Positions 1 through 64,000 of a stretch of 64,000 bases of DNA are shown piece after piece. Under the pieces are notes generated by a model that was given only the letters and a program-made list of their open reading frames with translations, ran no database searches and was not told where the DNA came from. Source of the DNA: Ostrea edulis (taxonomy: Eukaryota); NCBI RefSeq assembly GCF_947568905.1, contig NC_079171.1:71362001-71426000 (forward strand), in the 5' to 3' direction. The translations under genes were made by a program, and so were the position numbers. Position 1 is the first letter of the stretch, and each line of letters opens with the position of its first letter.

Positions 1-172
1 ATATATATGTAAACAAAAACAACCTGCAAAAACACAGGAATCAAGTAAATCCGCATTTACTATATAAATAAATACGCATTACATATAAAAATGCAACACA
101 TATATCTAGTAAATAAAATCAATCATAGTTTATATTAAACAAAATCAATAGTAAACATGATCAATTCTAATA

Positions 173-532
173 TTGATGGTGCAGGGGTTTCAACAGTATC
201 GATTGAAGTCAGCATTTCGCTATCTCTATGGTCGTTATAACGATCTAATTCGTCAGTACAACCTCGCATTGGGTCAAATGCTGTCTGATGTGTTTCATAC
301 CGATTGTTAAGCTATTCTTGGCACACTGATTTTGACTGCGGATAACTACGTTTACCTGATCAGGATATATAGCTCACGGCGGGTGTGGCCGGTCAACAGG
401 GGATGCTTACTCCTCCTAGGCACCTGATACCACCACTGGTGTGTCCAGGGGTCCGTGTTTGCCCAACTATCTATTTTATATTGCTTATAAGAGTTATGAG
501 ATTGATCACTGTTCGGTATCTTCATCTTGCAT
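173..532 (+). mobile_element. Penelope-like (Naiad-type) retroelement, 5'-truncated 3' fragment
   Basis: End of the RT thumb (..LGQMLSDVFHTDC*) followed by the family 3' UTR (ggatgcttactcctcctaggcacctgat...ttcatcttgcat). Confidence 0.85.
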
Positions 533-599
533 TCTAATATATGGCAAACAAAAGTGATCCTAACGTATAAAAAACACAATATGTTGTAGAGCTTAGCAT

Positions 600-2165
600 A
601 AAATAAATCCTAGTATAAAGTAAACAAAAGCTAACAAGAACACTATCTTTGTTTGTAAGGCTCATTATTAGAACTGTATTTTAAACGAACTTGGTATTAA
701 ATCAACTTTTGGCAATAGTACCTGTACTCCAACTTCCCTTTCAAAAAGATGAAACTCTTCAAAACCATGCTTAAGTTCCAGGCACATTTAATATCCCAGT
801 CATTGGGTCGAATGAATATGAGTTACCGTACCTATACTGGATTCCTAAACTACATAAAACCCTCACAAACAAAGATGCATTGTTGAATCTAGTAGGTGCT
901 CTACCAAGCCGAAGTATTTGCTCCTCATGAAAATATCAATATATGAGGAGAAACTTAAAACTTACTGTGTGACTATATATACCAAAAGTGGTGTTAATCA
1001 AATATAGATTTAAAACAATCTAAAGAACTTATAGTAAACTTGAAATCGCAAAACTTCTCCCAAATCAATAACATCAAACTATATAACTTTTCAACACTAT
1101 ACACGATCATTCCTCAAGCTAACTTAAATATTAGACTTTTTGACATCATAGACAGTTGATTCTTCAACAAAAATGGAAAACGAAAATATTAATATATAGT
1201 GATTAGTCATTCAAAAACTTACCTTGTTAAACGCCACTCCGAATCCACGCACAAGTACTCTGAAGGTGAAAAAAGTATGCTAGAGTTCTTGACAACATAT
1301 TCGTGGTATTTGGTGAGCAGGCCTTCAAACAGTCTGTTGGAATCCCCATGGACACGAGTTGTGTTCCTTTGTTATCTGACCTGTTTCTATATTCATATGA
1401 AGCAGAATTCATTAAAAAAAAACCTTCTACGTGAGAAGAACAATTTCTCGTTGTGGTCTTCAATTCAATATTTCGATACATCGATGACGGTTTGCATATT
1501 AACAATAACTTTCATTCATATGCCGCTTTGATATATCCCTGTGAGCTCAAAATAAAGGACACCAAAGAGTCACCCAACCCTGCTTCATACTTAGATATTG
1601 AAAGTATACATTAACGGAAAAGTGACAACTAAACTGTATCATAAACGGGTGATTTCAGCCTATCCATCGTTAACTTCCCTTATTTATGTAGCAATATTTC
1701 ATTATCACCTGTATATAGTGTTTAAATATCTCAATTGATTCGATTTGCAAACGGTTGTTCTGCGTATAGTCAATTTTTAAATCGAGGTAAGCTACTGACA
1801 AACAAGTGGATGGTACAGGGATTTCAACAGTATCCACTGAAGTCAGCATTTCTCAAATTATATGATTGCTATAACGATGTAGTTCATCTATACAACCTTG
1901 CATTGGGTCAAATGATGTCTGACGTGTTTCATACCCATTGTTAAGCTGTTCCTGGCACACTGACTTTAATGCGGATAAATCCATGTACCTGATCAGGATA
2001 ACGGGTTCACGGCGGGTGTGACCGGTAGACAGAGGATGTTTACTCCTTCGAGGCACCTGACCCCACGTCCGGTATTCCCAGGGGTCCAATTTTACCCAGC
2101 TATTCATTTTCCATTGTTTGTAGGAGTTATGAAATTGATCACTGTTCGTTAGTTTCATCTTTCAT
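600..2165 (+). mobile_element. Penelope-like (Naiad-type) RT, degenerate with frameshifts and stops; longest copy in the window
   Basis: Recognisable motifs in shifting frames: PYLYWIPKLHK, an FSTLYT-like segment, GIPM.T.C.P...DLFLY, a YIDD-like motif and the thumb, then the 3' UTR. There is no GIY-YIG domain after RT. Confidence 0.85.
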
Positions 2166-2699
2166 CAATCCTAAGGAATCGCAAAAACCGTGACTGGTCT
2201 ATAGGAAACAGATAGAAATATCATGTATGATTAACGTAATATTGAATGCAACTTGTCAAGATCGACAGAGTTAATGTTATTTGGTGTTTAAAAACAACAA
2301 TGCTTATTAATAAATAATGCAGCAATTGGGGTGGATGTGGTCTATTGAAATGGGCATCACCTTCGAAGTTGTTTTTATACTTGCTAGGTGTTGGGAGATG
2401 GAATTCTCCAATTTCATTCTGAAAATGTAATACATTTTTCGCATGTACACCTACCAGAATTTCATTCTGTCGAAAGTGTTAAAAAAAATTCCGATATTTA
2501 AAGTAAAGATCGTTAATCATGGTTGATGCCATCAGGTGTGTAGCTGAAACTGCTGAATTCATTGAACACACGATCAAGTACCTAGAATGTACAAGCACCC
2601 CCTGTCTTACTAGGGGCTCTATGTTACCTTCACTTTTTCAAGAACCACATCAAACAAAAACCGTCGATATATAATATAATATCAGAATAATAGTCATAA

Positions 2700-2970
2700 C
2701 AATTTACATTATATCGATTTTAATTCAGATTGTTGAAACTTTTGTAATATAAAGTTATCAAAATATATTGATTGTCCAGTAACCTGTCACAAAATTCAGG
2801 TGTTAGTCTGCTGATAACATTTTTATCCAATTATGATATATGAAGCAGATACATAAGTATAGGTGGCATCGACTGTGATATATCGACGCTGAATATGAAT
2901 GGAAATGAGAATTATTGATACATTAACTGTCGTTGATATATCCAATGAAAAGTTAAAGGTCACATCATTT
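2700..2970 (-). mobile_element. Ancient Penelope-like RT remnant (paralog at about 11800-12050)
   Basis: The reverse complement gtgacctttaacttttcattggatatatcaacgacag aligns to the FRYIDD region of the 16053-16847 copy. Confidence 0.55.
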
Positions 2971-3160
2971 TTGCATCACGTTCGCAAATGTATTTAAACT
3001 AAATCTCATAAACTTGAAGTGAAAATAGAACAAAATATTACGTTTAAATCTGGCAGCAGTATCAGATCATATTTAGCATGTAGCCTATATAGGCCTCTGA
3101 TTAAGTACGACTTACTACATACATAAAAGTATGTAAAACTTATACGGTGCCAATTTTGAT

Positions 3161-3204
3161 GCACCAGATGCGCATTTCGACAAATAATGTTTCTTCAGTG
3201 ATGC
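3161..3204 (-). ncRNA. Minimal type I hammerhead ribozyme; stem II closing pair mutated (G10.1 to A)
   Basis: Minus strand: GCAUCA-CUGAAGA-AACA uuauu UGUC-GAA-AUGCGCAU-C-UGGUGC. Confidence 0.75.
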
Positions 3205-3510
3205 TCAACCGAAATGTTTGAAATCCGAAATAAATATGAAGTTTTAGAGCTAAATATAACCAAAAACAGCGTGCCAAAAAGTGGAGCCAAATTCGTCCAA
3301 GGATAAGAGCTATGCATGAGGGAGATAATCCTTATTTTTTAAATGAATTTCTAAACTTTATAACAGCAATTAAATATACATCCGTATTTTCAAGCTAGTA
3401 ACGAAGTACTTAGCTACTGGGCTGTAGAGACCCTCGGGAACTAACAGTCCACCAGCAGAGTTCTTGACCCAGGGGTCATAATGTAAAACTTATACGGTAC
3501 CAAGTTTGCT

Positions 3511-3554
3511 GCACCAGATGCGCATTTCGACAAATAATGGCTCTTCAGTGATGC
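3511..3554 (-). ncRNA. Minimal type I hammerhead ribozyme; one internal stem II mismatch
   Basis: Minus strand: GCAUCA-CUGAAGA-GCCA uuauu UGUC-GAA-AUGCGCAU-C-UGGUGC. Confidence 0.75.
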
Positions 3555-3879
3555 TCAACCGAAATGTTTGAAATCCGAAATAACTATGAAGTTTTAGAGC
3601 TAAATATAGCCAAAAAAAGCGTGCCAAAAAATGGAGCCAAATTCGTCCAAGGATAAGAGCTATGCAGGAGGGAGATAATCCTTAATTTTGAAATGTATTT
3701 CTAAATTTTATAATAGCAATTAAATATACATCCGTATTTTCAAGCTAGTAACGAAGTACTTAGTATATGATGTATTATTTTGTTTTGTTGTATTTTTAAG
3801 GGAATGTTTATATTGATATTACATTCTATAATTCTGACAAGGATTCGGCTTCGATATTATTCTAAATACTGTTGATCAA

Positions 3880-4430
3880 TGGTCGCCAGGGATACTTACC
3901 CTCCTAGGCATATTTTTTTCACCTGTGGTATGTCCAAGAGTCCGTGTTCTCCAAACTATCAATTTTGTATTGCTTATATGAGTTTTGAGATTGATCACTG
4001 CTCGTTATCATCTTCTTTCATATCCAACAAATGATGAAGTAATCACTGTTGTACTTTTTAACAAAAGCATTGAAAGTGATACAACCGGCTGTTTTACTGA
4101 AGTTAAGAGGCAAAGAAATATGTACATTTCAAAAGAGACGTGATCTAATATTAAAATGTGGCTGAATGCTTAGGTATACTAGCTAATTATTAAATAGCTA
4201 TGCATACATGTAAGGTAAACATTTCAGGATCCTCCATAACGTTAAAGTTCACAATGGCAGATCAACGTCATCTACAAGTTATATAGTTTTAATACAGGGA
4301 ATACTTACTCCTCCTCGGCACCTGCTTCCCCCTCTGGTTTTTCCAGGAGTCCGTCTTTGCCCAACTATCTATTTTGTATTGTTTATAGGAGTTATGCGAT
4401 TGATCATTCGTCGTTATCTACTCCTTTCAT
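3880..4430 (+). mobile_element. Two short Naiad-type 3' UTR fragments (about 3880-4021 and 4296-4430)
   Basis: Both match the family tail cttactcctcc..ggca...gattgatca..tcgttatc..ctttcat. Confidence 0.7.
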
Positions 4431-4538
4431 TCGAAAGACTTTTTGACTCTCAATTGTTATACCACAAGCTGGTGACCAAAACATAGTTACCAACTTTTAG
4501 TGTCAAACGATTGGGGATCGAACACGTTTTTTTTATGA

Positions 4539-4785
4539 ATGCAAGGTGAAGATAACGAACAATGATCAATCTCATAACTCCTACAAGCAATACAAAATAG
4601 ATAGTTGGGCAAACACGGACCCCTGGACACACCAGAGGTGGGATCAGGTGCCTAGGAGGAGTAAGCATCCCCTGTTGACCGGTCACACCCGCCGTGAGCC
4701 CCATATCCTGATCAGGTAAACGGAGTTATCCGCAGTCAAAATCAGTGTGCCAAGAACGGCTTAACAATCGGTATGAAACACGTCA
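4539..4785 (-). mobile_element. Young Naiad-type 3' fragment
   Basis: Near-consensus reverse-complement tail from atgcaaggtgaagataacgaac to ggtatgaaacacgtca. It is absent from the paralogous site near 13660. Confidence 0.85.
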
Positions 4786-7592
4786 TTGGATCCAAATTAT
4801 TCCAGGGCATTGTATTGTAGATATAACATGTTAATAACGATATACACATAGTAGGTTTATCAAAAGAAACCATGTGCCATATTTCAGATTTCATATATAT
4901 TTTGAAAGTCAATAACAATCATGGTTCAAAATATGTCCACAATTTTTACAAAGTATAACTATATCTAGGGCTTTACATTTTTTTTTTATGATAGAGGAAC
5001 TCAAGATGGAATGAACTTGAAGTTGTGGTCCATATAATTCAGTATAGGTAGGGGTGGATGTTTATAAAGAAATTGGCGTTCGTTGAAAATATGCAACAAT
5101 ACCAATTTATCGATTTATTTACACACCTTACATCTCCAAGGGCGAAAACCTAGAAGTACAAATGCTAAACGATATATCACAAAGAAGTGCAGGAATACTC
5201 ATTCACATCAAAATAATATCCAAAATGTTTCAGGCATTGAGTTTGTAACATGCGAAATAATTGCATTATTGGTCAACCATCAATTATATTAAAGTTGGGC
5301 AGTTTAATAGTAGACAACACAAACAATTGTATACGACTTGCCATTGGGGTAGATCTTGTCTGGCGTATCAATATGAATTGTTAGACAATTCTTTGCACGC
5401 TGATTTGGACGTCGGAGCAACCCGCTTATTTTATTCAAAGAAAAAGATTGGATCAGGTGTGACCAGTCCTCATGGTATGTTTACTCCTCCCAGTCGCCTG
5501 GTGTGTCGAAGAATCCGTGTTTGCAAACTCTAGTGTTTATTCCTTGTAGTAGTTATGATATACATCAAGATCATTATGTTCACCTTTTCATTGCACAATT
5601 CAAACACGCGTAGCACAGCCTGCAATCTACTTTAGCAATACATTATAGGTTAAGATTAAGCGTACTTACTATTCGAGGAAGAGGGAAAACAAATTCAAGA
5701 GAGCGCAATACAAGTAGCTCTCGTGAAAACACCACAAGTACACTAAAGTACGAATAAATTCAATATAATTGCCATAGCACTACAATCCGTATTTAATTCC
5801 ACGGGTAAGAAATCAATGTTACAATATGTCGGGTATGTTTCAGTTGAACGCCCTGAAACTATCAAACATATCATATCACAATCATTCAGACACTGTGCCC
5901 GTATTTCAAGGTCATGGCAATATCATATTTCTGTCCAGATTTAATTGATTTATCCGCAAACATTACAACAAGAAGGTGACTATCAGTACATCTATTGCAT
6001 AAAGAGTTCCATTATGTTGTGAGAGATAAATGTTCGGTATTGATACTCGTCATTATTGATCCGCAATTACACCAAATGAATAACCTAAATAGATACAGGT
6101 AGGGAAGCAGCTCACTTTAACACCACACTCTGTAATTTTTCCACAAGTCACAGTTAAATTTGCGAATCTCTAAACGACTATTTAAATCATGGCACAGAGT
6201 GTATGGATACTTTAGAATTCACGATCCATAATTACAGTACACGACACCAGTTTTATACACTCCACCGTGGAAAGATCATGGCAGAAAAATACACGGATAT
6301 CTACTGTGTTGGACGACGTGTGCTATTTGCCAGTACACACAGCTTCCGCGGGCGTCGACGTTTCTATCGCCGCTTTGCAGAATATGTGAAATATGCCACC
6401 GACTAAACAATCATGACCAAGTGAAATTAAAAAAAATAATATCGATCTAATCAAATAAACTTAATTCAATATAGCAATCAAAGTAATATCGATGATTAAT
6501 AAGTTGGAATTAATCTATTACATATATCAATACAAACAAAAATGTATCCATCAAATTATTTAAATTAATATATCATGAATTAATCACATTTGACAGAAAC
6601 TTATATTCAAGCTGGATAATTAAATGATCTTAGTATAACAAGTAGAGTCCATGAAATATTCAGGGAATTTTTGCCACAATAGAATAAATCACGGTTAGAT
6701 AGTCCTCATATTTGAACTTAAAAGAAGTGTTTAACTTCTTGCAAAGCGTGAGCAAGGTATCCAATCGACCTGCACGATGTAAGATCTGGTCTAAAATCAT
6801 GTGTATTTTACGCAGACCTAATAATATTAATGATAATGCCATATTGATATAGCACCTTTGTCATACACTATGTACGCTTAATGACGCTTTACAATGTATA
6901 TATATACCTTACAACATAATGTTATACACATAATACATAGACAATAAATAACAAAATAAAATGCAATGATATAAAAGGCTTTATCACATATAAACAGTCA
7001 GTGGCTGTACCTATCCTGACTGTACATATAAAACATGAAAACGCAATATACCATAAATATGTTAGATAATAATAAACATCAGTTTCAGTTTCTAATGTAT
7101 ATCACACTTTTCGCAAGAAGTCAAACAATTCTGTTAATTTCTAATATTCGGATTAGATGACTCCCAACTGTTCTATTGTAACAAAACATCCTTCCATTTC
7201 CATGGAATACACAAGTTATACACAGGCCAATGTTTTAGACAGAGATCATAGGGAACAATGTTGTGTTTACAAAAATCTTTTGAATGACGAAACAAGTTTA
7301 GCTGTGTTTAGATTAAAAGATGTATGTAACATTCTTACGTACAAAAACACAAACGGCAGACAGATATTAATGTTACAATATGTTAGGGTATGTTTCGGTT
7401 GAACGCCCTGAAACCATTTAATACATCATAGTACATTCATTGATATAATGTGCGCGTATTTTAAGGTTGTGACGATATCGTATTTCTCTCAGGTTTAATT
7501 TATTGATCAACAAACATATCCAAAAATAGGTGACTATCTTGCTTTTAGTTGCCATTTAATGGTCAACATTTTCTTTGAACTGCTATATTTCA

Positions 7593-7880
7593 TAAAAGGT
7601 GAAGATAACAGGCATTTATCAATCTCATTACTTCTATAAAAAATACAGAATAGAAAGTCGGGCAGACACGGACCTCTGGATATACCAGGGATGGGATCAG
7701 GTGCCAAAGAGGAATAAGCATCATTTGGCTGGTGTGATCGGTCGATATGGGTGCTTACTCCTGTTAGATGCTTGCTTCCATCGTTGCTATGTCCAGGAGT
7801 TCGTGCTTGAACAACTGTTTATGCTGTTGTCCTCGTGAGATTTATGCGATTGATCATTACCCGTTTTAATAACTTTTCAC
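7593..7880. mobile_element. Inverted pair of Naiad-type 3' fragments (minus then plus); paralog at about 20452-20710
   Basis: aaaggtgaagataac...gaggaataagcatc is followed directly by ggtgtgatcggtcga...cttttcac. Confidence 0.65.
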
Positions 7881-8770
7881 CGGAGTTTAAAAATATTATG
7901 TATGAATCAATTTCATCGAAAACAAAACATCATATTTAAATTGACCTTATAGTTTTGCTTAAAAGGTTAAGGACAAGGATTCATATAAGATGGTCACAAT
8001 GATAAGTTGAACTTTCCGAGGGAATGCTATTATTTTTCTATCAAGGTAGTCTGGTGTCATATCAGGTGCTCATATGCATTTATTTACATTAAGTAGTTAT
8101 AGAACTATTCCCAGGAATGGTCGAATGCATCGCCATGACATTGACATGGTTTTCTCTTCCAAAATAATGTTTTTTTTACAATTGATTTTGTAAGCTTTTT
8201 CAGTAGTAATTATATTCATAGATTCAATCTTGTTCAGACGGCATTATTGGGAAAAAATGATAACACTAGAAAATTTGGTGCACTTTAGCTTCCTCAACGT
8301 TTGTGAATAAATTGCAAATCTGCATTCAAAATACGAGAAGGGTGTCTGCTACTGCAACACGTTTAAATTTGAGTCTGGTTACATGGCTCTCATTCCAATT
8401 TAGCTCTAAATTGAAAGGAAAACTCGATAATTAAGCGAGAACTTACTACAAACAACATTTGATAAGAGGTTCATATAACCCTTTTTGTAAATGAAAACTA
8501 TCCCGCATATACGACCTGGTTACATGTTTTTGACATACAAGAGACCTACTATAAAATTCCAAAACCACACAGTGTGAATGATCACTGTTCGTTTTATTCG
8601 CCTTTCATGAGGCGGATCTGTTTATCGTCTTTGCTAACAATCACATTCAAACAATCGCACATGTGTATAGATATCATACCAGTGAAAAATGAGAAGAAAA
8701 TAACTCCAACTGTCATGTTTAATCACACCGCACATTTTACATTGATTTAGAGACCCGGTATGGTATTGTG

Positions 8771-11182
8771 TCTTTCTTGTAGTTAGGAGCTATACTATTA
8801 CTCATGGTAAAAACTTCACTACAATGAGATATGGTGACATTGTCAACAATAGTCAATCTATAACACCCTATTTCCCCTTCAAAGGACAGTTTAATCTGCT
8901 TTCCTTGTATGACAATAGCAGAATTGGATAAATCAAGCAAACACTTGTTTAATTTCAACATATCAATACCAATCACTGTGAATAACTGACTGAAATTCAA
9001 GTTCGATAGCGAGAAAGAAATTGAGATAGAACCCCAACCTCCATGTCATCTGCTGTGGGGACCTCCCGGTTAACCTTACTAAGGATTGGCTTTGGATTAT
9101 TTATCACATAATGTAATATGTCAGATGAGGTGATGATGACTGTGGCTGCTGTATCTATGACCGATTTTACTTTGTTGCCGTTGATCGCCGCACCAACAAA
9201 TATACCTACTTCACCACCTCTCCAACTGACCCCAGTTCGGCTTGTGTGATTCCCATTGATTTTCTCCTGTTTTTGTTTTTGACAAGACTCTGGTTCTGCT
9301 CTTCTTTGTTTCTGATTTCCTTTTACATGCAGAGCAGTTCCTCTACATATGACGCTTCTTTTTGTAATAATTGTTATCAGTAGAATGTTGTTTTGAACTC
9401 TTTGATTTCCCTGTTTCTCGCTTAAAGGACTCCATGTCATTTTACCAGTCATGAATTGCCTTCAACTGTTTAGTAATGACATCGTCTTGAACGATAGCTT
9501 CCCTCAAATAGTGTTGGTCTTCAGATTGACGCATTTCAGCCAAATTAAATACATCAAGCTCTACTGCATTACAGATCACATCATTAAGGTATGTCGGCCT
9601 TGCTTGTTTTATTCGTAATGTCATAGCACTATTTTAAGAGTTAATAAATTGTTCCTTAGCAAAAATTTCTCTGACCTCTCTTGGAGCTGTTGGGTAGGCC
9701 AGATTGGTCAACCTGCGTACATATTCTCCAAGTTCTGGTAACGTCTATGAAGTTCGATGCCTTCTCTCTCGCTGTGGTGCTCTGTACAACTCTGTTTGGT
9801 TGGAAGAATGTAACAATATTTTTTCTAACACGCTGCAGAGGAGTCGATAATTGCATCTATCTCCCTCTGGTAGACTTCCCAAGACACCTTGTACTCAGCC
9901 TCTCAGTGCTACTGCTAGATACATGCCTTTATCCGAGGTTACCCAACCATTTAATTCCGCACATACATCAAAATGATACTTTGATTCTAACCATGGGGTA
10001 CTGCCATCAAACTTGTCTGCTTTGACATTATTACTCTTTTTCTGGTCAAAACGTGTCATATCATTTGGACGGCGTCTTGTTATATCTTCCTCTGAATACA
10101 AAGGAACATATTGCCTAGCAACATGTACATACGTACCTGTTGAAGAGAACTTATTTGAATACATCGCATCATGATCTAAGTTACCTAACACAGACATATG
10201 TCATGTGTTTGAAGGTACCCTAACTAACTTAGGTGTGGCATCCCATTCTTCATTTAAAGTATTCGCCTACATTCAGAAATACCTGAATATGTGGTTTTCC
10301 TTATGCCCTGATCGACCCTAGCCTGTAGCTTACTTCATTCCCTCTCTACTCTAGTTGGATCAGAATCTAAATCCTCTACAATAGCCCTTTGTCCTATTTT
10401 ATAAAACAGTATACTTCTAACTTAACTGCCCTCGCATCCCGTCGCTGCCACCATTTTTGTAACGTATTTCCTGAAAGACTAGAAGGCTATCAAAGTCCGT
10501 GCCTTATCAATCCAAGCGCACGAGGTGTAATTAGAATAAGAACTTTCATTGCTAAAATGAAATTAGGAATGTTATTGGAAACCGGACCTGCAGATATACA
10601 CAAATATGACATAAACCAACCCAGGTTAATAATTGCTATCAAATCAAGGGAATTCAATCAACATACTCAGATCAGGGTTAACGATATGAGTTGTAATATC
10701 AAAATAATTTAACAATGGGCATGGGCACCCCCAGTCAACGACTGGCTAACCCGGGACTAACGTTTGTACTGCAGCCTTATTCAGGACACAAAGTACAGGT
10801 GACATACCTTCAACCGTTGCACACACTGTAGAGCCTTATCCAGGCAAACACTGTGAGGAACAACCCGGCCGTCAGTCAATTTCAGTATATAGAAAAGACG
10901 AACTGTGTGGCTAGCTTTTATTTGGTCGCCCTCGACAGTATCAGGCCTTTTATTACTAAGGCAACACCCAATGCCTGCACTCTAACACCGTTACAACTAA
11001 TGGACTCAAACACTGGCTTACTCAGTAAATTACTTTATTGCTTGCAACTCACTGTTACTCTTATCCACCACGTCTTATCACTCCGGGCTTGGGCAATAAT
11101 CGACAGACGACAACTGCTTGGTGTTGTGTTTATAGCGATAGGTCATGTGACTAAAATACGGATGTTTACATTGCAAACTACA
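8771..11182 (-). mobile_element. Truncated Ty3/Gypsy LTR retrotransposon: 5' LTR, PBS, frameshifted gag and protease; RT/RNase H/integrase missing
   Basis: Minus-strand ORF pieces FDGSTPW..HFDVCAELNGW..LAVALRG, LAYPTAP, IKQARP..L..A..LE-like, a decayed Zn knuckle and the protease motif VIDTAA. Probable LTR at about 11182-10990, followed by ggtgttagagtg (degenerate TGGTGTCAGAAG-type PBS). Confidence 0.85.
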
Positions 11183-12845
11183 ATGTCGAAACTTGAAGGT
11201 CGATGAATAAATTGCCGGAATATGATATTTGCTCATATACTTGCTTTTCAGCGTCTTAATAATTAAAACAGTTCTTCATTTGATAGAACTTTGTTTTATT
11301 TTTTCGTCATTTTGAACGAAGTGGTATGTGGGTCAACAGTATGAAATATATGCAAACGTGTTGTTAACACATTCCAGTGATGGTTATCGATCAAAAGGGT
11401 AAAGATAAGTAATAAATATCATTTTAAAATATATATTGGGGTTTAAATACGGGTTCTTCTGGTCATCAATTTCCACAAAGCCCAAATTAATGATGCAATG
11501 AGAAATTATTATATATGCACCTTCCATAATCTATTTTTCTCGAAGATGTCCATTAATTTGCAATATTTATAGGAAATATCGCTTATCATAGTTTGTGTTA
11601 TCACGTTTGTAGTGGGACTTGTTGAAATAATTAAACAGAGTATCAGGTATTACAAAGGTATAAGCACCCTCTATCTTGATAGTAACTCTTCATTATCTTC
11701 ACTTTTTGAAGAAACGGAAAAAAGTTCTTCAAATGAATAATTATATCTGCTTATAATATAACAATGATCGTTATGTATTTTAAAATACATTGATTTAAAC
11801 TGAGATTGTTGAAAAATCTGTAACATCAAGTCATTCAATTGAATTGGTTGGTCATTAACCTCTTACAAAATTGAGATGACATTTTGCCGATAGCATCTTT
11901 ATCCAATACGACTCCCAACGAGTAAGGAGGTAAGGAGGATTGTATGGTGTTGAATATGATATATCAGATACACATACGGATGGAAATAAGAAAGATTGAT
12001 AGAAAAGCCGTCGTTGATATATCTAGATACCCAGTAAAAGGTGAAGGCAGATTTGTTTTTTAATCAGGTGATAAAATTTATTCAAACAACAATTACATTA
12101 GAGTGAATTCTTAATAGAAAAAATATTGCATCCAACTTTGGCAAATGTATCAAATCATATAGATGCACCATATAAACCTCACGGTGGGTATGACTGGTCA
12201 GCAGGGGGTGCTCACTCCCTCCAGGTACCTGGACCTACCTCTGGTATTTTCAAGATTCCGTGTTTGTTCAACTCTCTATTTTGTATTCGTTATAGGAGTT
12301 GTGAAATTGATCACTGTTCGTTATATCTATCTTTCGTTCAGTATACAACTTATCTAATTCGCTTATTAAGCATGCATTCTTAAATACAGAAGAGAGTATG
12401 GTGTGTTATTTGGTTTTGATGTATTTTACAGAATGTTAACGTTTATCTTAGATCTTATGTTTTTATCATTCGCCTAGACAATATTTTGATATCGATAATG
12501 CTGTATCTAACAAATGAAAAGGAAGCCATTCGTTGTAGTGCCTTTTATCAAATTCAACGAGAGTGGGACAACCAGTTCTGTTAGTGGAGTTAACAAGACA
12601 ATGGATATGTATATTTCAAAACAGACACGGATTAAATTTCAAAATGTGGCTGATTATTTTTCTCCTTTTAGCTAATCATGAAACAACCATTCAGACATGC
12701 AGGACCGATCAATTGAGTGTTTCTGGTAACGTTACAGACTACACTTTACACAAATCCGCAGTTTTTTTCATTATTTTCGAAAGACTCTGGACTCTGAACT
12801 CTCAATTCTTCATAAACTGGTGAACAAAACAGTGTTATCTACCTT

Positions 12846-13622
12846 TAGGAATGGGTCAGTTGAAAAATGTAATTGTAATTGCGGTGTTCAAATACATTTT
12901 TATCAAGTAATTTGACGGAATTAATTTATTCTCCTGTCAATTACAAGTAATTGCTTGTATCTAAATACGAATTCAATTACATTTCAATTACTTTTGAATT
13001 ACATTCTCTAGTGTTTATGCAGTGATTAGATGCATCAGTTTGTTGATATACTTGATGCAGCATGATCATAGTGCCCAGGGCTATAGGTGAAGGGTTAATT
13101 GCCTTAAGGTGTGAACCCTCTCCTACTTGAGAACAAAGACACTCTTGTTCTTAATGTTATTTAATAATCATGTATATTATGAAAAACGTTGTGTTCATGG
13201 TATTACCAGGGGTCCCTTTGCAATATATATTACAATAAAATACGTTCAAACCAAACTAATTCAAAGGCACACGTAGACAAATACTGACATTACATTCAGA
13301 ATAAAACATGACTTAAAACGTATTAATGAATTTCATGTCCCACGAAATGCATTTGGAAATTTCAAAGTTATTTTCTGCAAAATTCCCCACAAAGCTTGAA
13401 AATAAATCAAAGCAGCCTTCGTGGTCAAATATGCCAAGACATTTTGAAATAAACTTCGTTAATAAAAATGTATTTAATGAAATTCTTCAAAGTAATTGAG
13501 GGTAATCAATTACATTTTTTTTTTATAAATCAATGTAATCTTAAATGCAAGTAATTGCCAAAACCATCAGTGTAATTGAAAGCATTTAATTACTTTTTTT
13601 AATGAAATTGACCCCATTCCTG
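12846..13622. mobile_element. hAT-type non-autonomous element (MITE), 777 bp
   Basis: Terminal inverted repeats taggaatggg-tcagtt / aattgaccccattcctg, 8-bp TSD tctacctt / cctacctt, and subterminal gtaatt/aattac repeats. The paralogous site near 4480-4510 is empty. Confidence 0.85.
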
Positions 13623-15198
13623 CCTACCTTCAAAAAATAAAGGTTGGGGATTGAACACATTTTTCTGAAAACGTCATAGGCTTTAAAATAATGCAGGATA
13701 TTGTTTTGTAAATATGGAATGTCACTAACAATAAATACACAATAGAATATCATCAAAAGAAACCGTTTCCCTCTGATTTGGTTCCATCAATATTTTGGAA
13801 ATCAATAAAATAAGGTTTCGGAAAATGTCCAGCTATTTTGCAAAATTGTACATCATGGCTTCATAAGGTTGTTAGTGAAGGGGGATCTCCAGACAGACTG
13901 GACGTTAAGTTTGATTGTATATACTTCAGCTAAGGTGGGAGTATATGGCTGTAAACAAATTGGCGTTTCTTGAAAATATACAACAATATTCTTTTCATCG
14001 ATTCATCCAAACATCTTACATTCCCACTATTGAAAATCTAAAAAGCAAATGCGTTATGATATAGCACAATTAAAATACACTGATTTATAACACAGATAAT
14101 TGCTCACACCAAATGACACGGAAATTAAATTCGTAACACGCAAACTGATTACACTATTGGTCAACCACAATTTGCACGAAAGATAAACAGTTCAGAAATT
14201 GGATCAAATAAAAATTGTGTACAGTCTGTTATTGGACCAAATGGTGTTTAGTATGTTCATACGAATTGTTAGGTCATGTGTTTGCATACCGATTTCTACT
14301 GCAGATCGTTCTACGTATTTGAATAAGATATAGAGTTCGGGTCGGGTGCTACCGATCAACAGTGGATGCTTACTCCTCATTGGTACTTGATCCTACCCAG
14401 ATGATCAAGTATTCCTCAGTGGTACCTGATCATATCTCTAGTGTGTCCAGGGGTCAGTGTTTCCCAAATCTAATTTTTGCATTCCCTCGAAGAGTTATGA
14501 GATACACCAAGATCGCTATCTTCCTCATTCCATTGCATAATTCTAACTTCTGTAACACAAATTAATATCTATCAAAATATTATAAAAATAAAGCTTAACA
14601 TTAATTGTATTGACTCTTCGGATCATCTAAAATACACTAAAGTATCAACCAATTCAACATTATTCCCGGAACACTGCAATAGCTACTGATGAAAAAACAT
14701 CAATCAACATTTTAAATGTGCATTATAAGTAGGTGTAATTTGATAATCACAAAAATCGATAAATGTAATGGAAAATACATAATCTGATTTATAAATTAAA
14801 TCCATTATATTTGAAAATATTTCCCATTGATGAATGCTACTACATAAAGAATGCAGCTGATTTTAGGATTTTATCACGAGGATGTGAAGAAGTTAAAATG
14901 AATCACATATTTTGTGAAATTAAACTGAATATTGATAATATGTTTATCGAAACGTCTGTGGGTCTAGATCTCGTGAGCTTTGATTTGAACTTACCCAATT
15001 TAAACGAGAAATGTGTTGAAATTGTCAGGTGGTGTCCAACAATATATCTACACAACAGTTTTAAAAAAAATATTTATATAAATGATGGTTATGACCACTG
15101 GTGTATCACCAGTTAGTGTACATTTTTATAGGAAAACTATCACAGCAATGATATAATGCAAAATATAAGTGTAAAACTTATACGGTACCAATTTTGAT

Positions 15199-15242
15199 GC
15201 ATCAGATGCGCATTTCGACAAATAATGTCTCTTCAGTGATGC
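15199..15242 (-). ncRNA. Minimal type I hammerhead ribozyme with all helices intact, inside a retrozyme fragment (about 15171-15307)
   Basis: Minus strand: GCAUCA-CUGAAGA-GACA uuauu UGUC-GAA-AUGCGCAU-C/UGAUGC. Stem I is 6/6 Watson-Crick, stem II is 4/4, stem III is palindromic, and the cleavage triplet is AUC. Confidence 0.88.
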
Positions 15243-15519
15243 TCAACCGAAATGTTTGAAATCCGAAATGACTATGAAGTTTTAGATCTAAATATAGCCA
15301 AAAACAGTTTACAACATGTATGCACTGGACTAAGCTACAGCCGAGAAGAATGCGATTCAGTCTTATATTACAATATAGACCTAAATTTTAGAAGTCGTTA
15401 CAAATGTCATACATAATTATCGACATGACAATGGAAACAATCGTTCATTCGGAAATTACATTACTAAAGTTGTGTACTCCGCGAAGAAATGGATGTAAAT
15501 GTTCCGTCCGACCAACTTG

Positions 15520-15870
15520 AACATAATGCCTAGTGTATATCTGATGGATGATTAAAGTTTAAAGTCAGCAATTCGCAAATTATATAGTTGTTATGATGAT
15601 CTAGTTTTCCAATAAAACATATCAGTGAGTCTATTGCTGCCCCACGTGGTTCATACAAATAGTCACATCAGTCTTGGCATACTGATTTTGAATATTGGAT
15701 TATTCCGTTTCGCTGATGTGGACATAGGACGCAAGGTGGGTGTTTTCGGTCGCCCGAATATGCTTAATCATCCCAAGTACATTGTCTGACTTCTGGCACA
15801 TATAGTGGTCAGTGTCTGCCAACATCTTTCTTTTGACCACTGTTCGCTATCTTAGTCTTTCAACATAGTT
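15520..15870 (+). mobile_element. Ancient Naiad-type thumb and 3' UTR remnant
   Basis: aagtcagcaattcgcaaattatatagttgttatgatgatctagtt...cttggcatactgattttg aligns to the family. Confidence 0.6.
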
Positions 15871-16052
15871 CAGAGAGTAAAGTTAAAAGTTATACACGCT
15901 ACCATTCTTATTCCCTACTCAATCATACGAAAATATAGATATATTCTGAAATATACTACATTTCCCTTATTTATACTTGATAGGTATTGGGAAATTATGT
16001 CTCAGATATGGACAATGAACATTACTTGATCGTCGTTTATTCAAGTTCATGA

Positions 16053-16847
16053 TTGACCTGTTTTTATATTCATATGAAGCAGAATTTATTCAAAAACTTC
16101 TACGTGAGAAGAAAAAATATTTCGCTGTGACCTTCAATTCGACTTTTAGATATATCGATGACGTTTTGTCTATTAACAATGATAGCTTCCATTCATATGT
16201 CGATTTGATATATCCCTGTGAGCTCGAAATAAAGGACACCACAGAGTCGTCCACTTCTGCTTCATACTTAGATATTTTATTGAAAGTAGACATCAACGGC
16301 AAACTAACAACTCAACTGTATGACAAACGGGATGATTTCAGCTTCTCCATCGTCAACTTCCCACATTTATGTAGCAATATTCCATTATCACCTGCATATG
16401 GTGTTTATATATCTCAACTGATTCGATATGCAAGAGCTTTTCCTGGGTATAGTCAGTTTTTAAATCGAAGTAAGCTACTGACAAACAAGTTGATGGTACA
16501 GGGATTTCAACAGTCTCGATTGAAGTCAGCATTTCGCAAATTATATGGTCGTTATAACGATCTAGTTCGTCAATACAATCTCGCATTGGGTCAAATGCTG
16601 TCTGATGTGTTTCATACCGATTGTTAATCCGTTCTTAGCACCCTGATTTTGACAGCGGATAACTCCGTTTACCTGATCAGGATATGGGGCTCCCGGCGGG
16701 TGTGACCGGTAAACAGGGGATGCTTACTCCTCCTAGGCACCTGATCTCACCTCTGGTGTGTCCAGGAGTCCGTGTTTGCCCAACTATCTATTTTGTATTG
16801 CTTGTAGGAGTTATGAGATTGATCACTGTTCATTATCTTCACCTTGC
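16053..16847 (+). mobile_element. Young Naiad-type Penelope-like element, 5'-truncated; open RT C-terminal half (track ORF 16049-16627)
   Basis: DLFLYSYEA..FRYIDDVLSINN..ASYLDILL..LYDKRDDFSFSIVNFP..PAYGVYISQLIRYAR..FHTDC*. The ORF stops after the thumb and is followed by a 220-bp UTR ending ttcaccttgc. Confidence 0.92.
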
Positions 16848-18319
16848 TTTTAATCTACTGTCATTATGCTATACTTTTTGATAAATTGATATGACCTATA
16901 TCGCAAAATTCGTTTGGATATTTCGAAATTCATAAAGAGAAACTACTAACGTATATATGAGTTTAAGCAGTGGTCCAGTAATTTTGCAATTATCCACACT
17001 TACCCTTATATTACGTTGATATGTATCTCTATTATCAGCTTATTATCGCTTTATATATCACCCGGTCTTTACCATTTACATATGGTGTTTTGAGAGTCTC
17101 AGCTTAGTCTAACATTTAGGCGAGAAGGTAGATCTGGGTACCAAAAATTGTCACTACACCACTCACGCTGTTATGGGCAATATCTCCAGATACTATGTTA
17201 TACAGGGCTTCCTCAAGATCTAAAGAATACTGACACATAATGGCTGTTATTGTTATCAAAACACTTCCCCTAGGTCGGTTCAGACCACATTTTCTGCAGA
17301 TATCACTTCACCTGGAATATATGGTTAAATATTTGATTTACAGAGAGCTTACCATTGATCATGATACGAGAAAAATGGGGTGTTAACTAATAACTGGTCC
17401 TTTAAGGGAATTAGTATGGAATATTGAATGAAAAAAAGTTTGGATAATTTCAAGTACATTTATACTCGGCCTGGCCTTACTCAGAAATGAAATGTCAATG
17501 CAGAACCACACTCCCGTGTGATATTTATGGTGTTAGTTTGATTTTTTTTATGGCGCGATGAATAACCAACTTCGATTCCTTCAGGGGCTTTCTTATCACC
17601 TGCGTCAAAATGAAGTTGAGATCGTTTTGAAAACGTGGGAGGGGTTAATGATGATTAAGCTTTACAAAACAATGGCTGGAGAACAAATGGCATTTTCGTA
17701 AAATGAAATCGTGTCAATTACAGTATGTATATTAGTGATACATTCAATGTACATTGATTATTCATGGATGCAGACGTTTCACAATGAGTTATGTTGATGC
17801 ACATATTTAACATATGGACTTAGAGGGGTATCATAAATTTGGGGAGATGGGTGAGAAAGGAGAGTGGTCGGATTTCCATCAGTGCCATGAAATTAGCTAG
17901 TATTGTTTCATTTTGTTATGAGGACACGATATGAAATAAAAAAAAAGTTTTATTTTATGTGTTTTACTTACATTACATGTTGTAAAACTTTACACCACTT
18001 GACGTTACAATGAAAACATGCGTGAAAACGGTGTACGGTAACTATTGGTATGCTTGCATCACAGGGAAAGTGTCAATATGTGTTGTCGTTATTTACTAGC
18101 GTTATCGAGTGATAGCCTGCATACCTGAAACATTTCTTGTCAAATGCTTGGCAAATCATTATATGAAAAGAGAAGATAACAAACAGTGGTCAATCTCATT
18201 ACTTCTATAAGCAATACAAAATAGAGAATTGGGCAAACACGGATATAATCAGGTGCCTAGGAGGAGTAAGTATCCCCTGCCAAAATAACTATATATGTCT
18301 TTATGATGACAAATCACCC

Positions 18320-18850
18320 CTGCGGCTGAGTTAAGGCTTTCCTCATGAATGCCAGTGCTGTAAAAAATGTACTTTACCGCACTGGCACATTATATGACGT
18401 CACAATGAAAAATACGTCATGATGAAGGTCATGACGTAAATATATACGTTCCTTTGCGGTTGGAAATGTCAAAATATGTTTTCGTTATTTACCACCGCTG
18501 TCAAATAATAAACCGCAATCGTGTAAAATGTTCAGTCAAATGGGTTATATTGATTCTCTTTAATATTGAAATAGTTTGAATTTCACCTTTATATAACATA
18601 CATGCTAAAGTAATAACCATATTATATTGTGATCTTGATATCGCTCCTAATCTGCACGTATAATGACTTTCACAATGGACTCATTTGCATAAACAGGGTT
18701 TTCGTAAATACAAACTTCATCATTGGCACGACACCCCGAGGTTTTTGAGTGATAGATGTTTGATTTATGTGACATGTGAACTTAAGTACAGAAGGAAAGG
18801 TAGGGAAGCCGGTTGTGGCTTCGACAGAAAACATGTTTTTTAGGCTTACT
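18320..18850. repeat. Unclassified interspersed repeat with two subterminal hairpins; inverted copy at about 51560-52100, older copies at about 17990, 20260, 21400, 24670 and 41985
   Basis: Shared motifs ctgagttaaggctttcc and tgacgtcacaatgaaaa; hairpins at 18350-18387 and 18413-18438. Confidence 0.65.
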
Positions 18851-19190
18851 CCCCCTAGGCACCTGATCACACCTCTGGTCTTTCCAGGGATCCGTGTTTG
18901 TCCAACTATCTATTTTGTATTGGTTATAGGAGTTATGAGTTTGATCAATGTTCGTTATCTTCACCTTGCATTGTACATAAACAGTAACAGAATACAGCTT
19001 TAACAGCAATGTAACCTTTTCTTAGATATATTAATCCTAACACTGTCTCCATATGAGTGAAAAATTCTCGAGCGAGACGTTAAGCAATATGCAAGGTGAA
19101 GATAACGAACAGTAACCAATCTCATAACTCCTACAAGCAATACAAAATATATAGTTGGGCAAACACGGACCCCTGGACACACCATAGGTG
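18844..19190. mobile_element. Tail-to-tail Naiad-type 3' ends (18844-18971 plus; 19089-19190 minus)
   Basis: ...ttcaccttgcat, then about 118 bp, then atgcaaggtgaa... Confidence 0.8.
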
Positions 19191-22100
19191 TCAAGTTTAA
19201 ATCATCAATGAAGGTCATGTTCGACCAGAAGATTGTTTAAATTAGAATATGTATGTAAGACCCTTACGTCCAGGAACACAAACGACAGTGAGAATCCAAT
19301 GGTACAATATCTTAGGATATACTTTGTTTGAACGCCCTGAAACCATAAAACATATTATAGTACATTCATTGAGATAATGTGCGTGTGTTTTAAGGTTGTG
19401 GCGATATCGCATTTCTTTCAGGTTTAATTGACTGATCAGCAAACATATAAAAAAAAATCGTGACTATTTTGCTTTTATTTGTCATTATATGGTACATTTT
19501 CTTTGAGCTGCTATAATTCATAAAAGGCGAAGGTAACAAACACTTATCACTAAACTAGGTTAAGGGCTTACATAGTAAAATGTACAATAATGATGGATTG
19601 AAATTACACCTCACATTCACGGGTATCATTACAATCGTTACGGTTAAACACCTAAATGATTCAACGCATATGTTGACTGTGACTTAGCTACCGCAAATTA
19701 CCATCATTGTAATGTCCTGTGACATCAGTTGAATATCACGTAACACTTCATTTTTGGAAAACAGCAATATACCCTACTTGTTTTCAAAAGTTCGGGTTCA
19801 TGCGGGTAAAATATAAAAATCCTTAACACGAAAAATGTTTGAAGCAAATGTACACTCGAACTAAAATGCTATAAGTTATTGACATATCAACAGTGATCAG
19901 TGAATTACCGAGGTTGTCCACATCCCTATGTATATCATACCGTTAATATAAAAGACATATATTGCTCCCCGCACCTTTCAAACGCATAGATATATCTGTA
20001 TTGTATTTCAGAAGAAAAAAATGTAAATTGTTGTTTTATAGCAGATGAATCTGAAAAATTGGACTGTTTCTGTAGTATGAGATAATTGATGTACACGAGG
20101 GCATGTTTAAACGCACCAGCCATTCAGATTAGGGGCGATTTCAAGGTCACAATTTAATATGAATATCACCTTCGTTCATCAAATATACTAAAAATGGAGA
20201 ATCATTTGATATCATAAAGAAATAATATATAAAATCATTTGACAAGAAATGTTTTCAAATATACAGCTTACCACTTGATAACAGTTGTAAATAACGACAA
20301 CATATTATGACACTTTCCCAGCGATACATATTTCAGAACATGTACGCTGAGACGTACTCTTTCATTGTTACGTTTTATAGTGCGAAGTACACAGAGGTAC
20401 ATTTATTACATCACTGTGATTTTTCTGGGATAAACTTAACTCAGCTGCGCAATCTCATAACTTATATAACAAATACAAAATAGAGAGTGGTGCACCCATG
20501 GACCCCTGGAGAAACCAGAGGTGGAACCAGGTGCCTAGGAGGAATAAACATCGCTTGACTGGTATCACCGGTCGACATGGGTGCTTACCTCTGCTTGGCA
20601 CGGGCTTCCACCTTTGGTATGTCCAGGGGTCCGTGTTTGTACACCTCTTTAAGTTTTTGTCCTCATGGGAAATATGCCATTGATCATTACTCGTTTTCTT
20701 AACTTCTCACTAAAACCTTGGTATATTATGTATGAATATATCTTGTCCACTGTAATAGCAATCAACTCCAGCGAAAAGAAAACATCATATTTGATTTGCT
20801 ATTATAGCTTTGAGTAAACAGTTAAGGACAAGGATTCAGATAAGATAGTTACAATGATAAGTTTAACTTTCCCAGGGACTGTTAGTATTTTCTAGCAAAC
20901 AACCGATAACATTGGCAAAATACTGTTTTTTACTGTTGATTTTATAAGCTGCATCACTAGTAGATACATTCATATATTCAACTTTGTTCGGGTGTTTCGA
21001 TAACGGCATTCGTGGAATGAAGAACAATACTAGATCAATTGCTCAAATTTGTGAGGAAAGTCCCAGCATATACTGCATTTTTTCTCTAAAGTCAAACGAA
21101 AACTCGCTAATTAAGCGAAAACTTACTACAAACAACATGTTATAAAAATTTATATGACCTTTGTGTAAATGAATATTGTTTTGAAAATGCCTCCTGGCAA
21201 AATGTCTTTGACATACAATGCCGTGCTACAAAATTCCAAAATTAAACAATAATCTTATTTTAAAGAAGATGCTTACTCATCCTAGTCATCTAATCCCACC
21301 TTTGGAACGTGTCTTAGGGGCGTCTGCAGAGTATCTGTGTTCAAAATGTATAATGGTAGCTGACACAGTCTACATCGACCCCACTTTCACTCACTTTGCG
21401 TACACAGCTTATCACTTAATGTCGGTTGTAAATAACGACAACATAGTATGGCACTTTCCCCACGATTACAACTATCATAACATGTACGTTGTGACGTACT
21501 TTTTCATTGTGACGTCCTATGGTACGAAGTGCACAGGGGTTCATTTATAACAGCACTGAATTTTTTTCTCTCGGATAGTCTTAACTGAGTTGTGTATCAA
21601 ACCACTCTCCATTTTTGCTATATAATGTACAGGAAGGTAAAATCCATAATGTATGTGGCATAGAAACCGCCCCAAGTCTGAATGACAAATGTGTTTAACA
21701 ATCAATTTATGTGAATGACTAATCACATTGTACATAAACAGTGGCCAAACTCAGCTAAAACCAGCACTACAGTTTTTTTCTGAGATATATTTTAGATATA
21801 GTATATCCGATAACTGTTTAGATCGTCAGTGAAGGTCATGGTCTACAAGAGAAGTGTTTAGATTTAAAGATATATGTAACAACCGTATGTCCAAGAACAC
21901 AAACCACAGTAAGAGATCGATGTCACAATATGTTGGGGTATGTTGGGTAAACGATGACACATATCATATAACATTGATTCAGAACTTTTATGCGTATCTT
22001 AATGTCATGGCGAAGTCTTATTTCTGTTCAGGTTAAAAAGATTTATCCTGAAACATTACAAAAATAGATCGCTGTTAATGCATATAATACATAAATATTT

Positions 22101-22580
22101 CCATTCTGTTGTGAGAGATAAATGTACCCGTCATTACTCGATATTGTATTCGTCGTGGCTATCGCCATTTTGCAGGGTGTGTGAAATGTGCCACCGGCTC
22201 AATAATCGTGATCAAGTGGAATTCAAAAAATATATTTTAATATCGATCTAAACGTATTAACTCCATTCAATATAGACATTAAAGCAATGTCGATTATTAA
22301 TGAATTAGAATTAATATATTACATATATCAATAGAAGCAAAGATGTAGCCAACAAATGATTTAATACTGAAAAATCATGAATTAATCACATTTGACCAAA
22401 ACGTATATGTAATCTGAATAATACAATGATATATGTATAACAAGTAGATTCCATGAAAAAATTCCGAGGATTTCTGGCACAGTAGAATAAATCACGGTTA
22501 GATAATCCTCGTAGTTGAACTTTACAGAAGTATATTCAATGGGCCTGTACGATGTAAAATTTAGTCTAATACCATATGCA

Positions 22581-22670
22581 ATAATGTCTCTTCAGTGATG
22601 CTCAAACTAAATGTTTGAAATCCGAAATAATTATGAAGTTTTAGAGCTAAATATAGGCAAAAACAGCGTT
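22581..22670 (-). repeat. Retrozyme-family fragment with only the 5' half of the hammerhead
   Basis: ataatgtctcttcagtgatgctc...gaagttttagagctaaatat matches 3185-3265. Confidence 0.75.
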
Positions 22671-22729
22671 ACATTAAAGGTATCCATTATTTCTGTGATA
22701 TCTGGTCTTGATACAAGCATACAGTTCTG

Positions 22730-22835
22730 GGGTACACACACTTCCGGAGTACACGCACTTCCGGGACGCACACACTGTTCTGCGATACACATTTCCAGGA
22801 CACACAGTTCAGGCACACACACACACACATGTCCG
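22730..22835. repeat. Degenerate CA-rich mini-repeat (cacacacttccgg-like)
   Basis: gtacacacacttccggagtacacgcacttccgggacgcacacac...cacacacacacacatgtccgg. Confidence 0.55.
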
Positions 22836-25800
22836 GGATATAGTTTTAAGGGAATATTTTGGGACCTACATAGAAACCAGAAAATACAAAGATTAAGTTA
22901 GCAAGGCAATGCTCACATAGTTCAACTTGTAGCGCTACCTTTACACATAAACTTAATGGTATTTAACTAAATGAATCACATTTGATAATACATTACTTAA
23001 TACTTTACAAATACGGAACATTTGATATATACAGAAGTGAATACGGACACATGGTTACACATTACGAAAACACATATCGATGAAAGAAATACCCAAAGTA
23101 ACACATAAAACAATTTATTAACTTTAGTTTTTTAACAGAATAGAAAACACAAATTTGAGCAAAGTTATTCCAGGACCATAAAATTAACAAAGCGTAAGAA
23201 ATAGAAAACATAACACCACATTAATATTTATAGAAAATTTACCTCCGTCAGTCAAGTGTCTGTATTATTAATGAAGTTTTACAAAAAAATATAACCCAAA
23301 ATACCTGAACACCAATCAAACACGAATTCCGTGCAGCATGAGTCTAAAATGAATAGCTAAACCCAGAACTCAGTTATATCAGACACAGGTAAACAGGGTA
23401 TCATACGGTGTGAATATATTAACTAATAGAAGAGGTCCTGAAAAGGATAATTATACATACAAATTGAAATAAGTACACAAGTAAATGTGACAAGTTATAA
23501 TTCAATTGCAACTGCTAGTAGTTATTTGGTGTCACTTCAGTATATGATTTAAGATTGTAGCTAACACCGTCTACATCCAGCCCACTTTCTCTAGGTCCCT
23601 TATTATCGGGCATATGCTCAATGAATAATATCTTTTATGAATATAGAACTATCACCAATTAATGTTACATTTGTTTCAATATGTTATACATTTTAGAAAC
23701 TGATGTGGAAAATGTTGCTTGATTTCTGAATGAGTACTTCTTAGTACATATATACAAATGAGAGAAAATGAGAGAAAAAAGAGAGACAAATGACATTATA
23801 TCAAATTTGCATGATTCATGGGATTTTCTTTAAATATGATTTACGGGAAAGTATCAGTTGTGTACAGGTCAATGCTTTCAAAACTCTGTCATACTGGGCT
23901 TCCTCAAGATGTAATAAATACTGGTAAGCACTGTCTGTGATTATTATCAAAACACCTTTTATTGGGTAGTATCAGAACATTGTCACTCCAGAAGTCACTC
24001 CACGTGAAATATATTGTTAAATGTTTAAAGGCGGCTTATCATTAGTCACGATACACGTAAAAATGTGGGTGTTAACTTATAATCGGGTTTTTAAAGGAAT
24101 TGGCATGGCATATTGAATAGTAAAGCATATAAGTGTTGATGACTTCAAGTAGATCTATACTAGACCTAAGTCACAATAAGATGTAGACACGGTTTCCGTT
24201 TTCCCACAATGGGGCCTTTGTTTGATTTTTACATGCCACTATGATAATCCGTCATCGATTCCCCCACAGCTGTTCTTATTACCTGAGGTCAAATTAAAGT
24301 ATATATTTTGTTAAAAAGGGGGACGGGGTAAGGAGATTAAAACTTTAGAAAGAAATCGGTTGGAGAACAAATTATATGTTTGCGGATGTATTATACATAT
24401 CCATGATGAATTCAGTGTACATTTAGTATTCATGGATGTAAACGTGTGGCAATGATCTGAGTTTGTGCATATTGAATTTCGGGGACATCATCAAGTTGGG
24501 AAGACGGATGGGAAAGGGGAGGGGTCAGACCAATTCAGTCTTCTACCAGTAACATGGTATTAGCTAATTATGTTTCATTTTGTTATGATGATACGGTGTG
24601 AATGGTATTTTCTTTTAATTCCATGTGTTTATTTACATTGCTTGCATGTATGGTAAAACCTGATGCAACTTACTAAGGTTACCCGAGAGAGAAAAAAAGC
24701 AGTGCTGATATAAATGTGACTGTGGACTTTGCAACATTTGACGTCACAATGGAAACGTACCTCAGAACGTACTACGTTACATGTTCCCATGCTTTCATCG
24801 CGGAGAAGGTGTCAAAATATCCTGTCGTTATTTACTGCCTTTGTCAAGTGACACATGAAACATGTTCTTGTCATATGTTTGCCAAATAATTATATACCAT
24901 TCCTTTATGATGAAAGACCACTCTTCATTTTTTAATATATAATGTACAGGAAGGTCATATCCGCATTATATTGTAACGTTGAATCCGCCCCTAATTTTAA
25001 AGACTAAGGTTTTCAAAAAATCACGTATATGCATAAATAATATCTGTTTGCACACACATTGGCAAATTTTCGGTGCATATATATAACCCACAGCATGAGG
25101 TTTTTTCTGAGACATATTCAATATATCTTTATGCGTCTGAAAGGTGTAGGAAACAACGTCTGTCTTGTGTGTTAGAAATATGGTGTCTATAGGGATGTGA
25201 ATAATCCCGGCAATTCGTAATGAATGTGGATATGTTTTTAAGGTATATGCTGGACAGCATCCCTAATCATAAGGTTCAGTTTATATCCTGGTGTTCAAAA
25301 ATCCAAGTATAGACTACCTTTTACCAACATATTCTAAAATCCCCATTGAATAGAGCAAAGTTGTGTGCAAATACGATGTGGACCTAATTGTCTGTTGACG
25401 TAAGGTAAAAGTGAATCAACTGTGACATCATGCATACTTGTTCTTTTATATGAACGGTGCTAAAGACTGCGTTTATGTCTCTAGGTTTTTGGGAAGAGTC
25501 TCATCATATAAACGTTATTTATTTGTGGACTAGTCACATTCCCTACATTGTCGTTATCAGTATTGTGTTGCATCCGTAACATAATACAGTGTTTGGATTT
25601 TTGATCCAGTGATTTTCTCATTTTCTATGAAAGGTGATGTTTAATGCTGTGTTGTTTGTATGACAGTATTTCTTTTCTAGAATATCAACAATATCAATAT
25701 CAAAAGAGGGTTAGTAGAAATAGCATAGTATGCGTATGTTCTCGTATCGCCAAAAAGCTTAGTCACTATATAATGTTTTTCATTCGGTGGACATGTAGTC

Positions 25801-25854
25801 ACTTTGTTTAAAATGTTCGAAATTCAGAGAACCCCTATTTTTTAACTCGTAGAA

Positions 25855-26378
25855 AAACGGGATGAGTGTAGCTTCTCCGTGGTCAACTTCCCAGATTTAT
25901 GTAGCAATATTCCACTCTCATCTGCATATGGTGTTAATATCACTCAAGCAATTCGATACCCAATTGCTTGCTCTGCACTTGTTCAGTTTATAAATCAAGG
26001 AGAGCTACTGACAAACAAGTTGATGGTACAGGGGTTTCAACAGTATCCTTTAAAGTCATCATTTCAAAAACTCTATGGTCGTTATGATGAATTAGTTTGC
26101 ATATACAACCAAGCATTGTATCGAATGCTGTCTGACGTCTTTCATACCGATTATAAGACCTTTCTTGACACACTGATTTTGATTAAGGACAATTCCAATT
26201 ACCTGATCAAGATAGACGTTTCATGGCGGGTGTGACCGGTCGACATGGAATGCAAATTTCTCCTAAGCACCTTGTCCAAGTTTGGTGTGTCCAGGGGTCT
26301 GCGTTTGCCCAACTATATATTTAGTAGTCCTTATAGGGCTTATACAATTGATCAATATTCGTTAGCATCACCTTTCAC
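25855..26378 (+). mobile_element. Diverged Naiad-type thumb and 3' UTR; one insertion present four times with a shared 5' flank (also 34106-34630, 43182-43705, 52462-52894)
   Basis: Track ORFs 25879, 34130, 43206 and 52446 are the same decayed segment, with shared flank aaagag.gttagtagaaata...cttag.cact and tail cctttcac. Confidence 0.85.
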
Positions 26379-27990
26379 AGAACTCGATATGGCTAAACCC
26401 AGTACTCAATTATATCAGATACAGGTAAAGGGGTACCATACGGTGTAAATATATGAACCGATAGAAGAGGTCCTGTAATGGATAACTATACATAAAAATT
26501 AGATAAGTACATAAGTAAATGTGACAAGTTATAATTCACTTGCACCTGCTAGTAGTTATTTTGTGTCACTTCAGTATATTATGATTTAAGATTGCACAGC
26601 ATGCACGAATATCACGGTAAATCACACAAATTGTATTCAAATATGAGAGTGAATCTTTGAAAACAAAAGTGAAATAAGTTAAAAATAAAGATAACATGTC
26701 AGAAGTATCCAATGTGATTTTTTTCTTTGGGGTCCCAATTCCCATTGAATAAATATAGCTATGGTTCAATTGCACGGCTGTGTTTCCAATATCATGCTCA
26801 AACAGCCAAACCTAATTTCATAAATTAATTATAATAGCCACCAAAGAACCTATATTTGTATTAGGTAGTTATAGGAGAACTATTCCTCAGGAATGGTCTA
26901 ATACATAACTATGACCTTAACACGATGTTTTACCCAAAAGGATTATTGTTTTACGATTAAATTTGTAAGCTTTATCAGTAGTAGATATGTTCATATATTT
27001 AATCTTGTTCAGATGATATTTCGATAACGGTATTACTGACAGAATGATAACACTAGGCCACTTGCAATACTGTAGCTTTCTCAAAGTTTGCGAAGAAATT
27101 GCAAAGCTGCATTCAAAACAAGAAAGGGGCGTCTGCTACTGCAATACGTTTAAGTTTGAGTCTGGTGATATATCTGCAATATATCGTTAAAGTCAAACAA
27201 CAATTCGATAATCAAGTGCTAGCTTACTACAAAGATATTCATATAACCTTTTTAGTAAATCAAAATTGCCCCGCAAATACGTCCTGGCTACATGTCTTTG
27301 ACATACAAGAACGTACCGGAAAATTCCAAAATCACACAGTGATTTTACTTTAAAGAAGATAGGAGGATGCATATCCCCCTAGGCACTTTGATCACCTCTG
27401 GTATATCCAGGGATCCATTTTACCCAACTCTCTATTTTGCATTGCTTATACGAGTTACGAGATTGATCACTGTTCGTTATCTTCGCTTTTCATAAGGTGG
27501 ATGTGTTTGTCGCCTTTGTTAGCAATCACAATGAAACAATCGCAAATACGTATTGATAGCATGCCAGTAAAGACTGACAAGGAAATAACTCCAAAAAACA
27601 AAGTTTAATCACACCAGTTTTTTTTTACGTTTGTTTAGACCCAATATGATATTGTGTTAGTGTTTTTATGTAAATGTAATGAAATAAAACAAGTATGAAG
27701 TAAAACAGATATGTGTATCGTATGCTATTGTTTGAAATGGTGAGACCTTACGTATCCATAAACAGATAAACACTAATTCTTATGAACACATGCGATGGTG
27801 CTCATTTCAATTTCATTCTGATGTTTATCATTAAAGTATCTAGCTATGTAATCATGCTTTAACCTCATTTCAGGGAGAACAAAGATTTATGAATCAATTT
27901 CGAAACTATTTTTACAAGTATTGAATGCATTAATTCAGTTACATCAGAGTCAGTACTGGTAGTAGTTGTGTACATTTGTTTCTCTTTCAG

Positions 27991-28062
27991 GTATCTATAT
28001 AGCAATCAAATAAAAGAAATACCACAGACAGCATTCTCCAAGCTTCTGAATTTGCAAAGCCT
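27991..28062 (+). CDS. 72-nt single-LRR exon (copy 1) of an intron-rich LRR/LRRCT gene; encodes YLYSNQIKEIPQTAFSKLLNLQS(L)
   Basis: Acceptor catttgtttctctttcag|g and donor ct|gtaagt. Length is 72 nt, phase 2-2, with no stop. The translation fits the 24-aa extracellular LRR consensus xLxxNxIxxIxxxxFxxLxxLxxL. Confidence 0.93.
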
Positions 28063-28483
28063 GTAAGTATACTTTATCTGAAAATTTGAAAAGAAACGGA
28101 ATTCAAAATACTATATCCTTTTACAAAAATAACCGCTTTATGAAATGCAACAATGTGTATTTTGATTTACTAAAACATAAGAAATTATCTTTTATAACAT
28201 ATGCGCATGTATAAACAAACAAGTTTCTATATTTAATGCAGTATCGTTAATCTGGTAACGATAATCACCACATTGACATTGACAATCTTAAAGAATGTTA
28301 TTATCTATAGCATTATCACATTAAAGGACATATCTTGTGTTTTCAAAGTATACAGAATTGTATGCATTTTGTCTTCCTTATGCTTATAGAACTTAATTGT
28401 AATAATTCATTAGTAACCCTAACCCTGAAGTATTGCTAGAATTAGCAACAATATGGACTTAAATCTAAGCCCCGATTAAAAAA

Positions 28484-29261
28484 GTTATCTAGATAGGTAG
28501 TGAGGTGGTACAGTTATCTAGATAGGCAGTGAGGTGGTACATTTATCTAGATAGGCAGTGAGGTGGTACAGTTATCCAGATAGGTAGTGAGGCGGTACAG
28601 TTATCTAGATAGGTAGTGAGGTGGTACAGTTATCTAGATAGGTAGTGAGGTGGTACAGTTATCTAGATAGGTAGTGAGGTGGTACAGTTATCTAGATAGG
28701 TAGTGAGGTGGTACAGTTATCTAGATAGGTAGTGAGGTGGTACAGTTATCTAGATAGGTAGTGAGGTGGTACAGTTATCTAGATAGGTAGTGAGGTGGTA
28801 GAACTAGTTATCTAGATAGATAGTGAGGTGGTACAGTTATATAGATAGGTAGTGAGGTGGTACAGTTATATAGATAGGTAGTGAGGTGGTACAGTTATCT
28901 AAATAGGTAGTGAGGTGGTACAGTTATCTAGATAGGTAGTGAGTTGGTACAGTTATATAGATAGGTAGTGAGGTGGTACAGTTATCTAGATAGGTAGTGA
29001 GGTGGTACAGTTATCTAAATAGGTAGTGAGGTGGTACAGTTATCTAGATAGGTAGTGAGGTGGTACAGTTATCTAGATAGGTAGTGATGTGGTAGAACTA
29101 GTTATCTATATAGGTAGTGAGGTGGTAGAACTAGTTATCTAGATAGGTAGTGACGTGGTAGAACTAGTTATCTAGATAGGTAGTTACGTGGTAGAACTAG
29201 TTATCTAGATAGATAGTGAGGTGGTAAAACTAGTTATCTAGATAGGTAGTGAGGTGGTACA
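28484..29261. repeat. Minisatellite, 26 units of 29 bp (gttatctagataggtagtgaggtggtaca) and a 33-bp variant (..ggtagaacta)
   Basis: Counted order: 10x29, 1x33, 9x29, 5x33, 1x29. There are no spacers. Confidence 0.97.
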
Positions 29262-30201
29262 GTGTCATCATATGCGATCTTAATCAATCAGCTTTTTGTA
29301 AAAGTAGTGTAAGATATTTTCAAAAAACTCGGGTTTTAGGTGCCTAATTTATTTACCATGGATAACATTTATTTCCATGTTGACAACTTTCCCGAGTATT
29401 ATATCATTTAGCCACTAGTGCATACAAATAGTGACTCGAATGTAGCGAGGAAAGCGAGTATGAAATCTGCATTTGCGAGTAAATAATGTTTACATGGAAT
29501 CGTTGTCTAAACATTATTTGACAATGCCATTTCTTTAAACAACTGTAATTAGCGTTGCTGCTTTTCTAAAATAAAAAGTGCAATTATTATCAATTTTATT
29601 TTGAATAACTTAGATAGGCCTACATTACGATACGATTACTTATCATTGACAGCTAGGCCTATTGTCACAGGTGCATTTCGAAAGAAAAACAAAAAACAAA
29701 TAGATCAGAATGATCAAATTTATAGTGAAAATCACATTACTTTTAAATCATTCCATTTTATTAATCATTTTTTTTTTAAATCTACACAATGTTACTTAAG
29801 AAGTGGGAGCGCGGCGTGCTGTTGTTCTTACGTACGCGTTCCTTAAAAAATGAAAGCATTAGACTTCAATTAAGATTTGGAAAATATCATATTTTATGAT
29901 TTATAATTGAAAGTTCAATTGTCTTTTATCTTTAAATTTCTTTTTTTAAAACTACCAGCTGCTAGAAACTGCGATCACAAGTTATACTTATATGTTGTTA
30001 CAAGGTGAAAGTCAATTGGTGCGAGTGTGTATTGAATTTGAGAGCAGAATGGAAAGCATATACAGTTGCACTATATGTAACAGTGCGTAGCTTCGATATA
30101 ACAATTTTCTCGCAGTGTATCTGCGTCTTTGTCCAAGTGCTTGTTTGAAAAGTACAGGGACAATTTATACTGGGTTTCTAAGGCAAGGTCGTTGTGCCGA
30201 C

Positions 30202-31046
30202 TGTCGCAGGATGGACGCCAGGCATTAAACTATGAAGACGAGTTTTAAGGTTTATACTGTTTTAATACACTCAAGTTATACACAAATGTTCATCCTTTAC
30301 CGTTTTTCAAATAGGAGTCAAATGATTAAGGGATCTGTAACGATAAAATTTGTAAAAACAATTTATACAGATATACTGTTACAATACACACACAACACTT
30401 ACTTTACTTCACTTTACACAGACTACATTTTGCTGCAGGTACATTTTACACATTGCATTTTACTGCATACTTCACTATACTATACTTAATAGCATTTTAC
30501 TGCATATACACATTACACACTGCATTTTACTGCATATACACTTTACACACTGCATTTTACTGCATACTCTGGTGGTTTCCAATACTCTGGCATGAACAGT
30601 ACACCGTACATATACGTTTAGGTAAATACATATACATTTGAAGTAAAATAGCATATTAATGTATTGTATACTCACAATAACTATCACAGTAAATTCTAAT
30701 ATAAAGTATAAAGAACTTTGTACGTTGGCCATTTTAGGAATAAATGTGGAATGAAAATATTGAAGTAATGAGTAAACTTACCTAAGAAGTAGTGGACTCT
30801 GGTCACAAGGTATCAAAACTTGATGACTATTACTAGATAAAATACATGAATATCAATGCGGATAAACACGTCCGCACCCGGCAATTGCTACACCCAAACT
30901 AACTGCACGGGATTTAAATGTTCAAGCATACCTGGTGAACGATTCGCATACTATGGAAACACATTGAGATATTTAATTATTTAACATGATAAAGATCCTA
31001 ACATCTATGGAGCTATAATCGGGAAATATATACATTAATTGTAACA
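30202..31046. mobile_element. Solo LTR, 845 bp, with an internal ~30-bp degenerate tandem (about 30430-30565)
   Basis: TG...CA termini (tgtcgcagg...tgtaaca), a 5-bp TSD ccgac (30197-30201 / 31047-31051), and an empty site gtgccgacaaaac at about 47240 in copy 2. Confidence 0.88.
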
Positions 31047-32477
31047 CCGACAAAACATATTCACGTCTTGTCCCTCATACCTCCCTTCGAAAATTGAAAA
31101 AAAAAATCAGTCCAAATACTCTGTACTGACAGCAAGTACACCCTTAAACGGCACAACACACCCTAATAGAGTGTTAATTACTAGCCGTTAATGTGATAAT
31201 TGATTTTTTTGTCAATTAAATCTAATCTAAATATCTATGTCATGATGTATGTGAATCTAGACGGACAGAACCAATGCTGAATAACTCCGGTGCGAGCTGG
31301 ATAGAAGGTCGTCGAGGACAAAAATAAGAATATTGCTATTTCAAAGTTCTCCAAGAATTTATAACCGCACGAATTAGAGAGTCCATTGACAACGGAGGGG
31401 TAATTTCGTGCAATGACGGAATTTCTTCAGAACAAAGTAAATGCTGATTTCTTTGTACTAAACGACAGCACCATTGTTTAGGTAGACAGATAATGACAAT
31501 CGCACAATAAGTAATGTACCCATGATGCAGGGATATGAGTATTTACTTTACAGTGTTGGAAAATTGAAAGATTTCCGTCTAAATTTACAAATTGATGACA
31601 CAATAATGTCGCTTGTGCAACATCTGAGGCAACTGTCATTTAACGTTTGCAAAAAAAAAAAATCCATAGAAAGGTGATTGAAATAAAAATAAACATTATA
31701 AAGAAAATCAACATATCATCAGCATGATTTTCATCTCGTCGTACCGAAGAAAAAACACAGATATTTGAATCTGTGTTGATATGTGCCCTAGGAATACAAT
31801 TGTAAGGTTTTTAGGTTAGATTAGTTTTATTCCTGACTTATACCTCCCATACTCTGAATTATTGTTTAGGGTTAGGATTAGGGTTAATATCACAAATAGC
31901 CAAGCACTTACAATCACAGCGGATAGTCATCCCCTTTCATAATGACAATACTTTGAGGTTTGTAATGCAATCAGATATATATTTTTGAATGCCCCCTCCC
32001 TTATTTTTCACAGTATTAGTGAATTAAGATAATTTAATCAAGCTTTCTAATCCTCAAATAGTAACACAATCATACGCCCAACCCTATCCCCACGGAGTAA
32101 GTAAAATGAGGAATTTCTTTTTATTTGAGGCATTATACGACACCCTTACGAATTTTGTTGTTTTCATTCGTTCGTTCTTTTTTCTTGTTGTCTGTGCTTG
32201 TCAAATTTAAAAAAAACAACCATGTATCCAGTAATGCTCTGTAGTAATAGTACATGTTGTTAAGCTTCCTGAAAATTAACAAATGTAAAACGAAGCACCA
32301 TATATAAATGAAAAGTGTCTGTAAAAGACATGGCTTTCAGAAAGCAAAACTCTTCAAAAATGTGTTGGTGAAAGTACTCTATAAAACTTCTTCATCGTCA
32401 ACTTCCCATATTTATTTTTCAACTAATTTAAAGGTTCTATAAAATCAAGTTGCACATTTTCAAATATACATATTGTT

Positions 32478-32940
32478 TTATCATACTTTCATGTAAAATA
32501 CTCGAACTTGATTGGTCGAGAAGCATTGGAAAAAACATAGTGTTACCCTCTGAGAAAAAAAAAACCACGCCTCCCAGGGTGATAGTATCTAGCAACGAGT
32601 AACAGTACTTGACAACGGGTGATATTATAAAAATATATCACATGCGTCAAATTTATGCGCGTACGGTTTGCCGTAGATTGCTAGACGACGTCTTTTGAGC
32701 GTTTGTAATAAACGCGAGTACCCGCATCGAAATACGAAATATCACATGACAGTGATTGATCAAATGTCAACAGACGTAAGTTTTTCTACTTTCCAGTTTA
32801 CACAACATTCAGTATAATAAAACAAATATTGCATGTAGTTGAGGGTAACATTGGAATTTTCATCCCTCGAGAAACCATTGTCAACCTCGGGGTGAAAATT
32901 TTCAATGTTACCCTCAACTAGATGCAATATTTATATAATC
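32478..32940. repeat. Non-autonomous interspersed repeat ending in a long palindrome; superfamily uncertain (possibly Crypton-like); paralog at about 49398-49880
   Basis: Starts ttatcatactttcatgtaaaatactcgaacttgattggtcgag; inverted arms span 32824-32932. Confidence 0.55.
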
Positions 32941-33026
32941 TTACATTGTACATGTACCTCAACCTAGTGCACATATGTACGCATCACTACTACACTATAC
33001 ATTTTTGTACTACAACCACGGTATAT

Positions 33027-33612
33027 ATAGTTGAGCAAACACGGACCCCTGGGCAACACCAGAGGTGGGATCAGGTACCTAGGAGGAGTAAGCATCCCAT
33101 GTTCACGGGTCACACCCGCCGTGAGCCCTATATCCTGATTAGGTAAATGGAGTTATCCGCAGTCAAAATCAGTGTGCCATGAACGGCTTAACAATCGCTA
33201 TGAAACATGTCAGACAACATTTGACCCAATGCGAGGTTGTATTGACGAAATAGATCATTATAACGACCATAGAATTTGCAAATGTTGACTTCAATCGAGA
33301 CTGTTGAAACCCCTGCACCATCAACTTGTTTGTCAGTTCCTTACCTCGATTTAAAAACTGACTATACGCAAAACAAGCTCTTGCATATCGAATCAGTTGA
33401 GATATATAAACACCATATGCAGGTGATAATGGAATATTGTTACACAAATATGGGAAGTTGACGATGAAGAATCTGAAATCATCCCGTTTGTCATACAGTT
33501 GAGTTGTCAGTTTCCGTTATTGTCTACTTTCAATAAAATATCTAAGGAAGGAAGCAGAAGTGGACGACTCTGTGATGTCCTTTATTTCGAACTCACAGGG
33601 ATATATCAAATA
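33027..33612 (-). mobile_element. Naiad-type RT thumb and 3' UTR fragment, found only in duplication copy 1
   Basis: Track ORF 33169-33447 (IPLSPAYGVYISQLIRYARAC). It is not present at the equivalent position (about 49965) in copy 2. Confidence 0.85.
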
Positions 33613-36006
33613 TCAGTAATGAGATAGATAAGTGTGAAAGTAGAATACGTCTGAAGCAATATGACAAACTCGATATCATACAATGTTGAGAATCGTCAGC
33701 TACGTAATGTACTGTTAGGTGTGTCTGCTAGGCCCAAACTAACCAAATGATACCAATATTTAAAATACGATATTTCTTAATCAGAAATTCAAAACCTGAT
33801 TTAGAGGTAGAGGTAAAAGTTTGGAATAAAATTATTCATCTACCTGAATACAAATTTTGTTCTTATCAACGGAACTCAATTTTTACTTTAAATGTGACAC
33901 CCTCTTTCTCTACTGCTACGTCATGTTCTGAGCAATTTGTGGCTATCAAAACAAAAGAGAGTTAGTAGAAATAACACAGTGTGCATATGTTGTCGTGTCG
34001 CCAAACAACTTAGCCATTACATACAATTTTTCATTCGACGGAAATGTAGTCACTTTGTTTAAAATTTCCGAAATTCAGAGAACACCCAGTTTTTAACCCA
34101 TAGAAAAACGGGATGAGTTCAGCTTTTCCATGGTCAACTTCCCAGATTTATGTACCAGTATCCCATTACCAGTTGCATATGGTGTTAATATCACTCAACT
34201 GATTGAATACCCAAGAGCTTGTTCTGCACTTGGTCAGTTTATAAATCAAGGAGATTTACTGACAAACAAGTTGACGGTACAGGGGCTTCAACAGTATCGT
34301 TTAAAGTCAACATTTCAAAAAATATATGGTCGTTATGATGATTTAGTTTGCCTATACAACCAAACATTGTATTGAATGCAGTCAGACGTGTTTCATAACG
34401 ATTGTTAGACCGTTCTTGGCACACTGTTTTTGACTAAGGATAATTTCGATTACCTGATCAAGATAGACGGTTCATGGCTGGTGTGACCGGTCGACGTGGA
34501 ATGTGTATTTCTCCTAGGCACCTTGTCCAACCTCTGGTGTGCCCAGGGGTCCGCGTTTGCCCAACTCCCTATTTAGTATTCCTTATATGGCTTATACGAT
34601 TGATCACTATTCGTTAGCTTCACCTTTCACATAACTCCATTTCTAAGTTGAATGCTGCCGGATATGATATTAAGATTTGTAGAGGTAGTGGATATTTTGT
34701 CAGAGAAAATAAGATATGCATAAGGATTTCAATATTGAAGATGTCGAACAGTGATGAATCTCATAACTCATAACATACGAGAGGTGGAGGTTGGTGCCTA
34801 AGAGGAGTAAGCACCCTTTATAAACTGGCCACATCCGGTCAATCTCTTTGTCAGGTAAACGGAATAAATCATAGTCAAAATCAGTTCAGCAAGATGCAAT
34901 AAAACAAAAAGTGACCGACCAGTATTCCGACGGTCCGATAGTCCGACGGGCTGGTATGTCAACAAGTAAGGTGGCATGGACAACTTAATGAGTTTGTATA
35001 ATTTAATCATTAAATCATATAATAAAATGAATGTTGGGGTCGTCCCTTGGGCTCGATGAATATTGTACTACTCTGGCGGCTTAATCACTGTATTTACCTC
35101 AAAAACAGCAATAGTTGTGTAATATTACATTTCTGATCAATTTGTTAGTTAATGGAATCTCTTAACTATCTTCCAAAGCATTGCATAATAAGGGGAAATT
35201 TGGTTATAATTCTCATTTTCAGTATGAAAGCAGAGAAATGGAAAGTTGTTTTTAAAACAGCATTCCTCATATGTTTCAAACATCAGCTTATACCACAGGC
35301 ATGTGTTTGAGTAACAGGCATTCTGATGAGTTGGGTCTGGTAATAGTGGGGGGAATGATGTCCTACAGCGGAAAACCGAGAAGGGGGTCAGTAAAAGTCT
35401 TAGGTAAAACGTACAACTATTTACAGTATTAGCCGACATTATCTTCATATTTATGTTATAAACATTATCAATTTACTAGAAGTGGAATAAACATGTTGTT
35501 TATCGGCTGTATTTCCTGAAAATAAGTTCGATATAAACTAGTGTAAACATTTTCTTCGTTATGAACGCCATTTAATGGCAGGGCACTGTAATGTACAATC
35601 TCAATCGGTTACTTAGTGATATTTTGAGTTTTATTCCAAATTATTTTAGAGGGGATTTTTACCAGCATAATATACTTCATTTGCTTTTTTTTAACTGGGG
35701 CATATTTCACGCCTTATCGTAACAGCTTCTTCTACAATTAAGTCACTTCTTTTAAGGTCTTGACTCACCTGGATAGCGACACCGGGGCTCTGTTTTTCCT
35801 TTTTCGCTCTTTTTGCTTTTTAGGTTTTTTTATTTTTTCTTTCCCTTTTTTGCCAATAAACATGATTATTGCAAATATTATGAATGTATGGATGAATGTT
35901 ATTTTTACCAAATCATACCATTAATGTGAACACGTTTTTTTTTTTTTACTTTCTGTACACGACAGCTCATTGTAACATTCATTTGGCTTTGATTGATTAT
36001 ACAGAT

Positions 36007-36177
36007 TCAGGATATGGGGCTCACGGTGGGTGTGACCGGTGAACAGGGGATGCTTACTCCTCCTATGCACCTGATCCCACCTCTGGTGTCCAGGGGTCCG
36101 TGTTTGCCCAACTATATATTGTGTATTGCTTATAGGAGTCATGAGATTGATCACTGTTCGTTATCTTCACCTTGCAT
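36007..36177 (+). mobile_element. Young Naiad-type 3' tail, found only in duplication copy 1
   Basis: Near-consensus tail; empty site gattataaagattaaaacttac at about 54310-54330. Confidence 0.85.
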
Positions 36178-36689
36178 TATAAAACTTACAACACGTGTAG
36201 CAGTCTTTTACGATCGACCAAAATATCATTTATGTCTCATACTATTTCCTTTTCAAGAGGACAGCTCACCGAAGCTTGTTTTTGCTTTAAAAATCAACAC
36301 TGTAAAACTGTATGAGAATGAAATGTGATTTATTTTAGACAACAAATGACGAAGATGAAGGTTCATACAAAGAAGGGGGGAAATCAGCGATCCACGAACA
36401 CTGTCATAATCTTGCACAATATATCAACCCATCATTTCTGATTTCCCCCATATAGATAATTTCACAAATAAATATGGTACTGACCAGTTCAAACAGGGGA
36501 AAATCAGTAGATACATACAATGTAATTACAAAGGATTTCAACACATCTGTCCTGATTTTCCCCATACATGATTATCATAAATAACAAACAACGACTAGTT
36601 AAAATACAGACCTTGGAAACTTGTTCCAAAGTGTACAACAAGCAAAAAGAGGCGAACAAAAAGGGCGAAAGATATTATTAACAAATCAT

Positions 36690-36951
36690 ATTCAGAGCCA
36701 TCCAAGGTCCCATCCATTTGGTGCCGTGAATTGGGAGACATCTGTTCTGGGGGAACGTTTGAAGTTTGGGCCCGTGCCTGCTCCTGGACGATGTGTCTCG
36801 CCAGTTTGGCATAGTATATGGTGGGTGTCAACTCTGCAGGCTCTTGTTCCACAGACGGGTTGTGTGGTGTTACACTGTGACGGCTGGACTTCTTTGGAGC
36901 AGGCCGGGGTGAAGATGGTCGCTTCCTTGAAGTGGCTTTGCCCTTTGTCAT
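36690..36951 (-). pseudogene. Possible truncated gag/ORF1-like N-terminus (MTKGKATSRKRPSSPRPAPKK...IYYAKLARHIVQEQ)
   Basis: Basic low-complexity start followed by an I.Y.KLA..I helix, which resembles ORF1 starts of tyrosine-recombinase retroelements. This is pattern recognition only. Confidence 0.35.
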
Positions 36952-37555
36952 GTTTGCTAAAACATAATTAACCACAGTAAATCTGGGCATCAAGGAAAAA
37001 GGGACATGTCAACTTCCAACAAACCTGATGAGTGAGAAAGTTGGCAAACTAATACTACTGTAAACACCAAACAGTATACCACATGACATCCAGCATAGAT
37101 ATAAACAGTTCGCCTGTATATGAAAATGGACTTGTACATCGCAACAAGGGCTATTGTTCATGATAACTGAATTTTACTGAAATTCAATAGCCCAAAGCAT
37201 ACCTCTAGGCACAATAATATATAGATAATATAACGTGATAGAAAGAAACTAAATGCCAAATCTGGAGGCTGTTTTTAGTTATCAAAGAATATAGATATAG
37301 TACCATAAGTAGGTATCTGGGAAATATGCAACACTTTTCTAACCCGTTTCGTAATAGTAGCGGCATACCGCTAACCTTTCCCTAATTTTAAATCATACTC
37401 ATGTTAATTGATAACAATGGAGTATCATACTAAAATGCCTCTCAGAGTAACAGACATTGCATTTAATGTATCTCTATAGCACAGGAATTGCACTCTGCCT
37501 TGCTGCTACCTTAAAATATAGACATATATATAGTTTATATCTATATAACTCTGCA

Positions 37556-38215
37556 ACCACACACTAAATGTTTCCGTGCAATAATGACACATTATACTGA
37601 ATGCTTTCTGGTAATTGTGTAAACATTATACTGAATGCTTCTTGGTAATTATGAAAACATTATACTGAATATTTCCTTGCAATAATGAAACATTATACTG
37701 AATTCTTCTTGGTAATTATGTAAACATTATACTGAATGTTTCCTTGCAATAATGAAACATTATACAGAATGCTTCCTGGTAATTATGTAAACATTATACT
37801 GAATGCTTCTTGGTAATTATGTAAACATTATACTGAATGTTTCCTTGCAATAATGAAACATTATACTGAATGCTTCTTGGTAAGTATGTAAACATTATAC
37901 TGAATGTTTCCTTGCAATAATGAAACATTATACTGAATGCTTCTTGGTAAGTATGTAAACATTATACTGAATATTTCCTTGCAATAATGAAACATTATAC
38001 TGAATGCTTCCTGGTAATTATGTAAACCTTATACTGAATGCTTCTTGGTAATTCTGAAAACATTATACTGAATGTGTCCTTGCAATAATGAAGCATTATA
38101 GTGAATGCTTCTTGGTAATATGTAAACATTATACTGAATGTTCCTAATAATAATGAAGCAGTATACCAACTGCTTCTTTGTAATTATGTAAATAAACATT
38201 ATGCCCAATGTTTCT
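37556..38215. repeat. Minisatellite, about 20 monomers of two alternating types: A 34 bp (aacattatactgaatgcttcttggtaattatgta) and B 33 bp (aacattatactgaatgtttccttgcaataatga)
   Basis: Read directly; order approximately B A A B A B A A B A B A B A A B A B A B. Confidence 0.93.
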
Positions 38216-38327
38216 TTGAAGATATTGAAGAATGCTTTATTAAAGTGTTCCAGACACCAATAACACCCATGGCCTACATAGGCAAGGCCTAAAATAACTC
38301 AAGTTTGCATTTAATTTAGTTTTATGT

Positions 38328-38924
38328 TTATACTGGCCTGATATCTTTGGAGTTAATAATTATGGCGTTGCGTATACTCCGCAGAAACTTCCTCAGGGGC
38401 TGATGATTGGCTTGAGTACATAGCAGGTGTACTCCATCTGGGTCGATGTATGAGAGGGACTTCCAGAATCCACGGTGTGGCCAAAACACAATCCCTTGTA
38501 CGTCCGATAACTTTTCTTTTAGCAAGTGGTTCACTGACTGTACCATCTCGTTAAACTGTGGACAGGACGCATATGGCAGCCGACGCAACAACTGGCCAAC
38601 GATAACTTTTTTTACGCCAACTCCGTCGCGCAGATAACAAGCCAGCGAAAAAATGTCCTCTGAGATTTTCCCTGGTTCGCTACGGGGTGATATGTCATTT
38701 TCACCGATCTGCATGAAACATATATCGGGGGTTGTGTCAAAGTGCAGAATGTTTGCATTGAAACGAATATGTCTAAGACATAAACCTCCGTTTCCCCGTA
38801 ATGAAACTTGGAATTTGTCGTTGTCCAAACGTAAGTTCATTATGTTGTGGCGTTGCAAATAAACATGCAAACGGCGCACATATGAATGTCCTATCACCAT
38901 TGCCTTGCACGTTTGATCCGCCAT
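38328..38924 (-). CDS. SGNH/GDSL-type hydrolase (esterase), 198 aa from MADQTCKAMVIGHS; probably mobile-element cargo
   Basis: Uninterrupted ORF with all four SGNH blocks in order: GHS, GNGG, QIGEND, DGVH. Confidence 0.8.
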   Translation of the reverse strand: MADQTCKAMVIGHSYVRRLHVYLQRHNIMNLRLDNDKFQVSLRGNGGLCLRHIRFNANILHFDTTPDICFMQIGENDISPRSEPGKISEDIFSLACYLRDGVGVKKVIVGQLLRRLPYASCPQFNEMVQSVNHLLKEKLSDVQGIVFWPHRGFWKSLSYIDPDGVHLLCTQANHQPLRKFLRSIRNAIIINSKDIRPV

Positions 38925-39825
38925 CGTCACTGACGCGACGCGTCTGCTGAGTGAGTGCACAAAGTTACTGTACCAATGATTCAACCCACGAGGATGTTAA
39001 CATGTACTAGTTAACAAAACAAAACTCCAAGTCACTTACACTTAGTGCAAATCTCCAATGCACAAACTATAAAAGTGACTGGATTTCTCAAATTTCAACA
39101 CGCTTTCTACGAGTCCAAACAGTCAAAACTTTCTAACAGAAGTAGACACGTGATATATACAGAAGTTGTCATTGGTTCAGATACAAAGTGTGCTAATGTT
39201 GAATAGGGGTTCCCGACGGGGTTTATTGTTTAGAGGTACAATACGGGTTACCCGGTACTAACTAATATAAATAATATAAGGAAAAGGTTTCGCCATAAAT
39301 GTTAATATATACATAATAGATATTTTGCCTCATGATCTGGATAAAAATTCCATAGACTACTAAATTCATATTTATACACAAAGACCTAGTCAGTTAGATC
39401 TCAAAATGATGTAACATGTTTGTCATGTCAGAGAGTAAGACACGGAGAGACTTAAACATAACGTTGAAAGGCAATAATTATTTAATAAAAAAGGTGTGTG
39501 TTTTGGTCAGATTTCAAAGCAATCCGGTTTAAAGCTTGGTGATGTTTGTCCGTCCGTGAAAAACATTAGTTTAATTTTTCTGCAATGTTAAGGGACATTT
39601 ACGACATATTTTGCCTGTACTTCATCAGTTAGCAGTTTTAGTTTCCATAAATACCGGGTTTATCTGATTTAGTTCACACTTGAATGATTTCGGTCAGAAA
39701 TTGATTGTCTGATTTATAAGCAGGCCGTGCCGATTTTTGGCGGTTTCTGGTAATTTCCATAAAATAATGCCTGAAATGAATAATTTTTATCTCTATTAAT
39801 TACAATTGTCGATGATGGTCAACAT

Positions 39826-39897
39826 GTCGGACTATCGGTCCGTCGGATTACCGGCCCGTCGGACTACCGGGCCGTCGGACTATCGGACCGTCGGAAC
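39826..39897. repeat. CpG-rich 16-bp mini-repeat (gtcggactatcggacc, 4.5 units); paralog at 58349-58420, shorter inverted relatives at about 34915 and 53220
   Basis: Read directly. Confidence 0.85.
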
Positions 39898-41329
39898 AAA
39901 TAGGTGTGTCGTATAGTCATCCATGTTTAATAAAGCAGACGTAATTTGGTAACCACACAGGTTACTTGAAAATACTTTGATAGCAGCGCCCATGTGTGAC
40001 ATTTTGTTTGGTGTAAGGTTAATTATTGCTGTAATATTTTATATAACTTTCCTTAAAATTCAACATTTGTTAATCCGAATCACATTCTAAGTGCCCAATT
40101 ACAATTGAAATTCTTCAAAATCACGTATTGATTCTAAACAGATCTAATATGCGAAATAGAGGGGTAAAATAAATTTGAGTTACAGTACCTATACTAGATT
40201 CTAAAACTTCACAAAACGTTCCAGGGATGTAGTGCAGGATCCATAATATTGTATACTAAGCCCCAAATATGTCCTTCCCACGAAAACAGCAACTGTTGTG
40301 ACGGCATAACTTTAAACGGGGTATCCCATAACATCAGATAGACGTGCCGTAAATCTAATTGTAAGTTAAAAAAAGTTTAATAAATCTGAAATTATATTTT
40401 ATTCAAATCAACATATTTTGTGATATATTGTGTACCCAATTACAAGTGAATCTCGATCGCTCGAACGTCAATCTTTCGAGGTTCACGATATTACTCCCCC
40501 CGAGTTTTTCTCTGTACTAAGGACATGTACTATTTGTGTTCGATATTTTGATTTCTTAAAGTACTTGGTATCTAAAAGTAAAGTTTGGGTAGCGTAGAAA
40601 ATGATTTTATTGTTTTCACTCGAGAATTTTCGAACTTTTGGTAGCGCATATGCACCGTCACTCCATATGTAATTAACAGTTAATGTCTAGCGCTAGTCTG
40701 TCCGTGGTAATCAGGTGTTCGCATAGGTAACGCATCCCTGCTTTTCCATGTGGGGTGAATAATTAATTGCTTAACTGGTTTCAACCCTTCAAGTGCAATC
40801 CGTGTGCTAAAATAATTCGAATATACATACCTTTTACCAGTTGTTTGAACTTAATAATATAGTAATCTTGGAATTATAATTTGAAGACAGGCCAAAGAAA
40901 CGTCATTAATTATTAGAATGTGTGTTTTGTAAAAAAGTCACCATGATCTGTGACGATTATGCTTGGTGTACTTAGTTATTACAGAATTACGTAATGTATG
41001 AAGCATTGTAGATATGTACATGTGTCGGTACATTTACATGTACTGGTCGATAGGGAGTGTTCACTCCTCTTACACCTGATCCAACGCTCCGTGTGCCCAG
41101 GGTTTCGTATTTGCTCAACTTCCTATTTTATATTGAAACGCACATTGATGCAGTTTTCCGTCCATTCTTTTTTCAATTAATATATGCATCAAAAATAATT
41201 ATAAGTTTAATTTCTTAAAATAATAATCGAAACAGTTTCTTAAAGGAACATGATAATATTTAATATGGCAATATGAATATTGATTTATCTACTAAAGCTG
41301 ATTATTATTTGACTGTACATATATATTGT

Positions 41330-41429
41330 TATTTCGGAATTAAAACATTTCGGTTGAGCATCACAGAAGATACATTATTTGTCGAAATGCGCAACTGGTG
41401 CATCACAATTAGTATCGTATAAGTTTTAC
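41330..41429 (+). repeat. Retrozyme-family fragment with a decayed hammerhead (core CAGAAGA)
   Basis: gcatca-cagaaga-tacattatttgtc-gaaatgcgcaac-tggtgc at 41358-41401. Confidence 0.75.
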
Positions 41430-44400
41430 AATATGACAAATCGTTGATATCTCGAAGAATAATATGTGGTACACCAATCAATGAAAGGTGAAGATAAGGA
41501 ACAGTGATCAAACTTAAAACTCATATAAACAATACAACATTTAGAGTTGGGTAAACACGGACCACTGCATATACCAGAGTGGGATCAGGTTCCTAGGAAG
41601 AGTAAACATCCAATACCTGTCAACCGGTTACAACTGTCTTGATCACTACACCGCCCTGTCAGAGCTTGTATCCTCTATAGACTCCACAATGTGGCAACTT
41701 TTTATATTGCACAACGGTTCAACAAATAGTTGTAGCAGTATTGCTTATATTCAAGAAAGGACAAATATAAACGGGCAGCAGAGCTACATACTAGAAGGGT
41801 AAATGAAATGTGAACATAACGAATGGGAAAGGGGAGGGGTCAGACCAATTCATATTTCTACCAGTAACATAGTATTAGCTAATTATGTTTCATTTTGTTA
41901 TGATGATACGGTGTGAATGATATTTTCTTTTAATTCCATGTGTTCATTTACATTGCTTGAATGTATGGTAAAACCTGATGCAACTTACTAAGGTTACTCA
42001 AGAGAGAGAAAAAAAGCAGCGCTGATATAAATGTGACTCTGTGCATTTTGCACCATTTGACGTCACAATGGAAAAGTATCTCAGAACGTACTACGTTACA
42101 TGTGTTCATACTTTCATCGCGGAGAAGGTGTCAAAATACGTTGTCGTTATTTACGGCCTTTGTCAAGTGACACATGGAACATGTTCTTGTCATATGTTTG
42201 CCAAATAATTATATATCATTCCTTTATGATAAAAGACCACTCTTCATTTTTAAATATATAATATGCAGGAAGGTCATATCCGTATTATATTGTAACGTTG
42301 AAACCGCCCCTAATTTTAAAGACTAAGGTTTTCAAAAAATCACGTATGTGCATAAAGAATATCTTTTTGCACACACATTGGCAAAGTCTCGGTGCATATC
42401 TATAACCCACAACATGAGGTTTTTTTCTGAGACATATTCAATATATCTTTATGCGTCTGAAAGGTGTAGGAAACAACGTCTGTCTTGTATGTTAGAGGTA
42501 TGGTGCCTATAGGAATGTGAATAATCCCGGCAATTCGTAATGAATGTGGATGTTTTTAAGGTATATGCTGGGCAGCATCCCTAATCATAGGGTTCAGTTT
42601 AAATCCTGGTGTTGAAAAATCCAAGTATAGACTACCTTTTGCCTCTTTATCCAACATATTCAAAACTCCCCATTGAATAGAACAAAGTTATGTGCAAATA
42701 CCATGTGGACCTAATTGTCTGTTGACGTAAGGTAAAAGTGAATCAACTGTGACATCGTACATACTTGTTCTTTTATATGAACGGTGCTAAAGACTGCGTT
42801 TATATCTCTGGGCTTTTGGGAAGAGTCCCATCAAATAAACGTTATTTCTGTGTGGACTAGTCACATTCCCTACATTCTCGTTATCAGTATTATATTGCAT
42901 CCGTAAGAAAATACAGTGTTTGAATTTCTGATCCAGTGATTTTCTATGAAAAGGACTGTTTAATGTTGTATTGTTTGTATGACAGTATTTGTTTTCTAGA
43001 ATATCAACAATATCAATATCAAAAGAGGGTTAATAGAAATAGCATATCATGCATATGTTCTCGTATCGCCAAAAACCTTAGTCACTATATATTTTTTTTT
43101 CATTTGGTGGACATGTAGTCACTTTGTTTAAAATGTTAGAAATTCAGAGCCCCTCCCCCCTCCATGTTTTAACTCGTAGAAAAACGGGATGAGTGCAGCT
43201 TCTCCATGGTCAACTTCCCAGATTTATGTAGCAATATTCCATTCTCATCTGCATATGGTGTTAATATCACTCAAGCAATTCGATACCCAATTGCTTGCTC
43301 TGCACTTGTTCAGTTTATAAATCAAGGAGAGCTACTGGCAAACAAGTTGATGGTACATGTGTTTCAACAGTATCCTTTAAAGTCACCATTTCAAAAGCTC
43401 TATGGTCGTTATGATGATTTAGTTTGCATATACAACCAAGCATTGTATCGAATGCTGTCTGACGTGTTTCATAACGATTGTTAGACCGTTCTTGACACAC
43501 TGATTTTGACTAAGGACAATTCCGATTACCTGATCAAGATAGACGTTTCATGGCGGGTGTGACCGGTCGACATGGAATGCAACTTTCTCCTAAGCACCTT
43601 GTCCAAGTTTGGTGTATCCAGGGGTCCGTGTTTGCCCAATTATCTATTTAGTAGTCCTTATAGGGCTTATACAATTGATCAATATTCGTTAGCATCACCT
43701 TTCACAGAACTCTATATGGCTAAAGCCAGTACTCACTTATACCAGACACAGGTTAAGGGGTACCATACGGGGTAAATATATCAACCGATAGAAGAGGCCC
43801 TGTAATGGATAACTATACATAAAAATTAGATAAGTACATAAGTAAATATGACAAGTTATAATTCACTTGCAACTGCTAGTAGTTATTTTGTGTCACTTCA
43901 GTATATTGTGATTTAAGATTGCACAGCATGCACGAATATAACGGTAAATCACATATATTGTATTCCAATATGAGAGTGAATCTTTGAAAACAAAAGTGAA
44001 ATACGTTAAAAATAAAGATAACATGTCAGAAGTATCTAATGTGAATTTTTCTTTGGGGTCCAAATTCCCATTGAATAAATCTAGCTATGGTTCAATTGTA
44101 TACACGGCAGTGTTTCCAATATGATGCTCAAACAGACAAACTTAATTTCATAAATTAATTGTAATATGCACCAAAGAACCTATATTTGTATTAGGTAATT
44201 ATAGGAGAAATATTCCTCAGGAATGGTCTAATACATAAATATGCCCTTAACATGGCGTGCTACCCAAAAGGATGGTTATTTTGCGATTGATTGTGTAAGC
44301 TTTATCAGTAGTAGCTATGTCCATATATGTAATCTTGTTCAGATGATATTTCGATAACGGCATTACTGACAGAATGATAACACTAGGCCAATTGCAATAC

Positions 44401-45328
44401 AGTAGCTTTCTCAAAGTTTGCGAAGAAAGTGTAAAGCTGCATTCAAAACAAGAAAAGGGCAGCTGCTACTGCAATACGTTTAAGTTTGAGTCTGGTGATA
44501 TTACTCTCATTGCAATATATCTTTAAAATCAAACAACAGTTCGATAATCAAGCGCTAGCTTACTACAAAGATATTCATATAACCTTTTTAGTAAATGAAA
44601 ATTGCCCCGCAAATACGTCCTGGCTACATGGCTTTGACATACAAAGAACGTACCGGAAAATTCCAAAATCACACAGTGATCTTACTTTAAAGAATATAGG
44701 AGGATGCATATCCCACTAAGCACTTTGATCATCTCTGGTATATCCAGGGATCCATTTTACCTAACTCTCTATTTTGCATTGCTTATACGAGTTACGAGAT
44801 TAATCACTGTTCGTTATCTTCGCCTTTCATAAGGTGGATGTGTTTGTCGCCTTTGCTAGCAGTCACAATGAAACAATCGTGAATACGTATTGATATCATG
44901 CCAGTAAAGACAGACAAGGAAATAACTCTAAAAAACAAAGTTTAATCACACCGCAGTTTTTTTTACGTTTGTCTAGACCCAATATGATATTGTGTTAGTG
45001 TTTTTATGTAAATGTAATGAAATAAAACAAGTATGAAGTAGAACAGGTATGTGTATCGTATGATATTGTTTGAAATGGTGAGATCTTACGTATACATAAA
45101 CAGATAAACACTCATTCTTATGAACACATGCGATGGTGCTCATTTCAATTTCATTCTGATGTTTATCATTAAAGTATCTAGCTATGTAATCATGCTTTAA
45201 CCTCATTTTAGGGAGAACAAAGCTTTATGAATCAATTTCGAAACTATTTTTACAAGTATTGAACGCATTAATTCAGTTACATCAGAGGCAGTACTGGTAG
45301 TAGTTACGTACATGTGTTTCTCTTTCAG

Positions 45329-45400
45329 GTATCTATATAACAATCAAATAAAAGAAATACCACAGACAGCATTCTCCAACCTCCTGAATTTGCAAAACCT
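45329..45400 (+). CDS. 72-nt single-LRR exon (copy 2); encodes YLYNNQIKEIPQTAFSNLLNLQN(L)
   Basis: Acceptor tgtgtttctctttcag|g and donor ct|gtaagt, 72 nt, phase 2-2. It differs from copy 1 by 4 substitutions. CT from exon 1 plus G gives CTG (Leu), joining in frame. Confidence 0.93.
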
Positions 45401-45821
45401 GTAAGTATACTTTATTTGAAATTTTGAAAAGAAACGGAAATGAAAATACTATATCCCTTTACAAAATTAACCGCTTTATGAAATGCAACCATTTATATTT
45501 TGATTTACTAAAACATAATAAATTATCTTTTATAACATATGCACATGTATTAACAATCAAGTTTCTATATTTAATGCAGTATCTTTATTCTGATAACGAT
45601 AATCACCACATTGACATTGACAATCTTAAAGAATGTTATTATCTATAGCATCATCACATTAAAGGATATATCTTGTGTGTTCAAAGTATACAGAATTGTA
45701 TGCATTTTGTCTTCCTTATGCTTATAGAAATTAATTGTAATAATTCATTAGTAACCCTAACCCTGAAGTATTGCTATAATTAGCAACAATATGGACTTAA
45801 ATCTAAGCCCCGATTAAAAAA

Positions 45822-46309
45822 GTTATCTAGATAGGTAGTGAGGTGGTACAGTTATCTAGATAGGTAGTGAGGTGGTACAGTTATCTAGATAGGTAGTGAG
45901 GTGGTACAGTTATCTAGACAGGTAGTGAGGTGGTACAGTTATCTAGATAGGTAGTGAGGTGGTACAGTTATCTAGATAGGTAGTGAGGTGGTACAGTTAT
46001 CTAGATAGGCAGTGAGGTGGTACAGTTATCTAGATAGGTAGTGAGGTGGTACAGTTATCTAGATAGGTAGTGAGGTGGTACAGTTATCTAGATAGGTAGT
46101 GAGGTGGTAGAAATAGTTATCTAGATAGGTAGTGAGGTGGTAGAACTAGTTATCTAGATAGGTAGTGAGGTGGTAGAACTAGTTATCTAGATAGGTAGTG
46201 AGGTGGTAGAACTAGTTATCTAGATAGGTAGTGAGGTGGTAGAACTAGTTATCTAGATATGTAGTAAGGTGGTAGAACTAGTTATCTAGATAGGTAGTGA
46301 GGTGGTACA
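45822..46309. repeat. Same minisatellite, 16 units
   Basis: Counted order: 9x29, 6x33, 1x29. Confidence 0.97.
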
Positions 46310-48500
46310 GTGTCATCATATTCGACCTTCGTCTATCAACTTTTTGTAAAAGTAGTGTTAGATATTTTCAAAAACTCGGGTTTTAGGGGACTAATTTATT
46401 TACCATGGGTAACATTTATTTCCATGTTGACAACTTTCCCGAGTATTATATCATTTAGCCACCAGTGCATACAAATAGCGATCCGGATGTAGCGAGGAAA
46501 GCGAGTATGAAATCTGCATTTGCGACTAAATAATGTTTACATGGAATCGTTGTCTAAACATTATTTGACAATGTCATTTCTTTAAACAACTGTAATTAGC
46601 GTTGCTGCTTTTCTAAAATAAAAAGTGCAATTATTATCAATTTTATTTTGGATAACTTAGATAGGCCTACATTACGATACGATTACTTATCATTAACAGC
46701 TAGGCCTATTGTCACAGGTGCATTTCGAAAAAAAAATAAACAAATACATAAGAATGATCAAATTTATAGTGAAAATCACATTACTTTTAAATCATTCCAT
46801 TTTATTAGTTTTTTTTTTTTAAATCTACACATTGTTACTTAAGAAGTGGGAGCGCGGCGTGCTGTTGTTCTTACGTACGCGTTCCTTAAAAAAATGAAAG
46901 CATTATAATTCAATTCAAATTTGGAAAATATCATATTTTATGATTTATAATTGAAAGTTCAATTGTCTTTTATCTTTAAATTTCTTTTTTTTAAACTACC
47001 AGTTGCTAGAAACTGCGATCACAAGTTCTACTTATATGTTGTTACAAGGTGAAAGTCAATTGGTGCGAGTGTGTATTGAATTTGAGAGAAGAATGGAAAG
47101 CATATACAGTAGCCCTATATGTAACAGTGCGTAGCTTCGATATAACAATTTACTCGCAGTTTATCTGCGTCTTTGTCCAAGTGCTTGTTTGAAAAAGTGC
47201 AGGGACAATTTATACTGGGTTTCTAAGGCAAGGTCGCTGTGCCGACAAAACATATTCACGTCTTGTCCCTCATACCTCCCTTCGAAAATTGAAAAAAAAA
47301 ACAGTCCAAATACTCTGTACTGACAACAATTACACCCTTAAACGGCACAAAACACCCTAATAGAGTGTTAATTACTAGCCGTTAATGTGATAATTGATTT
47401 TTTTGTCAACTCAATCTAATCTGAATATATATGTCATGATGTATGTGAATCTAGGCGGACAGAACCAATGCTAAATAACTCCGGTGCGAGCTGGATAGAA
47501 GGCCGTCGAGGACAAAAAATAAGAATATTGCTATTTCAAAGTTCTCCAAGAATTTATAACCGCACGAATTAGAGAGTCCAAAGACAATGGAGGGGTAATT
47601 TCGTGCAATGACGGAATTTCTTCAGAACAAAGTAAATGCTGATTTATTTGTACTAAACGACAGCATCATTGTTTAGGTTGACAAATCGCACAATGAGTAC
47701 TGTACCCATGATGCAGGGATATGAGTATTTACTTTACAGTGTTGGAAAATTTAAAGATTTCCGTCTAAATTTACAAATTGATGACACACGAATGACGGTT
47801 GTGCAACATCTGAGGCAACTGTCATTTAACGTTTGCAAAAAAAAAAATCCATAGAAAGGTGATTGAAATGAAAATAGACATTATAAAGAAAGTCAACATA
47901 TCATCAGCATGATTTTCATCTCGTCGTACCGAAGAAAAAACACAGATATCTGAATCTGTGTTGATATGTGCCCTAGGAATACAATTGTAAGGTTTTTAGG
48001 TTATATTAGTTTTATTCCTGACTTATACCTCCCATACTCTGAATTATTGTTTAGGGTTAGGATTATGGTTAATATCACAAATAGCCAAGCACGTACAATC
48101 ACAACAGATATTCATCCCCTTTCATAATGACAATACGTTGAGGTTTGTAATGCAATCAGATATATATTGGGAAGTGCCCCCCTCCCTTATTTTTCACAGT
48201 ATTAATGCATTAAGATAATTTAATCAAGCTCTCGAGTCCTCAAATAGTAACACAATCATACGCCCAACCCTATACCCACGGAGTAAGTAAAATGGGGAAT
48301 TTCTTTTTATTTGAGGCATTATAAGACACCCTTACGAATTTTGTTGTTTTCATTCGTTTGTTCTTTTTCTTGTTGTCTGTGCTTGTTAAATTTAAAAAAA
48401 AAACATGTATGCAGTAATACTCTGTAGTAATAATACATGTTGTTAAGCTTCCTGAAAATTAACAAATGTAGAACGAAACACCATATATATATATGCAAGG

Positions 48501-48503
<3 letters not shown>

Positions 48504-48567
<64 letters not shown>
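48504..48567. repeat. (TA)n microsatellite, about 32 units
   Basis: Read directly. Confidence 0.98.
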
Positions 48568-48570
<3 letters not shown>

Positions 48571-51500
48571 AAACATGTATTCGTAGTCCAAATTTCCTCC
48601 CTTGTTTACATGTAGGCTATAGTGTTTGTATATTGCTTAATATAAGTATATACACCTAACGGTGTGATGTGTGAATCTGGCATATAATGGTTAGGAAAAT
48701 AAACAGTAGTTGTTGGAGGTGCCCTATCTGTAGGAGAATAATGAGAAGTGTCTGTAAAAGACATGGTTTTCAGAAAGCAATACTCTTAAAAAATGTGTTG
48801 GTGAAAGTACTCTATAAAACTTCTCCATCGTCAACTTCCCATATTTAGGTAGCAATGTCCCAGTATCAACTGCCTATGTTGTTTGCATCTCTCTGATTCG
48901 ATTCGTGAGAGCGTGTTCTCCATGTGGTCAGTTTTTAAATTGAGGCAAGCTACTGACAAACAAGGTTTTTTTTTTTTACTGACAAACAAGTTGATGGTGC
49001 AGTGGCTTCAATTGCCTCGTCAGCATTATATGGTGGTTATAACGATTGTCACGTTTTGTTGTCAGGGAATATAGCAGATAGTGTTATATTTTGCATATTT
49101 ATTATTTTATTATTTTTACATACTTTCGTTTCTAATCATTACAAGAATACAATGGAATATAATTCAAACTCAGTTTTATAATTGTTATTTTAATGACACT
49201 GCAGTTGTTTCAATCACTTATGGATCACGTGGATGGTAGCCGTACACACTGGTTCCAGTTGGAATGGTGGCTCCGTTTGGAATACTAATCCGTTCCCACT
49301 GGCGACCACTCTACTCCCTACTTCTCTTTGATTTATTTTTCAACTAATTTAAAGGTTCTATAAAATCAAGTTGCACATTTTCAAATATACATATTGTTTT
49401 ATCATACTTTCATGTAAAATACTCGAACTTGATTGGTCGAGAAGCATTGGAAAAAACATAGTGTTACCCTCTGAGAAAAAAAAAACCACGCCTCCCAGGG
49501 TGATAGTATCTAGCAACGAGTAACAGTACTTGACAACGGGTGATATTATAAAAAAAATATCACATGCGTCAAATTTATGCTCGTACGGTTCGCCGTAGAT
49601 TGCTAGACGACGTCGTTTGAGCGTTTGTAATAAACGCGAGTACCCGTATCGAAATACGAAATATCACATGACAGTGATTGATGAAATGTCAACAGACGTA
49701 AGTTTTTCTGCTTTCCAGTTTGCATAGCATTCAGTATAATAAAACAAATATTGCATGTAGTTGAGGGTAACGTTGAAATTTTCACCCCTCGAGAAACCAT
49801 TGGCTACGCCTCGGTTGACAATGGTTTTTTTGGGGTCAAAATTTTCAATGTTACCCTCAACTACATGCAATATTTATATAATCTTACATTATACATGTAC
49901 CTCAACCTAGTGCGCATATGTACGCATCCCTACTACACTATACATTTTTGTAGTACAACCACGGTGCACTGTATATACTCATATATGTACTTTTACTATA
50001 CTAATTACTTCATATACTCAATCCTCAGTATATACATATACCTGTACATGTACTTTACTTACTACACAATACAGATACTGGTGTATGATAATTGACAACG
50101 TTTTACATTGTAACTAATTCTCTTCACGTGTATTCGGATGAGAGTGTTGCACATACTCTATACTTAAAATATATACACACTACTGTCAAAATTAACACAG
50201 TACTTGTAAAATTAACAATATTCAAACTTTAACTAATTGTACACAACAAAATCAACAATAAACTGCAAGTGAAGAAATTTGAAAGTTTTATAAATAATCT
50301 AATTTAGTCGGTAATTTCAAACCCGACTTAAACATATGGGTGAAAGTTTGGGATAAAATGTATTTGTTTACCTGGACACAGATTTGGTTATGAATGAACG
50401 GGGAACATTTTTTTTATTTTAAATTTTAAATGTGACAACGATCTTGTTTGTCAATACAACCTACCTAGGGTAAAATACTGGCTGGCTTATTCCCTACTTA
50501 TTCTTAGGCGATTTTGACTAATGACATCGCGACTGATTCAAGCATTATTTATGGATCACGACATGGGCACTTTAGCTCCATTTGGAATATTACTTCTTGC
50601 TTCCACCGGTAACTATTCCGTTTCTTCTTGATTTCTTTATAAATGATTCTGTGATCTACAAAATCAAGTGGTACCAGTTGAAATATGCATATTGTTAACT
50701 TGCATTGTACCTGAACTTAGTGCGAATATTAATGTACCACCATTACACTGTACATTTGTGTATTACAAACATGATTCACTATACATACGCACTGGTCATT
50801 ATATTCACCTCTCACAAGTACGTCTTACTTTATATGTCCATATTCTCAGAACACTCAGTGTATACATATACTTGTACATCTATATTTCTTACTACACAAC
50901 ACGCATGTTGATGTATGACAATTGACACGGTTTCCTTTGATATTGTTACTAATATTCGTCGTTTTATTTGTATACTCATTAGAGTTTCATACATGGCCTG
51001 CACTTAAATATATACATAATGCATTCAACAAAGCGAACACAAACTGTAAGTGAAGACGTTTGGGGATTTTATGGGGGAAAATGAAATTAATTTCAGTAAT
51101 GAAGTAGATCATACCTCAGAAGTGTGAAAGTAGAATACGTCTGAAGCAATATGACAAACGCGATAGCATACGCAGTTGTGTTAAGTGGGGCCATATAAAT
51201 ATATCAGGAAAAAAGCGTCAATAAACAGATCAATTTGTGACAAATTCTGTAAACACAACCCTTTTATACAAAAACAATATGTATATATCATTAAGTGCAT
51301 ATTGACCTCTTAAACATTTTTCACCAGACCGACAGTCTCAACATCAACTCTCTATCACGTGATCAAATATCAAGATAAAAACGTATCGTGTATGTATAAA
51401 TCGTAGAATTGGCACGATATCCAGATATCAATGCAAGTTGAAGTTAATATAACTTCAAAGCATATTAATTTCTTAATTTGAACAGTGCTGAGAGCAAGTT

Positions 51501-54500
51501 TATTGTGACTTGTAACATGTCTAATTTTTGCATTGAATATGCAAGATGCAACGATTTTTGCACACACGAACTTGAATCTAGCCTGAAAAACATATTTTCT
51601 GTTGAAGCCAGAACTTGCTCCCCTAACTTTCCTTTGGCACTGAAGTTCACATGTCACACAAATCAAACATCTTTCACTTAAAAACCTCGGAGTATCGTGC
51701 CAATGATGAAATTTTTATGTACGGAAACCCTGTTTATGCAAATGAGTCCATTGTGAAAGTAACCATACGTGTAGATTAGGGGCGATATCAATATCACAAT
51801 ATAATATGGATGTATGCAATATAAAGAATTGAAACTTTTTCAGTATCAAAGATAATTAATATAACCCATTTGACAGAAACTTTTACGCGATTGCAGTTTA
51901 CCGTTTGACAGCGGTGGTAAATAACGAAACAATATTTTGACATTTCCAACCACAAAATAACTGTAGATATGTACGTCATGACCTTCGTCATGACGTGATT
52001 TTCATTGTGACGTCGTGCAATGTGCCAGTGCGCTAAAGTATATTTATGTACAGCACTGGTATTAAGAATTTTATGGGGAAAGCCTTAACTCAACAGCGTA
52101 CAATATTGATAATCGTCAGGTACGTCATGTAATGTTACCTGTGTCTGCTAGTCCCAAACTAACCAAAGCATACCACTATTTAAAATACGGTATCGCTTAG
52201 TCAGAAATTCAAAACCTGATTTACACGTAGGGGTAAAAGTTTGGAATAAAACTACTCATCTACCTGAATACAAATTTTGTTATTATCAAGGGGACTCATT
52301 TTGGACTTTAAATGTGACACCCTCTTTGTCTACTACTACGCCATGTTCTGAGTAATTTGTTGCTATCAGAACGAAAGAGAGTTAGTAGAAATAACATAAT
52401 ATACATAAGTTCTCGTATCGCCAAAAAACTTAGTCACTATATAAAATGTTTCATTCGATGGAAGCAATTTCATACTTAAGTGCTTGCTTTGCACTTGTTC
52501 AGTTTATAAATCAAGGAGAGCTACTGACAAACAAGTTGATGGTACAGGGGTTTCAACAGTATCCTTTAAAATCACCATTTCAAAAACTCTATGGTCGTTA
52601 TGATGATTTAGTTTGCATATACAACCAAGCATTGTATCGAATGCTGTCTGACGTGTTTTATAACGATTGTTAGACCGTTCTTGACACACTAATTTTGACT
52701 AAGGACAATTCCGATTACCTGATCAAGATAGACGGTTCATGGGTGGTGTGACCGGTCGACATGGAATGCGAATTTCTCTTAAGCACCTTGTCCAAGTCTG
52801 GTGTGCCCAGGGGTCCGCGTTTGCCCAATTCTATATTTAGTATTCCTTATAGGGCTTATACGATTGATCACTATTCGTTAGCTTCACCTTTCACAGAACT
52901 TTATTTCTATGTTGAATGTTGCCGGGTATGATATTACGATTTGTAGAGGTAATGAATAGTTTGCCAGAGAGAATGCGTTATGTATAAGGATTTCAATGTT
53001 GAAGATGTCGAACAGTGATGAATCTCATAACTCTGAAGGCATACATACTAAAGAGTTGGGCAAACACAGACATACGACAGGTGGAAGTTGGTGCCTAGGA
53101 GGAGTAAGCACTGTCTATAAACCGGCCATACCCGGTCAATATCTTTGTCGTGATCAGGTAAATGGCATAAATCGTAGTCAAAATCAGTTCAGCAAGATGC
53201 ATGAAAACAAAAGGTGACCGACCAGTATTATCACGGTCCGATAGTCCGACGGGCCGGTATGTCAGCAAGTAAGATGGCATGGATAACTTAATGAGCTTGT
53301 ATAATTTAATCATTCAATCATATAATAAAATGGATGTTGCTGGGTTTTTGTCAGTCAATACGATGAATTAGTCATCTTCGAAGTATAGTATTCACCTCGT
53401 CCTCTGAGCTCGGTGAATATTGTACTACTCAGACGGCTTAATTACTGTATTGACATCAAAAACAACAATATTTGTGTAATGTTACATTTCTGATCAATTT
53501 GTTAGTCACTGGTAGCTGTTAATTATATTCCAACAAAAATGCATAATAAGGGGAAATTGGGTTATAATTCTTATTTTCAGTAAGAAAGCAGAGGAATGGA
53601 AAGTTGTTTTTAAAACAGCATTCCCCAATATGTTTCAAACATCAGCTTATACCACAGTCATATGTTTGAGTAACAGGCATTCTGATAAGTTGGGTCTGGT
53701 AATAGTGGGGAGAATGATGTCCTACAGCGGAAAACCGAGAAGGGGGGTCAGTAAAAGTCTTATGAAAAACTTACAAATAGTTACAGTATTAGCTGACATT
53801 ATCTTAATATGTAATTTAGGCAATTCCTGAAAATAAGTTTAATATAAACTAGTGTTAACATTTTATTCGTTACGCACGCCATTCAATGAAATGGCACTGT
53901 AATTTGCAATCCCAATCGGTTACTTAATGATGTTTTGATTTCTATTCCAAATTGTTTTAGAAGGGATATTTACCAGCATACTATTTCATTTCTATTCTGT
54001 TTTAATAGGGTATATCTCACGCCTTATTGTAACAACTTCTACAATTAATTCACTTCTTATAAGGTTTTGACTCACATGGATAGCGACACCTGGGCTCTGT
54101 TTTTCCTTTGTTTACTCTGTTTGCTTTTTAGGCTTCTTTTTTTCTTTTATTTCCTTTTTTTGCCAACAGACATGATTATTGCAAGTATTATGAATGTATG
54201 GATGCATGCTATTTTTGCCAAATCATACCATTAATGTGAACACTTTTTTTTTTTTAATTTTACTTTCTGTACGCGACAGCTCATTGTAACATTCATTTTG
54301 TTTTTATTGATTATAAAGATTAAAACTTACAACACGTGTAGCAGTCTTTCACCATGGGCCAAAATATAATTTACCTCATGATCTTGATAATAATTTCATA
54401 GCCTACTAAATTCATATTCTTACACAAAGACCTAGTCAGTTAGATCTCAAAATGATGTAAGAATGTTGTGATATCAGGAAGTAAGACACGGAGAGACTTA

Positions 54501-54846
54501 AACATACATGTAACATTGAAAGGCAATTATTATTTATTAAAGAAGGTGTGTGTTTTGGCCGGTTTTGAAAGCAATCCTGTTTAAAGCTTGATGATGTCTG
54601 TCCGTCCGTGGAAAAAAAATGGTTGAATTTCTATGCAATGTTAAGGGTAATTTTCGACATATTTTACCTGTAATTCATCAGTTAGCAGTTTCAATTTCCA
54701 TAAATACCGGGTTTATCTAATTTAGTTTACACTTGAATGATTTTGGTCAGAAATTGATTGTACGATTTATAATCAAGCCGTGCCGATTTTGGCGGTTTCT
54801 GGTAATTTCCATAAAATAATGCCTGAAATGAATAAATTTTAACTCT

Positions 54847-57800
54847 TTTTTTTTTTTTTTTTTTTTTTCAAGTTTCAAGATTTTTATTTATGAAACAAGA
54901 CAAAAACATATACAAATATACAAAACAAATGAAATACATGTATAAGATACAATGTGTATACGATATGGTTATTATTTTACCATGGAATCAAAATAGATAC
55001 AGTATATGTCAAACAATTGTAGTTATTAATTTACATCAACATAATTTCAAGTGACGGAATAATACTGCGTAAGAAACATATTTGGCAGTGTGTGTATAAT
55101 AAAGATAAGTTTTTAATTGTTGTTTTTCAAAAACGCCCCGCTGCCACAATGAGTCCACACATATCACGACAGTTCATATCCGACTCATTGGGCAGCTCTA
55201 TTAGAGGACTGACCCTCTGAATAGTGGCTTCATATATAACACAAGTATATATAATACACAGATATACACATGTATACATACATGTGCGTGCATAGATATA
55301 ATAGCAGTAGTAAAAATGTTTAAATTTTATGTTAAAAATTTTGATATAAAGAATATCTATAGATTGGATACAAAATTTTGAAAAAACTTCTGTTCTTTTG
55401 TTTTATATAAAAACCTGAGAACTTGACAGTGCGATCTCAAGTATTCCTTGATGGAACGAATAACAAAATCACTCGTCTCATTAACCTGCACAACTCTACA
55501 ATACATCTTACATTTATAAATTCTAAATGCAATAAAAGAAAGCAAATAGTTATATATCTTTATCAACTCAGTATTATCCAAATAAAACCCAACAGCAATA
55601 TGTTTCCAAGTAATTGTGAAATTAATACAGGTACTTGCGACCTTCCATATATGTCGTACATTAATACAATCAAAAATAAGGTGTTTTGTGTTTTCGATTT
55701 CATTTCTACACAGTTTACACTTATTTGTTACAGTGTTGTTCCATTTGCTAATAAGGAGATTATTACTCAATAAGTTGTGTATTAGTTTATAATTAAACTC
55801 TGCTAAAGATTTGTCTTCAATGTATTTAACTTTCAATAAAAATATTGATTCCCATTCCTTTTTATCTGTTATTTGGAACTCTCTACTTAACCTTGTAAGC
55901 GAGGGTTTTTGGAATTTATGCTTTATCAAAGTAGAATAGAAAATTTTAGTTTTATGTTGTAAACATAAATTTTTATCAATATTTTTGGTTTTAATGTAGG
56001 GAATTTTAGAAAAATCATATCCGAGTTCAAATTTTTTGAAAATATGTCTTATCATCTTATACTCGCATAGCCAGTTCGTTTTCTTAGTAAGACAATCATA
56101 AATTTGTTTACCTGATTTTAATAGCCCATCCTCATTAAAAATGTCTTTAACATATAAAATTCCACTTTTTATCCAATCATCAAAACATATTGATTTACCT
56201 TTGAAGAGAAAATTTGCATTTGACCATATTGGCTGAAGAAGGAATTTTTCAGTGGAGTTAAGAGTTTGGTTTGTGTTGTCTTGACAAAGGTTGAAGCAAG
56301 AAAACACCTGTTTATAAAACACTGGAACATTTTTAAGAATGCCATAATTGTTAGTTGATGTTTCAGAAGTCTTAACTAAATAATCAATGTCAAGATTTAA
56401 AGTTTTGCTGAAACTTTCTGCATATTTTTTAATGATATGATTACTTGTAATAAGGCGTGGAATCCACATGGCCTTTAGGGCTTTAAGTTTAGACTCTATA
56501 TCGACTACACCTATCCCTCCATCTTTAATATCCCCTATCAATGTGTTCCTTTTGATTCTATCTTTTTTATTCCATAAAAAATTAAATATCAACCTATTGA
56601 TATCTTTTATAAACTTAGGATCGGGTAATTCTAAAATGCTTGCAACATAAGTCAATTTTGATAAAGCCAATGAGTTAATGATTGTACATTTTCCAAATAA
56701 TGATAGTTTTCTTCTCTTCCATGATTCAAATAACATTTCAATTTCGTGATATATTTTCATCCAGTTTTTATTGTAACATTCAATCTTATCTTGACCTATA
56801 TGAATACCTAAACATTTTACGGATTTCCTAGTTACCTTTATTCCCTCTACTGTTTCAAGCTGGTTTCTCAGGTTTCCGAGTAAAATACATTCTGTTTTTG
56901 TGAAATTTATTTTTGACCCTGCTAATTCACAGAAACTTTTAATGGTGTTTATTGCATGTTTTAGAGAATCGGTATCACTTAAAGCCAGTGTCATGTCGTC
57001 TGCATGTTGAATATTTTTAATTTCATTTTCTAAGTTTTTATTTTTAAAACCGTGAATCGAATTATTTGATTTGATTTTATCTGATAGAATTTCTGCAACA
57101 AATAGGTATAAAATCGCAGAAATTGGACAGCCTTGCCTAATTCCCCTGTGCATCTGGCATGTTCTAGAGATCCAGCCATTATTTTTTAAACGGAAGATAG
57201 GATTTTTATAAAGTATTTTAATCCATTTAATAAAATTAATTCCAAAATTAAATGTTTCTAGAGTTTTGAACAGAAAATTCCACTCAACTGAATCGAATGC
57301 TTTCTCAAAGTCGAGAAATAATAATAAGCCCTCTTGATTATTGTTTTCCCAGTAATCAAAAATATCTAATATCAATCGTGCGTTGCTTCCTATAAATCTT
57401 CCTTTTATATATGCTGTCTGTTCGTTACTTATGTAATCATCGACAACTTTTTGTAAACGACGAGCAAATATGAATGCAATTATCTTGTAGTCTGTATTTG
57501 TAAGGCTAATAGGTCTGTAATTTTTTAATAGGGATTTCTCTCCTTTTTTGTGAATTAATGATATGACAGCAAGTCGTTGGGAAAAAGACATTTCATTTGA
57601 TAAAAAAATTTCTTTAAGCATTCCAAAAAAAAGTTCCGATAACTGATCCCAAAAGCATTGATAAAATTCAGTTGGTAAACCGTCTAGACCTGGCGATTTA
57701 TTGTGTTTCATACTCATAACAGCTTCTCGACATTCATCTAAAGTTGGAAATTGGTCACAATTATTTCTCGCACTCTCAGATAAACATTTAATATTGCTAT

Positions 57801-58307
57801 TATTTAAATAATTCTGAATGTCAGAAGAATTTATATTTTTAGTATCATACAGATTTTCATAAAAATTACACATTTCACTCAAAATATCTTCATCAGTAGT
57901 TAAAGTTTCTTTTCGTTCGTTCTGTAGTTCATTAATAACATTCTGTGATTGATGCTTTTTTTCTAGACTTAAAAAATACTTGGTGTTTTTTCTCCTTTGT
58001 CGATCCACTTAGCGCGTGACCTAATTTGAGCTCCTTTTGCTTTTTTATCATACAAGTCATTTAATTGCGACTCCAAGTCTCTCTTTTTATTCATATCAAT
58101 TTGGAGATGTGGGAGAGATTATATTTCATTTATTTCTTTTTCAATGTTTGAAATTGTATTCTTAAGATTTTTCTGCGATTTGATTGAAAAATGTATAGAA
58201 AGTAACTTAATTTTATGTTTTAAAATTTCCCATTTTTGCGTGTTTGTTCCTTGTGGGTTTTTTATATTTTGTATAATATTTACAATTTGGTTTTTATATT
58301 CGCTACT
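54847..58307 (-). mobile_element. 5'-truncated L1/Tx1-like non-LTR retrotransposon with poly(A) tail and 10-bp TSD
   Basis: Poly-T from 54846 with AATAAA about 20 nt before the tail on the minus strand. TSD ttttaactct at 54837-54846 / 58308-58317. The site at about 39785-39800 in copy 1 is empty. Confidence 0.93.
55357..58008 (-). CDS. ORF2 remnant: non-LTR reverse transcriptase plus C-terminal Zn knuckle; endonuclease lost by truncation
   Basis: KSPGLDGLPTEFY, YRPISLTNTDYKI, DFEKAFDSV, GIRQGCPIS, QHADD and CKLC..E...HLIFDC. The upstream part (GAQIRSRAKW) lies in another frame and contains a stop. Confidence 0.9.
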   Translation of the reverse strand: MDRQRRKNTKYFLSLEKKHQSQNVINELQNERKETLTTDEDILSEMCNFYENLYDTKNINSSDIQNYLNNSNIKCLSESARNNCDQFPTLDECREAVMSMKHNKSPGLDGLPTEFYQCFWDQLSELFFGMLKEIFLSNEMSFSQRLAVISLIHKKGEKSLLKNYRPISLTNTDYKIIAFIFARRLQKVVDDYISNEQTAYIKGRFIGSNARLILDIFDYWENNNQEGLLLFLDFEKAFDSVEWNFLFKTLETFNFGINFIKWIKILYKNPIFRLKNNGWISRTCQMHRGIRQGCPISAILYLFVAEILSDKIKSNNSIHGFKNKNLENEIKNIQHADDMTLALSDTDSLKHAINTIKSFCELAGSKINFTKTECILLGNLRNQLETVEGIKVTRKSVKCLGIHIGQDKIECYNKNWMKIYHEIEMLFESWKRRKLSLFGKCTIINSLALSKLTYVASILELPDPKFIKDINRLIFNFLWNKKDRIKRNTLIGDIKDGGIGVVDIESKLKALKAMWIPRLITSNHIIKKYAESFSKTLNLDIDYLVKTSETSTNNYGILKNVPVFYKQVFSCFNLCQDNTNQTLNSTEKFLLQPIWSNANFLFKGKSICFDDWIKSGILYVKDIFNEDGLLKSGKQIYDCLTKKTNWLCEYKMIRHIFKKFELGYDFSKIPYIKTKNIDKNLCLQHKTKIFYSTLIKHKFQKPSLTRLSREFQITDKKEWESIFLLKVKYIEDKSLAEFNYKLIHNLLSNNLLISKWNNTVTNKCKLCRNEIENTKHLIFDCINVRHIWKVASTCINFTITWKHIAVGFYLDNTELIKIYNYLLSFIAFRIYKCKMYCRVVQVNETSDFVIRSIKEYLRSHCQVLRFLYKTKEQKFFQNFVSNL

Positions 58308-59839
58308 TTTTAACTCTATTAATTAAACTTTTTGATGATGGTCAACATGTCGGACTATCGGATCGTCGGACTACAGGTCCGTCTGTCTACCGGAACGTCG
58401 GACTATCGGACCGTCGGAACAAAAGGGTGTGTATTCTAGTCATTCATGTTTAATAAAGTACACTTGATTTGGTAACCACACAGGGTACTTGAAAATACTT
58501 TGATAACAGCGCCCACAACATGTGATATTTTGTTTGGTTGTAAGATTCATTATTGCTGTTGTATTTTATATAACTTTTCCTAAAAGTCAACATATGTTAA
58601 TCCGAATCGTATTCCAAGTGTCCATTCAAAAATAAAGTTCTTCAAAATCACGTTTTGATTTTAAACAGATCCAATATGCAAAATAGAGGGGTAAAATAAA
58701 CCTGAGTTACAGTACCTATACTAGATTCTAAAACTTCAGAAAACGTTCGAGAGATGTAGTGCAGGATCCAGAATATTTTATACTAAGCCCCAAATATTTC
58801 CTCCCCACGAAAACAGCAAATGTCGTGACGGTGTAACTTTAACATCAGATAGACGTGCCGTAAATCTAATTGTAAGTTTAAAAAAAGATTAGTAAATCTG
58901 AAATTATATTTTACTCAAATCAACATATCTTGTGATATATCGTGTAAACAAAAGTGAATTTCGATCGCTCGAACGTCGATCTTTCGAGGTTCTCGATATT
59001 ACGCCCCCGAGTTTTCCTCTCTACTAAGGAAATGCACTATTTGTTTCTCGAGAATTTGATCTCTTAAAGTACTTGGTATCTAAAAGTGAAGTTTGGGTCC
59101 CGTAGAACATGATTTTAATGGTTTCACTCGAGAATTTTCGAACTTTTGGTAGCGTATATGTACCACCACTCCATATATAATTAACAGTGAATGTCTAGGG
59201 CTAGTCTGTCCGTGGTAATCAGGTGTTCGCATAGGTAACGCATCCCTGCTTTTCCATGTGGGGTGAATAATTAATTGCTTAACTGGTTTCAACCCTTCAA
59301 GTGCAATTCGTGTGATAAAATAATTCGAATATACATAACATTTACCAGTTGTTTGAACTTAATAATATAGTAATCTTGATATTAGAATTTGAAGACAGGC
59401 CAAAGAAACGTCATTAATTATTAGAATGTGTGTTTTGTGCAAAGTCACTATGACATGTGGCGATTATGCTTGGTGTACTTAGTTATTAAAGAATTGTATA
59501 ATGTATGAAGCATTGTAGATATGTACATGTGTCGGTACATTTACATGTACTGGTCGATCGGGGATGTTCACTCCTCTTACACCTGATCAAACGCTTCGTG
59601 TGCCCAGGGTTTCGTATTTGCTCAACTCCCTATTTTATATTGAAACGCGCATTGATGCAGTTTTCCGTCCATTCTTTTTTTTTTTAAATTAATGTATGCA
59701 TCAAAAACAATTATAAGTTTAATTTCTTTAAATAATAATCGAAACTCTTTCTCAAAGGAACATGATGATATTCAATACGGCGATATGAATATTGATTTAT
59801 CTACCAAAGCTGAATATTATTTGACTGTACATATTTATT

Positions 59840-59941
59840 GTTATTTCGGAATTCAAACATGTCGGTTGAGCATCACAAAAGATACATTATTTGTCGAAAT
59901 GCGCTTCTGGTTCATCACAATTGGCACCGCATAAGTTTTAC
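59840..59941 (+). repeat. Retrozyme-family fragment with a decayed hammerhead (core CAAAAGA); duplicate of 41330-41429
   Basis: gcatca-caaaaga-tacattatttgtc-gaaatgcgcttc-tggttc at 59870-59913. Confidence 0.72.
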
Positions 59942-61206
59942 AATATGACAAATCTTTGATATCTCGAACAATAATCTGTGGGACACCAACCAATGACACG
60001 TGAAGATAAGGGACAGTGATCAAACTTAAAACTCATATAAAACTCATATAAGCAATACAAAATTGAGAGTTTTTTTAAACACGGACCACTGTATATACCA
60101 GAATGGGATCAGGTTCCTAGGAAGAGTAAACATCCAGTCCCTGTCGACCGGTTACGCCTGCCGTTAGCCCTATACCGCCCTGTCAGAGCTTGTATCCCCT
60201 ATAGACTCCCCAATGTGACACCTTTTTATATTGCACAACGCTTCAGCCAATATTGTAGCATTATTGCTTATATTCAAGAAAGGACAGGTATAATCGGGCA
60301 GCAGAGGTACATACTAGAAGGGTAAATGAAATGCGAACATAACGAATACTGATCAATCTGATAATTATTATCAGCAATATTTAATAGAGAATTGGGTAAA
60401 CACGGACTATGGACATGTCAGAGGTGGGGCTATGTGCCTAGGAGGAGTGATGCGCATGTATCCTTAGTAATTTACCTTACAATGAATCTAACTGTTTGTA
60501 TCACATCAAATACGCTTTCAAATGTTGCAAGATATACAAATATCATGCCGAAACTTTAATTAATACTTGCTTTCAAGCTGCAATTTTGCATTTGGTCTCA
60601 TTTGAAGCCCATTCTATGTTCTCCATCGTGATCAACTACCTACCTTTTGCAAAAGCACACCAAGGATACCTCAGGATTATTTATTTCTAAATGCAGAGCT
60701 TCCGGTGAAATTACAAACACCAACCTGCAGTCGACTAGACACAACATACTGTTGAATAAAACTCATAATTTAACTATATCACTTAGTCAGCAAACATATT
60801 GCTGAAAGGTCTGAGTTTATTGAATTCCAGAGTTATAGAATTTAAACATATTTCACCTTGATGTAAACCGTTTCCCTTGATGTAGATCCCTTTCAGAATA
60901 TCAATGCATTGACCCATATGTTAATATCGGGAGATACATATTCCGCTACATACGTTGCCGTGACTTGCTTGTGTTGTTTTCCATGTAACATTACAATTGC
61001 TTTGCTCGCAAATGCCTAGATGTATCCCGGTGTATGTCATTCACCTTTTGGTGGATGCAATTTAAACTCAATTATCACATGTTCAACATCCGAAGAAAAT
61101 ACATACTATTACTACATATCTACTTTCACTGATGTGATTAGAAGAATCATAAACATTAGAATTTGGAATCCGTCTACGGAAGGTTTCTTCGAAATGGTTC
61201 GTTATA

Positions 61207-62508
61207 CAGTGAAACTTCTCCAAACCGGCCCCTCAGAAAACCGGTTCTCCCTGAATATCGGCCGATTTTCAAAGTCCTGGCAGAAACCTTACCATTTCCT
61301 TACAAAGAAAGTCTCACAAAACCGACCACCCCTGAAAACCGGACATCGGCCACTTTTTAAAGTACTATTGTTAACAAACATGTGTAAATTACCCTTATAA
61401 TACCGACCACTATTTGAAGACCAGACAATTTTGACCAGAGGGGTGATTAAGACCGGCCAGGTGTGAAAAATGACTGACCTACCGGCCAGGTGGGAAATTA
61501 TCGACCGGAGGTGTGAAAATCACGAGTGGCCTCTATAAGTTCTATAGTTTACCTGTGCTCTCCAGGGTGTTAATTGGTGCTTGGCTAATCCAAGAGACCC
61601 TTTCAAATTTCTGTACGAAATGTTATAAACAGATATGCATATATTGAATGAATACAATCAATACGCCATATTGTTGCACCATGGATATAAGCGGTAGTTA
61701 ATAAACAACAAACCCATGACTGTTAATGATACTTTTCAATAGATAAATGAGTTTTGGGGGGTTTCAATAGACTTAAAATTCCTAAGAAGCATCTAAATTA
61801 AAATTATATATTTACTACTGTACCTTTCAAAAATGTCAAAACAAATTTGTTAACGATATAAGCAATGGACGTAAACAGGATTTTTATAGGTAAGAGAAAT
61901 TCCAATAATAGGCCTCTGTGTTTTCTTTATGTATCTTGTTATAAATTTTTAAATATATATATTAAATTAGATGATTGCAGCAATACTCTTTTTTGTAATA
62001 ATTACCTGTAGGTACAAGCGGACTAGTTTGATCTCCACCGATAATTGATCATAGATCCCCATATAAAAGTGAGCAGTACCTACTCTGTGTATCAATTGCA
62101 GCAATCAAATGGCTATGTGTTTGTGTTGTTTATTAAAACATAAGCCGAAATTCTATATAAATGCTGCTAGTCTACAAATTTCAATACATATATCAAATGC
62201 AGTTTTATTTAAACGGACTGTTTTCCATTATCTATGCATGTCAATATAAAAATGTTTATTCATGTTTAATTAGTTTTAGTGCTATAAATTGAAAATAAAC
62301 ATGTTAGTAAATTTTTGTTTTATTTCCAATAGTGAAATAATAGTCCTTGAACACCATATTATTTGGTTTGTGGTATGTCAATGGAATATTTAATAAAAAA
62401 TGAGCTGAAATGTCTCTATAAATGCTAAATTCTCGGTATACCGGCCACTCCTCTAAACCGGCCGTTTTTGTCGGTCCGACAGCTGGCCGGTTTAGAAAAG
62501 TTTCACTG
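61207..62508. mobile_element. Tc1/mariner-pogo-type non-autonomous element, 1302 bp
   Basis: Terminal inverted repeats cagtgaaacttctccaaaccggcc / ggccggtttagaaaagtttcactg, TA duplication on both sides, and internal accggccaggtg.gaaa repeats at about 61450-61520. No transposase is visible. Confidence 0.88.
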
Positions 62509-62697
62509 TACATGAAATACTTTCTACGTTTGATTATTCGTGTTCTTTCTTTTGTCTTTTTTATAAAGTTTATCCAAAGAAATTTAAACGCCTCATATTA
62601 AATGCATCCTACCATAGCTACATAAACATATAAACCTCGCCGGGCATTTGAATGCTACCATATTTGTACTGACCCTTTGATATGAAATATTTTCCAG

Positions 62698-62870
62698 GTA
62701 TATACATAATAATCCGTTGATCTGCGACTGTAATATGAAATGGCTGCTGTACTTCCGTCGCATGCAGAACTTGAATATGGAATTTTTCGGGAGGGTCCCA
62801 ATATGCAGTGACCCGGTAAACATGAAAGGAAAACGGCTCGACATACTTCAGCTGTCAGATATACAGTGTG
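62698..62870 (+). CDS. LRR C-terminal cap (LRRCT) exon: YIHNNPLICDCNMKWLLYFRRMQNLNMEFFGRVPICSDPVNMKGKRLDILQLSDIQC
   Basis: Acceptor aaatattttccag|g and donor g|gtaaga, 173 nt, phase 2 to phase 1. It has the classic NPxxCDCxxxWL...CxxP...GxxL..L...C four-cysteine cap and joins the 45329-45400 exon in frame. It overlaps track ORF 62717-62935, which runs on into the intron. Confidence 0.93.
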
Positions 62871-63181
62871 GTAAGAAAGAAGATAACACAATTTCAAACA
62901 ATATTTCATATCTAAATAAACATCACATTTGCTGAAAATGTAAATAAACCAAATAGTGGCTACTCTCACAAAACATAGATATTACAAAACAAATAGTAGG
63001 ACATACCTTTTTTCGCATTTGTGTGAAAAATAAGGTTGCGACTTCAGGTCATACGTTTAAAGATGACACATTCTGGGTCCATTAGTACACAAACACATTT
63101 ACAGTTCATAAAGGTCAGTATCCGTCATTGTCATTATTGATTCCCATCTTCTGATTTTAGATAATTATATCTGGATTTTCT

Positions 63182-63183
<2 letters not shown>

Positions 63184-63244
<61 letters not shown>
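63184..63244. repeat. (AG)n microsatellite, about 30 units
   Basis: Read directly. Confidence 0.98.
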
Positions 63245-63247
<3 letters not shown>

Positions 63248-63301
63248 TCATGTGTAGATTTTCAACTTTTCAGAGTGTAATTTCCTATAAACTATAATCC
63301 T

Positions 63302-63460
63302 ATGAAAGGTGATGATAACGAACAGTGATCAATCTCATAACTCCTACAAACAATACAAAATAGATAGTTGGACAAACACGGACCCCTGGACACAGCAGAT
63401 GTGGGACCAGGTACCTAGGATGAGTAAATATCCCCTGTCAACCGGTCACGCCCGCCTTCA
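63302..63460 (-). mobile_element. Naiad-type 3' tail
   Basis: atgaaaggtgatgataacgaacagtgatcaatctc...accggtcacgcccgcc. Confidence 0.85.
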
Positions 63461-64000
63461 GCTATAATAATAATAAGAAGAATGATGATACTAGTAATAT
63501 TTATTTATATAGCGTCCTATATGACTATAAATAACCACTCTAAAGCGCTGCACACAATAAAAATGATACAACATGTTATAAAAGTAGTAAAAAGAAATTA
63601 TAGTAGCATTGAGACAGATAATATCAAAACAATGCTACCACAACATCTATATGAGTCAAACCTTCATTGATAATGCATTTATAAATCTGTCGACCCTGTA
63701 CGATTTTTATATAATTGACCTTTGTATGTGACCAGCTAGGTTAAGTTATTTACATCATATCATATCAAACTCCAAGGTTGATGCCTTCAACATACATATT
63801 CTTTATCGTAGTTTCCCTCCCATTTTACAAAAAAAAAACCGAATTGCTAAAAGGTCATTCTGAAGGCTTCCCATATTAATCCGACACAGGTACTAATACT
63901 CAACCAAGCAACTTTGTCGACAACTATTTGTCATCTTTTTGATATCAAGATGTTGAAATCATTCTAGAAATTGAAGTAATACCATATCAATAAAAACATG

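What the first reader, a model, noticed from the sequence alone, without database searches (positions are those of the whole stretch)
27991..62870. Hidden LRR gene growing by one 72-nt repeat per 17-kb duplication
Seen: two symmetric phase 2-2 exons of exactly one LRR each and an LRRCT exon splice in frame to ...YLYSNQIKEIPQTAFSKLLNLQSL-YLYNNQIKEIPQTAFSNLLNLQNL-YIHNNPLICDC..., across introns of 17,266 and 17,297 bp. Only 317 of 64,000 bases are host coding sequence. Known: phase-symmetric LRR exons can be added or skipped without a frameshift, and LRR-LRRCT ectodomains are typical recognition surfaces. Inference: this locus changes solenoid length by very large segmental duplication, and the two cassettes may be spliced alternatively or mutually exclusively, giving a modular receptor system in an invertebrate. 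The N-terminus and the domains after LRRCT are not visible, so the family cannot be named.
Basis: partly seen in the sequence, partly recalled or inferred. Interest (0 to 1): 0.8.

Follow-up and report, generated by a model that had tools for sequence, protein, structure and literature searches.

The report
Oyster LRR-kringle gene, doubled exon
Two near-identical 72-base exons, each coding one leucine-rich repeat, do sit 17 kb apart in the giant introns of a flat-oyster gene from a large LRR-kringle family, but the two copies are closest to different sister genes, so the extra repeat came from reshuffling among paralogs, and no RNA data show how the exons are spliced.

Summary
E1 (27991-28062), E2 (45329-45400) and the LRRCT exon (62698-62870) have AG/GT borders, open frames and the stated phases. 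Two colinear 17.3-18.5 kb units carry E1 and E2 and meet at a junction found nowhere else in the genome.

The window is Ostrea edulis C8:71,362,001-71,426,000. The exons belong to a gene with at least three more 72-nt LRR exons upstream (introns 30-61 kb). Downstream lie a divergent kringle exon and a helical cysteine-bearing tail. RefSeq (LOC130049782) annotates only LRRCT-to-stop, so the LRR part is indeed hidden. At least 25 paralogs lie on C8 61-76 Mb, and only this one shows two "last LRR" exons.

The units are not sister copies. U1's 5' part resembles the paralog at 73.39 Mb and its 3' part those at 68.5 and 72.4 Mb (98-99%). U2's 5' part, including E2 (72/72), resembles the paralog at 67.94 Mb (99%). 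U2's 3' part resembles 73.39 Mb again (99%). Repeat gain therefore involves exchange among paralogs, not a simple local doubling.

Alternative or mutually exclusive splicing has no support. No RNA run was found, and the three runs laid were DNA. An assembly or haplotig chimera is not excluded. The scan has met one-repeat-per-exon oyster LRR genes before.

The parts
27991..28062 (+). E1: 72-nt exon coding one LRR (phase 2-2). It differs from the family consensus by three amino-acid changes (residues 4, 17 and 23).
45329..45400 (+). E2: 72-nt exon coding one LRR (phase 2-2). It shares 68/72 bases with E1 and is 72/72 identical to the exon of the paralog at C8 67.94 Mb.
62698..62870 (+). LRRCT cap exon, 173 nt, entering in phase 2 and leaving in phase 1. 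The RefSeq model XP_056003764.1 starts at a Met inside it.
24504..33022 (+). Unit 1, 5' part, including E1. Its nearest relative is the single-unit paralog at 73.39 Mb (95-98%); it is 93-95% identical to unit 2.
33023..41824 (+). Unit 1, 3' part. It is 98-99% identical to the paralogs at 68.5 and 72.4 Mb (96-97% across the shared SGNH-type insert) but only 89% to the matching part of unit 2. It starts at an inverted copy of a repeat of about 600 nt.
41819..41824 (.). Junction between the end of unit 1 and the start of unit 2, with ACGAA/ACGGA microhomology. No other place in the genome spans it.
41819..45820 (+). Unit 2, 5' part, including E2. It is about 99% identical to the paralog at 67.94 Mb, 96-97% to 74.22 Mb, and 93-94% to unit 1 and to 73.39 Mb.
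45821..46311 (.). 29-nt-period satellite (also present at 28483-29263 in unit 1). The 99% similarity to the 67.94-Mb paralog ends here.
46311..49965 (+). Unit 2, middle part. No close relative was found; it is 94-95% identical to several paralogs and to unit 1.
51200..64000 (+). Unit 2, 3' part, plus the unique stretch before the LRRCT exon, that exon and the sequence beyond it. Where queried (51200-54840 and 60348-64000) it is 99% identical and colinear with the 73.39-Mb paralog, including a shared 1.3-kb repeat (61203-62513). For 54841-60347 the match is inferred from coordinates, which also place the LINE insertion at the same spot.
54846..58313 (-). Truncated LINE with an 883-aa reverse-transcriptase ORF. 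Copies 99-100% identical occur on many chromosomes, so the element is very young. It lies inside unit 2.

Best explanation
The gene spans more than 170 kb. It has at least five single-repeat 72-nt exons (genome 71,263,856; 71,293,577; 71,354,360; E1; E2), then the LRRCT exon, a phase 1-1 divergent kringle exon, and four exons coding a helical cysteine-bearing tail that ends in a stop at about 71,432,534.

It is one of at least 25 paralogs spread by large segmental duplications over C8 61-76 Mb. The protein is most likely secreted (inferred), with the LRR arc as its binding surface.

This copy has one more terminal LRR than the 12 other paralogs in which this exon type was found, because a 17-kb exon-plus-intron unit is present twice, joined end to start at a unique microhomology junction. 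The two units did not arise as simple sisters. Segments on either side of the junction are about 99% identical to different paralogs, and both outer parts resemble a third. So the doublet was made, or later overwritten, by non-allelic exchange among family members. The candidates are template switching or a fusion between two paralog copies at the junction, plus homologous exchanges at shared repeats.

Shown: the exon anatomy, the family, the unique junction and the mosaic ancestry. Inferred: both exons are normally spliced in, because their splice signals are identical, so the solenoid is one repeat longer; and the order and mechanism of the exchanges.
For: Exons, frames and splice sites. Genome position and family size.

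Upstream LRR exons share the same acceptor and donor style. Downstream exons match XP_056003764.1 (LOC130049782) at 100% in the LRRCT, kringle and last exons.

Kringle evidence: Pfam E 1.3e-5, PDB hits to HGF (3.7e-6) and ROR2 (6e-5), and six cysteines.

All 12 'last LRR' exons compared (E1, E2 and those of ten paralogs) are intact, with a usable 72-nt exon and AG/GT borders. The scaffold residues L, N, I and F never vary; variation sits at residues 3, 4 and 23.

The paralog model XP LOC125680655 (P0040) joins one LRR exon to its LRRCT exon in the same phase.

Only this gene has two such exons within 40 kb. The junction is unique in the genome.

Mosaic ancestry. Tree: (U1, P73.39) 86/90 and ((U2, P67.94) 100/99, P74.22) 100/99. 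The switch points fall at a repeat copy (33023), at the 29-nt satellite (45821-46311), and in the interval 49965-51200, which abuts a high-copy repeat at 51200-52100.
Against: - No RNA evidence of any kind was obtained. The one run search found three runs of unrecorded type, and their contigs cover the introns, so they are DNA.
- RefSeq models of this gene and of a sister start inside the LRRCT exon. The public annotation therefore does not link the LRR exons to the tail.
- The 5' end (signal peptide, LRRNT) was not reached.
- The 99% identities equal the allelic divergence of this species (heterozygosity 1.02%, PMC9679249). Parts of the mosaic could therefore be misplaced haplotigs.
- The paralog loci could not be fetched whole, so breakpoints come from hit tables. 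Only the best candidates were scored in each search.
Confidence: 0.6

Rival explanations
1. Simple in-place tandem duplication of one 17-kb unit, with both copies then diverging on the spot.
For: The two units are adjacent, colinear and head to tail, and they meet at one microhomology junction.
Against: - U2's exon region is sister to the 67.94-Mb paralog (about 99%) and U1's to the 73.39-Mb paralog.
- U1's 3' part is 99% identical to the paralogs at 68.5 and 72.4 Mb but only 89% to U2's 3' part.
- U2's 3' part is 99% identical to the 73.39-Mb paralog.
- None of those paralogs carries the junction.
Confidence: 0.12
2. Assembly artefact. The doublet is a chimera of uncollapsed haplotigs, or of reads from several paralogs, joined at repeats.
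For: The segments are about 99% identical to other loci, which is the allelic level in this species. Three of the four switch points lie at or beside repeats. In three other samples the contigs at several U2-private sites show only the paralog letter.
Against: - The window has no N and no scaffold gap.
- The central junction is a unique 5-nt microhomology join, not a repeat, and assemblers do not normally create such joins.
- Some U2-private letters are present in independent samples. One X3 contig covering 44168-44290 has no mismatch and carries the private C at 44260.
Confidence: 0.1
3. The LRR exons are relics. The expressed gene is only the LRRCT-kringle-tail part, as RefSeq annotates it.
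For: XP_056003764.1 and XP_056002670.1 start at a Met inside the LRRCT exon. No library protein joins this family's LRRCT to an LRR array, apart from the one-LRR model P0040.
Against: - A protein starting in the middle of an LRRCT would lack a signal peptide, yet it carries a six-cysteine kringle (inference).
- The 36 nt of the LRRCT exon before that Met are open and code the conserved cap motif, including its paired cysteines.
- All 12 'last LRR' exons compared, and three much older exons, keep frame, splice sites and scaffold residues, while their flanks have drifted to 62-68% identity.
- P0040 joins an LRR exon to its LRRCT exon.
Confidence: 0.1
4. E1 and E2 are alternative or mutually exclusive cassettes that give protein variants from one gene.
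For: Both are phase-symmetric 72-nt exons, so any combination stays in frame. They differ at three residues, one of them (S/N at exon residue 4) at an x position of the LxxLxLxxN strand. Inverted copies of a roughly 600-nt repeat flank E1 (16203-16791 and 33611-33023) and could favour skipping.
Against: - There are no RNA data.
- The acceptor and donor sequences are identical, so neither exon is intrinsically weaker.
- A 17-kb intron gives no steric exclusion, and there is no frame penalty for including both.
- No docking or selector arrangement was looked for beyond the repeat map.
Confidence: 0.08

Closest known systems
Slit-type LRR domains (LRR array with a cysteine cap)
   Same: The best matches to the LRRCT exon outside the family are Slit-like proteins with LRR_8, LRRNT, LRRCT, EGF and laminin G domains (36-40% identity). 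One repeat per 72-nt exon is also the Slit gene design (my own knowledge, not tested here).
   Different: No EGF or laminin G part follows. After the cap come a kringle and a helical tail. Only one LRRCT was seen per gene.
Kringle modules of HGF, plasminogen and ROR2
   Same: There are six cysteines in a 72-residue exon. Sequence matches to solved HGF and ROR2 kringles reach E 3.7e-6 to 6e-5. The exon is phase 1-1, the usual class for shuffled modules (my own knowledge).
   Different: The Pfam score is below the curated cut-off (25.9 against 34.3 bits). I know of no described protein that puts a kringle after an LRRCT, and none turned up in the searches made.
Clustered LRR gene families reshaped by unequal exchange and gene conversion (plant R-gene and RLP clusters, for example)
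   Same: Many paralogs sit in one chromosomal region. Ancestry is a patchwork of segments, repeat number changes, and variation is concentrated at x positions of LxxLxLxxN.
   Different: Here each repeat is its own exon with introns of 17-61 kb, so the exchanged units are tens of kilobases of mostly intron.
Lamprey VLR cassette copying
   Same: Single LRR modules with flanks are copied between related loci.
   Different: Everything seen here is in germline sequence between complete genes. Nothing suggests somatic assembly or an incomplete germline gene.
Oyster one-repeat-per-exon LRR genes already met in this scan (s1-274687, s1-274718, s1-279151)
   Same: Same genome and same design of 72-nt LRR exons copied together with their introns. 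Binding-face codons change faster than the introns.
   Different: This case adds the LRRCT-kringle tail, the cluster of at least 25 copies on C8, and the finding that the newest doublet is a mosaic of different paralogs.

Membership tests
Leucine-rich repeat protein with C-terminal cysteine cap | LxxLxLxxN(x)L repeats about 24 residues long | tested here: met
   All five 72-nt exons fit the pattern. Pfam LRR_8 matches single exons only weakly (E 0.003-0.007), as expected for 23 residues.
Leucine-rich repeat protein with C-terminal cysteine cap | LRRCT with a CxC motif and two further cysteines | tested here: inconclusive
   The exon reads NPxxCDC...C...C, and its best library matches align to the LRRCTs of Slit-like proteins. 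The Pfam LRRCT model itself did not hit the 57-residue exon.
Slit | Four LRR domains followed by EGF repeats, laminin G and a cystine knot | tested here: not met
   The exons after the LRRCT code a kringle and a helical tail that ends in a stop.
Kringle domain | About 80 residues with six conserved cysteines, recognised by the Pfam model | tested here: inconclusive
   The six cysteines are present and there are PDB matches to HGF and ROR2 kringles. Pfam gives 25.9 bits, below the 34.3 cut-off. The AlphaFold model is unusable (pLDDT 37).
Simple tandem segmental duplication | Two adjacent colinear copies with one novel junction | tested here: met
Simple tandem segmental duplication | The two copies are each other's closest relatives | tested here: not met
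   Tree; segment identities.
Mutually exclusive exon cluster | Transcripts carry one and only one of the duplicated exons | not testable with these tools
   No RNA run was served. The three runs laid are DNA.
Membrane receptor | A transmembrane segment or anchor after the ectodomain | tested here: not met
   I saw no obvious long hydrophobic stretch on reading the 288-residue RefSeq product, which ends 170 residues after the kringle. No transmembrane predictor was run, and the N-terminus is unknown.

The most novel reading that the evidence does not exclude
The terminal LRR cassettes of an oyster-specific family of at least 25 secreted LRR-kringle genes are continually exchanged, gained and lost between paralogs in the germline. 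Haplotypes would then differ in repeat number and in binding-face residues. That would be a population-level diversified recognition family built from 17-kb exon-plus-intron units.
Probability: 0.25. Interest if true: 0.6.

Novelty: new variant of a known kind. Interest (0 to 1): 0.4.

Why it matters
It shows how a solenoid protein can change length when each repeat is a separate exon inside very long introns. The unit of change is tens of kilobases of mostly intron, and the newest unit here was assembled from pieces of different paralogs.

It also exposes an annotation problem. RefSeq describes this gene and its sisters as 287-288-residue proteins that begin inside a cap domain. A whole LRR-kringle family of at least 25 genes is therefore missing its binding domain in public catalogues of oyster immune and recognition genes.

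The LRRCT-kringle combination seems to be undescribed. If copy number and cassette content vary between oysters, the cluster at the end of chromosome 8 would be a candidate region for variation in recognition, for example in disease studies.

Tried and rejected
- **RNA evidence.** The single run search, made with E2 alone (only 4 sampled words), returned three runs of unrecorded type. Laid on 43000-48000, their contigs cover introns throughout, so they are DNA. They cannot separate unit 2 from the 99% paralog, and the junction was not in the laid stretch.
- **Joined model.** Exons were searched one by one by reference.
- **Fetching paralogs.** Later searches gave tables only, so the gene's 5' end and whole paralog loci were not read.
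- **Structure.** The AlphaFold model of the RefSeq product from a 3-row alignment was unusable (pLDDT 37), so no fold search was run.
- **The tail.** Pfam gave nothing for the tail. The Atlas feature search points weakly (0.85) to nematode DUF19/CPG4-type domains, which is only a lead.
- **Other look-ups.** The look-up of encoding contigs does not serve this genome. Three literature searches found nothing on an LRR-kringle family or on these LOC numbers.
- **Selection on E1.** E1 has three private amino-acid changes and no private silent change. With about 1.2 changes expected from the flanks this is not significant, so I dropped the idea.
Full report

Yes. E1 (27991-28062) and E2 (45329-45400) are each 72 nt. 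Both follow an identical ...tttctctttcag acceptor and precede GTAAGTAT. Both are open in the frame that leaves one base at the start and two at the end, which is phase 2 on each side. They share 68 of 72 bases.

The third exon (62698-62870, 173 nt) has an AG acceptor and a GTAAGA donor and reads as an LRR C-terminal cap with a CDC motif and two later cysteines. The introns measure 17,266 and 17,297 nt. No other place in the window matches the module (next best tblastn E 0.56). The window contains no N.

**2. The duplication as a structure**

A self-comparison gives two colinear head-to-tail units, 24504-41824 and 41819-60347. They are 89-95% identical, with several transposon-sized indels. At the join, the end of the unit (...AACATAACGAA) meets the start of the unit (ACGRATGGGAAAGG...), so there is a 5-nt microhomology and no shared repeat.

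**3. Where and what**

The window is contig C8:71,362,001-71,426,000 of an 895-Mb genome. Proteins from it carry Ostrea edulis RefSeq names on a 77,126,126-bp record, the same length as C8.

*Upstream.* In the 100 kb fetched upstream, three more 72-nt LRR exons with the same splice style lie at 71,263,856, 71,293,577 and 71,354,360.

*Downstream.* The LRRCT exon is followed at +4.2 kb by a 216-nt phase 1-1 exon. With the G left by the LRRCT exon it reads D-C-R-I-P-G-K. Four more exons follow, ending in a stop near 71,432,534.

*RefSeq.* XP_056003764.1 (LOC130049782, 288 aa) matches this locus at 100% in the LRRCT, kringle and last exons. That model begins at a methionine inside the LRRCT exon, so the public annotation lacks every LRR.

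*Domains.* The first downstream exon is a divergent kringle. It has six cysteines, a Pfam Kringle match at E 1.3e-5 that falls below the curated cut-off, and matches to solved HGF and ROR2 kringles at E 3.7e-6 to 6e-5. The last 170 residues match no family and are predicted helical in a model too poor to use (pLDDT 37). An Atlas feature hit to nematode DUF19/CPG4 clusters at 0.85 is only a lead. I saw no obvious membrane-spanning stretch on reading the tail; no predictor was run.

**4. The family**

The LRRCT exon with its flanks has 29 matches in the genome, and the tail exons have matches at the same places. About 25 lie on C8 between 61 and 76 Mb. Others lie on C8 at 33 and 46 Mb and on C7, C4, C2 and C5.

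Several sets of copies give identical scores at distances of megabases, so the cluster grew by large segmental duplications.

In a library of 1.84 billion representative proteins, the LRRCT exon finds only two close relatives. One is a 73-aa fragment and the other a 287-aa O. edulis model that also starts inside the cap. All remaining hits are Slit-like proteins at 31-50% identity. A word search with the 287-aa model finds only O. edulis proteins.

One of these, P0040 (LOC125680655, on another chromosome), does join one LRR exon to its LRRCT exon in the same phase.

**5. Are the LRR exons alive?**

E1 with its flanks has 14 matches at 88% identity or more, one per paralog except in this gene. 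Twelve of them were read: E1, E2 and the exons of ten paralogs. In all 12 the exon has a usable 72-nt reading with AG and GT borders and an open frame. One paralog has a 30-nt local duplication after the first donor.

Eleven of the 23 residues vary, most of them in a single copy. The L, N, I and F scaffold residues never vary. Residue 23 has six states, residue 4 has three and residue 3 has two. Across the exon border these are positions 3, 8 and 7 of LxxLxLxxN, the x positions of the strand.

Pooled pairwise distance is higher in the exon (8.7%) than in 600 nt of flank (5.6%), and pN/pS is 0.37. The pairs are not independent and the exon is short, so these figures are only descriptive.

The three older upstream exons keep frame, sites and motif while their flanks are 62-68% identical to E2's. 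I read this as exons under constraint on the scaffold with free or favoured change at the x positions. This agrees with earlier notes of this scan on other oyster LRR genes.

**6. The two units are not sisters**

Searching the genome with pieces of each unit gave the following.

| Window segment | Nearest relative(s) | Other comparisons |
|---|---|---|
| U1 24504-33022 | paralog with exon at 73,387,373: 95-96% before the exon, 98% after it | 93-95% to U2 |
| U1 33023-41824 | paralogs at 68.5 and 72.4 Mb: 98-99% (96-97% across the shared SGNH-type insert) | 89% to U2's matching part |
| U2 41819-45820 | paralog at 67.94 Mb: about 99% (39 differences in 2.8 kb; E2 72/72) | 96-97% to 74.22 Mb; 93-94% to U1 and 73.39 Mb |
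| U2 46311-49965 | no close relative | 94-95% to several paralogs |
| U2 from 51200 through the LRRCT exon to the window's end | 73.39-Mb paralog: 99% and colinear where queried | shares a 1.3-kb repeat; a LINE at the same place is inferred from coordinates only |

A maximum-likelihood tree of 1.6 kb around the exon puts U2 with the 67.94-Mb copy (100/99), then 74.22 Mb (100/99). It puts U1 with 73.39 Mb (86/90).

The junction itself is unique. Every other match stops at it from one side or the other. The switch points lie at an inverted copy of a 600-nt repeat (33023), at a 29-nt satellite (45821-46311), and between 49965 and 51200, next to a high-copy repeat at 51200-52100.

**7. What this means**

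Seen from the single-unit gene at 73.39 Mb, this gene carries an extra block, 33023-49965. The block holds the junction and E2 and is built from at least two other paralog lineages. Seen the other way, the 73.39-Mb gene looks like a two-unit gene collapsed by exchange between U1 and U2. I cannot tell which came first.

The 99% tracts end exactly at the junction on both sides. One event that joined the unit end of one paralog copy to the unit start of another is more economical than two long conversion tracts that both happen to reach the junction. Such an event could be template switching, or a deletion that fused two copies. Further homologous exchanges at repeats are needed under any model.

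What is shown is the mosaic. The mechanism is inferred.

**8. Caveats**

- *Allelic-level identity.* The species' heterozygosity is about 1% (PMC9679249), so '99% to another locus' is also what a misplaced haplotig would show.
- *For an artefact.* Three of the four switch points lie at or beside repeats.
- *Against an artefact.* There is no gap in the window, and the central join is not a repeat. DNA contigs from three other samples include pieces identical to unit 2 over U2-private letters, such as 44168-44290 in X3. However, those letters could equally be alleles of the 67.94-Mb locus.

**9. Splicing**

Nothing could be learned from RNA. The single run search returned three runs whose contigs cover the introns. 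From sequence alone the two exons have identical signals, and nothing enforces exclusivity. I therefore expect both to be included, with mutually exclusive use unlikely.

**10. Verdict**

This is a real but ordinary kind of event: exon-plus-intron duplication in a clustered LRR family. Three points add interest. RefSeq annotates only the part of the gene after the LRR array. The LRRCT-kringle architecture seems to be undescribed and was found only in this species in the libraries searched. The newest doublet is a patchwork of paralogs.

The scan has already met the one-repeat-per-exon design in this genome (s1-274687, s1-274718, s1-279151).

Noticed in passing
window 54846-58313 (-): Truncated LINE with an 883-aa ORF (RVT_1 and zf-RVT). 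Copies 99-100% identical occur on most chromosomes, so the element has been active very recently. From coordinates, the same insertion appears to be present in the 73.39-Mb paralog.
   Followed up: partly
It was therefore already inside the unit when those segments were copied.
   Followed up: partly
L002:1598-1828 (genome 71,437,598-71,437,828, +): A second, more canonical-looking kringle reading frame (35% identical to this gene's kringle) lies 5 kb beyond the stop codon. It is probably part of a neighbouring gene.
   Followed up: no
window 28483-29263 and 45821-46311: A satellite of 29-nt period sits 420 nt downstream of each LRR exon, with different copy numbers in the two units. The high similarity to the 67.94-Mb paralog ends at it.
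   Followed up: partly
window 16203-16791 (+) and 33023-33611 (-): Inverted copies (91%) of a roughly 600-nt repeat flank E1. Further direct copies lie at 25692-26385, 43011-43712 and 52462-53033. Such pairs could favour exon skipping or circular RNA. This was not tested.
   Followed up: no
window 8081-8771 and genome 71,280,250-71,280,967: Old copies (74-79%) of the intron stretch that lies 0.3-1.1 kb upstream of E2, with no LRR exon after them. Similar copies occur upstream in many paralogs. They may be relics of units that lost their exon.
   Followed up: partly
genome C8 68,488,663-68,495,353: The paralog at 68.5 Mb seems to carry, just upstream of its 'last LRR' unit, a partial extra unit lacking the exon and its near flanks. 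This is inferred from hit coordinates only, but it would be another sign of unit gain and loss in the family.
   Followed up: no
window 45306, 45307, 45314: In the polypyrimidine tract before E2, the reference and the 67.94-Mb paralog read A, C, G. All contigs laid from three other samples read G, T, T, as do unit 1 and the other paralogs.
   Followed up: partly
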